Assembly (NCBI GenBank): GCA_038087875.1 | Contig: JAXLNO010005735.1 | Coordinates: 62,001 to 126,000, forward strand | Origin: Malacoraja senta | Lineage: Eukaryota | Reading direction: 5' to 3' | DNA: 64,000 bases | Shown here: positions 1 to 64,000 of the stretch, one piece after another | Numbering within the stretch: the first letter of the stretch is position 1 | How the letters are laid out: each line of letters starts with the position of its first letter | Translations under genes and position numbers: made by a program | Notes under the pieces: generated by a model | Seen by the model: the letters and a program-made list of their open reading frames with translations, nothing else | What the model was told of the DNA's origin: nothing | Database searches by the model: none

Positions 1-208
1 ACTGAGGTTGTGTGGAAAACAAAGCATTTCACTATACACAGATACCTTGGGTACATGTGACAATAGAGTATCATTCAATCATTCTTTCATTCATCAGTCC
101 TATTCCTCCCAATTTATTTTCCATATAACACTGGCACCCATGGCCGCCAATGCTCCTTTGATTTTCTTTGCCATTTACGTGTGTTGATCTGGCTAATGGG
201 TTTTGTGA

Positions 209-525
209 AGTACAGCACAGTGGTGCAATGGTAGAGAGTTGCTGCCTCATAGCGCCAGAGACCCAGGTTCAATCCTGACTTCAGGTCTGTCTATGTGGAG
301 TTTGCACATTTTCACTGTGACCTAGTGGGTTTCCTCCAGGTGTTCCGGTTCCCTCCCACAACCCAAAGGCATGCAGCTTTGTAGGTTAATTGGCCTATGT
401 AAATTGCCCCTAGTGTATAAAGAGTGGACAAGAAAGTGGAATAACTAGAGTGAATGGGAGATCAATGGTCAGCATGGACTCAGTGGGCCGAAAGGCCTGT
501 TTCCGCTATAACTCTAAACTAACCT
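209..525 (+). mobile_element. tRNA-derived HE1-like V-SINE
   Basis: Head gtggtgca..ggtagag.gttgctgcctcat, B-box-like ggttcaatcc, central domain, tail gggccgaa.ggcctgtttcc...ctctaaactaa. Confidence 0.8.
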
Positions 526-1394
526 TAAAACCCACTAAAATTACTGATTTATTGCAAGTAGCTAGATTCAAAACTATTTAAACTACTGAAGACGGGTCCT
601 GACTCAAAACATTACCTGTCCATTCCAGCCACAGATGCTGCCTGACTCACTGAGTTCCTCCAGTATTTCATTGCTCAAGATTCCAACATGTCTCGATATA
701 TAACTACTTGTTTGAATAACACTGTTGTTTCGTATTTTTATGATCTTTTTACGGTAGAATTGCATGCTGAAATGTTCATACCTTGAACATAGTTGAAAAG
801 GACAGTAATTCATTAATGCATGCAGGAATAGTATTATTAAAATTGACTTTAGTAAAATACCGAATACACTGGCAATATGCAGTAGGTCAGGCCGCATCTG
901 TGGGCAGGAAAGCAGAGCTAATGTTTCAGGCCAGAGACCCTTCAGGACTGGGAAGGAGGAGAAAGAAGAAAGGGGGAACTGAAGATGCTGGTTAACATAA
1001 AAAGATACAGTGTTGGAATAACTCAGTGGGACAGGCAGCATTACTGGAGAGCGTGGGATGCTAAGGTTTTGGGTCAGGACCATTCTTCAAACTGATTGTG
1101 GGGGTAAATAAAGCTAGAAGAGAGGAAGGGCAGAACAAAGTATGGCAGATGATAGGTGATAGATACCAAAATGAGAGAGCAGTCCTGAACTACTATCTGC
1201 ATCATTGGTGACCCTCGTACTTTCTTTGATCGGACTTTACTGGCTTTACATTGCACTAAATGTTATTCCCTCATCATGTATCTCTACACTGTAAATTGTT
1301 AGTTTGTAATCATGTATTGTCTTTACGCTGACTGGTTAGCAGGCAACAAAAGCTTTTCACTGTACCTCTGTACACGTAACAATAAACTAAACTA

Positions 1395-2470
1395 AAATGT
1401 TGCAGAGAGGATTTTCCGACAGGCAAATGATTGGACAAAGGCCAGAGATGAAAAGACAAAAGGAATTAAAGAATGGTGAATTGTGAAAATAGAGGAATGG
1501 ATGAAGGGGACGGGGGAGGGCAGAAATAGATGCAAGTCCAGATGGGGCACAGGGGAGGGCAAGAAATGGGGGGGTAGGTTACCTAAAATTCTCATCACTT
1601 CCCACCCGAACCATCGCATCCCAGGTAATCTCCCTTGCAACTGCGGATGTAACATCTATTCCTGTACCTCCTCTGTGGTCTGCCTCGAGGGACCACAGCA
1701 GCCCTTCTAGGTGAGACGAGGTTCATGTACACCTTCTCTAAACTGATCTATTGCATCCGGTGTTCCCAATGTGGCCTTCTGTATATCGACGAGACCAAGC
1801 ATTGACTCCACGACCATTTCGCCGAAAATATGCACTTGATCTGCCATGGACTTCTGCACTGGATCTCCTGGTTGCTAACCATTTGAACTTCCTTTCCCAT
1901 TGCCATATTGACCTTTCTGTTTTGGGTCTCCTCCATTGCCAGTGTGAGGTCACATGCAAACAGCCCCTAACATTCTTCTTGGGTAGCTTTCAACCTGATG
2001 GTGTGAACATTGAACTCGCCAAATTTAGGACACCTAAGCCCTACTCTCCTCCTCCTCCCCTTTCTCCCCCACACCCATATTTCTCCCCACTGTTGCCCCC
2101 CCTCCCCTGTAGCACACCTGGACTAGCACCTATTTCCCTCCTCATCCCCTTCCTTCTAAATTTGCCATTTGCAACTTTTCAATTATTTTGTTGCGCACCT
2201 TCTGTATTTTTAACTCTGGCCCTTGTCCAATAATCTCCCTATCAACTCCCCCCATTACCGCCTCCTCACCTATGTCCACATATTACCTGCCCCTTCTTTC
2301 ATCCAGTTAATTTCATCTCCCCCTCCCCCTTCCCCCTCTACAATGCCCATACCAACCCGCCCCCCAACCTCCCACAATTAGTCTGAAGAAGGATCCTGTT
2401 CCACAACACCACATATCCATGTTTTCCAATGATACTGCCTGACCCGTCGAGTTGTCCCAGCACTTTGTGT
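1395..2470 (+). mobile_element. Degenerate Penelope-like element fragment (GIY-YIG remnant) with terminal repeat
   Basis: Around 1740-1800 it encodes LIYCIRCSQCGLLYIDETK, similar to the GIY-YIG ORFs at 9049 and 30135. It ends in the agtctgaagaagg... terminal repeat. Confidence 0.7.
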
Positions 2471-3029
2471 CTTTTTCCAGGAGAAAAAAAAGAAGCATGT
2501 TAAGCTGCAGGAAGTGTGGGGGAGGGAGAATGTCTTTCAATGATAGACACAGAAAGCTGGAGTAACTCAGCGGGACAGGCAGCATCTCTGGAGAGAAGGA
2601 ATGGGTAACGTTTCGGGTCGAGACCCCTTTTCAGACTTTCCAAGCCTTATCTGGTAGAATTTAATGAGATAGACATCTGTTTGTGGTCGAATGCATTATC
2701 TGAAAGCTGAATGTAAATTGTACTGTTAAGGCTTTACAATACGTCATTGGTAAAAATCTGCATGGATTGAGCATATGGGCTTAATTGTCCTCCTGCTTTG
2801 AAGGAAAGCTCACAGCATGTCTCAATTGCATGTCAACCTAGTATCATAAAAACAACTACTGTAGGAACTCAGGTGGTAGAGGAACATCTTTGTAAGAAGG
2901 AACTGCAGATGCTGGTTTACACTGAAGATAGACACAAAATGCTGGAGTAACTCAGTGCAGCATTTCTGGCAAAAAGAAATAGGTGACATTTCAGGTTGAG
3001 ACCTTTCCTCACATCTTCAAGAGTCAAGA

Positions 3030-3785
3030 GTATTATAGACAATAGACAATAGGTGCAGGAGTAGGCCGTTCGGCCCTTCGAGCCAGCACCACCATTCAAT
3101 GTGATCATGGCTGATCGTCCCCAATCAGTACCCCGTTCCTGCCTTCTCCCCATATCGCCTGACTCCGCTATTTTTAAGAGCCCTATCTAGCTCTCTCTTG
3201 AAAACATCCAGAGAACCTGCCTCCACCGCCCTCTGAGGCAGAGAATTCCACAGACTCACCACTCTCTCTGATAAAAAGTGTTTCCTCGTCTCCGTTCTAA
3301 ATGGCTTACTCCTTATTCTTAAACTGTGGCACCTGGTTCTGGACTCCCCCAACATCGGGAACATGTTTCCTGCCTCTAGCGTGTCCAAGCCCTTAACAAT
3401 CTTATATGTTTCAATGAGATCCCCTCTCATCCTTCTAAACTCCAGAGTGTACAAGCCCAGCTGCTCCATTCTCTCAGCATATGACAGTCCCGCCATCCCG
3501 AGAATTAACTTTGTAAACCTACGCTGCACTCCCTCGATAGCAAGAATGTCCTTCCTCAAATTAGGGGACCAAAACTGCACACAATACTCCAGGTGTGGTC
3601 TCACTGGGGCTCTGTACAACTGCAGAACGACCTCTTTGCTCCTATATTTGATTCCTCTTGTTATAAAGGCCAACATGCCATTCGCTCTCTTCACTGCCTG
3701 CTGTACCTGCATGCTTACTTTCATAGACTGATGTACAAGGACCCCCAGATCCCGTTGTACTTCCCCTTTTCCCAACTTGACTCCA
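3030..3785 (-). mobile_element. CR1 LINE 3' fragment
   Basis: ORF 3125-3847 carries the CR1 RT C-terminus (LYRAPVRPHLEYCVQFWSP...RTRCHSLR...FLSERVVSLWNSLP) and a (tctattg)n-type tail. Confidence 0.9.
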
Positions 3786-3955
3786 GTTAGATAGTGTTTT
3801 ATTGTCATATGTCCCAGATAGGACAATGAAATTCTTACTTGCTGCACAACAGAAGGGAATGGAATTTGGAGGGAATTAAGTTTTTCACAATGATTTTTAA
3901 CTGGTACAGTAAGTCACTTCTATTATTCATAAACCATTTGCTGGAGTATGTAGCA

Positions 3956-5530
3956 ATGTTACAAAATTTTGAGATTTTAAAAATCAAGTCTGCAATTTAT
4001 CCCATCAGATAAAGCATAAAAGAAGTTTAATTTGACACCTAATTCACTTTCATATCTTCAGTATTAAAAAAGTTATGGCCATTTTCATACTCGTAAATTA
4101 GTATCTTGTTCCCTATTGCTTTTCCATTGACTTAACACAAAAGCTGTGATCGAGGACAGTCAAAAGCCCATAACGTTCTTAGAAATTAAAGGCCTGTCTC
4201 ACGAGTTTGCGATCATTGGCGGTGAAACAGGAAGTTTCTACCGCTCGTGGACCGCCAGAGACCGCGGGTTCGGTCAAACGCACTCTGCCGGGGCCGTGCG
4301 GCGTTGGTCCAGTGCGGCACGAGCGCCGTGAGTCCAACTTTCACCGCCACAGCCGCCGCCAGTGAGGCAAGTGTGCGGCACGGGCACCGCCACAGCCGCC
4401 GCCAGTGAGGCACGTGTGCGGCACGGGCACTGCCACAGCCGCCGTCACAGCGCCGCGATCACCACTACCGCCGCCACAGCCCCGCGATACGAAATGACGT
4501 CATCGCGTAGCGCGTCGCATTGCGCGATAATGTCATAGCGTAGCGCGTCGCGTTGCGTGATGTCGTCATCACCCGACGCCGCAGGCTCGTGGAACCGGCC
4601 GTAAGGAGATCACTCGGCCCCCGCGCAGCATCCGTGCGGCGCTCTCGCGGTTGTCATGCGGTCCCCTCTTCCGGCGACGCCGCGCTTCACCGCCAATGAC
4701 CGCAAACCTGTGGGACAGAGCCTTAAAGAGAACTTAATGAAATTTTCAGTTATTATAGATTGAAGCATTCTGAAACAAATATGAAACAATCTTACTTAGA
4801 TGACCTGAAATTAAAGCATATAATTAGTTAGTTACCCAATTGTAGCTAATTACAAAATTCAATTACTAGATCTAAATATCTATCCATTTCTTAAGAAAAA
4901 GTTAACATTTTTAAAAAGCCTAAGTGTCCAAATAACATTCACACAAGAATTCACAATAAAACATTATTTTTTAATCTCATTGTTATTAATTTATAGGCCA
5001 AATGGAAGGAATTTAGTGTTTAATTCCTGTAAATTAATGGCCATTTAAATCATCTTGCGAGTGGGATTTTGTGGAACGCGCTGGTTTGGAACGTTGCGGT
5101 TACACTGAATTAAACCCCAATATCGGCAGGAAAAATACTGCCGGTTGGTATATTTACATAATCACATTTTCGCAACTTGAAATTTTTATTAAAGGCATCC
5201 TAAGAAGCAAGTTTATATGAAAAAATAAACGGTGTACCTTGCCTTGTCCCGTGCGTGAAATCCGTCCCGTTGTCGGCGTTGACGGCATTTGAAGATGATT
5301 TTAATTTTACTCCAACAATTAAATTATAAAGCGCTAATTTTAATGAACTTAATAAAACGGCAGTCGAAGCGATTTTTCTTCATCAACTATTTAACCTGTT
5401 CAAGATCGTTTAGAACAGGCTGCCGAAATATCGCATTTTAAACCCGCCCCCCTCTCAAAGGCGCCAAAGTCGCGCACACGGGCAGTGACAGAACTGCAGC
5501 GCCGCTGAAGGAAAGTTTTGTAACATACCT
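3956..5530. mobile_element. Unclassified non-autonomous DNA element with short TIRs
   Basis: atgttacaaaa (3956) and ttttgtaacat (5516-5526) are inverted. It is flanked by near-identical gagtatgtag(c/t)aat at 3944 and 5532, has no ORF, and is interrupted by a Harbinger MITE. Confidence 0.55.
4190..4723. mobile_element. PIF/Harbinger MITE
   Basis: TAA on both flanks, imperfect ~40 bp TIRs (aggcctgtctcac.gagtttgcgatcattggcggtgaa / ttcaccgccaatgaccgcaaacctgtgggacagagcct), GC/CpG-rich interior with short tandem repeats. Confidence 0.8.
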
Positions 5531-5644
5531 AGAGTATGTAGTAATATTTTCAAAACAATATTTGAAATGACATAAGACCAAGACTGCATGAGAAGTCATC
5601 TTCTGATACAGTTTAGGATTTGGCAGGAAATGCTAAAAATATGG

Positions 5645-5940
5645 TTTGGCACGGTGGTGCAGCGGCTGATCTGCTGCCTTACAGCGCAAGGACCCGGGTT
5701 TGATCCTGACTACGGTTTCAGTCTGCAAGGAGTTTGTACGTACTTCCTATGACAGGCGCAGGTTTCCTCCGGGTGCTCCGGATTCCTCCCACACTCCAAT
5801 GACATACCAATTTGCTCAGTAAAATTCTAAATTGTCCCAAGCGTGCATAGAATAGTGATAGTGTGCGGGGATTGCTGGTCGGCGAGGATTCGGTGGGCTG
5901 AAGGACCGGTTTCTGCGCTGTATCTCTAAATTAAACTAAA
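5645..5940 (+). mobile_element. HE1-like V-SINE
   Basis: Same head, core and ctctaaattaaactaaa tail as the other SINE copies. Confidence 0.8.
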
Positions 5941-7014
5941 TACCCAGAAAGCAAGGAAAAGTTCAAGCCTAAGGAGAGGAAATCTGAATTCACGTTCTAG
6001 ACCTTCATCATTTAATATGGCAACTAAATTGTTGCAACTCTATTTACCTCCACAGATGCTGTTGGATCATTTCCAACATGTTATATTTCTGTGTCAAGTT
6101 TATAGCAACATGTCATTATTTTACCTTATTTTCCACTGAAAATGGAAAGGTTGTTTGATAGATTTGTAATGTAATCATAGCCAAGAACATGGGTCTTTTG
6201 CTGATTAATATTGAGAGTCGAGTCCAGCAATACATTCCTCAGGGCTTGAGCAATTGTGCTCTTGACCTGCTGTGAATTTATCAGAGAGAAGAGTAAGGAT
6301 GTGTAAAAGTGTAGTTATGCCGGCTGAAGTATGTACATTTTTGAGATGGTAGAGAAAATGGGAAGATGAATCACTTCTGTTCAGAAGACATTTAACAAGG
6401 TTACACTTAAAGTGTTTATAAACATTTGTGAGGTAGGATCAGGTTATTTGACTGGAAGGTAATTTTCCCCAAGTGAATGTGGGTGGTGGGAAAATTGAGA
6501 GAGGAGATTAATTGGAATGTGAGATTTACATGGAAACATAGAAAATACTGTAGGTGCAGGAGTAGGCACGTAAGCCAGACCCGTTTAACCCCCTGGAGAT
6601 GGTCTGTAGTGATACCTTCAAACGAGGTTTTATGTAACTAACAATATTGCTAGTTCAGAGTCTATAAGGCTCTTAGGGACCTTAACATTCTGGTGTAGAT
6701 GTGTGACCCCACACAACCCAAGGTCCATGGGATATGCAAACATCTAGTTTGACCTTATGCCCCTGGTCTACTCTGCTTGACTAAGTCATAAACATAAAAC
6801 CTTATTATTGCCCGCAGATCTTCCTTCCTATGCGCCATGAGCATAATCACTAGTAAGGGAGTTTGACCAAGGACAGGGATGTAGCTGGAGCCCACCGGCG
6901 AATTGACGTAGCACAATGTTAACAACCCATATCTCTACGTCCCTAGGCCTGGGAGGTTTTGAGTTGAAGATACCCTTCATAATCTAGATGTCAGAAGGTG
7001 AAGACTGCGCCAGC

Positions 7015-7250
7015 ACGCATGCTGATCATCCAAAATCAGTACCCCGTTCCTGCTTTTTACCCATACCCTTGATTCCATTAGCCCTAAGAGCTAAATCTAA
7101 CTCTATCTTGAAAACATCCAGTGAATTGGTCTCCACTGCCTTCTGTGGCAGAGAAGACCACAGATATACAACTCTCTGGGTGAAAACGTTTTTCCTTATC
7201 TCATTCCTAAATGGTCTATCCCTTATTTTTAAACTATGACACAAGTTTCT
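7015..7250 (-). mobile_element. CR1 3' fragment
   Basis: ORF 7026-7289 RPFRNEIRKNVFTQRVVYLWSSLP...ANGIKG matches the CR1 3' end. Confidence 0.8.
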
Positions 7251-7304
7251 GTGTTCGATGACTTTATTCTCCTCAGTGATTTGATGCACACGTTAATAGT
7301 TTAG

Positions 7305-7640
7305 TTTAGAGATATAGAGCAGAAACAGGCCCTTTGGCCCACCGAGTCTGCACCGGACAGCGATTCCCACACCTTAACGCTACCCTACACACAAACCTGG
7401 GACAATTTAATATTTACACCAAGCCCATTAACCTATAAACATGTATGTCTTTGGAGTGTGGGAGGAAATCGATGGTCTTGGAGAAAACCCATGCAGATCA
7501 CAGGGAGAACGTACAAACTCCATACAGACAGCACCTATAGTTAGGATCGAACCCGGGTCTCTGGCACTGTGAGGCAGTCACTCTACCAGGTCTACAGAAC
7601 CTGGGTCTCTGGCACTGTGAGGTAGTCACTCTACCTCTAC
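7305..7640 (-). mobile_element. HE1-like V-SINE with a duplicated 5' segment
   Basis: Reverse complement of the SINE consensus. gggtctctggcactgtgagg.agtcactctacc occurs twice at about 7555-7635. Confidence 0.78.
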
Positions 7641-7679
7641 TGCACCGTGCCACCCATAATAGTGCTGCCCAAAAGTCAA

Positions 7680-8590
7680 GAGAGTTTTTTTGTCATGTGT
7701 CCCAGATAGGACAATGAATTCTTGCTTGCTGCAGCACAACAGAATATGTAAACATAATACAGAGATAAAAGTTCAGTGTGTTTATATACCATAGACCATA
7801 TATATATACACAATAAATAAACAGATAAAGTGCAATAGGCTGTTATTGTTCAGAGTTTGTTTGATGTCGTGTTTAATAGCCTGATGGCTGTGGGGAAGAA
7901 GCTGTTCTTGAACCTGGATGTTCCAGATTTCAAGCTCCTGCACCTTCTTCCTGATGGCAACGGAGAGATGAGTGTGTGGCCAGGATGGTGCGGGTCTGTT
8001 GGCAGCCAGTTTGAGGCAGCGACTGCGATGGATCCCTTCGATGGAAGGGAGGTCAGAGCCGAAGATGGACTGGGCAGTAGTCACAAACTTTGTGGATTCT
8101 TTTCCGCTCCTGGACGTTCAAGTTGCCGAACCCAGCCACGATGCAACCAGTCAGCATGCTCTCTACTGTGCACCTGTAGATGTCCGAGAGAGTCCTCCTT
8201 GACATACCAACTCTCCGTAAACTTCTCAGGAAGTAGAGGCGCTGCTGTGCCTTCTTTATGATTGCATCAGTGTGTTGGGACCTGGAAAGATCTTCGGAAA
8301 TACGCACGCCCAGGAATTTGAAGTTCTTGACCCTTTCCACCATCGTCCCGGGATATAAACGGGATTGTGGGTTCCTATCCTACCTCTTCCAAAGTCCACA
8401 ATCAGTTCTTTGGTTTTACTGGTGTTGAAGGCCGGATTATTGTGCTGGCACCATTTGGTCAATCGGTCGATCTCACTAATATACTCTGACTCATCACCAT
8501 CAGTGATTCGTCCCACAACAGTGGTGTCGTCGGCGAACTTGATGATGGAGTTCGGACTACGTCTGGCTACGCAGTCATGAGTTTAGAGTG
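7680..8590 (-). mobile_element. Rex1/Babar-type LINE 3' fragment
   Basis: ORFs 8256-8516 and 8053-8343: TKELIVDF...VERVKNFKFLGVRISEDLS...KAQQRLYFLRSLRR...YRCTVESMLT, typical of the Rex1/Babar RT C-terminus. Confidence 0.85.
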
Positions 8591-8924
8591 AGTACAGAAG
8601 AACAGTTTTCTTGTTTTTCAGTCATCAATATTCTCACTAGAATGGGCCATAAAAAAGTACTTCCTGTGGAAAAAGTTCAGTAACTTGGGGGAAAAATATT
8701 TAAACTAATTGGTCAACTAAATTGTAAAAGACAATGTGAAAAGAATACACATGTGATCCATGAACTAGTTCAAAGAGCTGCCTTGCCTCAGGCACCATCC
8801 ACTGAATGCTGCCGAGTGGTGTATTGTGGAATACTTTGTAAGATTGCATGGAATAAAAATATACATCAATCATAATTAATTTAAATGGCACAGAGGATGC
8901 CAGGTTTTATTTACACTCTGTTGT

Positions 8925-10975
8925 GTTAAAGAAGGAACTGCAGATGCTGGAAAATCGAAGGTACACAAAAATGCTGGAGAAACTCAGCGGGTGCAGCAGC
9001 ATCTGTGGAGCGAAGGAAATAGGCAACGTTTCGGGCCGAAACCCTTCTTCAGACTGAAAGGGGGTGGGGAGAAGAAAGGAAAAAAGGAAAAAATTTACGG
9101 TGTTGCTCGCTGTGGCCATGGAGGAGACCCAGGACAGAGAGGTCAGATACGGAATGGGAGGGGGAGTTGAAGTGCTGAGCCACCGGGAGGTCAAGTTGGT
9201 TATTGCGGACCGACCGGAGGTGTTCGTCGAAACGATCGCCAAGCCTCTGCTTGGTCTCACCGATGTAGATCAGCTGGCATCTAGAGCAGCGGATGCAATA
9301 GATGAGGTTGGAGGAGATGCAGGTGAACCTCTGTCGCACCTGGAACGACTGCTTGGGTCCTTGGATGGAGTCGAGGGGGGAGGTGAAGGGACAAGTGTTG
9401 CATCTCTTGCGGTTGCAAGGGAAAGTACCCGGGGAGGGGGTGGTACGGGAGGGAAGGGAAGAATTGACAAGGGAGTTACGGAGGGAGCGGTCTTTGCGGA
9501 AGGCAGACATGGGGGGAGATACATAGATACATAGAAAATAGGTGCAGGAGTAGGCCATTCGGCCCTTCGAGCCTGCACCGCCATTCAATATGATCATGGC
9601 TGATCCTCCAACTCAGTATCCCGTACCGGCCTTCTCTCCATACCCCCTGATCCCCTTAGCCACAAGGGCCACATCTAACTCCCTCTTAAATATAGCCAAT
9701 GACCTGGCCTCAACTACCCTCTGTGGCAGAGAGTTCCAGAGATTCACCACTCTCTGTGTGAAAAAGTTTTTCCTCATCTCGGTCTTAAAGGATTTCCCCC
9801 TTATCCTTAAGCTGTGACCCCTTGTCCTGGACTTCCCCAACATCGGGAACAATCTTCCTGCATCTAGCCTGTCCAACCCCATAAGAATTTTGTACGTTTC
9901 TATAAGATTCCCTCTCAATCTCCTAAATTCTAGCGAGTATAAGCCAAGTCTATCCAGTCTTTCTTCATATGAAAGTCCTGACATCCCAGGAATCAGTCTG
10001 GTGAACCTTCTCTGCACTCCCTCTATGGCTATAATGTCCTTCCTCAGATTTGGAGACCAAAACTGTACGCAATACTCCAGGTGTGGTCTCACCAAGACCC
10101 TGTACAACTGCAGTAGAACCTCCCTGCTCCTATACTCAAATCCTCTTGCTATGAAGGCCAACATACCATTCGCTTTCTTCACTGCCTGCTGCACCTGCAT
10201 GCCTACTTTCAATGACTGGTGTACCATGACACCCAGGTCTCGCTGCATCTCCCCATTTCCTAATCGGCCACCATTTAGATAATAGTCTGCCTTCCCGTTC
10301 TTGCCACCAAAGTGGATAACCTCACATTTATCCACATTATACTGCATCTGCCAAACATTTGCCCACTCACCCAGCCTATCCAAGTCACCTTGCAGTCTCC
10401 TAGCATCCTCCTCACAGCTAACACTGCCCCCCAGCTTAGTGTCATCCGCAAACTTGGAGATGTTGCTTTCAATTCCCTCGTCCAGATCATTAATATAAAT
10501 TGTAAATAGCTGGGGTCCCAGCACTGAGCCTTGCGGTACCCCACTAGTCACTGCCTGCCATTGTGAAAAGGACCCGTTTACTCCTACTCTTTGCTTCCTG
10601 TTTGCCAGCCAGTTCTCTATCCACATCAATACTGAACCCCCAATACCGTGTGATTTAAGTTTGTATCTTAAATCACACGGGAAGATGTGGCGAGTGGTGG
10701 GGTCACGTTGGAGGTGGCGAAACTGACGGAGGATCACTTGTTGTATGTGACGGCTGGTGGGGTGAAAGGTGAGGACTAGGGGGACTCTGCCCTTGTTGTG
10801 AGTGGGGGGATGGGGAGAGAGAGCAGTGTTGCGGGGTATGGCAGAGACCCTGGTGCGAGCCTCATCTATGGTGGAGGAGGGGAACCCCCGTTCCCTGAAG
10901 AATGAGGACACTTCAGATGCCCTGGTGTGGAACGCCTCATCCTGGGAGCATATGCGGCGTAGACGGAGGAATGTT
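8925..10975 (-). mobile_element. Penelope-like element (RT C-terminus + GIY-YIG + terminal repeat), interrupted by CR1
   Basis: MSSFFRERGFPSSTIDEA...RVPLVLTFHP...HIFP (10681-10911) continues as SPPMSAFRKDRSLRNSLV...CNRKRCNTC...LIYCIRCSRCQLIYIGETKQRLGDRFDEH (9049-9520). Terminal repeat at about 8925-9060. Confidence 0.88.
9520..10680 (-). mobile_element. CR1 LINE 5'-truncated copy inserted in the Penelope element
   Basis: SGVPQGSVLGPQLFTIYINDLD...KFADDTKLGG...RPHLEYCVQFWSP; (tctatgta)n tail at about 9520-9540. Confidence 0.92.
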
Positions 10976-11054
10976 TACACTCTATTTGGAGACACAGAAC
11001 AATGCTGCACAAGGCACGATGTACAGGAAGGAACTACTGATGCTGGTTAAAACT

Positions 11055-11744
11055 CTCCAGTGAGTCCCTCAGCACGTACTCCTGCAGTCTGGAATGGACA
11101 GATGATGTTTTGGGTCAGACACTTCTTCAGACTGATTGTAATAGAAAGCTGAAAAAGAGATGTGGAGCTGGGACAAAGCCTGGCAAGTGATACAGGCGAT
11201 AAGACACAAAAAGCTGGTGTAACACAGGCAACATCTCTGGAGAGAAGGAATGGGTGATGTTTCTGGTCGAGACCCTTCTTCAGACCCTTTGTCACCTTTT
11301 CACCTCTAGCCGTTGCCACTTACTCCACCCGTCTACTTATCATAATCTGTTCTCAACTCGCACCAGCTTCTCGTTTTCACCCAACAAATAAATAACAATG
11401 GCCTGTTTTCCTTTATCATCGTTACATTTTTGCATATCTTTCATTCATTGTTCTTTATCTCTCAACATCATTGTCTATATCTCTTGTTTCCCTTATCCCC
11501 AACTAGTCTGAAGAAGAATCTCGACCTAAAAAGGCACCCATTCCTTCTCTCCAGAGATGTTGCCTGGCCCGCTGAGTTACTCCAGCATTTTATGTCTTAT
11601 CACCTGTATTACTTGCCAGGCTTTGTCCCAGCCCCACATCTCCTTTTCAGCTTTCTATTACAATCAGTCTGAAGAAGTGTCTGACCCAAAACATCATCTG
11701 TCCATTCCAGACTGCAGGACTACGTGCTGAGGGACTCACTGGAG
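11055..11744. repeat. Long inverted repeat of Penelope-type terminal sequences
   Basis: Arms 11055-11285 and 11506-11744 are reverse complements (e.g. ctccagtgagtccctcagcacgta / tacgtgctgagggactcactggag). Confidence 0.85.
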
Positions 11745-12439
11745 CTTGTTGCAGCCAACACCAAGGCTCAGTGGAGGTCTACAGTCTAGGGTCCTTCGTG
11801 GCAATACATTGGGGGGCTGCAACTGGTGAAGACGCCCCCTCAAACAAGGGAAGGGCTATTAACCCAGGAGGGCTATACGAGTGCCAAGGGTGCTTGATAT
11901 AAGGGTAGTTTGTGAACACAACCAAAAATAACCGTAATTAATTCATGTGTGGACACTGAGAATGGCAGAAACGTTGTTTGCCCTGTTCTTATTTTGTATA
12001 CATTTCATTATTCTGAATAATATTTATCCTTGGTGGGGAAAACATCCCTCCAGATATTACCTGACCTGCTGAGTCCCTGCAGCCCTTTGTGTTTTGCAGT
12101 GGATAGTATATATGATGTGGATGTGAATATTGGTGGTTTGATTAGTAGGTTTACAGATGACATGTACATTGAAGAAGGTTGTCTATGGATCCAGTGGGAT
12201 ACAGATTAGCTGGAGAGCTGGATGGAGCAATAGCAGAAGGAATGTAATCCAGACATGTGTGAAGTTGTGCGTGTGGGCATGTCATGTTCTGGTAGGACAT
12301 AAACGGTAAGAACCTGAGGGGTGTTAATATACAGAGTGTCCTTGGGTTGCAAGTTCATTGATACGTGAAAATGCCTACAAGGGTAGACAGGAAAGCAAAA
12401 AATGCACTTTGGCATGTTTGTCCACTTAGACAGAGAAAC

Positions 12440-13010
12440 ATATAAAAATTGGTGCAGGAGTAGGCCATTTGGCCCTTCAAGCCAGCACCACCATTCAATA
12501 TGGTCATGGGTGATCAACCAGAATCAGTACCCTGTTCCTGCTTTCTCCCCATATCCCTTGATTTCGTTAACCCTAAGAGCTAACTCTCTCTTGAATACAT
12601 TCAGTGAATTGGTCTCCGCTGCCTTCTGTGGCAGAGAATTCCACAGATTCACAACACTCTGGGTGAAAAGGTTTTCCCCATCTCAATCCTAAATGGCCTA
12701 CCCCTTATTCGTAAACTGTGACCCCTGGTTCTGGACTCCCCCAACATTGAGAATATTTTTCCTGCATCTAGTCTGTCAAATCCGTTATTAGTATTCTATT
12801 TCTATCAGATCCCCTCTCATCCTTCTGAATTCCAGTGAATATAATCCCAGTCGATTCATTCTTTTATTATATGACAGTCCCGCCATCCCGGGAATTAACC
12901 TGGTGAACTTTGCTGCACTCCTTCAATAGCAAGAATGTCCTTCCTCAAACTAGGCGACCAAGACTGCACAAAATACTCCAGGTGCAGTCTCACCAGGGCC
13001 CTGTATAACT
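12440..13010 (-). mobile_element. CR1 3' fragment inserted in an older + strand CR1 remnant (about 12140-13330)
   Basis: Reverse complement of the CR1 3' end with an aggagtaggccatt tail. The flanks are degenerate CR1 RT sequence. Confidence 0.75.
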
Positions 13011-13333
13011 GAATAGACTCTGGCATCAAGTATATGAGTTGAGAAATCAAACAAAACATTGGTTAGGCTGCACATGGAGTATTGTGTAGAGTTCTGATCG
13101 CTCCACTACTAACATTACTGTGCGGGGATCACTGGTTGGCGTGGGCCGAAGGGCCTGTTTCTGCAATGTATCTCTAAACTAAAAAGGATGTGATGGCATG
13201 AAAAATAGTGCAGAAGGGTTTTGCCAGGTTGTTGCCTGGAATAGAGGTCTGGTGTTATGTGAAAAGATTGGATAAGCTGCATTTATTCTCACTAGAATGC
13301 AGGAGTGAAATAATGAGGGCTATAGATTGTGTC

Positions 13334-13785
13334 GGAAGGATCTGCAGATGCTGGTTTAAACCGAAGAAAGACACAAAAAGCTGGAGTAACTCAGTGGGAC
13401 AGGCAGCATCACTGGAGAGAAGGAATAGGTGATATTTCAGGTCGAGACCTTTTCGGGTTGAGTCCCTTCTTCAGGAAGGATCTACAGATGCTGGTTTACA
13501 CCGAAGACAGATGTAAAAAGCTGGAGTAACTCAGTGGGACAGGCAGCATCACTGGAGAGAAGGAATGGGTGACATTTCGGGTCGACATCCTTCTTCAGGA
13601 AGGATTAACAGATGTTGGTTTACACCGAAGACCGACATAAAATGCTGGAGTATCTCAGCAGGACAGGCAGCATCTTTGGAGGGAAGGAATGAGTGACGTT
13701 TCTAAACATCATCCATTCCTTCTCTTCATAAATACTGCCTGCCCTGCAGAGTTACTCCGTCCGGCATTTTGTGTCTATCTTTGGG
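13334..13785 (-). repeat. Head-to-tail array of Penelope terminal-repeat monomers ending in an inverted copy
   Basis: Units start at 13334, 13474 and 13598 with ggaaggat...cagatgctggttta. An inverted copy follows at about 13703-13785. Confidence 0.85.
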
Positions 13786-14221
13786 GTATAGATAGTATAG
13801 AGAGTAACTGTCTCTTTCCCAGGGCAGTGGAGACTAGAACTGGAGGTTTAAGGTGATGGAAGAGAAATGTCAAGGGGATCTCATCGCAGTAGTTATCTAG
13901 AATGAGCTGCAGGGGAGATAGTAGAGGCAGACATAATCACAATGTCTATAAAGCATTTGGACTTTTGGTAGGAAAGTCAGGGAGGGATAAGGGCGTAATG
14001 TAATTGTAGATAAACATCTCGGTCAGCATAAACAAGTTTGGGCAAATGGGCCTGTTTATATGCTGCATGATTCAGTATATTTTAAGATTCTTTCTGTGGT
14101 TTACATGTTGCTATCTCTATTAGCCAGTATAAGCACTGAAAATGGCTCAATCAGTCTACACCAGAGAGAACACTGCCTGAACCAAAGGAAGTGATATATG
14201 TAACATAGGTTCTTTAGTTTT

Positions 14222-14535
14222 TTTTAGTTTAGATACACAGCACGGAAACAGGCCTTTCGGCCCACCGAGTCTGCACCGACCAGCAACTAACCCGCACACT
14301 AATACTATCCTTTGCACACGAGGGACAATTTGGCACATGCATCAAGCCAATTAACCTACATTCCTGCATGTCTTTGGAGTGGGAGGAAATCGAAGATCTC
14401 AGCGAAAATCCAGGCAGGTCACGGGGAGAACGTACTAACTCCTTACAGACAGCACCCATAGTCGGGATTGAAACCGGGTCTCTGGCACTGCAAACACTGT
14501 AAGGCAGCAACTCTACCGCTGTGCCACTGTGCCGC
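14222..14535 (-). mobile_element. HE1-like V-SINE
   Basis: Reverse complement of the SINE consensus, from the tail tttagtttaga to the head gtgccactgtgcc. Confidence 0.82.
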
Positions 14536-15434
14536 CCTTATTGGTAACTTTGTGTGATCTTATTTTGTTATGATGCAAATTCTATGGGAACGCTTTCTCA
14601 ATGAGATAGATAATGATGTAGAAACAACGAACTGCAGATGCTGGTTTGTACCAAAGAGTGTCACAAAGTGCTGGAGTAACTCAACGGGTCAGAGGTGTTC
14701 TACAGCATCTCTGTAGAAAAAGGATTGGTGATGCTGGGTGAGGCTTCAGGTTGGGATCCTTCTTCAGACTGATGTATCGGGTTGGGACCCTTCTTCAGAA
14801 TAACCCTGCTTGAGACTGAAGTAGGGTCCTGACACGAAGTGTCATCCAGCCTTTTTCTCCAGAGATGCTGCCGGTCTCGCTGAGATACTTTAGCACTCTG
14901 TGTCTAAGGTTGATAATGAGTTGTTCAATCCTGATGTTTTGTGATGTTAATTTCTGCATGTTCACAGGGCAGACTGTGAGAGTAAACAGTTGAAAAACTA
15001 GTCTAACAGGAAATGTGTGGTATTTGAGTAAGTGTGAATGTGGGGCCTCTCCGGTGAGATGATTGGGGAACTCCCTGACAAAGGGGGATGTGGTGAACAA
15101 GTCACCAGGAGGTCATATCAAAGCAGAAGTTAAATGTTACATTGATATTTTTAGTCTGCTCTTGATGTACTGGCATGGTGCAATCCGATTTGGACAACTT
15201 ACTGTATATTGCAGCTCAAGATGATATAGATATATAGCATTGGAACAGGCTCTTCAGCCCACCAAGTCCACGCTGAACAGCGATCCCCATACAGTAGCAA
15301 TATCCTATAGACTTGCAACAATTTATAATCTATACCAAACCCTATTAAACTACAAACTCATCTTTGGAGTGTGGGAGGAAGCTGGAGCACCCAGGGAAAA
15401 CCCACAGGTAGAATGTAAAAACTCCATACAGACT

Positions 15435-15905
15435 GATTCCCGGGATGGCAGGACTTTCATATGAGGAAAGACTGGATAGACTTGGCTTGTACTCGCTAGA
15501 ATTTAGAAGATTGAGGGGGATCTTATAGAAACTTACAAAATTCTTAAGGGGTTGGACAGGCTAGATGCAGGAAGATTGTTTCCGATGTTGGGGAAGTCCA
15601 GAACAAGGGATCACAGTTTAAGGATAAGGGGGAAGTCTTTTAGGACCGAGATGAGAAAATCATTTTTCACACAGAGAGTGGTGAATCTGTGGAATTCTCT
15701 GCCACAGAAGGTAGTTGAGGCCAGTTCATTGGCTATATTTAAGAGGGAGTTAGATGTGGCCCTTGTGGCTAAAGGGATCAGGGGGTATGGAGAGAAGGCA
15801 GGTACAGGATACTGAGTTGGATGATCAGCCATGATCATATTGAATGGCGGTGCTGGCTCGAAGGGCCGAATGGCCTACTCCTGCACCTATTTTCTATGTT
15901 TCTAT
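15435..15905 (+). mobile_element. CR1 3' fragment (young-looking)
   Basis: ORF 15552-15815 DRLDAGRLFPMLGKSRTRDHSLRIRGKSFRTEMRK; tail ctatttt(ctatgttt)n. Confidence 0.9.
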
Positions 15906-15984
15906 GACAGCACCCATGGTCACGATTGAACCTGGCGGTCTCTTGAGCTGTAAGGCAGTAACTCTACCGCTGTTCCACCGTGTC

Positions 15985-16200
15985 ACCCTTTTGTGGGGGA
16001 TCATGCAGAAGCCTCCTCGTGGCGATCCACGAAACCGACAACACGATGCACTCTGAGACGCGTCGGGCGACCTATTCTGTCAACATGTTGGACGACGACA
16101 GAAGCCAACAGTGAGCTACACCTCGTCTGACACACGAGCGAATGAACCCTTGTTAGACTAATCAACTGAAGGTTACGACTTATAAATATGATGTGATGCA
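15985..16200 (+). mobile_element. Possible RTE-type LINE 3' remnant
   Basis: LLWG...PPRG...RRVGRP resembles the RTE C-terminal LWEP.HG.R..GRP segment. Degenerate. Confidence 0.35.
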
Positions 16201-16444
16201 ACTAATTGAGAGTGCAGCATAGAGAGTGCAGCACAGAAACAAGCCCTTTTACCTATTGTCCATACTAACTATTTTGGGACCTGATCTCTTTTTATCTTCC
16301 TGATATTTCCAATACCTACCCCTAGATTTTACTCTTTAACGACACACGGAGCAATAAATGGTGGCCTGTGAACCAAATAACTGCCGTGACTTCCCTTTGT
16401 GGGTGGAATATCTGAATATCATATTTCCAAATGTTGATCAGTAA

Positions 16445-16740
16445 GGGCGACATGGTGGGGCAGCGATAGAGTTGCTGCCTTAAAGTGTCAGAGCCCCGGG
16501 TCCGATCCTGACTATGGCTGCTGTCTGTACGGAGTTTGTACGTTCTCCCCATGACCAGTGGGTTTTCGCCAAGATCTTCGGTTTCCTCCCACACTCCAAA
16601 GACGTACAGGTTTGTAGGTTAATAGGCTTGATATAAATGTAAATTGTCCTTCGTGTGTAGGATAGTGTTAATGTGCGGGGATCTGTGCCGACTCGTGCTG
16701 AAGGGCCTGTTTCCACACTGTATCTCTAAACTAAACTAAA
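16445..16740 (+). mobile_element. HE1-like V-SINE
   Basis: Head-to-tail match to the SINE consensus ending ctctaaactaaactaaa. Confidence 0.82.
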
Positions 16741-17109
16741 ATAATCTAAGTAAGCTTGACATTTAGAATCATGTACAGCATAGAAACAGGCCCTTCAGCC
16801 CAGCTTATCTATGCCAGCCAAGATGCCCCATCTACCCTTGACCCATCTATCTATATTTTAGCTTAGTTTAATTTATTATTAATGTCACGTGTACTGTTTT
16901 GCAGTGAAAATGTTTCTTGTGTGCTATCCAGTCAGTGAAAAGACTACATTACAATGAAGCCGTTCACAATCTATAGATACAGGGTAAATGATATCATGTT
17001 TAGTGCAATGTAAATCCAATTGGTGTTTTGCCGATTTCCCTCCAAACCTTTCCTATCCATAGAAATTTCTATTACTTGACAATAATTGTATTATTTTATT
17101 TGTGTCTAG

Positions 17110-17370
17110 GGCCTCACACACTGATCTACTACTACACCCTGAACCACGGGAGTACTCATCTACCAGAATATAGTGTCGTGGGTGAACTGGATGGTTGTGA
17201 GATACAGTATTATGACAAAAACATGGTCATTACAGTTCCAAGACAGAAATGGATGGCGGCTGCATTTGACAGGAATTACTGGGTAACAAATACGGTCTCT
17301 GAAACTGGTTTCCATGGAATCATCAAAGGGCAAGTCGATGAATGGATGCGGAGGCAGAACGAAACAGCAA
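17110..17370 (+). CDS. MHC class I-like heavy chain, alpha1 domain exon (non-classical-looking)
   Basis: Acceptor ttttatttgtgtctAG, donor GTtagt, 261 bp, phase 1/1, no stops. Translation GPHTLIYYYTLNHGSTHLPEYSVVGELDGCEIQYYDKNMVITVPRQKWMAAAFDRNYWVTNTVSETGFHGIIKGQVDEWMRRQNETA has class I alpha1 hallmarks: GxHT/SL start, PE..VG.LDG, PR..WM, YW, terminal N-x-T sequon. Confidence 0.93.
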
Positions 17371-19539
17371 GTTAGTTCATTCATTTCAATACATTTGGAG
17401 TGTGATCAATGTTCATAAAAAAACATCTCAAAGAAATTTCTCGCTGTGCCAGAGACCCAGGTTTGATCCTGACTACACGTTCTCCCTGTGAACACAGATA
17501 TTTCCTCCAGGTTCTCCGGTTCCGTCCCATATCTTGAAAATGTGAGAGTTTGTAGGTTAATTGGGCTCTGTAAATTACTCTTGTGTGCTGAGAATGGGTG
17601 AGGAAAGAGGGATTACATAGATGTGTAGGAAGGAACTGAAGATGCTGGTTTACAGCAAAGATAGGCACAATGTGCTGGAGTAACTCAGCGGGACAGGCAG
17701 CATCTCTGGATACAAGGAATGGATGACTTTTCAGGTCAAGACCCTTCCTCAGACAGAGTGTTTCCCCTGACTTACTCCAGCATTTTGTGTCCATTTTGGG
17801 ATAACATAGAACTAGTGTGAAAGATGATCGATGGTTGGCATGGAATTGGTGGGCAGAATGGCCCATTTCCATGCTGAGTCACTAACCTAAGAACTGCAGA
17901 TGCTGCAAATGTGAAATAAAAACTAAAAAAATTCCATTGTCTGATGGCTTCATTGTCAGTTTATCACCATGGAAACCTGTAATTACCTTATCAGTGATAC
18001 TCCCTATGTCCAACCATGCCTCCCACTCCTGTCTGTAACTTACACATTCTCACAATTCTGAAGCATTAATTTTGTATCTCTTCCCATAGGTTCCATAGGT
18101 AACCAATATTTCAATGATTTGCAAAATGCTGTGCTTCCAGCATTTTACAAATCATTGAAATGTTGGTGGCTTTTTGAATGGTTAAAATCCCTTGCGTACC
18201 TCACCAATTGTTTTTACTTTTATTGACAAATTTAGAATGAAAAGTTGTGTGAAATATTTAAAGGATAACCTAAATGTCATTGTGGTTCAGCCGTAGTGAT
18301 GGTGCCGTAGTGCTATTGACCCAGGGTTGATCCTGGCCTCAGGTGCTGTCTGTACAGAGTTTGTACGTACTCCCCGTGACCTGCGTGGGATTTCCCCGGG
18401 TTCCCCGGTTTCCTCCCACACTCCAAGCCTGTATGCCAAAGGGGATCACTGGTCACTGTGGACTCTAAGGGCTGTTTTCGTGCTATATCTCTAAATTATC
18501 TTGGGCACCAATTGTAAAGTAAGCTGTCCAAATCCATCTGCACCACACTTGTATATCCATATAAGTTGCAATTGGACATGTTTTATATTGTAAATCAATA
18601 AGTCCTATCACCATTACTGTGTTAATTCAATGACATTCGTAGTGTACCATTGAACAAAGCAGGACTAGGCGTGGGGGAACCATGGTGAGGTGGGGAGGGG
18701 GGGGGGACAAAGGAGGACCTGGTGTGGGAGACTTTATAACTTTGTCGGTGCCCTTTATGTGAAGAATCTTGAAATACGTTGGGTTTACAAAACAAAGAAT
18801 TTCACTGTGACTTGTCACATGTCACTATAAAGTATCATTCATTCATGATTAATTATTTCTGAAAACATTGCTTTTTGTTACCTCTTCGGTTACACATTAA
18901 ACAAATTATATTATTAATCTTTAACTGGACTAAAACAGGGTGAGGGTACAAACAGGGAACAATACATCAAAATATTATGCACTGGGCATAATTTCTATCA
19001 ATTTCCCACATCTTGCAATATTTATTATTATTTTCAAATTATATGTGAATACATGTGAATGACGTTTATTACATTATCATCTGATTCATTGAACCATGTT
19101 TATTGAATCATATTGCCTTCAGAAATATTTTTTTAATTTGCATTATTTATGGTGCACATATTATCTGCAACATTGTTATGTTTATGAGATTTATGAGCAT
19201 ATTGTCGGGGCTCAAGGGTGGGAACAAGAGGGAGAGATTGGGCAAGCCAGGGCTTTATTCCATGGAGCACAGGAGGCTGAAAGGGTGATCATATAGTGGT
19301 GCTTAAAATCATGAGGGGAATTGATAGATGTATGCCCAGAGCCTTTTACCCAGAGAAGGGGAATCAAATAACCAGAGGACATGGGTTGAATGTGAGAGGG
19401 GGAAGATTTAATTGGAACTTGGGGGCAAACTTTGTGCTCAGAGAGTGGTCAGCATATGGAATGACCTGCCAGAGAATGGAGTTGCGGCAGGTACAATAAC
19501 AATATTTAAAAGACACATGGACAGGGACATGCATAGGTA

Positions 19540-20012
19540 GATAAAAGTGCTGGAGAAACTCAGCGGTTGAGGCAGCATCTATGGAGCGAAGGAAATAGGC
19601 AACGTTTCGGGCCGAAAACCCTTCTTCAGACTGATGTGAGGGTGGGTGGGAGGGAGGGAGTGGGGCGCAGGAAGAAGAAAGGAAAAGGTGGAGCCAGTGG
19701 GCTGAGGGAGAGCTGAGTAGGGGAGGAGAAAGTAAGGACTACCTGAAATTAAAGAAGTCAATGTTCATACCGTTGGGGTGTAAACTGTCCAAGCGAAATA
19801 TGAGGTGCTGCTCCTCCAATTTACGGTGGTCCTCACTCTGGCCATGGAGGAGGCCGAGGGCAGAAAGGTCGGATTTGGAATGGGAGGGGGGAGTTGAAGT
19901 GCTGATCCACCGGGAGATCAGGTTGGTTGTTGCGAACTGAGCGGAGGTGTTGGGCGAGGCGATCGCCAAGCCTGCGCTTGGTCTCACCGATGTAGAGCAG
20001 CTGACATCTAGA
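19540..20012 (-). mobile_element. Penelope-like 3' fragment with terminal repeat
   Basis: ORF 19739-20041 ...SDLSALGLLHGQSEDHRKLEEQHLIFRLDSLHPNGMNIDF, the GIY-YIG C-terminus. Confidence 0.85.
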
Positions 20013-20859
20013 GAGAAACGTTTTGAATGATGTCTACCCATTGCAGGGTAAATGGGACTAGCTTAAATGGGGTATCTTGATTAGCATGGACAAGTTGGGC
20101 CAAAGGGCTTGTTTCCCTGCTGTGTGACTCTCTCTATGACTGCTTTATAGCAAAGAGCGCTGCTGTCTCACAGCTCCAGTGATCGGGTTCAATCATCTCC
20201 AGTGCAGTCTGTGTGGAGTATAAGCATTCTCCCTGTGACAATGTTTGTTCTCCAGTTTCCTCCCACATACCAAAATGTGCTGATTTAGTAGATTAAGCCA
20301 CCGCTGCAAATAGGTGGATTTGTGGCATTGATAGAAATGAGAAAGATCCGTTTTGGGGAAAATTAGTGGTGGAATGGTTTTGTTCTCTGGGCTAGAGTGG
20401 GCTCAGGAGGCTGAAAGGCCTCTTTCTCTGTCACATGGAATTATGGGCAGTTATTTATCCTTGAATTGCCTTCTTTCTCAATTTAGTCAACAATGTAAAA
20501 TTGAAGTAATTGTCTGGATTGAACTATTTAACAATTGTAGATGAAAGGAAGAGCAAAGGCTGCTTTCCTCCACACACAAAGTGCTAAGGAACTCAACGGG
20601 TCAAGCGGCATCTTTGGAGAACATGGGAAGGCAGATATTTCGGGTGAGGATCCTACTTCAGACTGAAGTTGGGACACGTTAGAACATGCTTTGTACTCAC
20701 ACTTGCAGTCCAGTGTTAGTTTTCAAGGATTTTTTGTTATTCACAGCTTGTAGTTGTTACATATTCAGCAGACAGAAGATGAGCAAACTAAAGCACCTGC
20801 AAAGCACAACTAAAAGACCGCAGAAAGAAGCTTGAAAAGAAGGCTCTTATCTAAACAAA

Positions 20860-22820
20860 GTACTTTCAAGAGAGAGTTAGATTTAGCTCTTAAGACGAAA
20901 GGAATCAAGGGATATGGGGGAAAAGATTAGTTAAAACAAATGTAGGTCCCTTGCAGTCAGAAACAGGTGAATTGATCATGTGGAACAAGGACATGGCAGA
21001 CCAATTGAATAACTACATTGGTTCTGTCTTCACTAAGGAAGACTTAATTAACTGCCGGAAAGAGCAGGGGACCGGGGGTCAAATGAGATGGAGGAATTGA
21101 GTGAAATCCAGGTTAGCCGGGAAGTGGTGTTAGGTAAATTGAATGGATTAAAGGCCGATAAATCCCCAGGGCCAGATAGAGTGCATCCCAGAGTACTTAA
21201 GGAAGTAGCCCCAGAAATAGTGGATGCATTAGTGATAATTTTTCAAAACTCTTTAGATTATGGAGTAGTTCCTGAGGATTGGAGGGTAGCTAATGTAACC
21301 ATACTTTTTGAAAAGGGAGGGAGAGAGAAGTGGGGAACCTGCTAGAGTCCGTTATTAAAGATGGGATAGCAGCACATTAGGAAAATGGTGAAATCATTGG
21401 ACAAAGTCAGCATAGATTTATGAAAGGTAAATCATGTCTGACGAATCTTATAGAATTTTTCGAGGATGTAACTAGTAGAGTGGATAAGGCAGAACCAGTG
21501 GATGTGTTATATCTGGACTTTCAGAAGGCTTTCGACAAGATCCAACATAAGTGATTAGTATACAAACTTAAAGCACATGGTATTGGGGGTTCAGTATTGA
21601 TGTGGATAGAGAACTTGCTGGCAGACAGGAAGCAAAGAGTAGGAGTAAACGGGTCCTTTTTAGAATGGCAGGCAGTGACTAGTGGGGTACCTCAAGGCTC
21701 AGTGCTGGGACCCCAGCTATTTACAATATATATTAATGATTTGGACGAGGGAATTGAATGCAACATCTCCAAGTTTGCGGATGACACGAAGCTGGGGGGC
21801 AGTGTTAGCTGTGAGGAGGGTGCTAGGAGGCTGCAAGGTGACTTGGATAGGCTAGGTGAATGGGCAAATGCATGGCAGGTGCAGTATAATGTGGATAAAT
21901 GTGTGGTTATCCACTTTGGTGGCAAAAACAGGAAAGTAGACTATTACCTGAATGGTGGCCGATTAGGGAAAGGGGAGATGCAACGAGACCTGGGTGTCAT
22001 GGTACACCAGTCATTGAAAGTAGGCATGCAGGTGCAGCAGGCAGTGAAGAAAGCGAATGGTATGTTAACATTCATAGCAAAAGGATTTGAGTATAGGAGC
22101 AGGGAGGTTCTTCTGCAGTTGTTCAGGGTCTTGGTGAGACCACACCTGGAGTATTGCCTACAGTTTTGGTCTCCTAATCTGAGGAAGGACATTGTTGCCA
22201 TAGAGGGAGTACAGAGAAGGTTCACCAGACTGATTCCTGGGATGTCAGGACTTTCATATGAAGAAAGACTGGATACACTCTGCTTGTATTCGCTAGAATT
22301 TAGAAGATTGAGGGGGGATCTTATAGAAACTTACAAAATTCTTAAGGGGTTGGACAGGCTAGATGCAGGAAGATTGTTCCCGATGTTGGGGAAGTCGAGA
22401 ACAAGGGGTCACAGTTTAAGGATAAAGGGGAAATCTTTTAGGACTGAGATGAGAAAAACATTTTTTACACAGAGAGTGCTGAATCTCTGGAATTCTCTGC
22501 CACAGAATGTAGTTGAGGCCAGTTCATTGGCTATATTTAAGAGGGAGTTAGATGTGGCCCTTGTGGCTAAAGGGATCAGGGGGTATGGAGAGAAGGCAGG
22601 TACAGGATACTGAGTTGGATGATCAGCCATGATCATATTGAATGGCGGTGCAGGCTCGAAGGGCCGAATGGCTTGCTCCTGCACCTATTTTCTGTGTTTC
22701 TATGTTTCTAAAAGCAGGAATGGGGTACTGATTCTAGATGCAGGCATGATCATATTGAATGGCGGTGCTGGCTCGAATGGCCGAATGGCCTGCTCCTGTG
22801 CCTATTTTTCTATGTTTCTA
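20860..22820 (+). mobile_element. CR1 LINE ORF2 (RT) fragment with a duplicated tail
   Basis: KADKSPGPDRVHPRVLKE (21088), YLDFQKAFD region, ORF 21597-22613 PQGSVLGP...FADDTK. Two tail copies at about 22620-22710 and 22740-22820. Confidence 0.92.
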
Positions 22821-23306
22821 TAATTAGTATACATTCGGCTATTGGTGGTGTTTCTTGAAAACACGAAGACGAGAGAATGTAAAGGATCTGCAGAACAACT
22901 AAAAGACTGCAGAAAGCAGCTTGAAAAGGAGGCTCTTCATCTATACAACATAATTATGTTTTATTCAGCTATCATTGTTTGTAGAGTTTCTTATTGGTAT
23001 GAAAACATCATCCAAGTTTTGACCCTTCCTTATTACTCCTGGTCCCAGGGGCATGGTTGGCATTAGCTCATTACATTCATCCTAATAAAGGGTTGGTGTT
23101 CACAGTTGTGCCTAGATTTTTATCAATTACAACCTTGAGTTCACAAACTGTTCTTTGTCTCTGGGCTAAAGTTCACAGACTATCCTTTTCAAGGAGTGAG
23201 CAGTTTTAAGCAAACTGACTTCAGCAAATCCTTACAAATTCCATCACCCCCCCCCCCCCACTTTGATTCATCAATCAATGCCAGAGGGAATGAATCATCT
23301 AAGTAA

Positions 23307-23988
23307 AGGGGCCTGTCCCGCTTACGTGTCCGTGGAATGCAAATTACGCGTTGAGCCACGATGGTCCGGCGAAGGTCGGGTGCGATTACATGCGTGCGCA
23401 CAGCCGTCTGGAGCGCGTGACGTTATTTGAAGATGGACACAAAGCTGGAGTAAGCCAGTGGGACCGGCAGCATCTCTGGAGAGAAGCAATGGGTGACGTT
23501 TCATGTCGAGACTCTTCTTCAGTCTGAAAAGAAGGGTCTTGACCCGAAACATCACCCATTGCTTCTCTCCAGAGATGCTGCCGGTCCCGCTGAGTTACTC
23601 CTGCATTTCGTGTCTATCTTCAATTTTCATGGCCCCGCTCTGGGAGTAGAAGTGGGGGCGGATCTGGACCGCAACGGCCGTGAGCCCCAGGCCGAGTTCG
23701 GCGATCGTTCGCCTGCTTCTGCTCCTGTTGAAAGTGAGACTTTGCGTCGCGCCAGGGTCTTGGGCCTGTCCCACTTTGGCCGTCAGTTCCGCGACAGGCC
23801 GTTGGCGCGCGAAGATTTCGTTCACTACAAAATTATTGGAGCCCCGCGCGATGTCGCGCACAACTCCATACCCCTCCGCGCTTCCAAGTGGGACCGGCCC
23901 CGCGCGGCCATACGATGCTCGTGCGCCTCAACGCGACCACAAGGTCGCATAATTTGTGTGCCAAGGACACGTAAGTGGGACAGGCCCT
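23307..23988. mobile_element. PIF/Harbinger MITE containing a palindromic Penelope-tail insertion
   Basis: TIR a(g)gggcctgtccc.cttacgtgtcc / ggacacgtaagtgggacaggccct, with TAA at 23304-23306 and 23989-23991. Confidence 0.85.
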
Positions 23989-24984
23989 TAAGAATACCAA
24001 GGAAAGGTAGCGCAGCTACACATCACTGGATATCTTTAACCTGTTCAATGCCACCGCCGAGTACACTAGGGGTCATGGCCAATAGTGAAAAATAAACTTG
24101 GCAGTGAACAGCTTAATGGTCTCCATATTTTAGAGAAAGCCTTCAATGCCCATGAGGGGTGAGCCTTATTATATCTATGTTTCTCTAAATATAGGAAGCA
24201 CTTTTGTGGTAAAAGATGGGGCAGCTCGGGCCTCGAAAAGATCCAACCTTATGTGCAGCTTTATATTTGTTTATATGCAATAAGCAAAAAGAACACAATA
24301 GAAGATAAAACATGATAATAATTATAAGCAAAGCCAAGAGATCGTGGCCTTACACGAGTTGCTGCCTTGCAGCACCAGAGACCCTGGTTTGAACCCGACT
24401 ACGAGTGGTGACTGTACGGAGTTTGCATGTTCTCCCCGTAACCTGTGTGGCTTTTCTCTGAGATGTAGGTAAATTGGCTTGGTGTAAATGTAAATTGTCC
24501 CTAGTGTGGGCTGAAGGGCCTGTTTCAGCACTGTATCTCCAAAGCAGTGGTTCTTAACCTGGGGGTCGTGACCCCCATGGGGGTCGTTTGGGGTTTTTCC
24601 GGGGGTCATGAAGGGGTTGTAAAGAACATCAATTTGTTGAGCCTATTTTTAGGAACCTAACAAAGGTACATACCACACACAGTATTTTGTTCACGAATGC
24701 GCTTACGTATACACAGGGCCTATGAGAGGGGGGTGCAGGGGGTACATCGTATGCGGGCCCAGAGTCCAATAGGAGCCCGGGAGCTGAAGGAGGGGGGGTG
24801 GGAATTTCCTGAAATCTCAGAAAATGTTTGCATATATTTTGTGAATACTAGCATTCACATTTTGTGCCTTCGGAGTTTTATATATTGTAATTCGTAGAAA
24901 TTGTGATCCATAATAAAGCAGGGAATTTTAACTGATGGTGTGTGGTCGGGGTAACCTGATTAAAAGAGAGGGAAGGGGAAGACC

Positions 24985-25680
24985 TATCACTACTGATGGA
25001 TCTTCCCTGTAGGAGGAGGGAGAGCACTAGGTCCCAACAGAGTCATCACTACTGATGGATCTTCCTGCAGGAGGAGGGAGAGCACTAGGACCCAACAGAG
25101 TCATCACTACTGATGGATCTCCCTGCAGGAGGAGGGCACTAGGACCCAACTGACTGATGGATCTGCCCTATAGTGGGGGGGAGCACTAGGACCCAGCAGA
25201 GTCATCACTACTGATTGATCTTCCCTGCAGGAGGAGGGAGAGCACTAGGACCCAACTGACCGATGGATCTGCCTTATAGGGGGGGGAGCACTAGGACCCA
25301 GCAGAGTCATCACTACTGATTGATCTTCCCTGCAGGAGGAGGGAGAGCACTAGGACCCAACTGACTGATGGATCTTCCTGCAGGAGGAGGGAGAGCACTA
25401 GGACCCAGCAGAGTCATCACTACTGATTGATCTTCCCTGCAGGAGGAGAGCACTAGGACCCAGCTGACCGATGGATCTGCCCTATAGGGGGGGGGGGAGC
25501 ACTAGGACCCAGCAGAGTCATCACTACTGATTGATCTTCCCTGCAGGAGGAGAGCACTAGGACCCAGCTGACCGATGGATCTGCCCTATAGTGGGGGGGG
25601 GAGCACTAGGACCCAGCAGAGTCATCACTACTGATTGATCTTCCCTGTAGGGGGAGGGGGACTAGGAGCCAGCAGAGTTA
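24985..25680 (+). repeat. Minisatellite with alternating ~58-60 bp and ~44-47 bp units
   Basis: About 12-13 repeats of the core gagcactaggaccca followed by either gcagagtcatcactactgattgatcttccctgcagg or actgaccgatggatctgccctatag(g)n. Confidence 0.9.
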
Positions 25681-25914
25681 GACCACGTGCTGCCTGCATG
25701 GTGGAGGTTGTGGGCCTGGTGCTGAACCGGGAAGGTGACGACTCTGGCCCGCTGGTGGCCGGTGGAGAGGCAAGTGTCGGCGGAGTCGCTGGCGGAGGCC
25801 CGTGGGGAGCTGGAGTAGAGATATGGGCTTTCCAGCGACAGTGGCTGTGGTGTCCCCGCCCGGGGAGGTGGTGAGAGTCGGCAGCCACGGCTGTTTCAGT
25901 GGTCCGGGCCTGCG

Positions 25915-26392
25915 TTTGGGTGGGGGTGGGGGTGGGTGTGTGGGAGAGTGGGCGTGGGTAAGTGGGTGGATTTGTGTGGGTGGGGGTGTAGGTCAGTGGG
26001 TGTGGGTCAGTGTGGGNNNNNNNNNNNNNNNNNNNNNNNNNNNNNNNNNNNNNNNNNNNNNNNNNNNNNNNNNNNNNNNNNNNNNNNNNNNNNNNNNNNN
26101 NNNNNNNNNNNNNNNNNNNNNNNNNNNNNNNNNNNNNNNNNNNNNNNNNNNNNNNNNNNNNNNNNNNNNNNNNNNNNNNNNNNNNNNNNNNNNNNNNNNN
26201 NNNNNNNNNNNNNNNNNNNNNNNNNNNNNNNNNNNNNNNNNNNNNNNNNNNNNNNNNNNNNNNNNNNNNNNNNNNNNNNNNNNNNNNNNNNNNNNNNNNN
26301 NNNNNNNNNNNNNNNNNNNNNNNNNNNNNNNNNNNNNNNNNNNNNNNNNNNGTGAGTGTGTGTCTGAGTGTATGTGTGTGTTAGTGGGAGGG
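25915..26392. repeat. TG/GGGT-rich microsatellite around assembly gap 26017-26351
   Basis: gtgggt/gtgt repeats on both sides of 335 N. Confidence 0.85.
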
Positions 26393-26620
26393 TGAATTTT
26401 ATAAATGAAGTTAAAACCATTAGATCTGTTGAACTTTTTAACAGACTATTGACTTGGTAACCTGTTTCCAAATGTTTGTGTTAGCTTCAGAATACTATTA
26501 ACAATTCCAGCAACAGTAGCTTCTGCAGAGAGGTCATTTAGCAAACTCAAGCTGATTAAGAATTATTTAAGGTCGACAATGTCTCATGAACGTCTTGTGG
26601 ATTTGGCCAGGCTAAGTATT

Positions 26621-26995
26621 CAAAGTTAAAGTCAGTTTTATTCATCACATACCCCCGAAGGTGCAGTGAAGTGAATTTGCCAGCAGTGATACATGTAAAA
26701 AGAACACACAATACACAATAAAATTGAACACAAACATCCACTACAGCATTCTTCACTGTGGTGGAAGCCAACAAGTTTCAGCAAGTCCTCCATTGTTCAC
26801 CCGTGTTCGGGGCCATAACCCCTCCGTAGTGGCCGCTAGGGACGGCCCGATGTACAAGGCCCTCTCGTCGGGATGATCCAAACTCCGACGTTGGGACGGA
26901 CAAACACACTCTGCGGCTTGGAGGTCCCGACTCGGCACTTTCCTACTGGAGACCGCAGCTTCAGGATGTTATAGGCCACAGGCCAGCGGTTTTGC
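26621..26995 (-). mobile_element. GC-rich non-autonomous retroposon family, copy 1
   Basis: Shared core acatccac.acag...ttc.tcactgtg.tggaag.caa.aaagt and a Rex-like 3' end, as in the copies at 29405, 31527, 34367 and 45632. Confidence 0.6.
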
Positions 26996-27440
26996 GGTTA
27001 AATATAAAAGGATGTTTCAATGTGAATTCTTTCTCCTTATCTGTATTGTAGCATAAACAAAGATGTTCAAAACAAAGATAGATAAAATGCTGGAGAAACT
27101 CAATGGGTGAGGCAGCATCTATAGAGTGAAGGAAAACAAATGTGCTTGCTGATCCTTTTATGTTATTTATATTTATTTATATTTATCATGGAGGGTGTAT
27201 AGGGACATAAGGCCTCAAATGCAGAAAATCAACAGAGCGCCCCATTCCACCCCTCTCTCATCTTCCATACCCCTTTTTGCCGTGCAGGCTACAGCTCATG
27301 GCATAAAACTGTAGCATAGTGGATAAAAACAGGATGACTAATGGAGAAGGGAAGGGGGCCCAAAAGAAACTTTGTACCCACTGATAAAATTCCTGTGAGG
27401 CCCTGCGTATACACGCACAAACAGTGTGTGTTGTGAACCA

Positions 27441-29192
<1,752 letters not shown>

Positions 29193-29404
29193 CTGAGCAT
29201 TGGCAGACATGTTTTAATAAATCGGGCTGTTTTTTTTCAAATTTTGTTTTAGAGGTCACGGTACTGATCAAGAATGCCTGATGGGGTCGTGGGGCCAAAA
29301 AGATTAAGAACCACTGCTCTAAAGCTTAAAACTAAAGGGGCTAATAAAGGCCACAAAGTGGCTTTAGTGAGTCGGATTACAGAAACTCCCACATCTTTTT
29401 CAAG

Positions 29405-30100
29405 GTTTCATGGTTAGTTTATTGTCACATATACCAATTAAGGTACATTGAAATGCAGACTACCATACACCATACAAAAAAAAAGCAACAAGACACACAA
29501 TAACGTAAAAGTTAACATAAACATCCACAACAGAGGAGCCCGCACGTTCCTCACTGTGATGGAAGGCAATAAAGTCTAATCTCCTTCCTCTTTATCTCCC
29601 GCGGTCGGGGCAGTCAAACAATCTGCAGTCGGTGGTCGAAACCCCCTGTTGGGGAATCGATACTCCCACATCGGAGCGGTCGGAGCGGTCGAAACTCCTG
29701 CGGCTTGGAGGTCCCGGATGTTGGTCTCGACCGGGGACCGCGGGCTCCGCGATGTTAAAGTCTTGCAGGCTCTCACAGTTGGAGCCCTAAAGTCGATCCC
29801 CGACAGGGATTGCGAGCTCCATGATGGTAAGTCCACAGGCTCCTGCGATGGATCTCCCGGTCGATCTCTAGCAAAGGCCACCATTCCTCAATGTTAGGCC
29901 GCATTGTGGACGGAGATACGATACAGAAAATATCACATCTACGTCGAGGTAAGAGATTAGGAAAAGTTTCCCACAACTCCCCCAACCCCCACCCCCAAAA
30001 CAAGCTAAAGAACACTAAAGAATATACATTTAACACGTACAAAACAGACACAAGGAAGGAAGGGACAGACATACTGTTGGCGAGGCAACCATTGCAGCAA
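29405..30100 (-). mobile_element. GC-rich non-autonomous retroposon family, copy 2
   Basis: Core cctcactgtgatggaaggcaataaagtc, CpG-rich body, 5' motif atggttgcctcgccaacag. Confidence 0.65.
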
Positions 30101-30169
30101 AAGGTGGATTGCTTAAGGATATAGAAGGGAATATGTGCTTGGAGTTTGTGGATATAGGCGAGGTTTGGT

Positions 30170-31020
30170 TTCACCAAGGAAGACATGTAGAATAGTAAGG
30201 ACCATTAATAGTAAGTACATCATAAAATCCTCCAACATTTTTGCCACCTCCAACGGGATCCCACTACTGGTCACATCTTCCCATCTCCACCCCTTTCTGC
30301 TTTCCGCAGAGACCGTTCCCTCCGAAACTCCCTGGTCAACTCGTCCCTTCACACCCAAACCAACTCCTCTCCGGATACTTTCCCCTGCAACCGCAGGAGA
30401 TGCAACACCTGTCCCTTTACGTCCCCCCTCGACTCCGTCCAAGGACCTAAAGTCTTTCCAGGTGAGGCAGAAGTTCACTTGCACCTCTTCCAACCTCATC
30501 TACTGTATCCGCTGTTTCCGTTGTCAACTTCTCTACATCAGTGAGACCAAGCGCAGGCTCGACGATCGTTTTGCTGAACACTTCCCCTCAGTCCGTCTTA
30601 CCCTACCCGATCTCCCGGTGGCTCAGCACTTCAACTCCCCCTCCCATTCCCAATCTGACCTTTCTGTCCTGGGCCTCCTCCATTGTCAGAGTGAGGCCCA
30701 GCCCAAATTGGAGGAACAGCACCCCATATTTCGCTTGGGTAGTCTATACTCCAGCGGTATGAACGTTGACTTCTATAACTTTCGATAGCCCTTGATTTCT
30801 CTCTCCATCCCCTCCCCCTTCCCAATTCTGCCACCAGTCTTACTGTCTCCGCCGACATTCTATCTTTGTCCCTCCCCTGACATCAGTCTGAAGAAGGGTC
30901 TCGACCCAAAACAATGCCCATTCCATCTCTCCAGGGAAGCTGCCTGACCCGCTGAGTTACCCCAGCATTTTGTGTCTCTCTACGATTTTAACATCTGCAG
31001 CATCTGCAGTTCTTTCTTAC
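30170..31020 (+). mobile_element. Penelope-like 3' fragment (GIY-YIG) with terminal repeat
   Basis: ORF 30135-30788 KFTCTSSNLIYCIRCFRCQLLYISETKRRLDDRFAEH...VAQHFNS; terminal repeat agtctgaagaagggtctcgaccc. Confidence 0.88.
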
Positions 31021-31139
31021 ACATGGAGAATCAATGTGGAGAATGCTAACATGCAGGGACACTTTGAAGTTAAGTAAGAAGGAGATGTTGGATCACTTGA
31101 AGAGAAATGTGGATAAATCCCCAGGACAGAGGGGGTGTA

Positions 31140-31345
31140 GTGGATGATAATAATAATTGTTGAAAACATTAGTGCCGTGCTGGTTTCCAACGGGCACGGT
31201 GACGGACGCACCACACATCTCTGTCCTCCATGCAGCTGGCAAGCTCCTCTTTTGTCTCTACACATGCGTCTTCCATCAACGTCTTCAACATCGTCTTGAA
31301 TGGCCATCCTGGGTCAAGTCTTCCATGGGTGGAAGACGCATGCCA
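31140..31345 (-). mobile_element. RTE-type LINE 3' end
   Basis: STHGRLDPGWP..TMLKTLMEDACVETKEELASCMEDRDVW resembles the RTE C-terminus; (att)n-like tail. Confidence 0.65.
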
Positions 31346-32797
31346 GCAAACAGGCATGTCTGGCATTTAATGAGCATTGATGTATATATTGTAGACTTTC
31401 GTCCCAAATATCTTTCGTTATGGGTTGGCCTAATTCATTTTCCCATGTGTGTCTATATAAATCCGTCGGCGGGACCTCACTATCTAAGAGGGTATTATAA
31501 ATATGAGATATTAATTTTTCTGTATTAAGATTCAAGATTCAAGATTCAAGAAGTTTATTGCCATGTCAACTGAGTTGATAGGAATTTGACTTGCCATGCA
31601 GCACACAAATAAAGATTACAACAAAGAATTTAACAGTAAACATAAAAACATCCCCCCACAATGGTTCCCACTGTGGGGGAAGGCAGCAAAGTCCAGTCCC
31701 ATCCCCAGTTCACCCATAGTCGGGGCCTATTGAGGCCTCTGCAGTCGCCGCTACGGCAGCCCGATGCCTCAGGCCCTCTCGCCGGATGATGAAGCTCCGG
31801 CGTCGGGTGAACACTCTCAGCGGCCCGGAGTGTCTGGAGCGGCTGCCTCCTCCCAGTAGACCGCGGCTCCCGAAGTCCACGAGCCGCGCTGGTCGATGCC
31901 CCGACTCTGTCGACCTCGTCGTCAGATCCCAGGCTCCGCGGTGTTCCAAGCTCAGCGCCGCTGGAAGCTCCACTGACCGCAGACCGCAGCTCTGCGATGT
32001 TAGTGCCGGCCGTCACAGCACTCCGGAGCTTACTGCACGGCGACCCGGGTTAGGCATCGCCCGCTCCGCGATGGTGCTTCAGCGCTGTGCCGCCGCCGAA
32101 GCTGAAGTCCTGGCCGGTCCCGGCAGGAAAACGCCGCTCCAGCCTGCCCGTAGGCCGCGAGGAAGGGGCGAAGATACGGCTCGGAGAAAAGCCGCATCTC
32201 CGACCAGGTAGGGACTGAGAAGAATAGTTTCCCCCTTCCCCCTACCCCCCCCCCCCCCACATAAAAAGACTAAAAGATCTCCAACCAACACTCTCAACTA
32301 ACTAAAAATAAAAAAAAGAGTGAAAAAACTAACAGCTGCTGGCGGGGCAGCCATATTCGACGGCGCCCCCTGTTGATGTTATTAGGATGTTTATTCAAAC
32401 ATTCATCAAGGATTTCTGGTTCCCTAGTTCTGTAATCTTGTGTATTTGATTTAATGTAATCTCTAATTTGTAAATATCTGAAAAAGTTATTTGAGTGTGG
32501 TCCGTAAATCTGTTGTAACCCCTGAAATTAAAGAAAAGTGCCTTTCCTATAAAGATGTCCCATCTTTTTAATTCCTTAATTTTTCCATTGTGTAAAGCCT
32601 TTATCCAACATGGAGGGTTTGAATAAAGGGTTGTTTATAATGGGGAGACAGAGTGATAAATTATCCAATTTTAAAGTCTTTTTTAATTGTTTCCAAATTC
32701 GTATACCACTATATATTATAGAATTTTCACTATAGGTTTTTTAATGCAATTTTGTGGGAGCAAACATAATCGAACCAATTTCAAAAGGTAAACAGTC
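31345..32797 (-). mobile_element. L1 ORF2 internal fragment (interrupted at 31527-32352)
   Basis: NTEKLISHIYNTLLDSEVP...HQCSLNARH and DCLPFEIGSIMFA closely match the + strand L1 ORF2 at about 54950-55530. Confidence 0.85.
31527..32352 (-). mobile_element. GC-rich non-autonomous retroposon family, copy 3 (near full length)
   Basis: (ttcaaga)n tail, family core, 5' end ggggcgccgtcgaatatggctgccccgccagcag. Confidence 0.65.
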
Positions 32798-33045
32798 TTT
32801 CACTATTTTGTATGACTCAATGAGGTCCCCCCTTATTCTTCTAAACTCCAGCGAGTACAGGCCCACTGCCATCAAATGGTCATCATATGTTAACCCATTC
32901 ATTCCTGGGATCATTCTTGTACACCTCCTCTGGACACTCTCCAGAGCCAGCACATCCTTCCTCAGATATGGTGCCCAAAATTGCTCACAATGCTCCAAAT
33001 GTGGCCTGACCGGCGCCTTATAGAACCTCAGCATTACATCCCTGT
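32797..33045 (-). mobile_element. CR1 RT fragment lacking its 3' tail, fused to the L1 fragment
   Basis: LRFYKAPVRPHLEHCEQFWAPYLRKD...GDLIESYKIVK then runs directly into L1 sequence. Confidence 0.8.
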
Positions 33046-33369
33046 TTGACAGGGAGAAAGTGTAATTGATGTATTTCATATTAGTTAACCATGGATTTTC
33101 TTGACCACAGTTGACAGCCCCTAATGGGATTGCATGTCTATCACACATCTCAAAAGAGCACAGCATTAAGCTTCGAAGGGCAAAATTTACACGAGTTGTG
33201 CAGGTCAAGTGTTTTTTTTCACAGAGAGAGCTTGATACCTAGAATGCGCTACCAGGAGTGGTGGTAGAGGAAGACATGATAATGGTGCTTAAGAAGGTTT
33301 TGGACAGGCTTGTGAATGTGCAGCGAATACAAGGATATGGATCACATGCAGGCAGTGGAAATCAGTTTT

Positions 33370-33665
33370 GGTTTAGTTTAGAGATAGAGTATGGAAACAG
33401 GATCTTTGGGCCACTGAGTCTGCACTGACCAGCAATTGCCCATTCACTATTTTTGTCCTACAAGCTAGGGACAATTTACAGAAGCCAATTAACCTACAAA
33501 CCTGCACGTCTTTTGTATTTGGGAGGAAACCGTAGCCCCCAGAGAAAACCCACAGGGTGACAGAGAGAACGTACAAACTCCGTCCAGACAGCACTCTAGT
33601 CAGGATCGAACCCGGGTCTCTAATGCTGTAAGACAGCCATTCTATCACTGTGCCACTGTGTTGCC
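33370..33665 (-). mobile_element. HE1-like V-SINE
   Basis: Reverse complement of the SINE consensus. Confidence 0.8.
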
Positions 33666-34366
33666 TTAGTTTTTACTTGGTATCCTGTTCGACATGGACA
33701 TTGCAGGCTGAAAGTCCTGTTCTTGTACTGTTCTATGTTCTATATATTCTCATTGGACAGGGCAGAGTTTTTCACTCCTCCAGCCTCCATGTTGAATACT
33801 TACTCCCAGTTTAAATCTGATTCAATTAGTCAATCCATTTCTCCCCCCCCCCTCCTGCCCTGATCCCCATTCTATATCTTGAAGTAGTCATTCCATTTTT
33901 CGCTCCCTGGTCTGTCTACTATCCCCACAACTTTCCTCTACTTTCCTGTCTTGGTGCATGCAACATCTATCCATTTACCTCTTCCCTTCCTACTGTCCAT
34001 AGACCCAGGCAGTTCTTCAAAGTGAAACAGCGTGAAACACTTGCACTTCCAGTCAAATCTACTGCATTTGGTTTTCATGACGTAATCTTCCACATCGCAT
34101 CAATGAAACAAATTGAGTGGCTGCGTTCTGGAGAACCCGCATTCAATCCATGGGACTTTCTAAGATTCCTAATTCCTGCCACTTTAATTCTCCATTCAAC
34201 ACCCACCATGATCCATCCATCTGTACCTCTTACACTAGGATAACAAGGGTGAAAGTAACCTTGAGGACCAACAACTCAGCTTCTACCTTGACATGTTGCA
34301 GCCTTTCACACTCAATTCCACGTTCAACAAGTTGTATTCCCTGTCGATAAAAGAACTGGTCATTTC

Positions 34367-34870
34367 ATAAGTTCATGTTCATTTATTCTCACATACACCA
34401 ATTGGTGTAGTAAAATTCACTGGCCAGGTCAGTCATACAATTTTAAAAAGCAACAGACTCAAAAACACATTTTGACATAAACATCCATCATAGTGACTCC
34501 TACACATTCCTCACTGTGATAGAAGGCGAAAATAAAGTTCCAAGTCCTTCCCTTGTTGTTCCTCCTTGGTCGGGGGCCTCGAGCCCCCCGTTGAACGGAC
34601 GGTCTTGAGTCCCGTAGCCGGCGGCGTTCGGGCCCTCCGCGTCGAGGTGATCAGCTCCCGCATCGGGGGGATTGTCAGCTCCCCTGCGCCGGGCGATCGA
34701 ACCTCGCGTCGGGGCTGGACGAACCTTCTGTGGCGTTGGAGCTCCCGACTAGCCTCTCCCGAGACTGGGAGCCCTTGATGGTAAGTTCGCAGGCCGCGTT
34801 GGGAGCGATCCCAGGCAAGGGATCCGCTCAGATGGTAAGTCCACGCCCCGTGGTGGGGCTCACGACGGTC
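34367..34870 (-). mobile_element. GC-rich non-autonomous retroposon family, copy 4
   Basis: Core cattcctcactgtgatagaaggcgaaataaagttc and a CpG-rich body. Confidence 0.6.
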
Positions 34871-35670
34871 CTTTTCAACTGTTAAGTTGAAGTCAGAAAG
34901 AACAGATGCAAGAAGTATGAAGAAGGACACCAAGCTGAAACATTACGTAACCATGTCTTCCAGATGCTGCCTGAGCCACTGAGTTACACCTGCACGTTTT
35001 TGTGTTTTTTTTAAATTACAGTAAAGTTATCCACCTGCAAAATCAGGACAGCCTGACCTACTTGAGTACTGCAGTATGTGCTGCATTTTATATAACTCTG
35101 TTTAGTTTCATGCATGCAGAGATGCAGTGAAATGGTTTGGATGGAACAGCAGATGCTGGACACCCCGTCCCTTCTCTCCAGAGATGCTGCCTGTCCCGCT
35201 GAGTTACTCCAGCTTTTTGTGTCTGTCTGCAGTGAAATGGTTGTTCTGCATTCTCCCCAGTCAAGTCATACTGTACATAAGTACAATTCGTCCTCTTCTG
35301 GAACAGCACGCAGAGATCCACCACATTCCACGGACTATCTTGCAGCTTTCAAGTCTCTGAGAAGTCTGATTTTGCCCTAAGGAAATACCCAATTTCACAT
35401 TTTCTCATGTTAAGGCCCAGTGTCATAACAGCACTGGATTGATGAAGTAGAGGCGCCTGCCTCAGTTTAAGTTTTTCTGTTTCAAGATTGTGATCAAACC
35501 CTCGTCACTGGAACTGTGCCGCAGTGCCACCCATTACGTATCAGTCCCAATTATCTTTCAACATGCTGGAATCACTTGTTTTTTATCCTTTTTAGACTTT
35601 TTTCATGAATTGTTCAGCTTAAACAGTTATGCTACAGCAATTAAGCGCAGCTACCACTTAGTTCCAGAGA

Positions 35671-35872
35671 CGTAACAACACAAGAGATAGTGTTGGATGA
35701 ATGATCAAACTCACACATAGTGGTTAGAATCCATAGTCTTTTATTAGTAACTCTGCAGAGGAAACACAAGGTGCTTTCTTCTCAGCATGCTTACTACCAG
35801 TCTACCAGAGAGAGAGAGAGCTGTCTAATAAGCCTGTGGGCGGAGCCACAGTATGAGTGACACTAATCTACA
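35671..35872 (-). mobile_element. Possible solo LTR
   Basis: The minus strand starts TGTAG, contains AATAAA and ends ...GTTAC(G). Flanks gaga/gata could be a degraded 4-bp TSD. Confidence 0.35.
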
Positions 35873-35924
35873 GATAGGCACAGGGATAAGTTTCGGTTTA
35901 TTATTGTCACGTTTAGTTTCGAGG

Positions 35925-36205
35925 TACAGCATGAAAATAGGCCTTTTGGCCCACTGAACCTGTGCTGACTAACGACCACCCAAATATTAGTTCTATCCTA
36001 CACACTAGGGACAATTTACAGAAGCCAAAAAACTTACAAACCTGCACGTCTTTGAATGTGACGGAACTGTAGCACCCGGAGATAACTCACATGGTCACAG
36101 GGAGAATGTATGAACTCTATATAGACAGCACCCATTGTCAGGATTGAACTTTGGTCTGTGGTACTGTAAGGCAGCAACTTTCCCTCTGCGCCACTGTGCT
36201 GCCCA
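35925..36205 (-). mobile_element. HE1-like V-SINE
   Basis: Reverse complement of the SINE consensus. Confidence 0.78.
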
Positions 36206-37508
36206 TGTACTGAGGTAGAGTGTAAAGCTTTGTTTTGCATGCTATCCAATTGGATGAGGTAACAAAATACATATATATGATCATCAAACTCAAGTACTGT
36301 AGGTAGAGCAAAGGGGAAGGTACAGAGTGTGGCATGTAGTTCTCAGCAATGTAGCACAGCAGTTCCATTAGATAAGTGTTTCGACACGAAACGTGACACA
36401 TTCCTTCTCTCCAGAGATGCTGCCTGACCCGTTGAGTTACTCTAGCATTTTGTGTCTATCTGCGGTTTAAACCAGCATCTACAGTTCCTCCCTACATAGT
36501 TCTATAAACAAAGTCCACTGTCTTTAATGGGGTAGTGGTCAATTGGACAGTACCCTAGCTTATGGAACGATCATTCAGAAGCCTGATTTTCTCCTCGGTT
36601 ATCAAGTTTCCGAGTAAGCCATTTGGTCCTCTAACCTGCCCACCATTCAATATGACCATGGCTGACGTTCCTCAGGCATCAACTCCTGTTCGATGTCAGT
36701 TCCTCATTGCACTCAGTTCTCCAATTTAAGTTTAATTAAGTTAACTACCGCCACATTAAATGCTTCCAATGATTTTGTCTTCACAAATCTCTGGCGCCAG
36801 AGAATGACCACACTCTGCAAAAAGAGATTTTGTAAACAAATGACTGGTCTCTTTTATCTCTTATTGAAGAGGAGTGAAAATACTGCCAATTTTAAGCTTG
36901 TCCCCTCCCCAATTGACCCTCATTTCGTAACTTGTCAATTATTTATTATTGTCAATAATATGCCCTAGTGAAAAGATTTGCCGATGGTATTAGTTTATTA
37001 TTGTCACATGAACTGTGATATAGTCAAAAGTTTGTCTGTGTGTTATCCAATCAGATCATACTACACATGTGCAATCAAGCCATCCACAAGTAGAACAGTG
37101 CAAAGAGAAAAATTCTCAGAGTGCAGAATATCGGGTTACAATATCATAGCATTACAGTTACAGAGAAAGTGCAGATCAAAAAGAGTTGCAAGGATCACAA
37201 TGAGATTGGTTGGAAGATCAGGGCAACATCTTATCTTACATGAGAACCATTCAGTAGTCCAATAACAGTGGGGAAGAAGCTGTTCCTGAATTTAATGGTA
37301 CGTACTTTCAAACTTTCTTGTGTACTGTCTTAACAGGGAGCGTGCGATCCCTTTTAAACCACGTGGTTGGTTGATGGTGCCGAAAGAGGCAAAATGGGGC
37401 AGATGTGGACAGTTAACTTGGTTGTTGTAGTGGACTGAAGAATATTTTGTGGTGGGTGACTGTGCAAGTTTTACTGAAGATGAAAATAACCATCTTACTG
37501 TCTTGTAG

Positions 37509-37775
37509 TTTCCCCTGAGGTCACTCTCGCTGCCCGCCCTGATGATCATTCAGTCCTGTACTGCACTGTGTTTGGATTTTACCCACCGGCCATCAATGTC
37601 AGCTGGTTGCAGAATGGTCAACATGTCTCTGAGACCAAATCTTCTGGGGTCATACCCAACAACGATGGAACATATCATCTAAGGTCTGTCCTTGAGTATG
37701 ATCCGTATGATGGGAAACAGTATTCCTGTCATGTCGATCACAGCAGCCTGCCCGGTGGGAAGACCATCATCTGGG
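37509..37775 (+). CDS. MHC class I-like heavy chain, alpha3 (Ig C1) exon
   Basis: Acceptor ctgtcttgtAG, donor GTaaga, 267 bp, phase 1/1. SPEVTL...LYCTVFGFYPPAINVSWLQNG...SSGVIPNNDGTYHL...EYDP...YSCHVDHSSL...W contains both Ig cysteines, the GFYP motif and the class I alpha3 PNxDGTY motif. Confidence 0.95.
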
Positions 37776-38119
37776 GTAAGAACGTTAAATATTCTTTCAT
37801 AGATAATCATTATCTTCTGTTGTTTCCATTTTAATCATCATGAATACATCCCATATTCCAAGATGCTTAAACTTTCTTTGTTTAGTGGTGTTGCTCTAAG
37901 TAATCACGTAATCAGCACCCACTCTCCACATGAGCAGAAGACTTTGTCAACAGAACATTTATCAAAAGTAAATAAATAACTAATATATAAGGAAGGAGTA
38001 TTTGAGATTCTCAGTGGTGGAACTGAAATCTATGAAAGGTATGTTTAAATACAAAATGAATCTTTCCTCATGATGTGATTAACAACAAGGCACTGGGGGA
38101 GTACATGCCCCAATCTGAA

Positions 38120-38790
38120 TCAATGGTCCGAAGTGGAAATGATTGAGAGCTTCATGTTCCTTGGCATGAATTTATCCAATATTCTGTAAAGGACTGACCA
38201 CATAGCCAAGGAGGCACACCGACACCTCTACTTCCTCAGGAGACTGAGAATATTCATCATGTCTCTGGTGACTCTAGCAAACATCTATAGATGCCGCTAG
38301 AGAAAGCATGTTGTTGGGTTGCATCACATCTTGATTTGGGAACTGCACTGCCCAAGACTGCAAGAATATACAAAGAGTTAAAGATCATCACACAGGCCAG
38401 ACTTCCCACTATTGGCTCAATCTACACTAGGTTGCCTTGGAAAACGAGACTTATCCCAACCTTCCTCCTTCTTGCTCCCATCAGGCATTAGGTACAGAAA
38501 GTTGAAAATATGCACTGCCAGACTCAGGAACACCCCCTTTCCACCTGTTAACAGGCTTCGGAAGGGTCCTTCCATAATGTAGGTTTAATGCCCGATTCAC
38601 CTCAACCTCATTGAACATTGAACATTGTCCATGGAACTGATGTGTTACAATGCTGAGAACTATATTCTGTACTCTGTATCCTCCTCTTTGCTCTATCTAT
38701 TGTTTTTGAGTTTGTATTTATGTATAGTTTTATAATTTGTTTGGATAGCATACAAAACAAACTTTGCTCATATTTTGAAACATCTGGCGT
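38120..38790 (+). mobile_element. Degenerate Rex1/Babar-type LINE 3' fragment
   Basis: VEMIESFMFLG...HLYFLRRLR...IYRC resembles the 7680-8590 element; tail ...taataaaactaaacctaa. Confidence 0.65.
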
Positions 38791-40464
38791 TAATAAAACT
38801 AAACCTAATGAAGTAAGTTCCATGACGCAAGTTACAGATTCAGCAACGAAAAATATAACTGCCTGACAAACAGCGATCGTAGAAGTTTGATTCCAAGTAT
38901 GCTGCACTAACCTACACAAATGCTCACTTTTGAAGATTCCCTCGAACAATGCACAACTAAGGAATCTGATGTTTCACTCTGAAGACTGTTGACATACCCC
39001 AGAACTTAATTTCCAACCTATCTATGTATCATCAGCAATCTAGGCTACAGCGCCACCAGTCCCTTCATCTGCTCTTAATACCAACGATAAGTAGTTCACT
39101 TTCTTGCATTGATTCCCAACCTGCAGTTGCAGTTTCCCAACCAGAACACTCCTTTAAGACAACTCTCTGCTTGCTCTTAATTGTTTTTCCATTCATGCTA
39201 ATTATTACCCCCAATGTCATAAGCCATGTGCCTTTGCATCACTTGATCAGATATCTTATGAAAATCCAGATATTGTGGCGACATCTGGTGGTCAGGCCAC
39301 TTATTGCTAGAACCCTCGTCAGGGGAGCTGGGACTATCACGTGAGTGACAGGGTTTTGGTGGGAGTTGGTGATGAGTTAATCGCCAGTCAACTGGTGTGC
39401 CCGATAACAACGGCAGGAACTTTGCTCAAGTCCTTACTAAACGCGAGTGGGCCAAAACTGTATTTCTTTAAAAAAACATTGATTTGTTCACGACGTTTGG
39501 ATCTCTACAATATATTGTATTTCTTTTGTTTCTCATTCCAATTTTGTTACCTATTCTGCTTTTCCATCATTTTGTTTATGAATTTTAGGCTTTTCACACC
39601 TGCTGCTCGAATATACATTGTCTACGGGTTCCTGTTGCATTTTCAAAGAGTTCTAATCAATTTCTCAAACAAAGTTTGAAGAAGGGTCCCAAAACGAAAC
39701 GTCACCTGTCCATGTGTAAGAAGAAACTGCAAATGCTGGTTTACACCAAAGATGGACACAAATTGCTGGAATAACTCAGCTGGTCAGCCAGCATCTCTGG
39801 AGAAAAGGAATAGGTGATGAATCCATGTTCGCCAGAGATACTGCCTGTTCCGCTGAGTTACTCCAGCATTTTGTGTCTATTATGTATATTCTTTCCACTG
39901 ACTGGTTAGCATGAAACAAAAGCTTTTCACTGTACCTCAATACATGTGACAATAAACTAAACTAAAGCTTTTGTGTAAATCAGTATCTGCATCTCTTTCT
40001 TTCTACAATTTTCCTGATAATGCCCTGATAATGCACTTTATTGTTTTGTTATTACTTAAATGTTCTGCCATTATTGAAAGGAATCCAGCATTTTTCCCAA
40101 AACAAATGTTAGTTTATATAGGGTTAAAGCTTTCTGCTTTCAATTCACCTTCTTTCATGAATTAAGTTGTGGCTGTGATGGTGCCATATATCATAGAGTT
40201 GTACAGAACATATATTGTCCCTTTGCCATGCTGCAGAACTCCGTGATTCAAAACACCATATCATCTTATATACCTTGAAAAGCCCCAAATATAGACACAA
40301 AATGCTGGAGTAACTCAGCGGTCAGGTAACATCTCTGGAGAAAAGGAATAGGTGGCATTTCGGGTCGAGACCCTTCTTCACCCTGAAGTCTTCAGACAGT
40401 GCCCATCTATTTAGCTGCACAGCTTAACAATTGATTTGTAAAATTATGCATTCTTATTTTTCAG

Positions 40465-40572
40465 AAGGAAATAGGAAGAAAGACAGGCACATAGGCCTTA
40501 TTGCCGTGTGTGTGCTGATATTGCTGGCTATTGTCTTGGCAGTAATTGTTTTGTGGAGAAAAAAGAGGAGAG
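40465..40572 (+). CDS. MHC class I-like connecting peptide / transmembrane exon
   Basis: Acceptor ttcttatttttcAG, donor GTaaga, 108 bp, phase 1/1. (E)GNRKKDRHIGLIAVCVLILLAIVLAVIVLWRKKRR: about 22 hydrophobic residues followed by a basic stop-transfer cluster. Confidence 0.9.
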
Positions 40573-41204
40573 GTAAGATGGAAAAATTGTGATGCACTGT
40601 TGCTAGTAAAGGCTTGAAGAAATGATCGATCTCAAGTAGGATAAGGCAGCAGCTACACCTGAAATGCCTCGACAGTCACCACTGTCAACTAGCCTTTGTG
40701 CTGTTGTTAAATGTTTCTGATAATCAGATATTTAAAAATTGTGAATTCAGTGTAAAAAAAAGTTAAACATTATGGATTCACTGCCCCAAATCCTAGAAAT
40801 ATCAATGAGTCATTAAAAAGTACAGCATGGAAGCAGTCCTTTTGGCCCACCGTGTCCATGCCAACCACCAACCACCTGTTCTCATGAATTCTATCTCATT
40901 GCACCTTCTCATCCAGTCACCCACCCACTAGGGGCAATTTACAGTGGCCAATTAAACTATAAACTGACACATCTTAGGATGTGTGAGGAAACCGGAGCCC
41001 CTGGAGGGATCCAATGCGGTTACACGGAGAACATGCAAACTCCACATAGATGGCACTCAAGGTCAAAATTGAACCCGGGTCTGTGTCGCTGTGAGGCAGC
41101 AGCTCTACGAGTTGTGACACTGTGCTGCTCTGTTGGGGGCTCGCACTGTTCATGATCCAAGTCAGCTACGAGGCAGATTGGTTGCAGTTTAACATTTACT
41201 AGTT

Positions 41205-41500
41205 TTGTTTAGTTTAATTTAGAGATACAGTGATGAAATAGGTCCTTAGGCCCACCGAGTCTGCACTGACCAGCGATCCCCGCACATTAACACTATCCTA
41301 TACACGCACACCAAGCCAATTAACCTACATACCTGTACGTCTTTGGAGTGTGGGAGGAAACCTTAGATCTCGGAGAAAACACACGCGGTCATGGGGAGAA
41401 CGTACAAACTCTGTACAGACAGCATCAGTAGTCGGGATCGAACCCGGGTCTCCGGTGCTGCAAGCGCTGTAAGGCAGCAACTCTACTGCTGCACTCAGTA
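41205..41500 (-). mobile_element. HE1-like V-SINE (a second, older copy lies at about 40820-41130)
   Basis: Reverse complement of the SINE consensus. Confidence 0.8.
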
Positions 41501-42424
41501 GCTGCCACCAAGGCCGCTGTTGCTGGAAGACTCTATGTTTCTATGACTCAAAATTAAGTGGGAATGTGAGTAGTGGGAGAAATGGTTCAATGTGGAAAGT
41601 CGAATGAATGAGCAACAACATGACAGGTGGACTACAATGTGAAACAGGGCAGCACAGAGCCAGAGACCTGAATTAAATACCGACATCGGCTGTTGTATCT
41701 GTAGAGTTCGCATGTTGTTCCTGTGACCATGTGGATTTCCCCAGGTGCTCTGGTTTCCTCCCACATCCCCAAAACATGGTTTGGTAGGTTAGTTGTCCCC
41801 TAGATTGTGCATGATACAATGTGGGGAGAGCTGATGAGAATGTGGGACAAATATAGGATTAGTGTACATGAATGGTTGGTGCAGGTCAGTGGGACAAAGG
41901 CCATGTTTGTATGCTGCATATTTCCATGACTCTTTATGATGTAGAAAGATGTTGACTATTTTTGATTTATAAGATTGGGAAAGACTGTGAGGGACAGTGC
42001 TAGAGTAACTCAGCAGGTCAGGCAACATCCCTGGAGACCATGGATAGGTGACAATCTGGTTCGAGACTCTTCAGGCAAATTACAATGGGTATTCCTCCGC
42101 TTAAGTCTGATAGTAGTGTACAGATGCACCTCAACCACTGACTTGCTCAACAAGTGCTTAAATTAGTTGAATTAAAGTATGTTTGGAGTAACATGCAGCA
42201 GTCCTTAAAAACTACCATTTCCCAAATCCCAAGAGAGCTGGATGATCAGGGTTTTAGTGTAAATTCAAAGTCATCTATATCACTGATTTCTTGCCTGTGA
42301 TCACACTGTTGTAAGATATATTCTGGTGATGAATTGCAGTTCACTTTCCTCCTGTGTAAAGGAGTTATTGTGTTGAATATAACAAGTGGAGGCAAAGTCA
42401 GTGTAGGATTTAGAGTTTGTACGT

Positions 42425-42905
42425 AATGCAGCATGGTAGTGCAGCTGGTAGAACTGCTGCCTCACAACGCCAGAGACCCAGGTTCAATCTGGACCTCGGG
42501 TACTGTCTACGTGGAGTTTGCATGTTCTCCTTGTGACTATGTGGGCTTCCTCAGGGAGCTCCGGTTTCCTCCCATATCCCAAAGATGAGCAGGTGTGCAG
42601 GTAATCATCCTCGGTAAGTCACCCTGATAGTGTAGGGGGTGGATGGGAAATCTATTATGAATGGGTGATTGCTGGTTAGTATGGATTTGGTGGCACAATT
42701 GGCCTGTTTACACACTGTATCACTGTTTTCAAGAGAGAGTTAGATTTAGCTCTTAGGGCTAAGGGATTCAAGGGATATGGGGAAACAGCCAGATTGGAGT
42801 ATTAATTTTGGATGATCAGCCATGATTGTATTGAATGGCGGTGCTGGCTCAAAGGGCCGAATAGCCTATTCCTGCACCTATTTTTTTATGTTTCTATCTT
42901 TCTAT
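42425..42905 (+). mobile_element. HE1-like SINE followed by a CR1 3' tail
   Basis: SINE at 42425-42725, then ttcaagagagagttagatttagc...gcacctat...tttctatc. Confidence 0.75.
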
Positions 42906-44126
42906 TAAATAAACTAAATTGGAAGACAGAAGGTATTTACTGATGCATCTTCACACCAGCTGTAAATGTCATAAACTGTGAGAATTGATTGCAAATGTTA
43001 TACAATATTATAAACTAAACTGGGTGATCAAAATGACAAGATGGATGAAGAGCAGAGTTTTCATTGAAATAACAGACGTGCAGCTTTCTCGAGCACTTGG
43101 CCTTGGTTGTGTAATATTTCCTCTTCAAAATACAATGTTCCCTGGCATTTCTGGTCTGAGGCACCATTCAGCAAGTATATTTCCTGAAACGGAGGTTCTG
43201 CTTTCATGGTATCAAGATGTCCAACAGCTCCAGCACCCAGATCAGAACCTTGCCAAAACTAAAAATGCAGCAACAATTTAGTCATTGAACATCAACGACA
43301 TGCATATTTGAACTGAGGCAATGGTTAGCTTATTATCACTGTAAACCAGTCGTGGTCATGGGTCTGCCATTGTGGTCACTATTAGTGAGGGTGATTAACT
43401 ATCATGTAGCAGTGAAATGGAAAAGAATTGGCTTTTCAAGCCCACGGAGCCATAGAGTCATACGGCATGGAAATGGCCACCTCAACTTGGCCATGTCAAC
43501 CAAGATGCCATGTTTAAACTACAATTTACCTGCAATTGACCCATATCTCACTGAACCTTTCCTATCTACAGTATGTACCTGTCCAAGTGTGTTCTAAATG
43601 TTTTTTAATACCTGCCTCAACTCCTTCCGCTGGAATGTTCTTCCATATTTCCACTTCCTCTGGTTCCGAGTAACTCGTTTCCTTCTCACCTTAAACCTAA
43701 GTCCTCTGGTTCTTGATTACACAAGGCTGGTTAAAAGATTCCGTGCATTCAATCTATCTATGCTCCTTGATTTTATAAACTTCTATAAGATCACCCCTCA
43801 GCCTCTTGCGTGCCAAGGACTAAAGTCCAAGCATTCTCATCCTCTCCCTGAATCACAGGCCCTGTTAATGACATCCTTCCGATAGTGGAGTGACCAAAAC
43901 TTAACACATTACTCCAAATGTGACCTCACCAACATCTTGTACAACTGTAGCAGAACATCCCAACTTTTTTATTCAGTACCTTTCTTTTAAAATCTTTTTA
44001 TTGTTTTTTTTCAAAAAAACAAAAACAAAAATAAAACATAAAAAACAGAGCAAAAAGAATAATGATAAACATAACAATGGTATTGATACATAGGGATCAT
44101 GATTACATTAATAACAGGTATAAACT

Positions 44127-47100
44127 AATAGTAAGATTAAACGAGAACTTACCTAAGTTTGAAGTTTGATCTTTATTTTATGAGGAGTTACGTAGGTGAT
44201 TACGTGAAGAACCCCGCCAGTGCGCCAATCTTCAAAGCAGCGGTGTGAAATCACAAAAAACAACAACCGAAGTAATATAGTCTCATAATAAAACGAGTAA
44301 TACAAGAACTTCAATCTGACCTTTATGATAGAGGGTAGGGTCATGGCGGGCACGTAATCACCTACGTAACTCCTCATAAAATAAAGATCAAACTTCAAAC
44401 TTAGGTAAGTTCTCGTTTAATCTTACTATTTTACTTCGGAGTCACGTGAGTTACTACGTGAAGATTTTAAAGCTTTGTGATTTCATGCCGTAGATCAATC
44501 CCGGCTTCTCACTGCATAGATTGACTCGGAACGAGAATAATCAATCATGCATTCATAATAACATTTGTACCACAAATGCAGTCATTCATTTCAATAATGA
44601 AATTAATCAGATCCCCTTTAAACCAGAGGAATTTACACAGAACTTAAAATAGTTTCTGCACACAATCCCGCATTAACAATAGGCCGATGGTAAAAATGTT
44701 GAAACATCAACTCATTGGACCATCCGGCGGCTGCGAGGATATGGTCGACGGGGACGTCTTATGCCCTGGCCGCCGACATTTCTGCTGCCCTTATCGAATG
44801 AGACGTAAAAACATAAGTGTTAATATCAGCAGCTGTTATGACTTCTTTTATCCATCAGGAAATAGTCTGTATTGAAACTCTCTTGTGTGGTTTCTTGTGT
44901 GTGATTAACAACCCAGTTTCCGTATTTCTTAAATGCTTTGTGACCTCAATGCATTGTCACAAATATGTCTTAACACAGAGACAAGGATCATTTGGATATG
45001 CTGCTAGCATAATTTTAAATCCTGTCACACCTGGCCTAATTTGCTTTAATAGGTCATAGATATAGAATGTAACCTTGTCTTCAGTTACTTCCATAGTATC
45101 TATTTGTAATTTTCTAAGTGTTTGCACTCGTTGTGCAGTCACTCATGCCATAAGCATGAATACTTTCATCCTGAGCTTGACCAAAGGTAAAGACACACTT
45201 GGTGACCATTCACGAAGTAGTTTCAGTACCACACTTACATCCCAGATTGTCATGTACCTAGGTTTCGGTGGTTTGGAATTAAAGATTCCTTTCATTAGTC
45301 TGGAAAGAATTGGGTGTGACCCAATTGGGTTTATTTCTGAATCCAGAACCAAATATGAGGGCAATGCACTTATGGCTGAATTAATTGCACTACAACTCAG
45401 ACCTTCATCATAATAGAGTTTTGACAGATTTTCTAAACATTTGAAATATCTGCAGTACTATATTGCAAATTATTTTGTACACAGAACTTTTCCCATTTCT
45501 TAATATAAGAAAGGTACTGTTTTTGGAGTGCTCCTCCTCCAGGCTGCCGTAAGCATGTCCACAGTACGCTCAGACAGTCCTCGCCCCAGAAAAGGCCTTC
45601 TTAAACCTGCAAATCAACAAATCCAAAAAATCATTAGATTAGATAGATTAGATTAGATAGCCCTTTATTGTCATTCAGACCGAAGTCTGAACGAAATTGC
45701 AACAGTCATACATAAAACAACAATAAACACATATTAACATCCACCACAGTGAGTCCACCCAACATCTCCTCACTGTGATGGAGGCAAAAGTCTTAGGTCT
45801 GCAGTCTCTTCCCTCCTCTTCTCCCTCTGCGCTGAGGCGATACCCCCCGGGCGATGTTTCCCGCGGCTCAAACACCGCGGCCCGGGGTGGTCGATATAAT
45901 GGATGTTGTTTCCCTGTTACAGGGTGCAGCAATAAATTACTCCTTTTGGGGACTTTCATCAACATTTGTGTTGTTAATTCTAATATCAACAGATACCATG
46001 GCTGTGTAGGCCAATCTGGTATTACCAATAAACCTGAATCAGCATCTTGCCTGACTTTAAGCAAACACTGGCTTATAAGGCAGAAAAGTGGAAATATATA
46101 TGACAACATATCACTCCAATGTAGCGAGAAAGAATCAATCGCCACTGCTCCTGGATCTGATTCACATGAGACATATCTCGATAGCTGATGATTCAGCCTA
46201 GATATAAACAAGTCAATGTTGGGCATTCCAAATCTGATTACTATATCATTGAATACCTCTCGATTCAACATCCATTCTTATTATCATGGAACTTTCGTGA
46301 CCTGGTGTCTGCTATCGTGTTCATTCTACCTGGTAGATAGATAGCTGAAATCCAAATATTCTTTTCAATACACCCAGTCCAAAGTTGATTAGCCATTTTG
46401 TCACATGACCCTGACTTGATTTCATCCATATCATTAATATAGGCAATTGCTGTTGTGTTTATCAATCTGAACTTGGACATGCCTTTTAGTTGTGTTAGAA
46501 CAATAACCTTGGAGTCCATAGAAACATCCTAAAACTCCAAATAGTTAACTCCCCATGTCTGCAGTAACAATGACTCTTCCTGATTCCATCTGCCTCCGCA
46601 GCTAGATGCTAAGTCAGTTTCACCCCATCCTAGTGTACTGGCATCTGTTTGTAATATCATGGAAGGTTTGTTCAATCAGCACTCTGCTGGAACTGCTTGA
46701 GACATGTAGAATCCACCACTGCAGATCAGAAACAGCATTTGTTGTCAGTTGCATGGTTCTATCAAAATGACCAACATGCATTCTCAGTGCCTGTTCTTTA
46801 ACTCTCTGCAGCTGTTGATAATGTAATGGTCCGAATTGGACTGCTGGGAATGCTGCTACTAATTTTCCCAGTACTCAAGCCACCTGTCTGATTGAGGGGT
46901 TTTGCTCGTTTACCAGATTACTGCAATCTTTAATCAACTCCACCCTTTTTTCACTGGGCAAAGTAATTTTCATTTGGACTGAATCAATTGTGAACCCCAA
47001 ATAATCAATCGAGGTACATGGTGTTAACCTTGATTCCTTTGGATGAATTAGAAACCCCAAACTTTCAAAAGTTGATTTCACAACTGCCACAGATGCTTCT

Positions 47101-49147
47101 GTTGACTGTTTTGTCCTTCCTATTATCAGCACATCATCCAAAATATGCCACTAGTACATGCCCCTGGCTTCTTAGCAACCCCAGAACTGGTTTTAATAAT
47201 TTTGTGAATATTCTGGGAGCGGACATTAACCCATTAGGCAAAGCTTTGAACTGCCATAACTGGTTCATCCATGTAAATTTAAGATACTGAATATGTATCT
47301 TTTAAATCTATAGTTGCCATATGACATGCTTCTGAAATAAGTTGTTTGGCAGTCACAAATATCTCTTTTAAAATGTTTAAATTAAACAAAAGGATTCAGA
47401 CTTGTCAAGTCTAGAATAATCCCACATCCTCAATCCTTTTTTGATCGATGGAATATATTTAACACAAATTGGTGAATTTGGTAGACTGATTCTTCAATAA
47501 CACATTTTATATATAGGGTTTGAAACGCAGCTTGAACCTCCATCACTTCTTTTTGTGCAAACCATATGACAATTACAGCAGGAAAACAGGCCATCTCGGC
47601 CTTTCAAGTCCATGCCGAAGAAGTGGAGAATTCTGCTAGGAACATGCTGGACAGGCAAATCATAATTTGGATTGAATTCAATTCGAAATCCTTGTATACT
47701 ATTCAGAATTACCACATCTGAAGTAATCTTCCAATTGTTTATAGAAGAGACATAATCTGCCGCCAACTTTTGGACTTAATCCAGTTAGTATGTTCCCATG
47801 AGAACCAGGTCCACCTACCTCTTGAGTCATTTGAGTACTCTGAGATTCCTGGATTCTCCCGGAAGCACCCTCACTGGTTCTTGCTCCCGCTGCAGGCCGC
47901 CAGCTACGTCCCTGCGTTAATGTGCGACTTGGTCCTGTCCAGGATCCGTATGACATCTGAAAGGATATTCTTCTTTACAGACTTTTCAACCATTGATGTT
48001 TTCATCAATCCTGTTTTCGCTTCATCTTCCAACTCTTTAACACATCTCTCGAGATCCTCTCCAAAGAGTAAGTTGGGTAATTGTACATTACTTGGTTTGC
48101 AGAGTGCTGCGAATTTCGGATTCATAATAGGCCGTATAGCACCTTTCCTCGGACAATTGATCTCGAAGTGGGTGCTGCATAGCAACCCCAGTGCTTTCTG
48201 ATGCAACTCCGTCATCTCTTGGCTTTTATCCGCTATTCTGGCAAAGCAGTTATTCCAGCAGCTTTAATATTCTCTGCCATTTCAATTCTTGAGTTCTCAT
48301 AATCATACTCAACTCATATTTTCTTGCATTCTCATTCATTTCCTGCTGTTCCAGCTGATGGGAAACCAAGTAATTTATTAGGGAGGCCAATTCTCTTCTA
48401 ATGGCTCTCCTGACTCTGACGGGGCAGCGAATCATACTGCCAGGGGTGGAACATCTGTACATCACGTACATCACGGCTACTGTGACAAATCACATAGAGC
48501 CTCACCGTCAGAATCAGGGTCTGAAATCTCATGACCCGTGGCACGCTCCTCATCCCTGAGGGTGCATTCTATCAGCCCTGAACCAGGAGCTGTTGAGCTG
48601 CTTCCAGCAGCTTGGTTTTCAGTACACTCTTACCTGAGTGTGCTTTGCTCCAACAGCCTATGTAGCAGGCTTTCCATTTGGGCAATACGCTTTAAAAGCA
48701 GTATCTAGCCCTGGAGCTTCCATTTCCTGGGACTCCTCCTCCGTGGCCCGTTTCAATTCGGACTTGGCCTTGCGCCCGACAGGCGTTGACTGCCCCAGGT
48801 CCACAGTCGCTATGCTCACCGCTGACGACTGTACCGGGGTTAGAGGCGGTTGGTCGCTACCCGCAGACTCCCGACTTTCCCGACTTTCTGTCGGCTGTGT
48901 CGCTCGCCTCTTCCCCCTGCCCGTTTTTTCCCATGGCATCTGTGGAAGAAATCCCCACAGACCCACAGTAAACGGACATGAAAAAATACTAAAAAAGTTG
49001 TTACTTACCTTGTAGTTAAAAAACTACAAATCCACTGAGGAGCTCTGCTCCTCACGTCCGTTTACGACAAGGCGTATGACGTAATGACGCGCAGGCGCAC
49101 TGGCGGGGTTCTTCACATAGTCACTCACGTGATTCCGAAGTAAAATA
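44127..49147 (-). mobile_element. DIRS1-type tyrosine-recombinase retrotransposon with ITRs and ICR
   Basis: gag-like region at 47770-48966, RT (DDVLIIG, YLGFTIDS), RNase H (TDASTLGWG at about 46620-46650), MT-like domain (IDLFISRLNHQL...PDWPTQPWY), YR (HPILSRLMKG, TAQRVQTL). Perfect 80-bp inverted repeat 44127-44206/44351-44430, and the 5' terminus (49090-49147) matches both the ICR and the 3' ITR. Confidence 0.93.
45632..45890 (-). mobile_element. GC-rich non-autonomous retroposon family, copy 5 (inside DIRS)
   Basis: (ttaga)n tail and core acatccaccacagtgagtccacc...ctcactgtgatggaggcaaaagtc. Confidence 0.65.
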
Positions 49148-50056
49148 TGAGACCAGTGTCAAAATACACAATGAATATAGACCTCTCCATCTCTATGTAA
49201 ATATAGTTAAATCTTTAAAAGGAAACATAAATGTAAAAAAAAAGCAAAGATAAAAAGACAAAAAGAAAAAGAAAAAATAAAACCCCCCTAAACTAAAAAA
49301 AAATTAAAAAAATTGGATAATAATAAAATAAGAATAAAAATAAAATAAATAAATAAAACAAAACAGAGCAAAACCGAATCTGAACTGAGAAATTCAACAA
49401 TTTACGTCTGTTTGTCGTCAAGTCCGTACCACCCTATGAAGGTAAAATAATTTTTATAAAGGTTAAAGAGGGAACAATTTATGTTGTATGAAAGTGTTCA
49501 ATAAATTTTCCCCAAGTCTTATCAAATTGAACCAAGGGTTCAACAATGTCACTTCTGATTTTTTCTAAATTTAAACATGATATCGTTTCAGAATACCACT
49601 GGAGTGTGGTCGGAGGGTTGGAATCTTTCCATTTAATGAAAATAAATCTTCTGGCAATTAATGTGGTAAAAGCAATCAACCGATGGGCGGAGTGGGACAA
49701 ATTAATAGAATCTAACATTGGTAACCCAAAAATTGCAGTAATAGGATGAGGTTGTAAATCTATACCTAAGACTACCGAAATAGTATCAAAAATTTATTTC
49801 CAATATTTTTCCAAAAGAGGGCAGGACCAAAACATATGGGTCAGTGATGCCACTTCAGAGTTACATCTGTCACAGGTAGGATTTATATGACCATAAAAAC
49901 GAGCTAACTTGACTTCCGGTGGCGCTATGGAGGCTTGAGTCCAGTACCAACTAGCTCCGTGCCGAAGAATCTGAAAACGGGAGAAAATCGGGTCTTACCT
50001 GCAGCGATCGCGATCTGAACGGCTGCCTGCCGCGTGACGTCATCAGGCGCGCGACT

Positions 50057-51121
50057 TTGACGGTATGTCGACGCAACATACCCCTCCCCCGTGTGCCAAA
50101 AAAACCCGTTAAAGGGAAACCACTGATGGAAGAGGTAGGCCTAACTGAGGCCTCGGCCTCAGGTACAATGACGGCCCAGGAAGACCCAACGAAGAAATCA
50201 AAGCAGAAAAAGTCTGAAATTGAAGATCTTAAAACTTTTCTCGCTGTTGAAATTAAACAGATTCAACTACAGTTGAAAACCTTTGAAGGAAAATTGAATT
50301 TTAAAGAGGAACTTAACTCTTTTAAGGTAGATTTTAAAGCAGAAATGCTTTCTACCGTTCAAGAAATACTGGAAGTCTGGAAGAGGTCGAGGGACGATGA
50401 GGTCAAGGAACAGATGGAAGTGCTGGAAGCCAGGTTCGTTTCGGTGGAATCGAACGCTAATATGGAGGTGGTCCCCATTCATCAAGCACTTGATCAACAT
50501 AGAACAGCGATAACCGAACTTGAGAAATGGGCGGCGACAAGTGAGGAAACTGTAAATCGACTCCTTATTGAAAACCAACGCCTCTCCGGTATGGTGATCA
50601 AATTAAGTGATAAGTGTACCGATTTGGAGGGGCGTCAAAGACGTAAGAATTTAAGAATTGTAGGGGTGAAAGAAGGAAGTGAGAGGGAAATGGGCCCTCG
50701 GGATTTTGTGGCAGACCTACTACAAAAAGCCTTAAAATTGGATCAAAAACCTTCACTCGGTCGAGCACATAGAGCGCAGGGGCGTCGTACACAAGATGAT
50801 GCCCATCCAAGACAAATTATAGTAAAGGTGCAACTTGATCATGAATTTGACGAGATAATGAAGAAAATCGTCCGAAGCGGACAGCTCTATTTTGAAGGTG
50901 CGAGGTTCAGTATTTACCGAGATTATCCGGCAGAGGTCTTCAAGAAAAGAGCACTGTTCACTGAGACAAAAAGAATACTGAAGAAGGTACCTGATTTGAG
51001 ATACGGCTTGCTTTACCCCGCAAGACTAAGAGTCACCTACAAGCAGAAGGAGCACTTTTTTACAGACCATGAAAAAGCACTGGAATATGCCAAAGAAATC
51101 GGGAACGTGACCACAGACTGA
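50057..51121 (+). CDS. L1 ORF1p (coiled coil + RRM/CTD)
   Basis: Uninterrupted 354-aa ORF with DLEGRQRRKNLRIVGVKEG, AHRA, IYRDYP and GLLYPARLRV. The exact start codon is uncertain. Confidence 0.9.
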   Translation: MTVCRRNIPLPRVPKKPVKGKPLMEEVGLTEASASGTMTAQEDPTKKSKQKKSEIEDLKTFLAVEIKQIQLQLKTFEGKLNFKEELNSFKVDFKAEMLSTVQEILEVWKRSRDDEVKEQMEVLEARFVSVESNANMEVVPIHQALDQHRTAITELEKWAATSEETVNRLLIENQRLSGMVIKLSDKCTDLEGRQRRKNLRIVGVKEGSEREMGPRDFVADLLQKALKLDQKPSLGRAHRAQGRRTQDDAHPRQIIVKVQLDHEFDEIMKKIVRSGQLYFEGARFSIYRDYPAEVFKKRALFTETKRILKKVPDLRYGLLYPARLRVTYKQKEHFFTDHEKALEYAKEIGNVTTD

Positions 51122-51718
51122 AGAATTTACATTACTCCTCAGGAGTCAAGGATTAACGGGACTTCACCAGATTTAAAAGGACCTTTAAAGTTCTTTTAAG
51201 AGCTTTAAGGACATTCGAAAACCGAAATGGACGGTGGACATTGGAGAAAACCGTGGTTTTTTTTTATTTTTTTTTTAAATCTTTTTTTATTTTTAGTATA
51301 AACTTTAAGAACAATAATATCATAGTTGTGACCAATTGTTATTAATCACTATTACTATTTAGTATATTCATATCTAACTATATATGTAACTGCTAATACT
51401 TATTAAATATCTATATTACTACTAAAATTATTAACATTTATATTACTCATAAAAATTTAATACTGGGTATGATCGATAACAATGATTAATAACTAACAAT
51501 CTCTGGTTAACGTAGAAATGAGTTACATACTTATATTCTACAGGAAGATGTGCAAGAGGTAATTCAGCCTACGTCATAATAAGGTTTGACGGTTTTTCTC
51601 TTTATTTTTCAATTTAAAATTAAATTTATAGATTTAGCGAAGATATTAATATGGTATGTAGAGAATAATAACGTTGTGAATTTATGTTGTTTTCGGACTT
51701 TTCTGCAGGGATATGTGC

Positions 51719-51847
51719 NNNNNNNNNNNNNNNNNNNNNNNNNNNNNNNNNNNNNNNNNNNNNNNNNNNNNNNNNNNNNNNNNNNNNNNNNNNNNNNNNN
51801 NNNNNNNNNNNNNNNNNNNNNNNNNNNNNNNNNNNNNNNNNNNNNNN
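51719..51847. other. Assembly gap (129 N) in the L1 inter-ORF region
   Basis: Run of N. Confidence 1.
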
Positions 51848-52225
51848 TTTGCTACTCCCAAAGAAGTTAATTGATTGTCAGAAATATTCTTTCTTTTTTT
51901 TTCGGGCACGGAGCTGGGAATTTTTTTTTTACAAAGGCTACGGAAGTCTTTAGAATTCTAGCCACGTTAGTGTGGCTATCACTAACTACACTAATTGTAG
52001 ATGTAGTTTTTTTTCTTTCACCCTATACTAACCAATTCTATCACTTTTTTCACTTTAAATATTTTTATAACTTAATGTTTGAATGGAACAACAAGACTAA
52101 TTCAAGGAGATGTGTTCGGAAGAGCGATGTATCTGATTTTAAATTCATCTATTCGAGGTTCGGGAGCAGGGTCAGGTTTTATGTGTTGCACCTTCTGCTC
52201 GGTTATAGACCACCTTAGAAACAAT

Positions 52226-55200
52226 ATGCAAGATGTTAATATGACAAGAGGGGGTCAGGGAATAACATTTTGTAGTTGGAATGTTAAGGGAATCAATGAA
52301 CCAATTAAGAGAGGTAAAGTTTTGGCACATCTAAATTCAATCAAAACAGATATAATATTCCTTCAAGAAACACACCTTAAAAAGGAATCTCAACATAGAC
52401 TTAAAGCTAAGTGGATCGCTGAATCATATCATTCCTCTTTTTCCCATAAGTCCAGAGGAGTTGCAATATTAATTCGTAAAGGAATACCTTTTACGAATTC
52501 ATCAACAATAGCGGATATTGATGGTAGATATATTATATTAGTTGGAGAGTTAAATGGAGAGAAAGTGATTCTTCTTAATGTATATGGGCCTAATTTTGAT
52601 AACCCTATGTTTTTTAATAAAACATTTAATATAATTCCTGAATTTTCACAATCTAAATTAATAATTGGAGGAGACTTCAATTGCACATTAGATTCATACT
52701 TAGATAGATCATCAAGGCAAAAAAAAGTAAAATCTCAATCAAGTGTATTTTTAAATTCATTTATTAATACCACTAATATTAAGGATGTCTGGAGAATTGA
52801 AAATCCAACTGGACGGGAATATTCATTTTACTCACCAGTACATAAAACATACTCAAGAATAGATTATTTTTTAGTTGACTCCACGTTTATCCCATTTACT
52901 TACAACTCAAAACACCATAATATTATAATCTCAGATCACGCACCTGTAACATTCATGATTAAATTAAATAGAATGTCCGAGAAACAAACATATTGGAGAT
53001 TTAACCCACAAATTTTGAACGAAAGATCATGCGAAGAATATCTTACTAAACAGATTCAAATATTTTTTGTGGTATATGACAACCCTGACACACCTACTTC
53101 TCTTATGTGGGAAACGTTTAAAGCGTTTGTTCGAGGTGCATTAATTTCTGCTCAAGTATTTTATAATAAAGAGAACAGGATTAAACAACAAACATTGGAA
53201 AGGGAAATCAAGCAACAAGATATAGAAAATGCGAGAATGCCATCTATTTTAAAACATAATAAAATTGCTGTATTGAAATATAAATTAAACAAAATGTATT
53301 CAGAACAAGTAATAAAACTTTATCAAAAAACAAACAATTACATTTTGAGTTTGGAGACAAACCACAAAAACTATTAGCACGTCAGTTACGAAAAATGGAA
53401 GGGGAAAAAATAATTCATAAAATTAGAACAGAGACAGGAGAATTATTAAAAATGCCCAAGGATATAAACGAAAGATTTCTCCAATACTATCATAATCTTT
53501 ATTCAACTAAAACTGTAGTACAACCAGAAGGAATAGCAGATTTTTTACTAAAATGTAATTTAAAAGGTTTAGATTCAAACGATAGAGAATTATTAGAAAG
53601 GGAGATTACGATAAAGGATATTGAGGAGTCTATTGGCTCTTTAAAAAATGGTAAAGCAGTAGGACCAGATGGTTTAGGCTCTGAATTCTATAAAAAAAAT
53701 TATGACTTGCTCTCCCCACGTTTACAAAGGCTGTATGAGCATATCTATACTCAACAGAAACTTCCAGATACTTTAAATGAATCTATAATAACACTTATTC
53801 CTAAAGTTGATAAAGATCCGGAAGATCCGGGATCATATAGAGCAATTGCACTTTTAAATACAGATCAGAAAATATTAACTAAAATACTAGCGCATAGATT
53901 AAGTACAGTGATGAATAAATTAATACACCCTGACCAAACAGGCTTTACTCAGAAACGGTACTCATATTATAATCTAAGAAGATTATTTAATATTATTTAT
54001 TCTAAGAGAATTATTAATGAAGATCTAGCAATAATCTCACTTGACGCTGAAAAAGCATTTGATCAGGTTGAATGGTCTTATTTATTTTCGGTGATGGAAA
54101 ATATGCAGCTAGGGGAGAAATTCTGCACATGGATAAAACTGTTATATACAAACCCTACGGCTAGAATATTAACAAACCAAAGGTTGTCATCTAAATTCAG
54201 CCTATCTAGAGGTTGTAGACAAGGATGCCCGTTATCTCCATTATTATTTGCGCTTGCTATTGAGCCACTCGCAGAAAGAGTTAGGGGTCATCCGGAAACA
54301 CATGGGTATAACACAAAGGACACAGTGAATAAAATTTCTCTATACGCAGATGATGTACTAATTTACATTACAAAACCAGAAATTAGTATTCCAAACTTAT
54401 TAAAGCTAATAACCCAATTTGGTTCACTCTCAGGATACAGAATAAATTGGAATAAAAGTGAAATTATGCCAATAAGGGAACACAACAAACAGATAATACA
54501 ACAATTTCCATTTAAAATAGTAAACGAAAAATTTAAATACCTAGGCATTTACGTAACTAAGATATATACATCATTATTTAAAGCAAATTTCCCCCCATTA
54601 CTGAACAAACTACATAAGAATATTCAATATTGGAAAACACTTCCTATCTCAATGGTTGGCAAAATTAATGCCATAAAAATGTTTTTTTTTACCGCAAATA
54701 TTATACCTTTTTCAGACAATTACGATATATTTGTCAAAAAACTTTAAAAAAAAATTGGATTCCATTGTTAATGATTTTATCTGGGATTATAAGAATCATA
54801 GGATAAATAAAAGACATTTGTGTAAATCAAAAATAAATGGAGGCTTGGTTTTACCCAACTTTCTGTTTTATTTTTGGGCAGTTAATATTAAAAATATGAA
54901 TTTCTGGTTGGAAGAAATAGATCAACAACTAGATTGGTTAAAAATGGAAAAGGAAGATTGTTTACCTTTTGATATCGGCTCGATATTATTTGCTACGTCT
55001 AAATTAAACAAAAAAAATTGTAGGAAAACCCTATAATATTTAGTGCTATACGAATTTGGAAACAATTAAAAAAGACATTAAAATTAGATAATTTATCACT
55101 TTTTCTTCCAATTGTGAATAACCCTTTGTTTAAGCCCTCATGGTTGGACAGGGGTTTTACACAATGGAAGAATTATGGAATTAAAAATATGGGACAACTT

Positions 55201-56040
55201 TACAAGGAATGCACCTTTCTGACATTTCAGGAGTTGCAACAGACTTATGGACTTCAAGGAAATGATTTTTTCAGATATCTTCAACTCAGAGATTATGTAA
55301 AATCGAATACTCAAAATTTTCGAATTAGAAATTCAGAAATTCTTGACGAATGTTGGAATAAACATCCTAATACAGAAAAATTAATATCTTATATATATAA
55401 TATTTTATTAGACAGTGACATTCCATCGACGGACTTACACAGACAAACATGGGAAAAAGAATTAAATCAAATAATAACGAAAGATACTTGGGAAGAAAGT
55501 TTACAACACATACATCAATGTTCATTAAATGCCAGACATTCATTAATACAATTTAAAGTAATACATAGGTTACATTATTCAAAAACAAAATTACATAAAA
55601 TCTTTCAACATATCTCACCTACATGTGATAAATGTCAACATTTAGAAGCTAACTTATCTCATATGTTTGCAAACTGTATAAAAATAAACAAATTCTGGGT
55701 AAATATTTTCAGTATAATATCTAAAGTGACCAGCACACAATTGGACCCGGATCCAAAATTAATAATACTCGGAACATTAGAATTAAATCAAACATTTAAA
55801 ACAACACAAAGAAACTTTATTGATTATAGTATAATAACGGGAAAAAAATTAATTCTAAAATTTTGGAAAGGCCCTATAACCCCCACAATCAAAATGTGGA
55901 TTATAGAAATGACGGAGACCTTAAACGTGGAAATAATCAGATTTTCCCTGTTGGACAAACAGGAATTATTCGTTGGAACATTGTCTCCCTTTATTGATTA
56001 TTTAAAGGGTCAGAATGGTTCAGCACAGGAACCTGACTAG
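52226..56040 (+). CDS. L1 ORF2p (APE endonuclease, RT, zinc knuckle), split by three 1-nt frameshifts
   Basis: SWNVKG, FLQETH, GGDFN, SRIDY, SDHAP; SLDAEKAFD, RQGCPLSP, LYADD; CDKC...HMFANC. Frameshifts at about 53330, 54690 and 55025. Confidence 0.9.
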
Positions 56041-59000
56041 CACTCGGGCTAAAGAATGGATGAAATGCTATACTCTGAAATGTACGAATATATCTCGAAT
56101 GAAGTTTTTTATTTTAATAAATTTTTCCATTCTTCTTTAACTATTTTTTTCTTTTCTGTTTTTTTTTTTTTTTTTTTTTTTCTTTCTCTCTCTTTTCTTC
56201 TCTCCCTTTTCTTTCTTTACTTCATCTATCTTTTTAGTTCTATCTAGTTTAAAAAAAACAAAAAAAGGCAAAAGGTATTGGAGACAATGTAATAATAATT
56301 GACAATATTATCAATTCAAAAATGTAAGACTGGTAATGATGTTAATAGGTTGTGTACTTATCTCCAATAAAAAATATTTTCAAAAAAAAAAAAAACGAGC
56401 TAACTTATCTTTTGACATATGAGCTCTGTGAACCACCTTGAATTGTATCAAAGCGTGTCTGCACACATTGAAGAGGTATTAACTAATTGAAGGATCCTCT
56501 CCCATTTCTCTATAGATAAAGACATTTGGAGTTCTCTTTCCCAGTCATTATTAATTTTATCAAATGTATCTATTTGTAATTTTAAAATCAACTCATGAAT
56601 AGTCGTTATTAATTCTTTCTGATAAGGGTTCAACTGTAAAAAAAAATCAAAAATTTCGGGTTGTGGTAGCGGAAAAAGGGGTAGTTCCTTTTGTCTAATT
56701 TGTAAATATCTAAAAAAGTGTGAATTAGGTAAGTTATTGGAGAGTTGTTCGAAAGACATAAAACAACACTCCAAAAACAAATCACAAAAAGCTACTAATC
56801 CCTTCCTCTTCCATAACAAAAAAAATTGATCAGTACTAGATGGTTGGAAGAGAAATTTGGATAACATCAGATAGTCCAAAAAACTTATGAAATTGAAACC
56901 GTATTCGGAACGTATGTCTTATTATTGGGTTCGTCATATATTTATTCAATCTCGTAATTGTAAAAGGTAACGAGGTCCCTAGAATAGAAGCCAATTATAG
57001 CCCTTGTAAGGAATCACGTTCTAGGTTTATCCATCCAGGGCATTGGGTATCTTCTAAATCTTTTGTCCAAAATGTTAAATAACGAACATTGACTGCCCAA
57101 TAGTAGAGTCTAAGGTTCGGCATTGCCAAACCACCAACTTTTTTTGATATCTGTAGGTATTTTTTACCTAGTCTGGCATTTTTATTCTGCCATATATATG
57201 AAGAAATTTTAGAGTCTATAATATCAAAGAAAGATTTGGCAATACAAATTGGTATCGTCTGAAATAAATACAGAAATTTAGGTAAAATGAGCATTTTAAT
57301 AGCATTGATTCGGCCAATTAAGGATAAGGACATTGGTGACCATTTAGTGAACTGATGTTTAATATGGTCAATTAAAGGAATAAAATTAGCTTTAAATAAA
57401 TCCTTGTGTTTCTTGGTGATCTTAATACCTAAATAAGTAAAACTTTCGGTAGTCAATCTAAATGGAAACTGTCCATAACTCGAAACAAAATTATATAATG
57501 GGAAAGCTCACTCTTACTAAGATTTAGTTTATAACCAGAAAAACTACTGAATTGATTAAGTAATGCTACTATTGCCGGAATAGATTTCTCAGGGTTAGAA
57601 ATAAATAATAACAGATCATCTGCATAAAGAGATAGCTTATGTGTCTTATTCCCACGGACAATACCAAAAATATTAGGGGATTCCCTAATAGCAGTGGCTA
57701 AAGTTTCCAAAGCAATATGAAATAGTAAAGGACTTAAGGGACAGCCCTGTCTAGTACCTCGAAAGAGCCTGAAAAAAGGGGATCTCTGATTATTAGTAAA
57801 TACAGAAGCCTGAGGTATAAGATATAGCAGTTTGATCCAAGAGATAAATTTTGGACCAATCTTAACTTTTTCAAGTATATTGAATAAGTATTCCATTCTA
57901 CTCTATCAATAGCCTTCTCGGCATCAAGTGAGATGACACATTCTGGGGTTTTATTAGACGCTGTATGTACAATATTTATTAATCTCCTAACATTAAAGAA
58001 TGAGTAACGATTTTTAATAAAACCTGTCTGATCTTCAGAGATAATTTGCGGTAAAATATTTTCCAATCTCATAGCTAATATTTTGGAAAGAATTTTAAAA
58101 TCTACATTTAACATTGATATAGGTCTATATGATGTCACTTCAGTAGGGTATTTATCTTTTTCTTAAATTAAAGAAATAGAAGCTTCATAAAAAGATTGTG
58201 GTAATCTATTCCTTTAAAAAAGCTTCTTTAAATACCTTGCATAGCCATGGAGACAATAAATTTGAGAAATACTTTAAAAATTCTACTGTAAACCCATCTA
58301 AACCGGGTGTTTTACCAGAATTCATTGAAAAAATTGCTCTCTGTATTTCTTCTTCCGTGATGGGTTCATCTAACAACAGAGACTCATTGTATGGTAAATT
58401 TGGTAAGTTCAGTTTCTTTAAAAACTCATGCATTATATTGGAATCAGTAGGAAAATCTGATTGGTATAGGGAGGTATAAAATTCCTGAAAGGATTTATTA
58501 ATTTCGTCATGGTCTACAGTTACTGTACCATCCCGTTTACTCACTTTAGTAATCTGACTCTTGGCCGACACTGCTTTCAATTGATTAGTAAGTAATTTAC
58601 CAGATTTTTGCCATTTATATAAAATTTACTTTTGGTTTTAAGTAACTGGTTCTCAATCGGTGATACTAATAACAAATCATATCTCAATTGAAGTTCAACT
58701 ATTCTTATAGAGCTCTAAACTAGGAGCTTTTGAATATTTTTAATCAATTTCTTTAATCTCGTCAGCCAATGTGCGTATTTCTTTTTGTGTTTGTTTTTTT
58801 AATCCCGCGGAGTATGAAATAATTTGTCCATGAATATATGCCTTAAAAGCATCCCAAACTATATCATTCGATATCTCTTCATTAGAGTTTGTCAAGAAGT
58901 AAAAAGCAATCTGATCTTTCATAAACTTAATAAAGTTTAAGTCTTGAAGCAAAGTAGCATTAAATCGCCATTGTTTAGCACTAAACTTGGAATCAGGTAG

Positions 59001-61844
59001 TTTGATCAATAGTTTCACTGGTGCATGATCAGAAATAGCAATTGCATCATACTCACATGCAATGACGAATGGAATTACCGAGAATCTAGTATAAAATAGT
59101 CGATCCTAGAATAATTATGATATACATGAGAGAAAAATGAAAATTCTTTGTCATTTGCGTGTAAGAATCTCCAAATTTCTAACATTCCCGAGTCAAGTAA
59201 AAAAGAATTAATAAAATTAGCTGATTTATTTGGAAGCACATGATCAGATGTAGACGTATCAATCGAGGGATTCAAACAGCAATTGAAGTCTCCACCCATT
59301 ATTAAAAAGTGTTCATTTAAGTTAGGAAAGGATGCAATTAACTGTTTAAAAAACTCAGGGTGATCAATATTTGGTGCATAGACATTCACCATAGTGACTT
59401 TTTGCCTATAAAGGACACCGGTAATCATCTAGAATCTGCTATATGGATCAGAAATTGTTTCATGGTGAACAAACGGAATTGAGGGGTCGATAAAAATAGA
59501 GACTCCTTTCACCTTAGCCTGTGAATTTGAATGAAACTGCTGTCCTCTCCAAAACTTGAAAAATCGTGACTTGTCATCTTGCCTTACATGAGTTTCCTGA
59601 ACAAAGATAATCTGAGCATTTAGTCTGTGAAGAACTTTTTAAAAAAATCCTCTTAATGGGATGGTTCAAGCCATTCACATTCCATGAAAGGAACTTTATC
59701 CATATTGCTTGTAAAAATCATGTGGGATGTAATGGGTTAATTTCTTGAAGCCTAAAAGTTCATAATACTGGAAGAAGAAAAATCTAGGGCGGAGCCAGGT
59801 GACGACATTTCAGCCAATTTTGTAGTTCAGAATTTGCACAAATGGAGATCACTAAATAGGGAACAAAAGACCCCTCCCCCTCCCCCTCCCACCCCTGTAG
59901 AACCCCAAACTGACCAAAAGACAGTCAGCAAACTACCTAATCCCCTCCCCGATCCCATCTCTCCCAGTAACAGCGCTCAGCATAAAATGAATAATATTTA
60001 ACCACTACGTCATAACACATTCGTTATTATCTCTTTGAGAGAGAAGAAAAAAAATACAGACTGGCATGGAATGCTGCTTATTATTATCCAAGGTCAAAAT
60101 ATGAAAAACAAGAACTGCGTTCTCTTAGTTTGTCTAACGACAGGGGAACACGAATTAACAAAGAAATTCTTAAAAGAATATATATAAAAGAAAAACAACT
60201 CGTCCAGTTAAATTCTTAATCATTACCAAACGAAATGTTGTCAAAAGAGGAACAGTAAATCTCCAATTATAACTTAATCAGCTATCAATTACTCCCCTTC
60301 CTCGTCGTAGCTCTTCAGACGCAGCTGGAGGCGTCTTGAGGACTGTTAAAAAATCGAAAGTTACCATTGAAAAGCCGAATACGCAATCTAGCTGGTGATA
60401 ATAGAGCTGGGCGCAGTTTTTTCTTATACAAATCAGACATTACATTATAAAAAGTCTTTCTTATTTCCAAAAGCTCGTAACTATAATCAGGGACAAACCG
60501 AAACTTACATCCTTCGTATTCAACCACACCAAACTTTTTTGCTGCCTGGAGAATATTCTCCTTCATTTGAAAAAAATGAAACCGAATGATCAAGTGCTCG
60601 GTTTATTACCGGATTTCTTCCCAATCCTGTGTGCCTTATCCAGGAACAGAAGGTTTTCATTGTGCTCAATGTTGAATGTTTCCTTTATCATTTTAGAAGC
60701 ATATTTTATAACGTTATCTCCTCCTTGGCCTTCCGGCAAACCAACAATTCATCAATTCAAACGACGGCTTCTGTATTCTAAGTCCATATTTTTAGACTTG
60801 TATTGCTGAAGTTCTCAAGTGTTTTCATTCATTCTCCGTTCCAATTTTTCAAATTTCAAATCTCTCTCCTGTCCCAGGGTGCGCAAGATATCAATTTGAT
60901 CCTTTTGTTCACGAAGTTCATCTTGTAACAAAAACAGTTTTCCTTGGACTTCCTTCAATTTGGTCAACTCCTTTCACCATTTCTTCCAAACTGCCAAATC
61001 TTGTTTTCGTTTCATTTTTCAGCTCATTTTTCAATTCATCGTTCATTTTCGATATTGCTTCTATGATGCTGGAATCAGAAGCTACAGCTGTGGTTGTGGC
61101 TTTCCCCAGTTCCTTCTTTGGGGATCCTCCTTTCCTTCTTGTCTCCATCCTGTTCACGATTAAGGCGTGTAAATGTGTTATCAACACTTTATGAACAGTT
61201 AGACGATGTCTTGAAGTCAAATAGTCACCAGTAACATTGAAAGAGTGGTCAGTGGAAGTTAAAAGTTAAGGGAGCAAACGAGTTTGCAACCTTACAGCAT
61301 GCTGCCACTAGGAGAGTCTAGTTATTGACATGTTATTGATGTTCATGATTATTCTGTTCTTTGTGCCTGGCCATTTTGACTTTGTCACATTTTTCTTGGT
61401 TTATGATATTGTACAAGATTTGCAATCACACCTCCCAATTGACTAAAATTATCCCAATTAACTAAATGCCTACTATGGCATTTAAATTATTGCATTATAT
61501 TCAGTGCAGGGTAGAAGCTGCAGTTTTTAAAAGGGCAAGTTTTTATTACATACTATGTGGTGTGTGCCTGGAAAGCACTGCCAGGGATGGTGGCGTCTGG
61601 GGTGCACCTTTGTGGTGCATGGAGATGCAGGGGTTTGAGGGACATGAATCATTTGCAGGCAGATGCTGCCTAACTGGTGTCTGTCCGACTGATCTGGAGG
61701 GATCTGATGGTCAGGCAGGGAATATTTCCAGTGACCCAATGGTGCTGAGTTCGCTGAATTTTACGGTGAATGGGAATGCCCCTGTAATAGAGGAACAGGT
61801 CCTTTGTCCAACAACGTTTGTGCTGAACATGACGCAACCTGAGG

Positions 61845-62350
61845 CAGAGTGGCGCTGCTGATAGAGCTGCTGCCTCAGTGCGTCATAGACATCAGTTCAA
61901 TCCTAACCTCGCTTGTCGGCTGTGTGAAGTTTGCATGTATTCCCTATGACCGCATGGGTTTCCACTGTCCTCCAGTTTTCACACACATACTAAAGATGCC
62001 AGGTTTATGGGTTAATTGGTCTCTGTAATTTGACCCTAGTGTGGAAGCGAAAGTTAGATAACATAGAACTTGTGTGAACGAAACTATTTGAAGGAGTATT
62101 GAGTTTTTTGTTTAGTTTAGAGAGAGAGCATTGAAACAGACACTTCGGCCCCACTGAGGCCGCACCAACCAACGATCACCCACATAAGCTAGGAACACGT
62201 CAATTAACCTACAAACCTGCACATCTGTCTTTGGAATGTGGGAGGAAACTGGAGCACCTGGAGAAACCTATGCAGTCACAGGGAGAAGGTACAAATTCCG
62301 TACAGACATCACCCGTGGTCAGGATCAAACCCAGGTGTCTGGCACTGTGC
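61845..62350. mobile_element. Two tail-to-tail HE1-like SINEs (+ about 61845-62080, - about 62105-62350)
   Basis: Degenerate matches to the SINE head and core on opposite strands. Confidence 0.65.
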
Positions 62351-62482
62351 CTTTATATCTGGAAGGAAGATGTTATGTGGGATGAATCAACAGTTAAAGC
62401 AAATAAACTAGTTGCATCTTTCTGAGTTCTGTTCTCTGCTATGCCATTTCTTTGTTGTCTAATATTTAATTTCCCTCCTCAG

Positions 62483-62523
62483 ATTATCAAAATATTCAAC
62501 CAAAGCAGAACGTGCACTGCTAA
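62483..62523 (+). CDS. Candidate terminal cytoplasmic exon of the class I-like gene (DYQNIQPKQNVHC*)
   Basis: Strong acceptor atttaatttccctcctcAG. Phase 1 matches the TM exon. Gives a YxxI motif then TAA, with ATTAAA at about 62556 and AATAAA at 62575-62580. Its link to the TM exon across a 21.9 kb intron is inferred. Confidence 0.62.
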
Positions 62524-63509
62524 CCAATCGCTGAGTAGAAGATTTCATGGATGTGATTAAAATGCAGGAACTGAAATAAATGGAAAGAGTTAAATTAAGT
62601 TTATCAAACATGACAGAAATTCTCAATAGACTGCCCTGCATTTGTACAAATTAGAGCTATCTAGCAATTTATGTTGATAACAGCTGATATGACTGAGGCC
62701 TCAACTCCTTTACTGTGCTTATTCCACATAAGACACAATTCCCTGGTCTTTTAGAATATATCCACGCATTATCCATCAATTCACCACCACATCATGCCTC
62801 TTTAATACATTCATAAGGTTAACTCTGTTTCTTGTCATCTCCAAGGGACACGGAACCAATGATTTCAGCCATTCATGGTTAGGCAACACTTGCTTATTCC
62901 AGAAATCTCTTCTAGCTGATATCAAATATTAATATATCCTTTCTTAAATTTGAGGACCAAGCTGTGCACAGTGCTCCTGATATGTCCTTAGCAACATCAT
63001 GTACCATAATTACAATAGTAACCTACTTTGAACGCCAATATGCTACTCACCTTCTGAGTTGTGTGCTGCATCGACCTGCTGGCTTTTTGTTTTGCACTTT
63101 AAGCACTTGAATCTCTTGTACTCCACTCATTTGCAATCTCACTCCATTTAGATAATAGCTTCCTTTGAATTGCTCTTACCAGAGTGTGTGAGCACATATT
63201 TTCCATTATTAAACTCCATTTGCCATGTTTATGTTCATCTAACAAAGAGTCATATAGCCATATAGCATGGAAGTAGGTACTTCAGCCTAATGCTCCTAGC
63301 TGAACAAGATGCTACATCTAGGTTAGTCACATTTGCCAGCCTTTGGGCCCACATTCCTCTCAACATGTTCTATCCATGTACCTGTCCAAGTGTCTTTTCA
63401 ATGTTGTTATTCTGCCTTCGCTGGCAGCTCATTCCATACACCCAGTAACCTCTTCGTAGAAAAGGTTGCCTCTCAGGTTCCTACTAAATCTTCCTCCTCA
63501 CCTTAAACC

Positions 63510-64000
63510 CAGGGGTGCAGTGCTGCCGGAGCTCACCTGAGCACCGATCCGGCACCTCTGTTAAAGAAAAAATAAACAGCGTGGAATTTTAACTAGCGGA
63601 TGTGTGGTCGGGGTAACCTGATTAAAAGAGGGGTAAGGGGAAGATCCATCACTACTGAGGTTCCCTGTAGGAGGGGGGAACACTATGATGCAGCAGAGAC
63701 AGACCATGTGATGTGTGCATCGTTTGTGGTTGTGGGCCTGGAGCTGAGCCTGGAACTCTGGTGGGTGGGTGAGTGGGTGGGTGTGTGTGTAGGTGAATGG
63801 GTGTGAGGGTGAGAGTGTGTGTGTGTGTGTGAAGGCCCAGAGCTGTGGGATAGTCAGGGCGAGTCGGTGTCTTGCCGGCACCTCTGTAAAAATACATGAT
63901 AACAGTCTTTTTCTTTACTTGCTTCATAATTATATTTCATGATAATCAGTGAGTGCAACCGTGCAATATTTTGTCATAATTAAATTAAGTATTATATGTT
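63510..64000 (+). mobile_element. Left end of a hAT-like element inserted in a CR1 remnant; runs off the window
   Basis: Starts caggggtgcagtgc. The interior gaattttaact...gtgtggtcggggtaacctgattaaaagag...atcactactga is nearly identical to 24920-25010. The right TIR is not visible. Confidence 0.6.

What the first reader, a model, noticed from the sequence alone, without database searches (positions are those of the whole stretch)
17110..40572. MHC class I-like gene apparently lacking the alpha2 exon (alpha1-alpha3-TM architecture)
Seen: clean, stop-free alpha1, alpha3 and TM exons with canonical splice sites, all phase 1/1, so alpha1 splices in frame to alpha3. I read the 20 kb between them and found transposons and short unique stretches, but no ~276-bp exon with HT.Q..YGC...DG.D...W...C..WL. 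The only gap there lies inside a hAT whose TSDs match on both sides. Established: class I needs alpha1+alpha2 to form a groove, and human HLA-G2 (alpha1+alpha3) is a spliced form proposed to dimerise in a class II-like way. Inference: this is either a genomically fixed half-groove class I molecule with class II-like domain organisation, a pseudogene that recently lost alpha2, or an assembly collapse. Intact remaining exons favour the first or a very recent loss.
Basis: partly seen in the sequence, partly recalled or inferred. Interest (0 to 1): 0.9.

Follow-up and report, generated by a model that had tools for sequence, protein, structure and literature searches.

The report
Skate class I gene, alpha2 exon deleted
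A skate copy of a conserved shark/ray non-classical MHC class I gene has lost its alpha2 exon through a mapped deletion of about 1.4 kb, so it is most likely a young dead or null gene rather than a new two-domain immune molecule.

Summary
The alpha1 (17110-17370), alpha3 (37509-37775), TM (40465-40572) and tail (62483-62523) exons are intact, in phase 1 and canonically spliced. No alpha2 exon exists anywhere in the 64 kb: the best DNA-profile hit has E 6.8, against 5e-94 and 3e-102 for the alpha1 and alpha3 controls.

The window is collinear, intron by intron, with the same gene in three skates (Amblyraja radiata, Leucoraja erinacea, Rhinoraja longicauda) at about 90, 90 and 86% DNA identity. 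All three carry alpha2. Their alignments place the missing exon between window 31332 and 32798. About 1.42 kb of ancestral sequence there is replaced by 23 bp of filler plus an internal LINE fragment that carries a nested insertion.

The assembly gap (26017-26351) is irrelevant. It lies about 5 kb away, inside a hAT insertion whose empty site with a single CTCTAAAG is seen in R. longicauda.

The Ig domain is class I alpha3-type (W37, P57, G61), so this is not a class II-type W-category chain.

The surviving exons carry 6 lineage-private changes in 680 sites, against 112 in 3294 intron sites. They show no decay, so the loss is recent or the gene is still constrained. Best reading: a young pseudogene or null allele (about 0.68). 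A working alpha1-alpha3 chain remains possible (about 0.12).

First readers flagged similar "alpha2-less" genes on other pieces of this genome. Those notes are unverified.

The parts
17110..17370 (+). alpha1 exon (phase 1-1), intact
   Evidence: 85-91% aa identity in tblastn to skate proteins P0154, P0157 and P0164 (93% to P0164 by my own residue count over the exon); nhmmer E 5e-94
24545..29316 (+). hAT-like transposon inserted in the alpha1-alpha2 intron; contains the assembly gap
   Evidence: TIRs 24545-24559 and 29302-29316 (pair I9); TSD CTCCAAAG/CTCTAAAG; empty site in L003; transposase remnant with hAT-type C-terminus at 28629-29189 (motif recognised by eye, no Pfam hit)
26017..26351 (.). 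assembly gap (N run) inside the hAT, within a G/T-rich repeat array
   Evidence: repeat family D4 lies on both sides of the gap
31144..31332 (+). last conserved intron block before the deletion (left anchor); equals L001 52781-52963 and L002 ~53796-53990
31333..31355 (.). 23-bp filler at the left junction. Its first 10 nt, with the preceding TGG, form a 13-nt inverted copy of 31263-31275
   Evidence: 2 occurrences in the window, 0 expected by chance
31356..31531 (-). LINE-derived fragment, part 1 (reverse complement of window 55539-55364, 83% identity)
31532..32379 (.). nested 848-bp repeat insertion splitting the LINE fragment; TSD TATTAAGAT/TATTAGGAT (8 of 9)
32380..32797 (-). LINE-derived fragment, part 2 (reverse complement of window 55372-54954, 79.5% identity); joins the right anchor through a short TCTT overlap
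32798..34367 (+). first conserved intron block after the deletion (right anchor); equals L002 55413-56942, L003 from 30569 and L001 from 60342
37509..37775 (+). alpha3 exon, C1-set Ig domain of class I alpha3 type (W37, P57, G61), intact, with no lineage-private substitution
   Evidence: (PF07654, E 3e-20)
40465..40572 (+). connecting peptide / transmembrane exon, intact
   Evidence: 94% identity to P0154
43983..61328 (.). 17.3-kb window-specific transposon block in the last intron. It includes a LINE with EN and RT ORFs (52079-54747) and a second gap at 51719-51847
62483..62523 (+). cytoplasmic tail exon (D)YQNIQPKQNVHC with its stop codon; AATAAA at 62575-62580

Best explanation
The window holds most of a skate copy of a non-classical MHC class I gene. 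The copy appears orthologous to its relatives, with the leader exon lying upstream of the window. The lineage is conserved across sharks, rays and skates. It includes NCBI 'class I histocompatibility antigen, F10 alpha chain-like' proteins such as A. radiata XP_032898133, and the solved chain 9ch4_A. It may be one of the CD1-like UFA/UGA lineages.

In this copy the alpha2 exon and about 1.1 kb of flanking intron were removed by a genomic deletion. The junction (31333-32797) now holds 23 bp of partly templated filler and an internal, antisense LINE fragment that later received, or already carried, a nested insertion.

Because all class I domain exons are phase 1-1, the remaining exons still join in frame. 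They would encode a chain of about 250 residues: leader, alpha1, alpha3, TM and a YQNI tail. Without alpha2 the chain cannot build the two-helix, eight-strand ligand platform on its own.

Shown: the exon structure, the absence of alpha2, the position and make-up of the junction, that the gap plays no part in the loss, and that the exons have not decayed.

Inferred: the locus is a young pseudogene or null allele, and the deletion arose by double-strand-break repair.
For: (1) Every relative found has alpha2. This covers 17 homologues from skates, rays and sharks, all carrying the Pfam MHC_I domain (PF00129) and all but one exon-skipped L. erinacea isoform also carrying C1-set (PF07654). It also covers the solved 268-residue alpha1-alpha2-alpha3 chain 9ch4_A.

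(2) The window is collinear over its whole length with the A. radiata, L. erinacea and R. longicauda genes. Their alpha2 exons sit 480-500 bp after the left anchor (in the two Rajidae loci) and about 665 bp before the right anchor (in L. erinacea and R. longicauda). In the window those anchors end at 31332 and start at 32798, and unrelated repeat DNA lies between them.

(3) The junction has repair hallmarks. There is a 13-nt inverted templated copy, a LINE piece truncated at both ends with no target-site duplication, and a short overlap at the right junction.

(4) No alpha2-like sequence exists anywhere in the 64 kb.

(5) The gap is inside a clean hAT insertion.

(6) No alpha2-less product of this lineage appears among the database hits or cluster members.
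Against: The remaining exons show no sign of being dead. They have no stops or frameshifts, and the splice sites, the stop codon and a poly(A) signal at 62575-62580 are all present.

They carry only 6 lineage-private substitutions in 680 sites, against 112 in 3294 flanking intron sites (ratio 0.26, Fisher p 1.5e-4). Alpha3 has none. That ratio is at least as low as in the intact R. longicauda gene (0.44).

If the exons became neutral at the deletion, the deletion must fall in the last 14-39% of the terminal branch.

The nested insertion's TSD already has 1 mismatch in 9, which hints that the junction is not brand new, provided the LINE piece arrived with the deletion.

Whether an intact copy exists elsewhere in this genome is unknown.
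Confidence: 0.68

Rival explanations
1. A working, genome-encoded two-domain class I chain. The alpha1-alpha3-TM product is made and kept by selection. It might act as a beta2m-free homodimer in the manner proposed for the HLA-G2 splice form, or as a receptor ligand that needs no groove.
For: All four remaining exons and their splice signals are intact. Exon substitutions on this lineage run at 0.26 of the intron rate. The endosomal-type YQNI tail and the stop codon are kept. HLA-G2, which lacks alpha2, forms a functional homodimer (PMC11756389). Predicted in-frame exon-skipped isoforms exist for the L. erinacea gene.
Against: The in-frame junction is automatic for phase 1-1 exons. The low substitution count cannot be split into before and after the deletion, so a recent loss explains it equally well. 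No alpha2-less relative exists in any of the other species or cluster members examined. The junction looks like an accident of repair. There is no expression evidence. The finding was chosen because its exons looked intact, which biases the sample towards young losses.
Confidence: 0.12
2. An assembly artefact. The alpha2 exon exists in the animal but was dropped by a local misassembly or by the collapse of two copies.
For: The assembly has gaps (26017-26351 and 51719-51847) and the locus is rich in repeats. First readers noted several 'alpha2-less' class I genes on other pieces of the same genome. That could point to a systematic problem, or simply to alpha2 exons the readers did not recognise.
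Against: The junction lies in gap-free sequence. Its left side is unique intron followed by 23 bp of filler with a templated inverted copy. A false join would be expected inside a shared repeat, not there. The order of all other intron blocks is preserved. The gap lies inside a transposon whose two ends flank a single empty site in R. longicauda.
Confidence: 0.08
3. A native class II-type (W-category-like) chain that never had a second membrane-distal domain.
For: The alpha1-Ig-TM layout resembles the WA chain architecture described in cartilaginous fish (PMC8713811).
Against: The Ig domain has W37, P57 and G61. That is the class I alpha3 / WB beta2 pattern. WA alpha2 is beta2m-like, with W61 and no W37. 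Orthologues at 86-90% DNA identity carry alpha2 at the exact place where the window has a deletion scar. No head-to-head partner gene lies in the window.
Confidence: 0.01

Closest known systems
Elasmobranch non-classical class I lineage of A. radiata XP_032898133, L. erinacea XP_055486429 / LOC129716032, R. longicauda XP_078272153 and PDB 9ch4_A (possibly the CD1-like UFA/UGA genes mentioned in PMC10751288 and PMC12562908)
   Same: Alpha1 is 85-91% identical in tblastn, alpha3 88-94%, and the TM exon 94% identical to the A. radiata protein. The tail motif YQNI is shared with the A. radiata and L. erinacea proteins. Exon order, phases and very long introns match. Intron blocks are collinear at 86-90% DNA identity.
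   Different: The alpha2 exon is deleted. The assignment to UFA or UGA is my inference, drawn from the CD1-like tail, the existence of a solved structure and conservation across elasmobranchs. No named sequence was available to test it.
HLA-G2 / HLA-G6 (alpha2-lacking isoforms of human HLA-G)
   Same: An in-frame alpha1-alpha3 heavy chain. This is a precedent showing that such a chain can fold, dimerise without beta2m and bind receptors (PMC11756389).
   Different: HLA-G2 is made by alternative splicing from a gene that keeps exon 3. Here the exon is gone from the genome, so no full-length product is possible from this copy.
W-category MHC (WA/WB) of Okamura et al. 2021 (PMC8713811)
   Same: One membrane-distal domain plus one Ig domain plus a TM region. 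Class I-like residues in the Ig domain (P57, G61) are shared with WB beta2.
   Different: The membrane-distal domain here is alpha1-type while the Ig domain is alpha3/beta2-type, a combination that neither WA nor WB has. The architecture is secondary, produced by a deletion. No paired partner gene is present.
MHC class I gene fragments and pseudogenes produced by birth-and-death evolution of class I families
   Same: One essential exon was lost through a transposon-associated rearrangement, in a family that expands and contracts. R. longicauda has at least 10 copies.
   Different: There are no secondary lesions yet, and the exon substitution rate is still at the level of a constrained gene.

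Membership tests
MHC class I heavy chain | alpha1 domain homologous to class I alpha1 | tested here: met
   phmmer against PDB: 9ch4_A E 6e-37; classical class I chains E 3e-9 to 1e-4. The Pfam MHC_I model alone did not score the isolated exon.
MHC class I heavy chain | alpha2 domain (with its disulphide pair) that completes the ligand platform | tested here: not met
   No hit in the 64 kb by tblastn, nhmmer or hmmsearch. The orthologous site is occupied by filler and repeat DNA.
MHC class I heavy chain | C1-set alpha3 domain with class I-type W37, P57 and G61, followed by a TM region | tested here: met
   PF07654, E 3e-20. The residues were read against the definitions in PMC8713811. TM exon.
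Elasmobranch lineage of XP_032898133 / 9ch4_A | high identity and a collinear gene structure with named members | tested here: met
UFA/UGA CD1-like lineages | identity to a sequence published under that name; lipid-binding groove | not testable with these tools
   Only text mentions were found. No named sequence is in the library, and the supplement search gave nothing.
W-category alpha chain (WA) | beta2m-like Ig domain with W61 and F/L instead of W37 | tested here: not met
   The window Ig domain has G61 and W37.
W-category alpha chain (WA) | head-to-head partner beta-chain gene carrying an alpha2/beta1-type exon | tested here: not met
   No alpha2/beta1-like exon was found on either strand of the window. 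The partner could lie outside the 64 kb.
HLA-G2-type alpha1-alpha3 isoform | in-frame alpha1-alpha3 junction | tested here: met
   Phase 1 donor at 17370 and phase 1 acceptor at 37509 give the junction codon A+TT.
HLA-G2-type alpha1-alpha3 isoform | arises by skipping an alpha2 exon that is present in the gene | tested here: not met
   The exon is absent from the genome.
Pseudogene | loss of an essential coding part | tested here: met
   The alpha2 deletion is mapped.
Pseudogene | relaxed constraint or secondary lesions in the remaining exons | tested here: not met
   No stops or frameshifts. 6 private changes in 680 exon sites against 112 in 3294 intron sites. This is compatible with a very young pseudogene.
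Pseudogene | no transcript or protein | not testable with these tools
   No expression data for this genome are available. No alpha2-less product was found in the protein collections.

The most novel reading that the evidence does not exclude
The alpha2-less gene is not dead. After the deletion, the skate kept a genome-encoded alpha1-alpha3-TM chain with an endosomal YQNI tail under purifying selection. This would be a hard-wired counterpart of the HLA-G2 splice form, derived from a CD1-like class Ib lineage. It might act as a homodimer or a groove-less ligand.
Probability: 0.12. Interest if true: 0.8.

Novelty: new member of a known kind. Interest (0 to 1): 0.3.

Why it matters
If this is only a young pseudogene or null allele, it is an ordinary product of birth-and-death turnover in a class Ib family. 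Its use would be mainly as a warning for annotation, because the in-frame phase 1-1 exons make such a relic look like a clean gene.

The case would matter more in two situations. In the first, this is the species' only copy of a lineage otherwise conserved across elasmobranchs. That would be a natural knockout of a putative lipid-presenting molecule. In the second, the truncated chain is expressed and constrained. That would be a natural experiment on whether an alpha1-alpha3 class I chain can work without a conventional groove, a question raised by HLA-G2 and by models of how class I and class II architectures interconverted.

Tried and rejected
- W-category or class II-type chain: rejected on the Ig-domain residues and on the orthologue structure.
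- Alpha2 hidden in the gap: rejected.
- Alpha1 and alpha3 from different paralogues: rejected by collinearity, and because both match the same relatives.
- Missing leader exon as a sign of decay: rejected. Collinearity with L001 puts the leader about 14 kb upstream of the window start.
- Weak tblastn hits to alpha2 at 28021-28194 and 34797-34850 (E 0.16 to 7): they lie in the hAT transposase remnant and in repeat DNA, and the profile searches did not reproduce them.
- Pfam on the isolated alpha1 exon gave nothing. Pfam on the hAT ORFs and on other ORFs in the window also gave nothing.
- The look-up of encoding contigs for P0001: not on record.
- Searching papers for '9CH4' returned only unrelated hits. 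The supplement search for UFA/UGA or the A. radiata accession found nothing useful.
- Dating the deletion from the LINE fragment failed. The only related copies are 66-83% identical, too distant to build a consensus.
- I could not fold the hypothetical alpha1-alpha3 product, because a concatenated sequence has no reference.
Full report
**1. What is there**

- Alpha1 (17110-17370) translates without stops to an 86-residue class I alpha1-type domain.
- Alpha3 (37509-37775) translates to an 88-residue C1-set Ig domain, Pfam PF07654, E 3e-20.
- 40465-40572 translates in phase 1 to a connecting peptide, a hydrophobic span and RKKRR.

All three have ag/gt borders and phase 1 at both ends. I add a fourth exon at 62483-62523. 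It encodes (D)YQNIQPKQNVHC and a stop, and AATAAA follows at 62575-62580.

The leader exon is not in the window. Collinearity with the A. radiata gene puts it about 14 kb to the left of position 1. Its absence therefore says nothing about decay.

**2. What family it belongs to**

Alpha1 and alpha3 both hit one solved chain best. This is 9ch4_A, 268 residues, laid out alpha1-alpha2-alpha3, with E 6e-37 and 8e-35.

A scan of 1.8 billion representative proteins with alpha1, followed by cluster look-ups, gave close relatives from skates:
- Leucoraja erinacea XP_055521884/85 and XP_055486429
- Amblyraja radiata XP_032898133
- at least ten near-identical paralogues in Rhinoraja longicauda

Searching with the A. 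radiata protein found 17 homologues in skates, sawfish, rays and several shark orders. All carry the Pfam MHC_I domain, and all but one exon-skipped L. erinacea isoform also carry C1-set. This is a conserved elasmobranch class Ib lineage.

Two reviews mention CD1-like, MHC-linked, low-copy UFA and UGA genes of sharks and rays, with a crystal structure (PMC10751288, PMC12562908). The YQNI tail and the solved structure make it plausible that this is one of them. I could not test that, so it stays an inference.

**3. The gap, tested first**

The N run (26017-26351) lies in the intron, not in coding sequence.

It sits inside a hAT-like element spanning 24545-29316. The element has terminal inverted repeats CAGTGGTTCTTAACC (pair I9) and an 8-bp target duplication CTCCAAAG/CTCTAAAG. 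The same G/T-rich repeat family flanks the gap on both sides, and tandem arrays run up to the gap. This explains why the assembly broke there.

In the R. longicauda orthologue the two flanks are adjacent, with a single CTCTAAAG between them. Whatever the gap hides is therefore inside a lineage-specific transposon. I did not try to fill it.

**4. Is alpha2 anywhere?**

No. Three searches agree.
- tblastn with alpha2 from the skate and shark relatives of this gene found nothing below E 0.1 in the whole window, on either strand.
- An nhmmer profile built from the three orthologous alpha2 exons gave a best E of 6.8. The same procedure found alpha1 at E 5e-94 and alpha3 at E 2.7e-102.
- A protein HMM of alpha2 from 17 family members, run against 3119 six-frame segments, gave a best E of 2.4.

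**5. Where it went**

I fetched the genes of A. radiata (L001, 78 kb), L. erinacea (L002) and R. longicauda (L003). All have the order leader, alpha1, alpha2, alpha3, and L001 and L003 also TM and tail (L002's contig ends about 3 kb after alpha3), with introns of 3-32 kb.

The window aligns to them block by block in the same order, at about 90, 90 and 86% identity. So alpha1 and alpha3 belong to one gene. The window also looks like an orthologue from a skate that branches outside Amblyraja plus Leucoraja, since those two are 96-97% identical to each other.

The last block before alpha2 ends at window 31332 (L002 53990, L001 52963). The first block after alpha2 starts at window 32798 (L002 55413, L003 30569, L001 60342). 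In L. erinacea these anchors enclose 1422 bp, with the alpha2 exon at 54471-54749.

In the window the anchors enclose 1465 bp of unrelated DNA:
- 23 bp of filler. Its start, together with the preceding TGG, is a perfect 13-nt inverted copy of 31263-31275. That motif occurs only twice in the window, with none expected by chance.
- An antisense fragment from inside a LINE ORF2 region (31356-31531 plus 32380-32797). It is truncated at both ends and has no target duplication.
- An 848-bp nested insertion that splits the LINE fragment, with a TSD matching at 8 of 9 positions.

The right junction shows a short TCTT overlap.

Two histories fit. In one, a single double-strand-break repair captured LINE sequence and lost 1.4 kb. 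In the other, an ordinary LINE insertion next to the right anchor was followed by a deletion of about 2 kb or more, which removed its 3' part together with alpha2. I cannot tell these apart. Either way, the features look like a real chromosomal event, not a false join.

**6. Dead or alive?**

The in-frame alpha1-alpha3 junction carries no weight, because all class I domain exons are phase 1-1. Predicted exon-skipped isoforms of the L. erinacea gene show the same property.

I counted substitutions private to the window lineage in alignments with the orthologues:

| Lineage | Exon sites | Intron sites | Ratio |
|---|---|---|---|
| Window | 6 of 680 | 112 of 3294 | 0.26 (Fisher p 1.5e-4) |
| R. 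longicauda (intact gene) | 20 of 528 | 103 of 1200 | 0.44 |

Alpha3 has no private change at all. The six private changes in the window exons are two synonymous changes and four nonsynonymous ones, giving three amino-acid changes: V>E in alpha1, W>L in the TM region and N>K in the tail. Pairwise dN/dS against the orthologues is 0.26-0.49, the same range as between the intact genes.

The exons were therefore under constraint for most of this branch. If they became neutral at the deletion, the deletion falls in the last 14-39% of the branch, depending on the assumed constraint. This fits a recent loss, and it fits continued function equally well.

Three points tip me towards a young pseudogene or null allele:
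- Every other member examined keeps alpha2.
- The platform cannot form from alpha1 alone.
- The finding was selected for having intact exons.

**7. Comparison with known things**

It is not a W-category or class II-type chain. WA chains have a beta2m-like Ig domain with W61 and no W37, whereas this Ig domain has W37, P57 and G61 as in class I alpha3. In addition, the architecture is secondary.

It resembles the HLA-G2 splice form in product layout only.

It is best filed as an exon-deleted member of a known class Ib lineage.

**8. Other notes from the scan**

First readers flagged several other 'alpha2-less' class I-like genes on other pieces of this genome. None was checked here. They may be other lineages whose alpha2 was not recognised, or copies of this locus. 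Whether they share the 31332/31333 junction is the quickest way to learn if the truncated form was duplicated.

Noticed in passing
window 52079-56040 (+), within the block 43983-61328: A LINE with long open EN (Exo_endo_phos) and RT (RVT_1) ORFs sits in a 17.3-kb transposon block. The block is absent from the A. radiata and R. longicauda orthologous introns and stretches the last intron to 22 kb. The LINE family may have been active recently.
   Followed up: partly
window 31263-31275 and 31330-31342: A perfect 13-nt inverted copy lies at the deletion junction. It looks like snap-back templated filler from end-joining repair.
   Followed up: partly
window 25054-25671: A tandem array of about 104 bp (5.9 copies) and G/T-rich arrays lie inside the hAT, next to the gap. 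A fragment with a hAT-type C-terminal motif from a different subfamily lies at about 26490-26620.
   Followed up: partly
R. longicauda chromosome CM130181.1 (L003 and cluster members P0164, P0178-P0186): This lineage, described in reviews as single- or low-copy, has at least ten near-identical annotated paralogues on one R. longicauda chromosome.
   Followed up: no
L. erinacea LOC129716032 (P0152, P0153, P0155, P0169): Annotated isoforms skip alpha1 or alpha3 in frame, and some read through into a GPR139-like receptor gene. These are probably read-through models.
   Followed up: no
window 37775-37834; L002 64758-64817: The annotated C-terminus of L. erinacea XP_055486429 (GKNVKYSFIDNHYLLLFPF) is intron read-through, and its contig ends about 3 kb downstream, before the TM exon. 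The same open stretch is conserved at the start of the window's intron.
   Followed up: yes
window 9613-10911 (-) and 21597-22613 (+): Further reverse-transcriptase remnants (RVT_1) are present. I did not examine it.
   Followed up: no

Follow-up and report, generated by a model that had tools for sequence, protein, structure and literature searches.

Last coding exon of a skate gene from a non-classical MHC class I lineage of elasmobranchs: a putative tyrosine sorting signal in the cytoplasmic tail, and the probable loss of alpha2

The window analysed here is a stretch of 64,000 nucleotides from Malacoraja senta (GenBank assembly GCA_038087875.1, contig JAXLNO010005735.1, positions 62,001 to 126,000 of the forward strand), with a GC content of 0.42, an observed/expected CpG ratio of 0.51 and a high content of LINE and Penelope-type repeats. 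Four exons of an MHC class I gene can be seen on its forward strand. The alpha1 exon (17110 to 17370, phase 1 to 1) reads PHTLIYYYT...RRQNETA and corresponds to positions 152-414 of L001, a 3,455-nt RNA contig of Leucoraja erinacea from run SRR11241640. The alpha3 exon (37509 to 37775, also phase 1 to 1) encodes an Ig C1-set domain (Pfam C1-set, E 3.3e-20) and matches L001 689-957 at 95%. The connecting peptide, the transmembrane (TM) segment and the basic stop-transfer cluster are encoded together at 40465 to 40572, EGNRKKDRHIGLIAVCVLILLAIVLAVIVLWRKKRR plus a G (L001 957-1065 at 94.5%), and the coding part of the last exon lies at 62483 to 62523. All four exons are open with good splice sites, and comparison with L. 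erinacea gives a dN/dS of 0.47 over 221 codons, a value compatible with decay as well as with function. The closest relatives are found in Leucoraja erinacea, Amblyraja radiata and Rhinoraja longicauda; at the protein level the window exons share 92-93% identity with the genes of A. radiata and R. longicauda, with 79 of the 86 alpha1 residues identical to A. radiata.

The TM exon ends in ...TGG AGA AAA AAG AGG AGA G at a donor G|gtaaga, and the exon at 62483 is preceded by a 16-nt tract, at least 12 of it pyrimidines, and then cag. With the carried-over G the last exon reads (G)AT TAT CAA AAT ATT CAA CCA AAG CAG AAC GTG CAC TGC TAA, and the splice gives ...WRKKRR-DYQNIQPKQNVHC-stop, with the TAA at 62521-62523 and consensus splice sites on both sides. 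The first-pass annotation had joined the same two exons and read the same tail, and was correct to the base. The predicted cytoplasmic tail, RKKRR-DYQNIQPKQNVHC, is 18 residues long and contains a YxxPhi motif, YQNI. Evidence that the join is used comes from L001, which aligns to the A. radiata genome in six separate blocks across 78 kb and is therefore spliced RNA. In the window it aligns to alpha1 (17108-17370), alpha3 (37507-37775) and the TM exon (40464-40572), and then passes directly to 62481-62763 and on to 63509, so the join 40572^62483 is used in the close relative L. erinacea.

Annotated relatives end in the same way. The A. radiata RefSeq protein XP_032898133 ends RKKRRDYQNIPPNQNVPC, L. 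erinacea isoform X6 ends RKNRRDYQNIQPNQNVPC, as do all three 334-aa L. erinacea proteins from Logan contigs (a 90%-identity cluster), and ten R. longicauda paralogues end RKKRKDYQTIQPNQN[MR]RC. In DNA, the 62483 exon with its acceptor can be aligned base for base to the exon that closes the coding sequence in A. radiata and in R. longicauda, and exon, acceptor and stop align column for column across three skates and the cDNA. The first-pass claim that this is the last exon has thus been borne out for the gene family, both by the spliced L. erinacea contig and by the annotated orthologues. Differing C-terminal ends are found among the relatives in predicted isoforms or paralogues (L. erinacea X5 and X1-X4, Pristis P0158 and P0161, Heptranchias X2); a tblastn search with the alternative tail of L. 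erinacea X5 found no matching exon in the window. A read-through tail from the last intron, RKKRRGKMEKL-stop, was considered and rejected, as the relatives give it no support.

Downstream of the stop, the 3'UTR can be followed from 62524 to 63509, the limit of L. erinacea cDNA homology (L001 1064-1347 and 1555-2310 align to window 62481-62763 and 62762-63509). The polyA signals that had been placed after the tail are present, with ATTAAA at about 62557 and AATAAA at about 62577, shortly after the stop, but they are not conserved: both hexamers are point substitutions peculiar to the window, the relatives having GATTGAAATG and GAACTATATGG there, and the L. erinacea 3'UTR extends more than 2 kb beyond the hexamer sites. 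If the ATTAAA or AATAAA of the window were used, the 3'UTR would be shortened from more than 2 kb to less than 100 nt.

The last intron measures 21.9 kb in the window, against 6.8 kb for A. radiata and 4.4 kb for R. longicauda, because of a 17.3-kb LINE-rich insertion (43982 to 61328, containing an N run at 51719-51847). Its limits were set by broken collinearity, as the collinear blocks on either side (42947-43982 and 61329-61710) adjoin in both the A. radiata locus (L002 78554/78587) and the R. longicauda locus (L003 31295/31342). Open reading frames of the insertion, on both strands, carry LINE endonuclease and reverse-transcriptase domains. One near-complete element lies on the + strand, with a 354-aa ORF1-like frame (50057-51121, no Pfam match), an endonuclease (52079-53377), a reverse transcriptase (53395-54747) and a 308-aa frame extending to 56040; a second, broken reverse-transcriptase element occupies 56448-59428 on the - strand.

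Closer to the 5' end, the gene in the window lacks its alpha2 exon. Neither tblastn with four relatives nor short-word blastn with the alpha2 part of the cDNA found one in the window, which consequently does not hold a complete leader-alpha1-alpha2-alpha3-TM-tail gene. In the two skate loci, alpha2 lies in a block of 535 bp that is 92% alike between them (A. radiata L002 45301-45831, R. longicauda L003 20965-21499) and has no counterpart in the window. The intron flank 5' of alpha2 (L003 20841-20965; L002 44558-44963) does match, at window 31023-31332 (31023-31144 for the L003 part), and ends at about 31144-31332, at the start of the expected alpha2 site (31144 to 32437). Repeat-like sequence follows, and collinearity with the two loci resumes near 32437-32795. 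Within the sequence that replaces alpha2, 31630-32300 is GC-rich, contains long frames of 128-163 aa that are open on either strand, and matches A. radiata L002 15250-15844 at 70%, so that it is repeat-like. We considered whether alpha2 might be hidden in the N run at 26017-26351 and rejected this, since collinearity puts it after 31144. Next to this N run, within a window-specific insertion of the alpha1-alpha3 intron, open frames of 120 and 203 aa at 27600-29200 look by eye like a hAT-like DNA-transposon transposase, with no Pfam match at E 0.001. In A. radiata the leader exon lies 32 kb upstream of alpha1 and in R. longicauda 15 kb, and by collinearity it is expected 9-14 kb before the window start; its absence therefore means nothing, and a lost leader exon was likewise rejected.

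As all exons run from phase 1 to phase 1, a transcript joining alpha1 to alpha3 would stay in frame. The product of such a transcript could not form a class I groove. Because the alpha2 block is replaced by repeat-like DNA, the window copy is probably a pseudogene, a dead or crippled member of a multi-copy skate family, although the loss of alpha2 rests on the assembly of a multi-copy, repeat-rich region in which collapse or misjoin is possible. The first-pass annotation had spoken of a molecule trafficking from this locus; such a molecule is probably not made there, alpha2 being missing.

The lineage to which the gene belongs can be recognised from a solved structure. The window alpha1 matches chain A of PDB 9CH4 (9ch4_A) at E 6.4e-37 and 68% identity, the next chains following only at 3e-09, and for the A. 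radiata orthologue the match to this chain extends over alpha1-alpha3, at E 8.6e-118. The 9CH4 chain is entered as an 'Ig-like domain-containing protein' of 268 aa, and its closest resemblance is to orectolobiform sequences. An exhaustive search with alpha1, followed by a search with its best match, returned full-length relatives from sharks, rays and skates only; a homologous-protein search with the alpha3 open frame gave no match. By sequence clustering, the window gene belongs to the 9CH4-type elasmobranch MHC-Ib lineage, sharing the six-exon layout and the tail common to annotated skate, ray and shark genes, and differing in the absence of alpha2 and in a last intron swollen by LINE sequence.

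The lineages UFA and UGA go back to Flajnik, Ohta, Verissimo and colleagues. UFA has been mentioned as an unpublished elasmobranch lineage 'very similar to CD1' in its binding region (PMC10751288), and UFA and UGA together as two CD1-like lineages for which a crystal structure and mass spectrometry suggest lipid binding, cited as a personal communication (PMC12562908). The match of the 9CH4 chain to the A. radiata orthologue places the window gene in one of these two lineages; in the searchable literature neither name was found tied to a sequence. The suggestion in the first-pass annotation of a non-classical, possibly non-peptide role agrees with these published remarks on UFA and UGA as CD1-like lipid binders (PMC10751288, PMC12562908). 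Both the lineage and its resemblance to CD1 have thus been reported before. Reviews describe the CD1-like lineage as single- or low-copy in sharks, while R. longicauda has at least 10 paralogues (P0151, P0178-P0186) of at least 90% identity on one chromosome, which indicates that the lineage has expanded in skates.

By closest sequence relationship, the gene falls outside the CD1 family. With a Scyliorhinus member as query, no CD1 chain was found among the best 60 solved-structure matches; behind 9CH4, MR1 and classical class I rank highest among the solved relatives, and zinc-alpha2-glycoprotein also outranks CD1. The lineage is, on these sequence comparisons, nearer to MR1 and classical class I than to CD1. 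In the A. radiata orthologue, two of the eight peptide-terminus anchors read as replaced in the alignment (T143 to F, Y159 to L). The lineage may work like CD1, but membership in the CD1 family does not follow from its sequence.

The part of the tail that is kept across the lineage is narrower than the YQNI of the window. In the window, a 22-residue hydrophobic stretch is followed by RKKRR and then YQNI, and the sequence has what defines a YxxPhi signal: a Tyr with a bulky hydrophobic residue at +3, in a cytosolic tail and near the membrane. The Tyr, with Ile or Val at +3, is kept in 11 of the 11 other shark, ray and skate species examined, and in all relatives it follows the TM Trp at position 6 or 7 (position 7 in the window). 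The tails end in AYENIRANQNLRC in Pristis, DYESIRAHRRVNC in Hemitrygon and DYENIPAHRNVNC in Mobula, and in AYNAV in Heterodontus, GYNVI in Stegostoma, DYNTV in Scyliorhinus, DYNVV in Cetorhinus and EYNAV in Mustelus. The motif takes the form YQTI in R. longicauda, and YENI, YESI, YNAV, YNVI, YNTV and YNVV are also found among the relatives, so that the two middle residues vary freely. The first-pass annotation had proposed conservation of YQNI as a check, and had named lack of conservation of the exon in related species as what would count against its reading. The latter is not what was found, the YxxPhi motif being kept in 11 other species; of YQNI, the Tyr and the +3 Ile/Val are conserved in these species at a constant spacing from the membrane, but the middle residues are not. 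Because these residues vary among orthologues, the exact identity of YQNI with human CD1b is, on the alignment, a coincidence, and the conserved feature is a generic YxxPhi motif.

The tails of sharks and of rays and skates differ after the motif. In sharks the motif itself forms the C-terminus, about 7 residues from the membrane, whereas rays and skates have eight extra residues after it, the last of which is always Cys. A Q/R-N pair two to four residues before the terminal Cys is also conserved in all rays and skates examined and in none of the sharks; sharks have neither feature because their tail stops at YxxPhi. Lipidation of the terminal Cys, as raised in the first-pass annotation, is speculative. 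The extension with its invariant Cys could, though we think it improbable, be a second, so far undescribed signal (for acylation or C-terminal docking) that modifies routing.

Comparable tails occur in CD1 proteins. Endosomal localisation makes use of a tyrosine sequence in CD1b, CD1c and CD1d alike, and the mouse CD1d tail, RRRSAYQDIR, binds AP-3 in a Tyr-dependent manner through YQDI (PMC2194227), in line with the first-pass statement that YxxPhi motifs after a basic cluster recruit adaptors. The human CD1b tail was likewise rightly described there as carrying YQNIP after basic residues, as the hCD1b reverse primer in the same paper decodes to RRSYQNIP-stop (PMC2194227). The elasmobranch tail resembles those of CD1b, CD1c and CD1d in being short, with a basic stop-transfer cluster followed by YxxPhi, and in the window it shares the letters YQNI with hCD1b; it differs in that the x residues vary among orthologues and that rays and skates add their Cys-ended extension. 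Lysosomal YxxPhi signals such as the LAMP-1 sequence GYQTI are laid out in a similar way, in a short tail whose motif lies 6-7 residues from the membrane, at its C-terminal end or close to it. LAMP-1 belongs to an unrelated protein family and the resemblance is limited to the signal, which is matched by YQTI in R. longicauda, by the Gly before the Tyr in Stegostoma and by the position of the shark motif at the very C-terminus.

In intact members of the family, the tail would most likely act as a tyrosine-based sorting signal. Recognition by the mu subunit of AP-2 would lead to uptake from the surface, and perhaps recognition by that of AP-3 to late endosomes and lysosomes; like CD1b, CD1c and CD1d, the molecule would then sample ligands in endosomes. 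We infer adaptor binding and endosomal routing for the family from its sequences; the idea of endosomal routing in the first-pass annotation would accordingly apply to the family and, with the qualification given above, to the window locus. Taken together, these findings identify 62483-62523 as the genuine final coding exon of a skate gene copy that belongs to a non-classical MHC class I lineage of elasmobranchs. We consider it likely that the tail serves as a tyrosine sorting signal in intact members, and that the copy itself is a pseudogene.

Three other explanations bear on different parts of this reading. The frame at 62483 might be no exon at all but a chance open frame behind a chance AG, and 56 of the 1,337 AG sites downstream of the TM exon would indeed yield a tail of 4-30 residues with a YxxPhi motif; 62483 is the only one of these candidates with a pyrimidine tract and a Tyr within the first four residues. 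The motif by itself is not above chance, and it is homology that establishes the exon. The exact join in the spliced RNA contig of a related skate, with the exon kept in the DNA of three skates and in the protein of 11 species, already refutes a chance frame, to which we attach practically no probability. A working, intact copy that lacks alpha2 only because this highly repeated family was misassembled or left with a gap is also improbable, if far less so. The window has two N runs, every visible exon is open with consensus splice sites, and copies as numerous and as similar as the R. longicauda paralogues, at least 10 of at least 90% identity on one chromosome, could have been collapsed in assembly. 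Against this, the N run at 26017-26351 sits in an insertion found only in the window, 5' of the conserved flank running up to alpha2; window segments 24368-24545 and 29317-29401 match R. longicauda 20413-20627 and 20619-20703, which are adjacent; and after 31144, where alpha2 is expected, the sequence is continuous and unrelated.

The third explanation accepts the tail and assigns its Tyr motif to a purpose other than lysosomal routing, such as AP-2 endocytosis and recycling, basolateral sorting or phosphotyrosine docking, and we regard it as possible though not the likelier account. Human CD1d has a YxxPhi motif without use of AP-3 (PMC2194227), and the compartment is therefore not determined by the motif alone; YQNI and YENI both fit pYxN. 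Only the Tyr and the +3 residue are conserved, however, with YQTI and YESI among the orthologues and YN[ATV][VI] in sharks, and the layout of the tail is that of lysosomal YxxPhi signals such as the GYQTI of LAMP-1. YxN resembles a Grb2 SH2 site; a conserved site of this type was rejected because YxN is not kept among orthologues, and an ITIM was rejected because the -2 residue is Arg.

If the conserved tail does carry these molecules through endosomes, sharks and rays would possess the two components of a CD1-like system, a greasy groove together with a signal to lipid-loading compartments, which bears on the age of lipid antigen presentation. To that question the window locus, as one more and probably dead copy, adds little. 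The tyrosine tail of this elasmobranch lineage could even be homologous to that of CD1 rather than convergent with it, both then sharing a gene layout in which the tail has a short exon of its own behind the TM exon, but we think this doubtful. Were the tails homologous, endosome-sampling lipid presentation with a sorting signal would predate the split of cartilaginous and bony vertebrates.

Some gene models of L. erinacea depart from the common structure. RefSeq isoforms X1-X4 (P0152, P0166, P0167, P0169) combine the class I gene and a GPR139-like receptor downstream of it in one model, and in isoform X3 the leader is joined directly to alpha2, with alpha1 skipped. The X1-X4 fusions are probably read-through or model artefacts, but they still show a GPR139-like gene to be the neighbour. 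In the window, reading through the alpha3 donor gives GKNVKYSFIDNHYLLLFPF-stop at 37776-37834, and the L. erinacea protein XP_055486429 (P0171, 311 aa) ends with exactly the same intron-encoded string, GKNVKYSFIDNHYLLLFPF; this protein is apparently an unspliced or truncated model, though it might be a soluble form.
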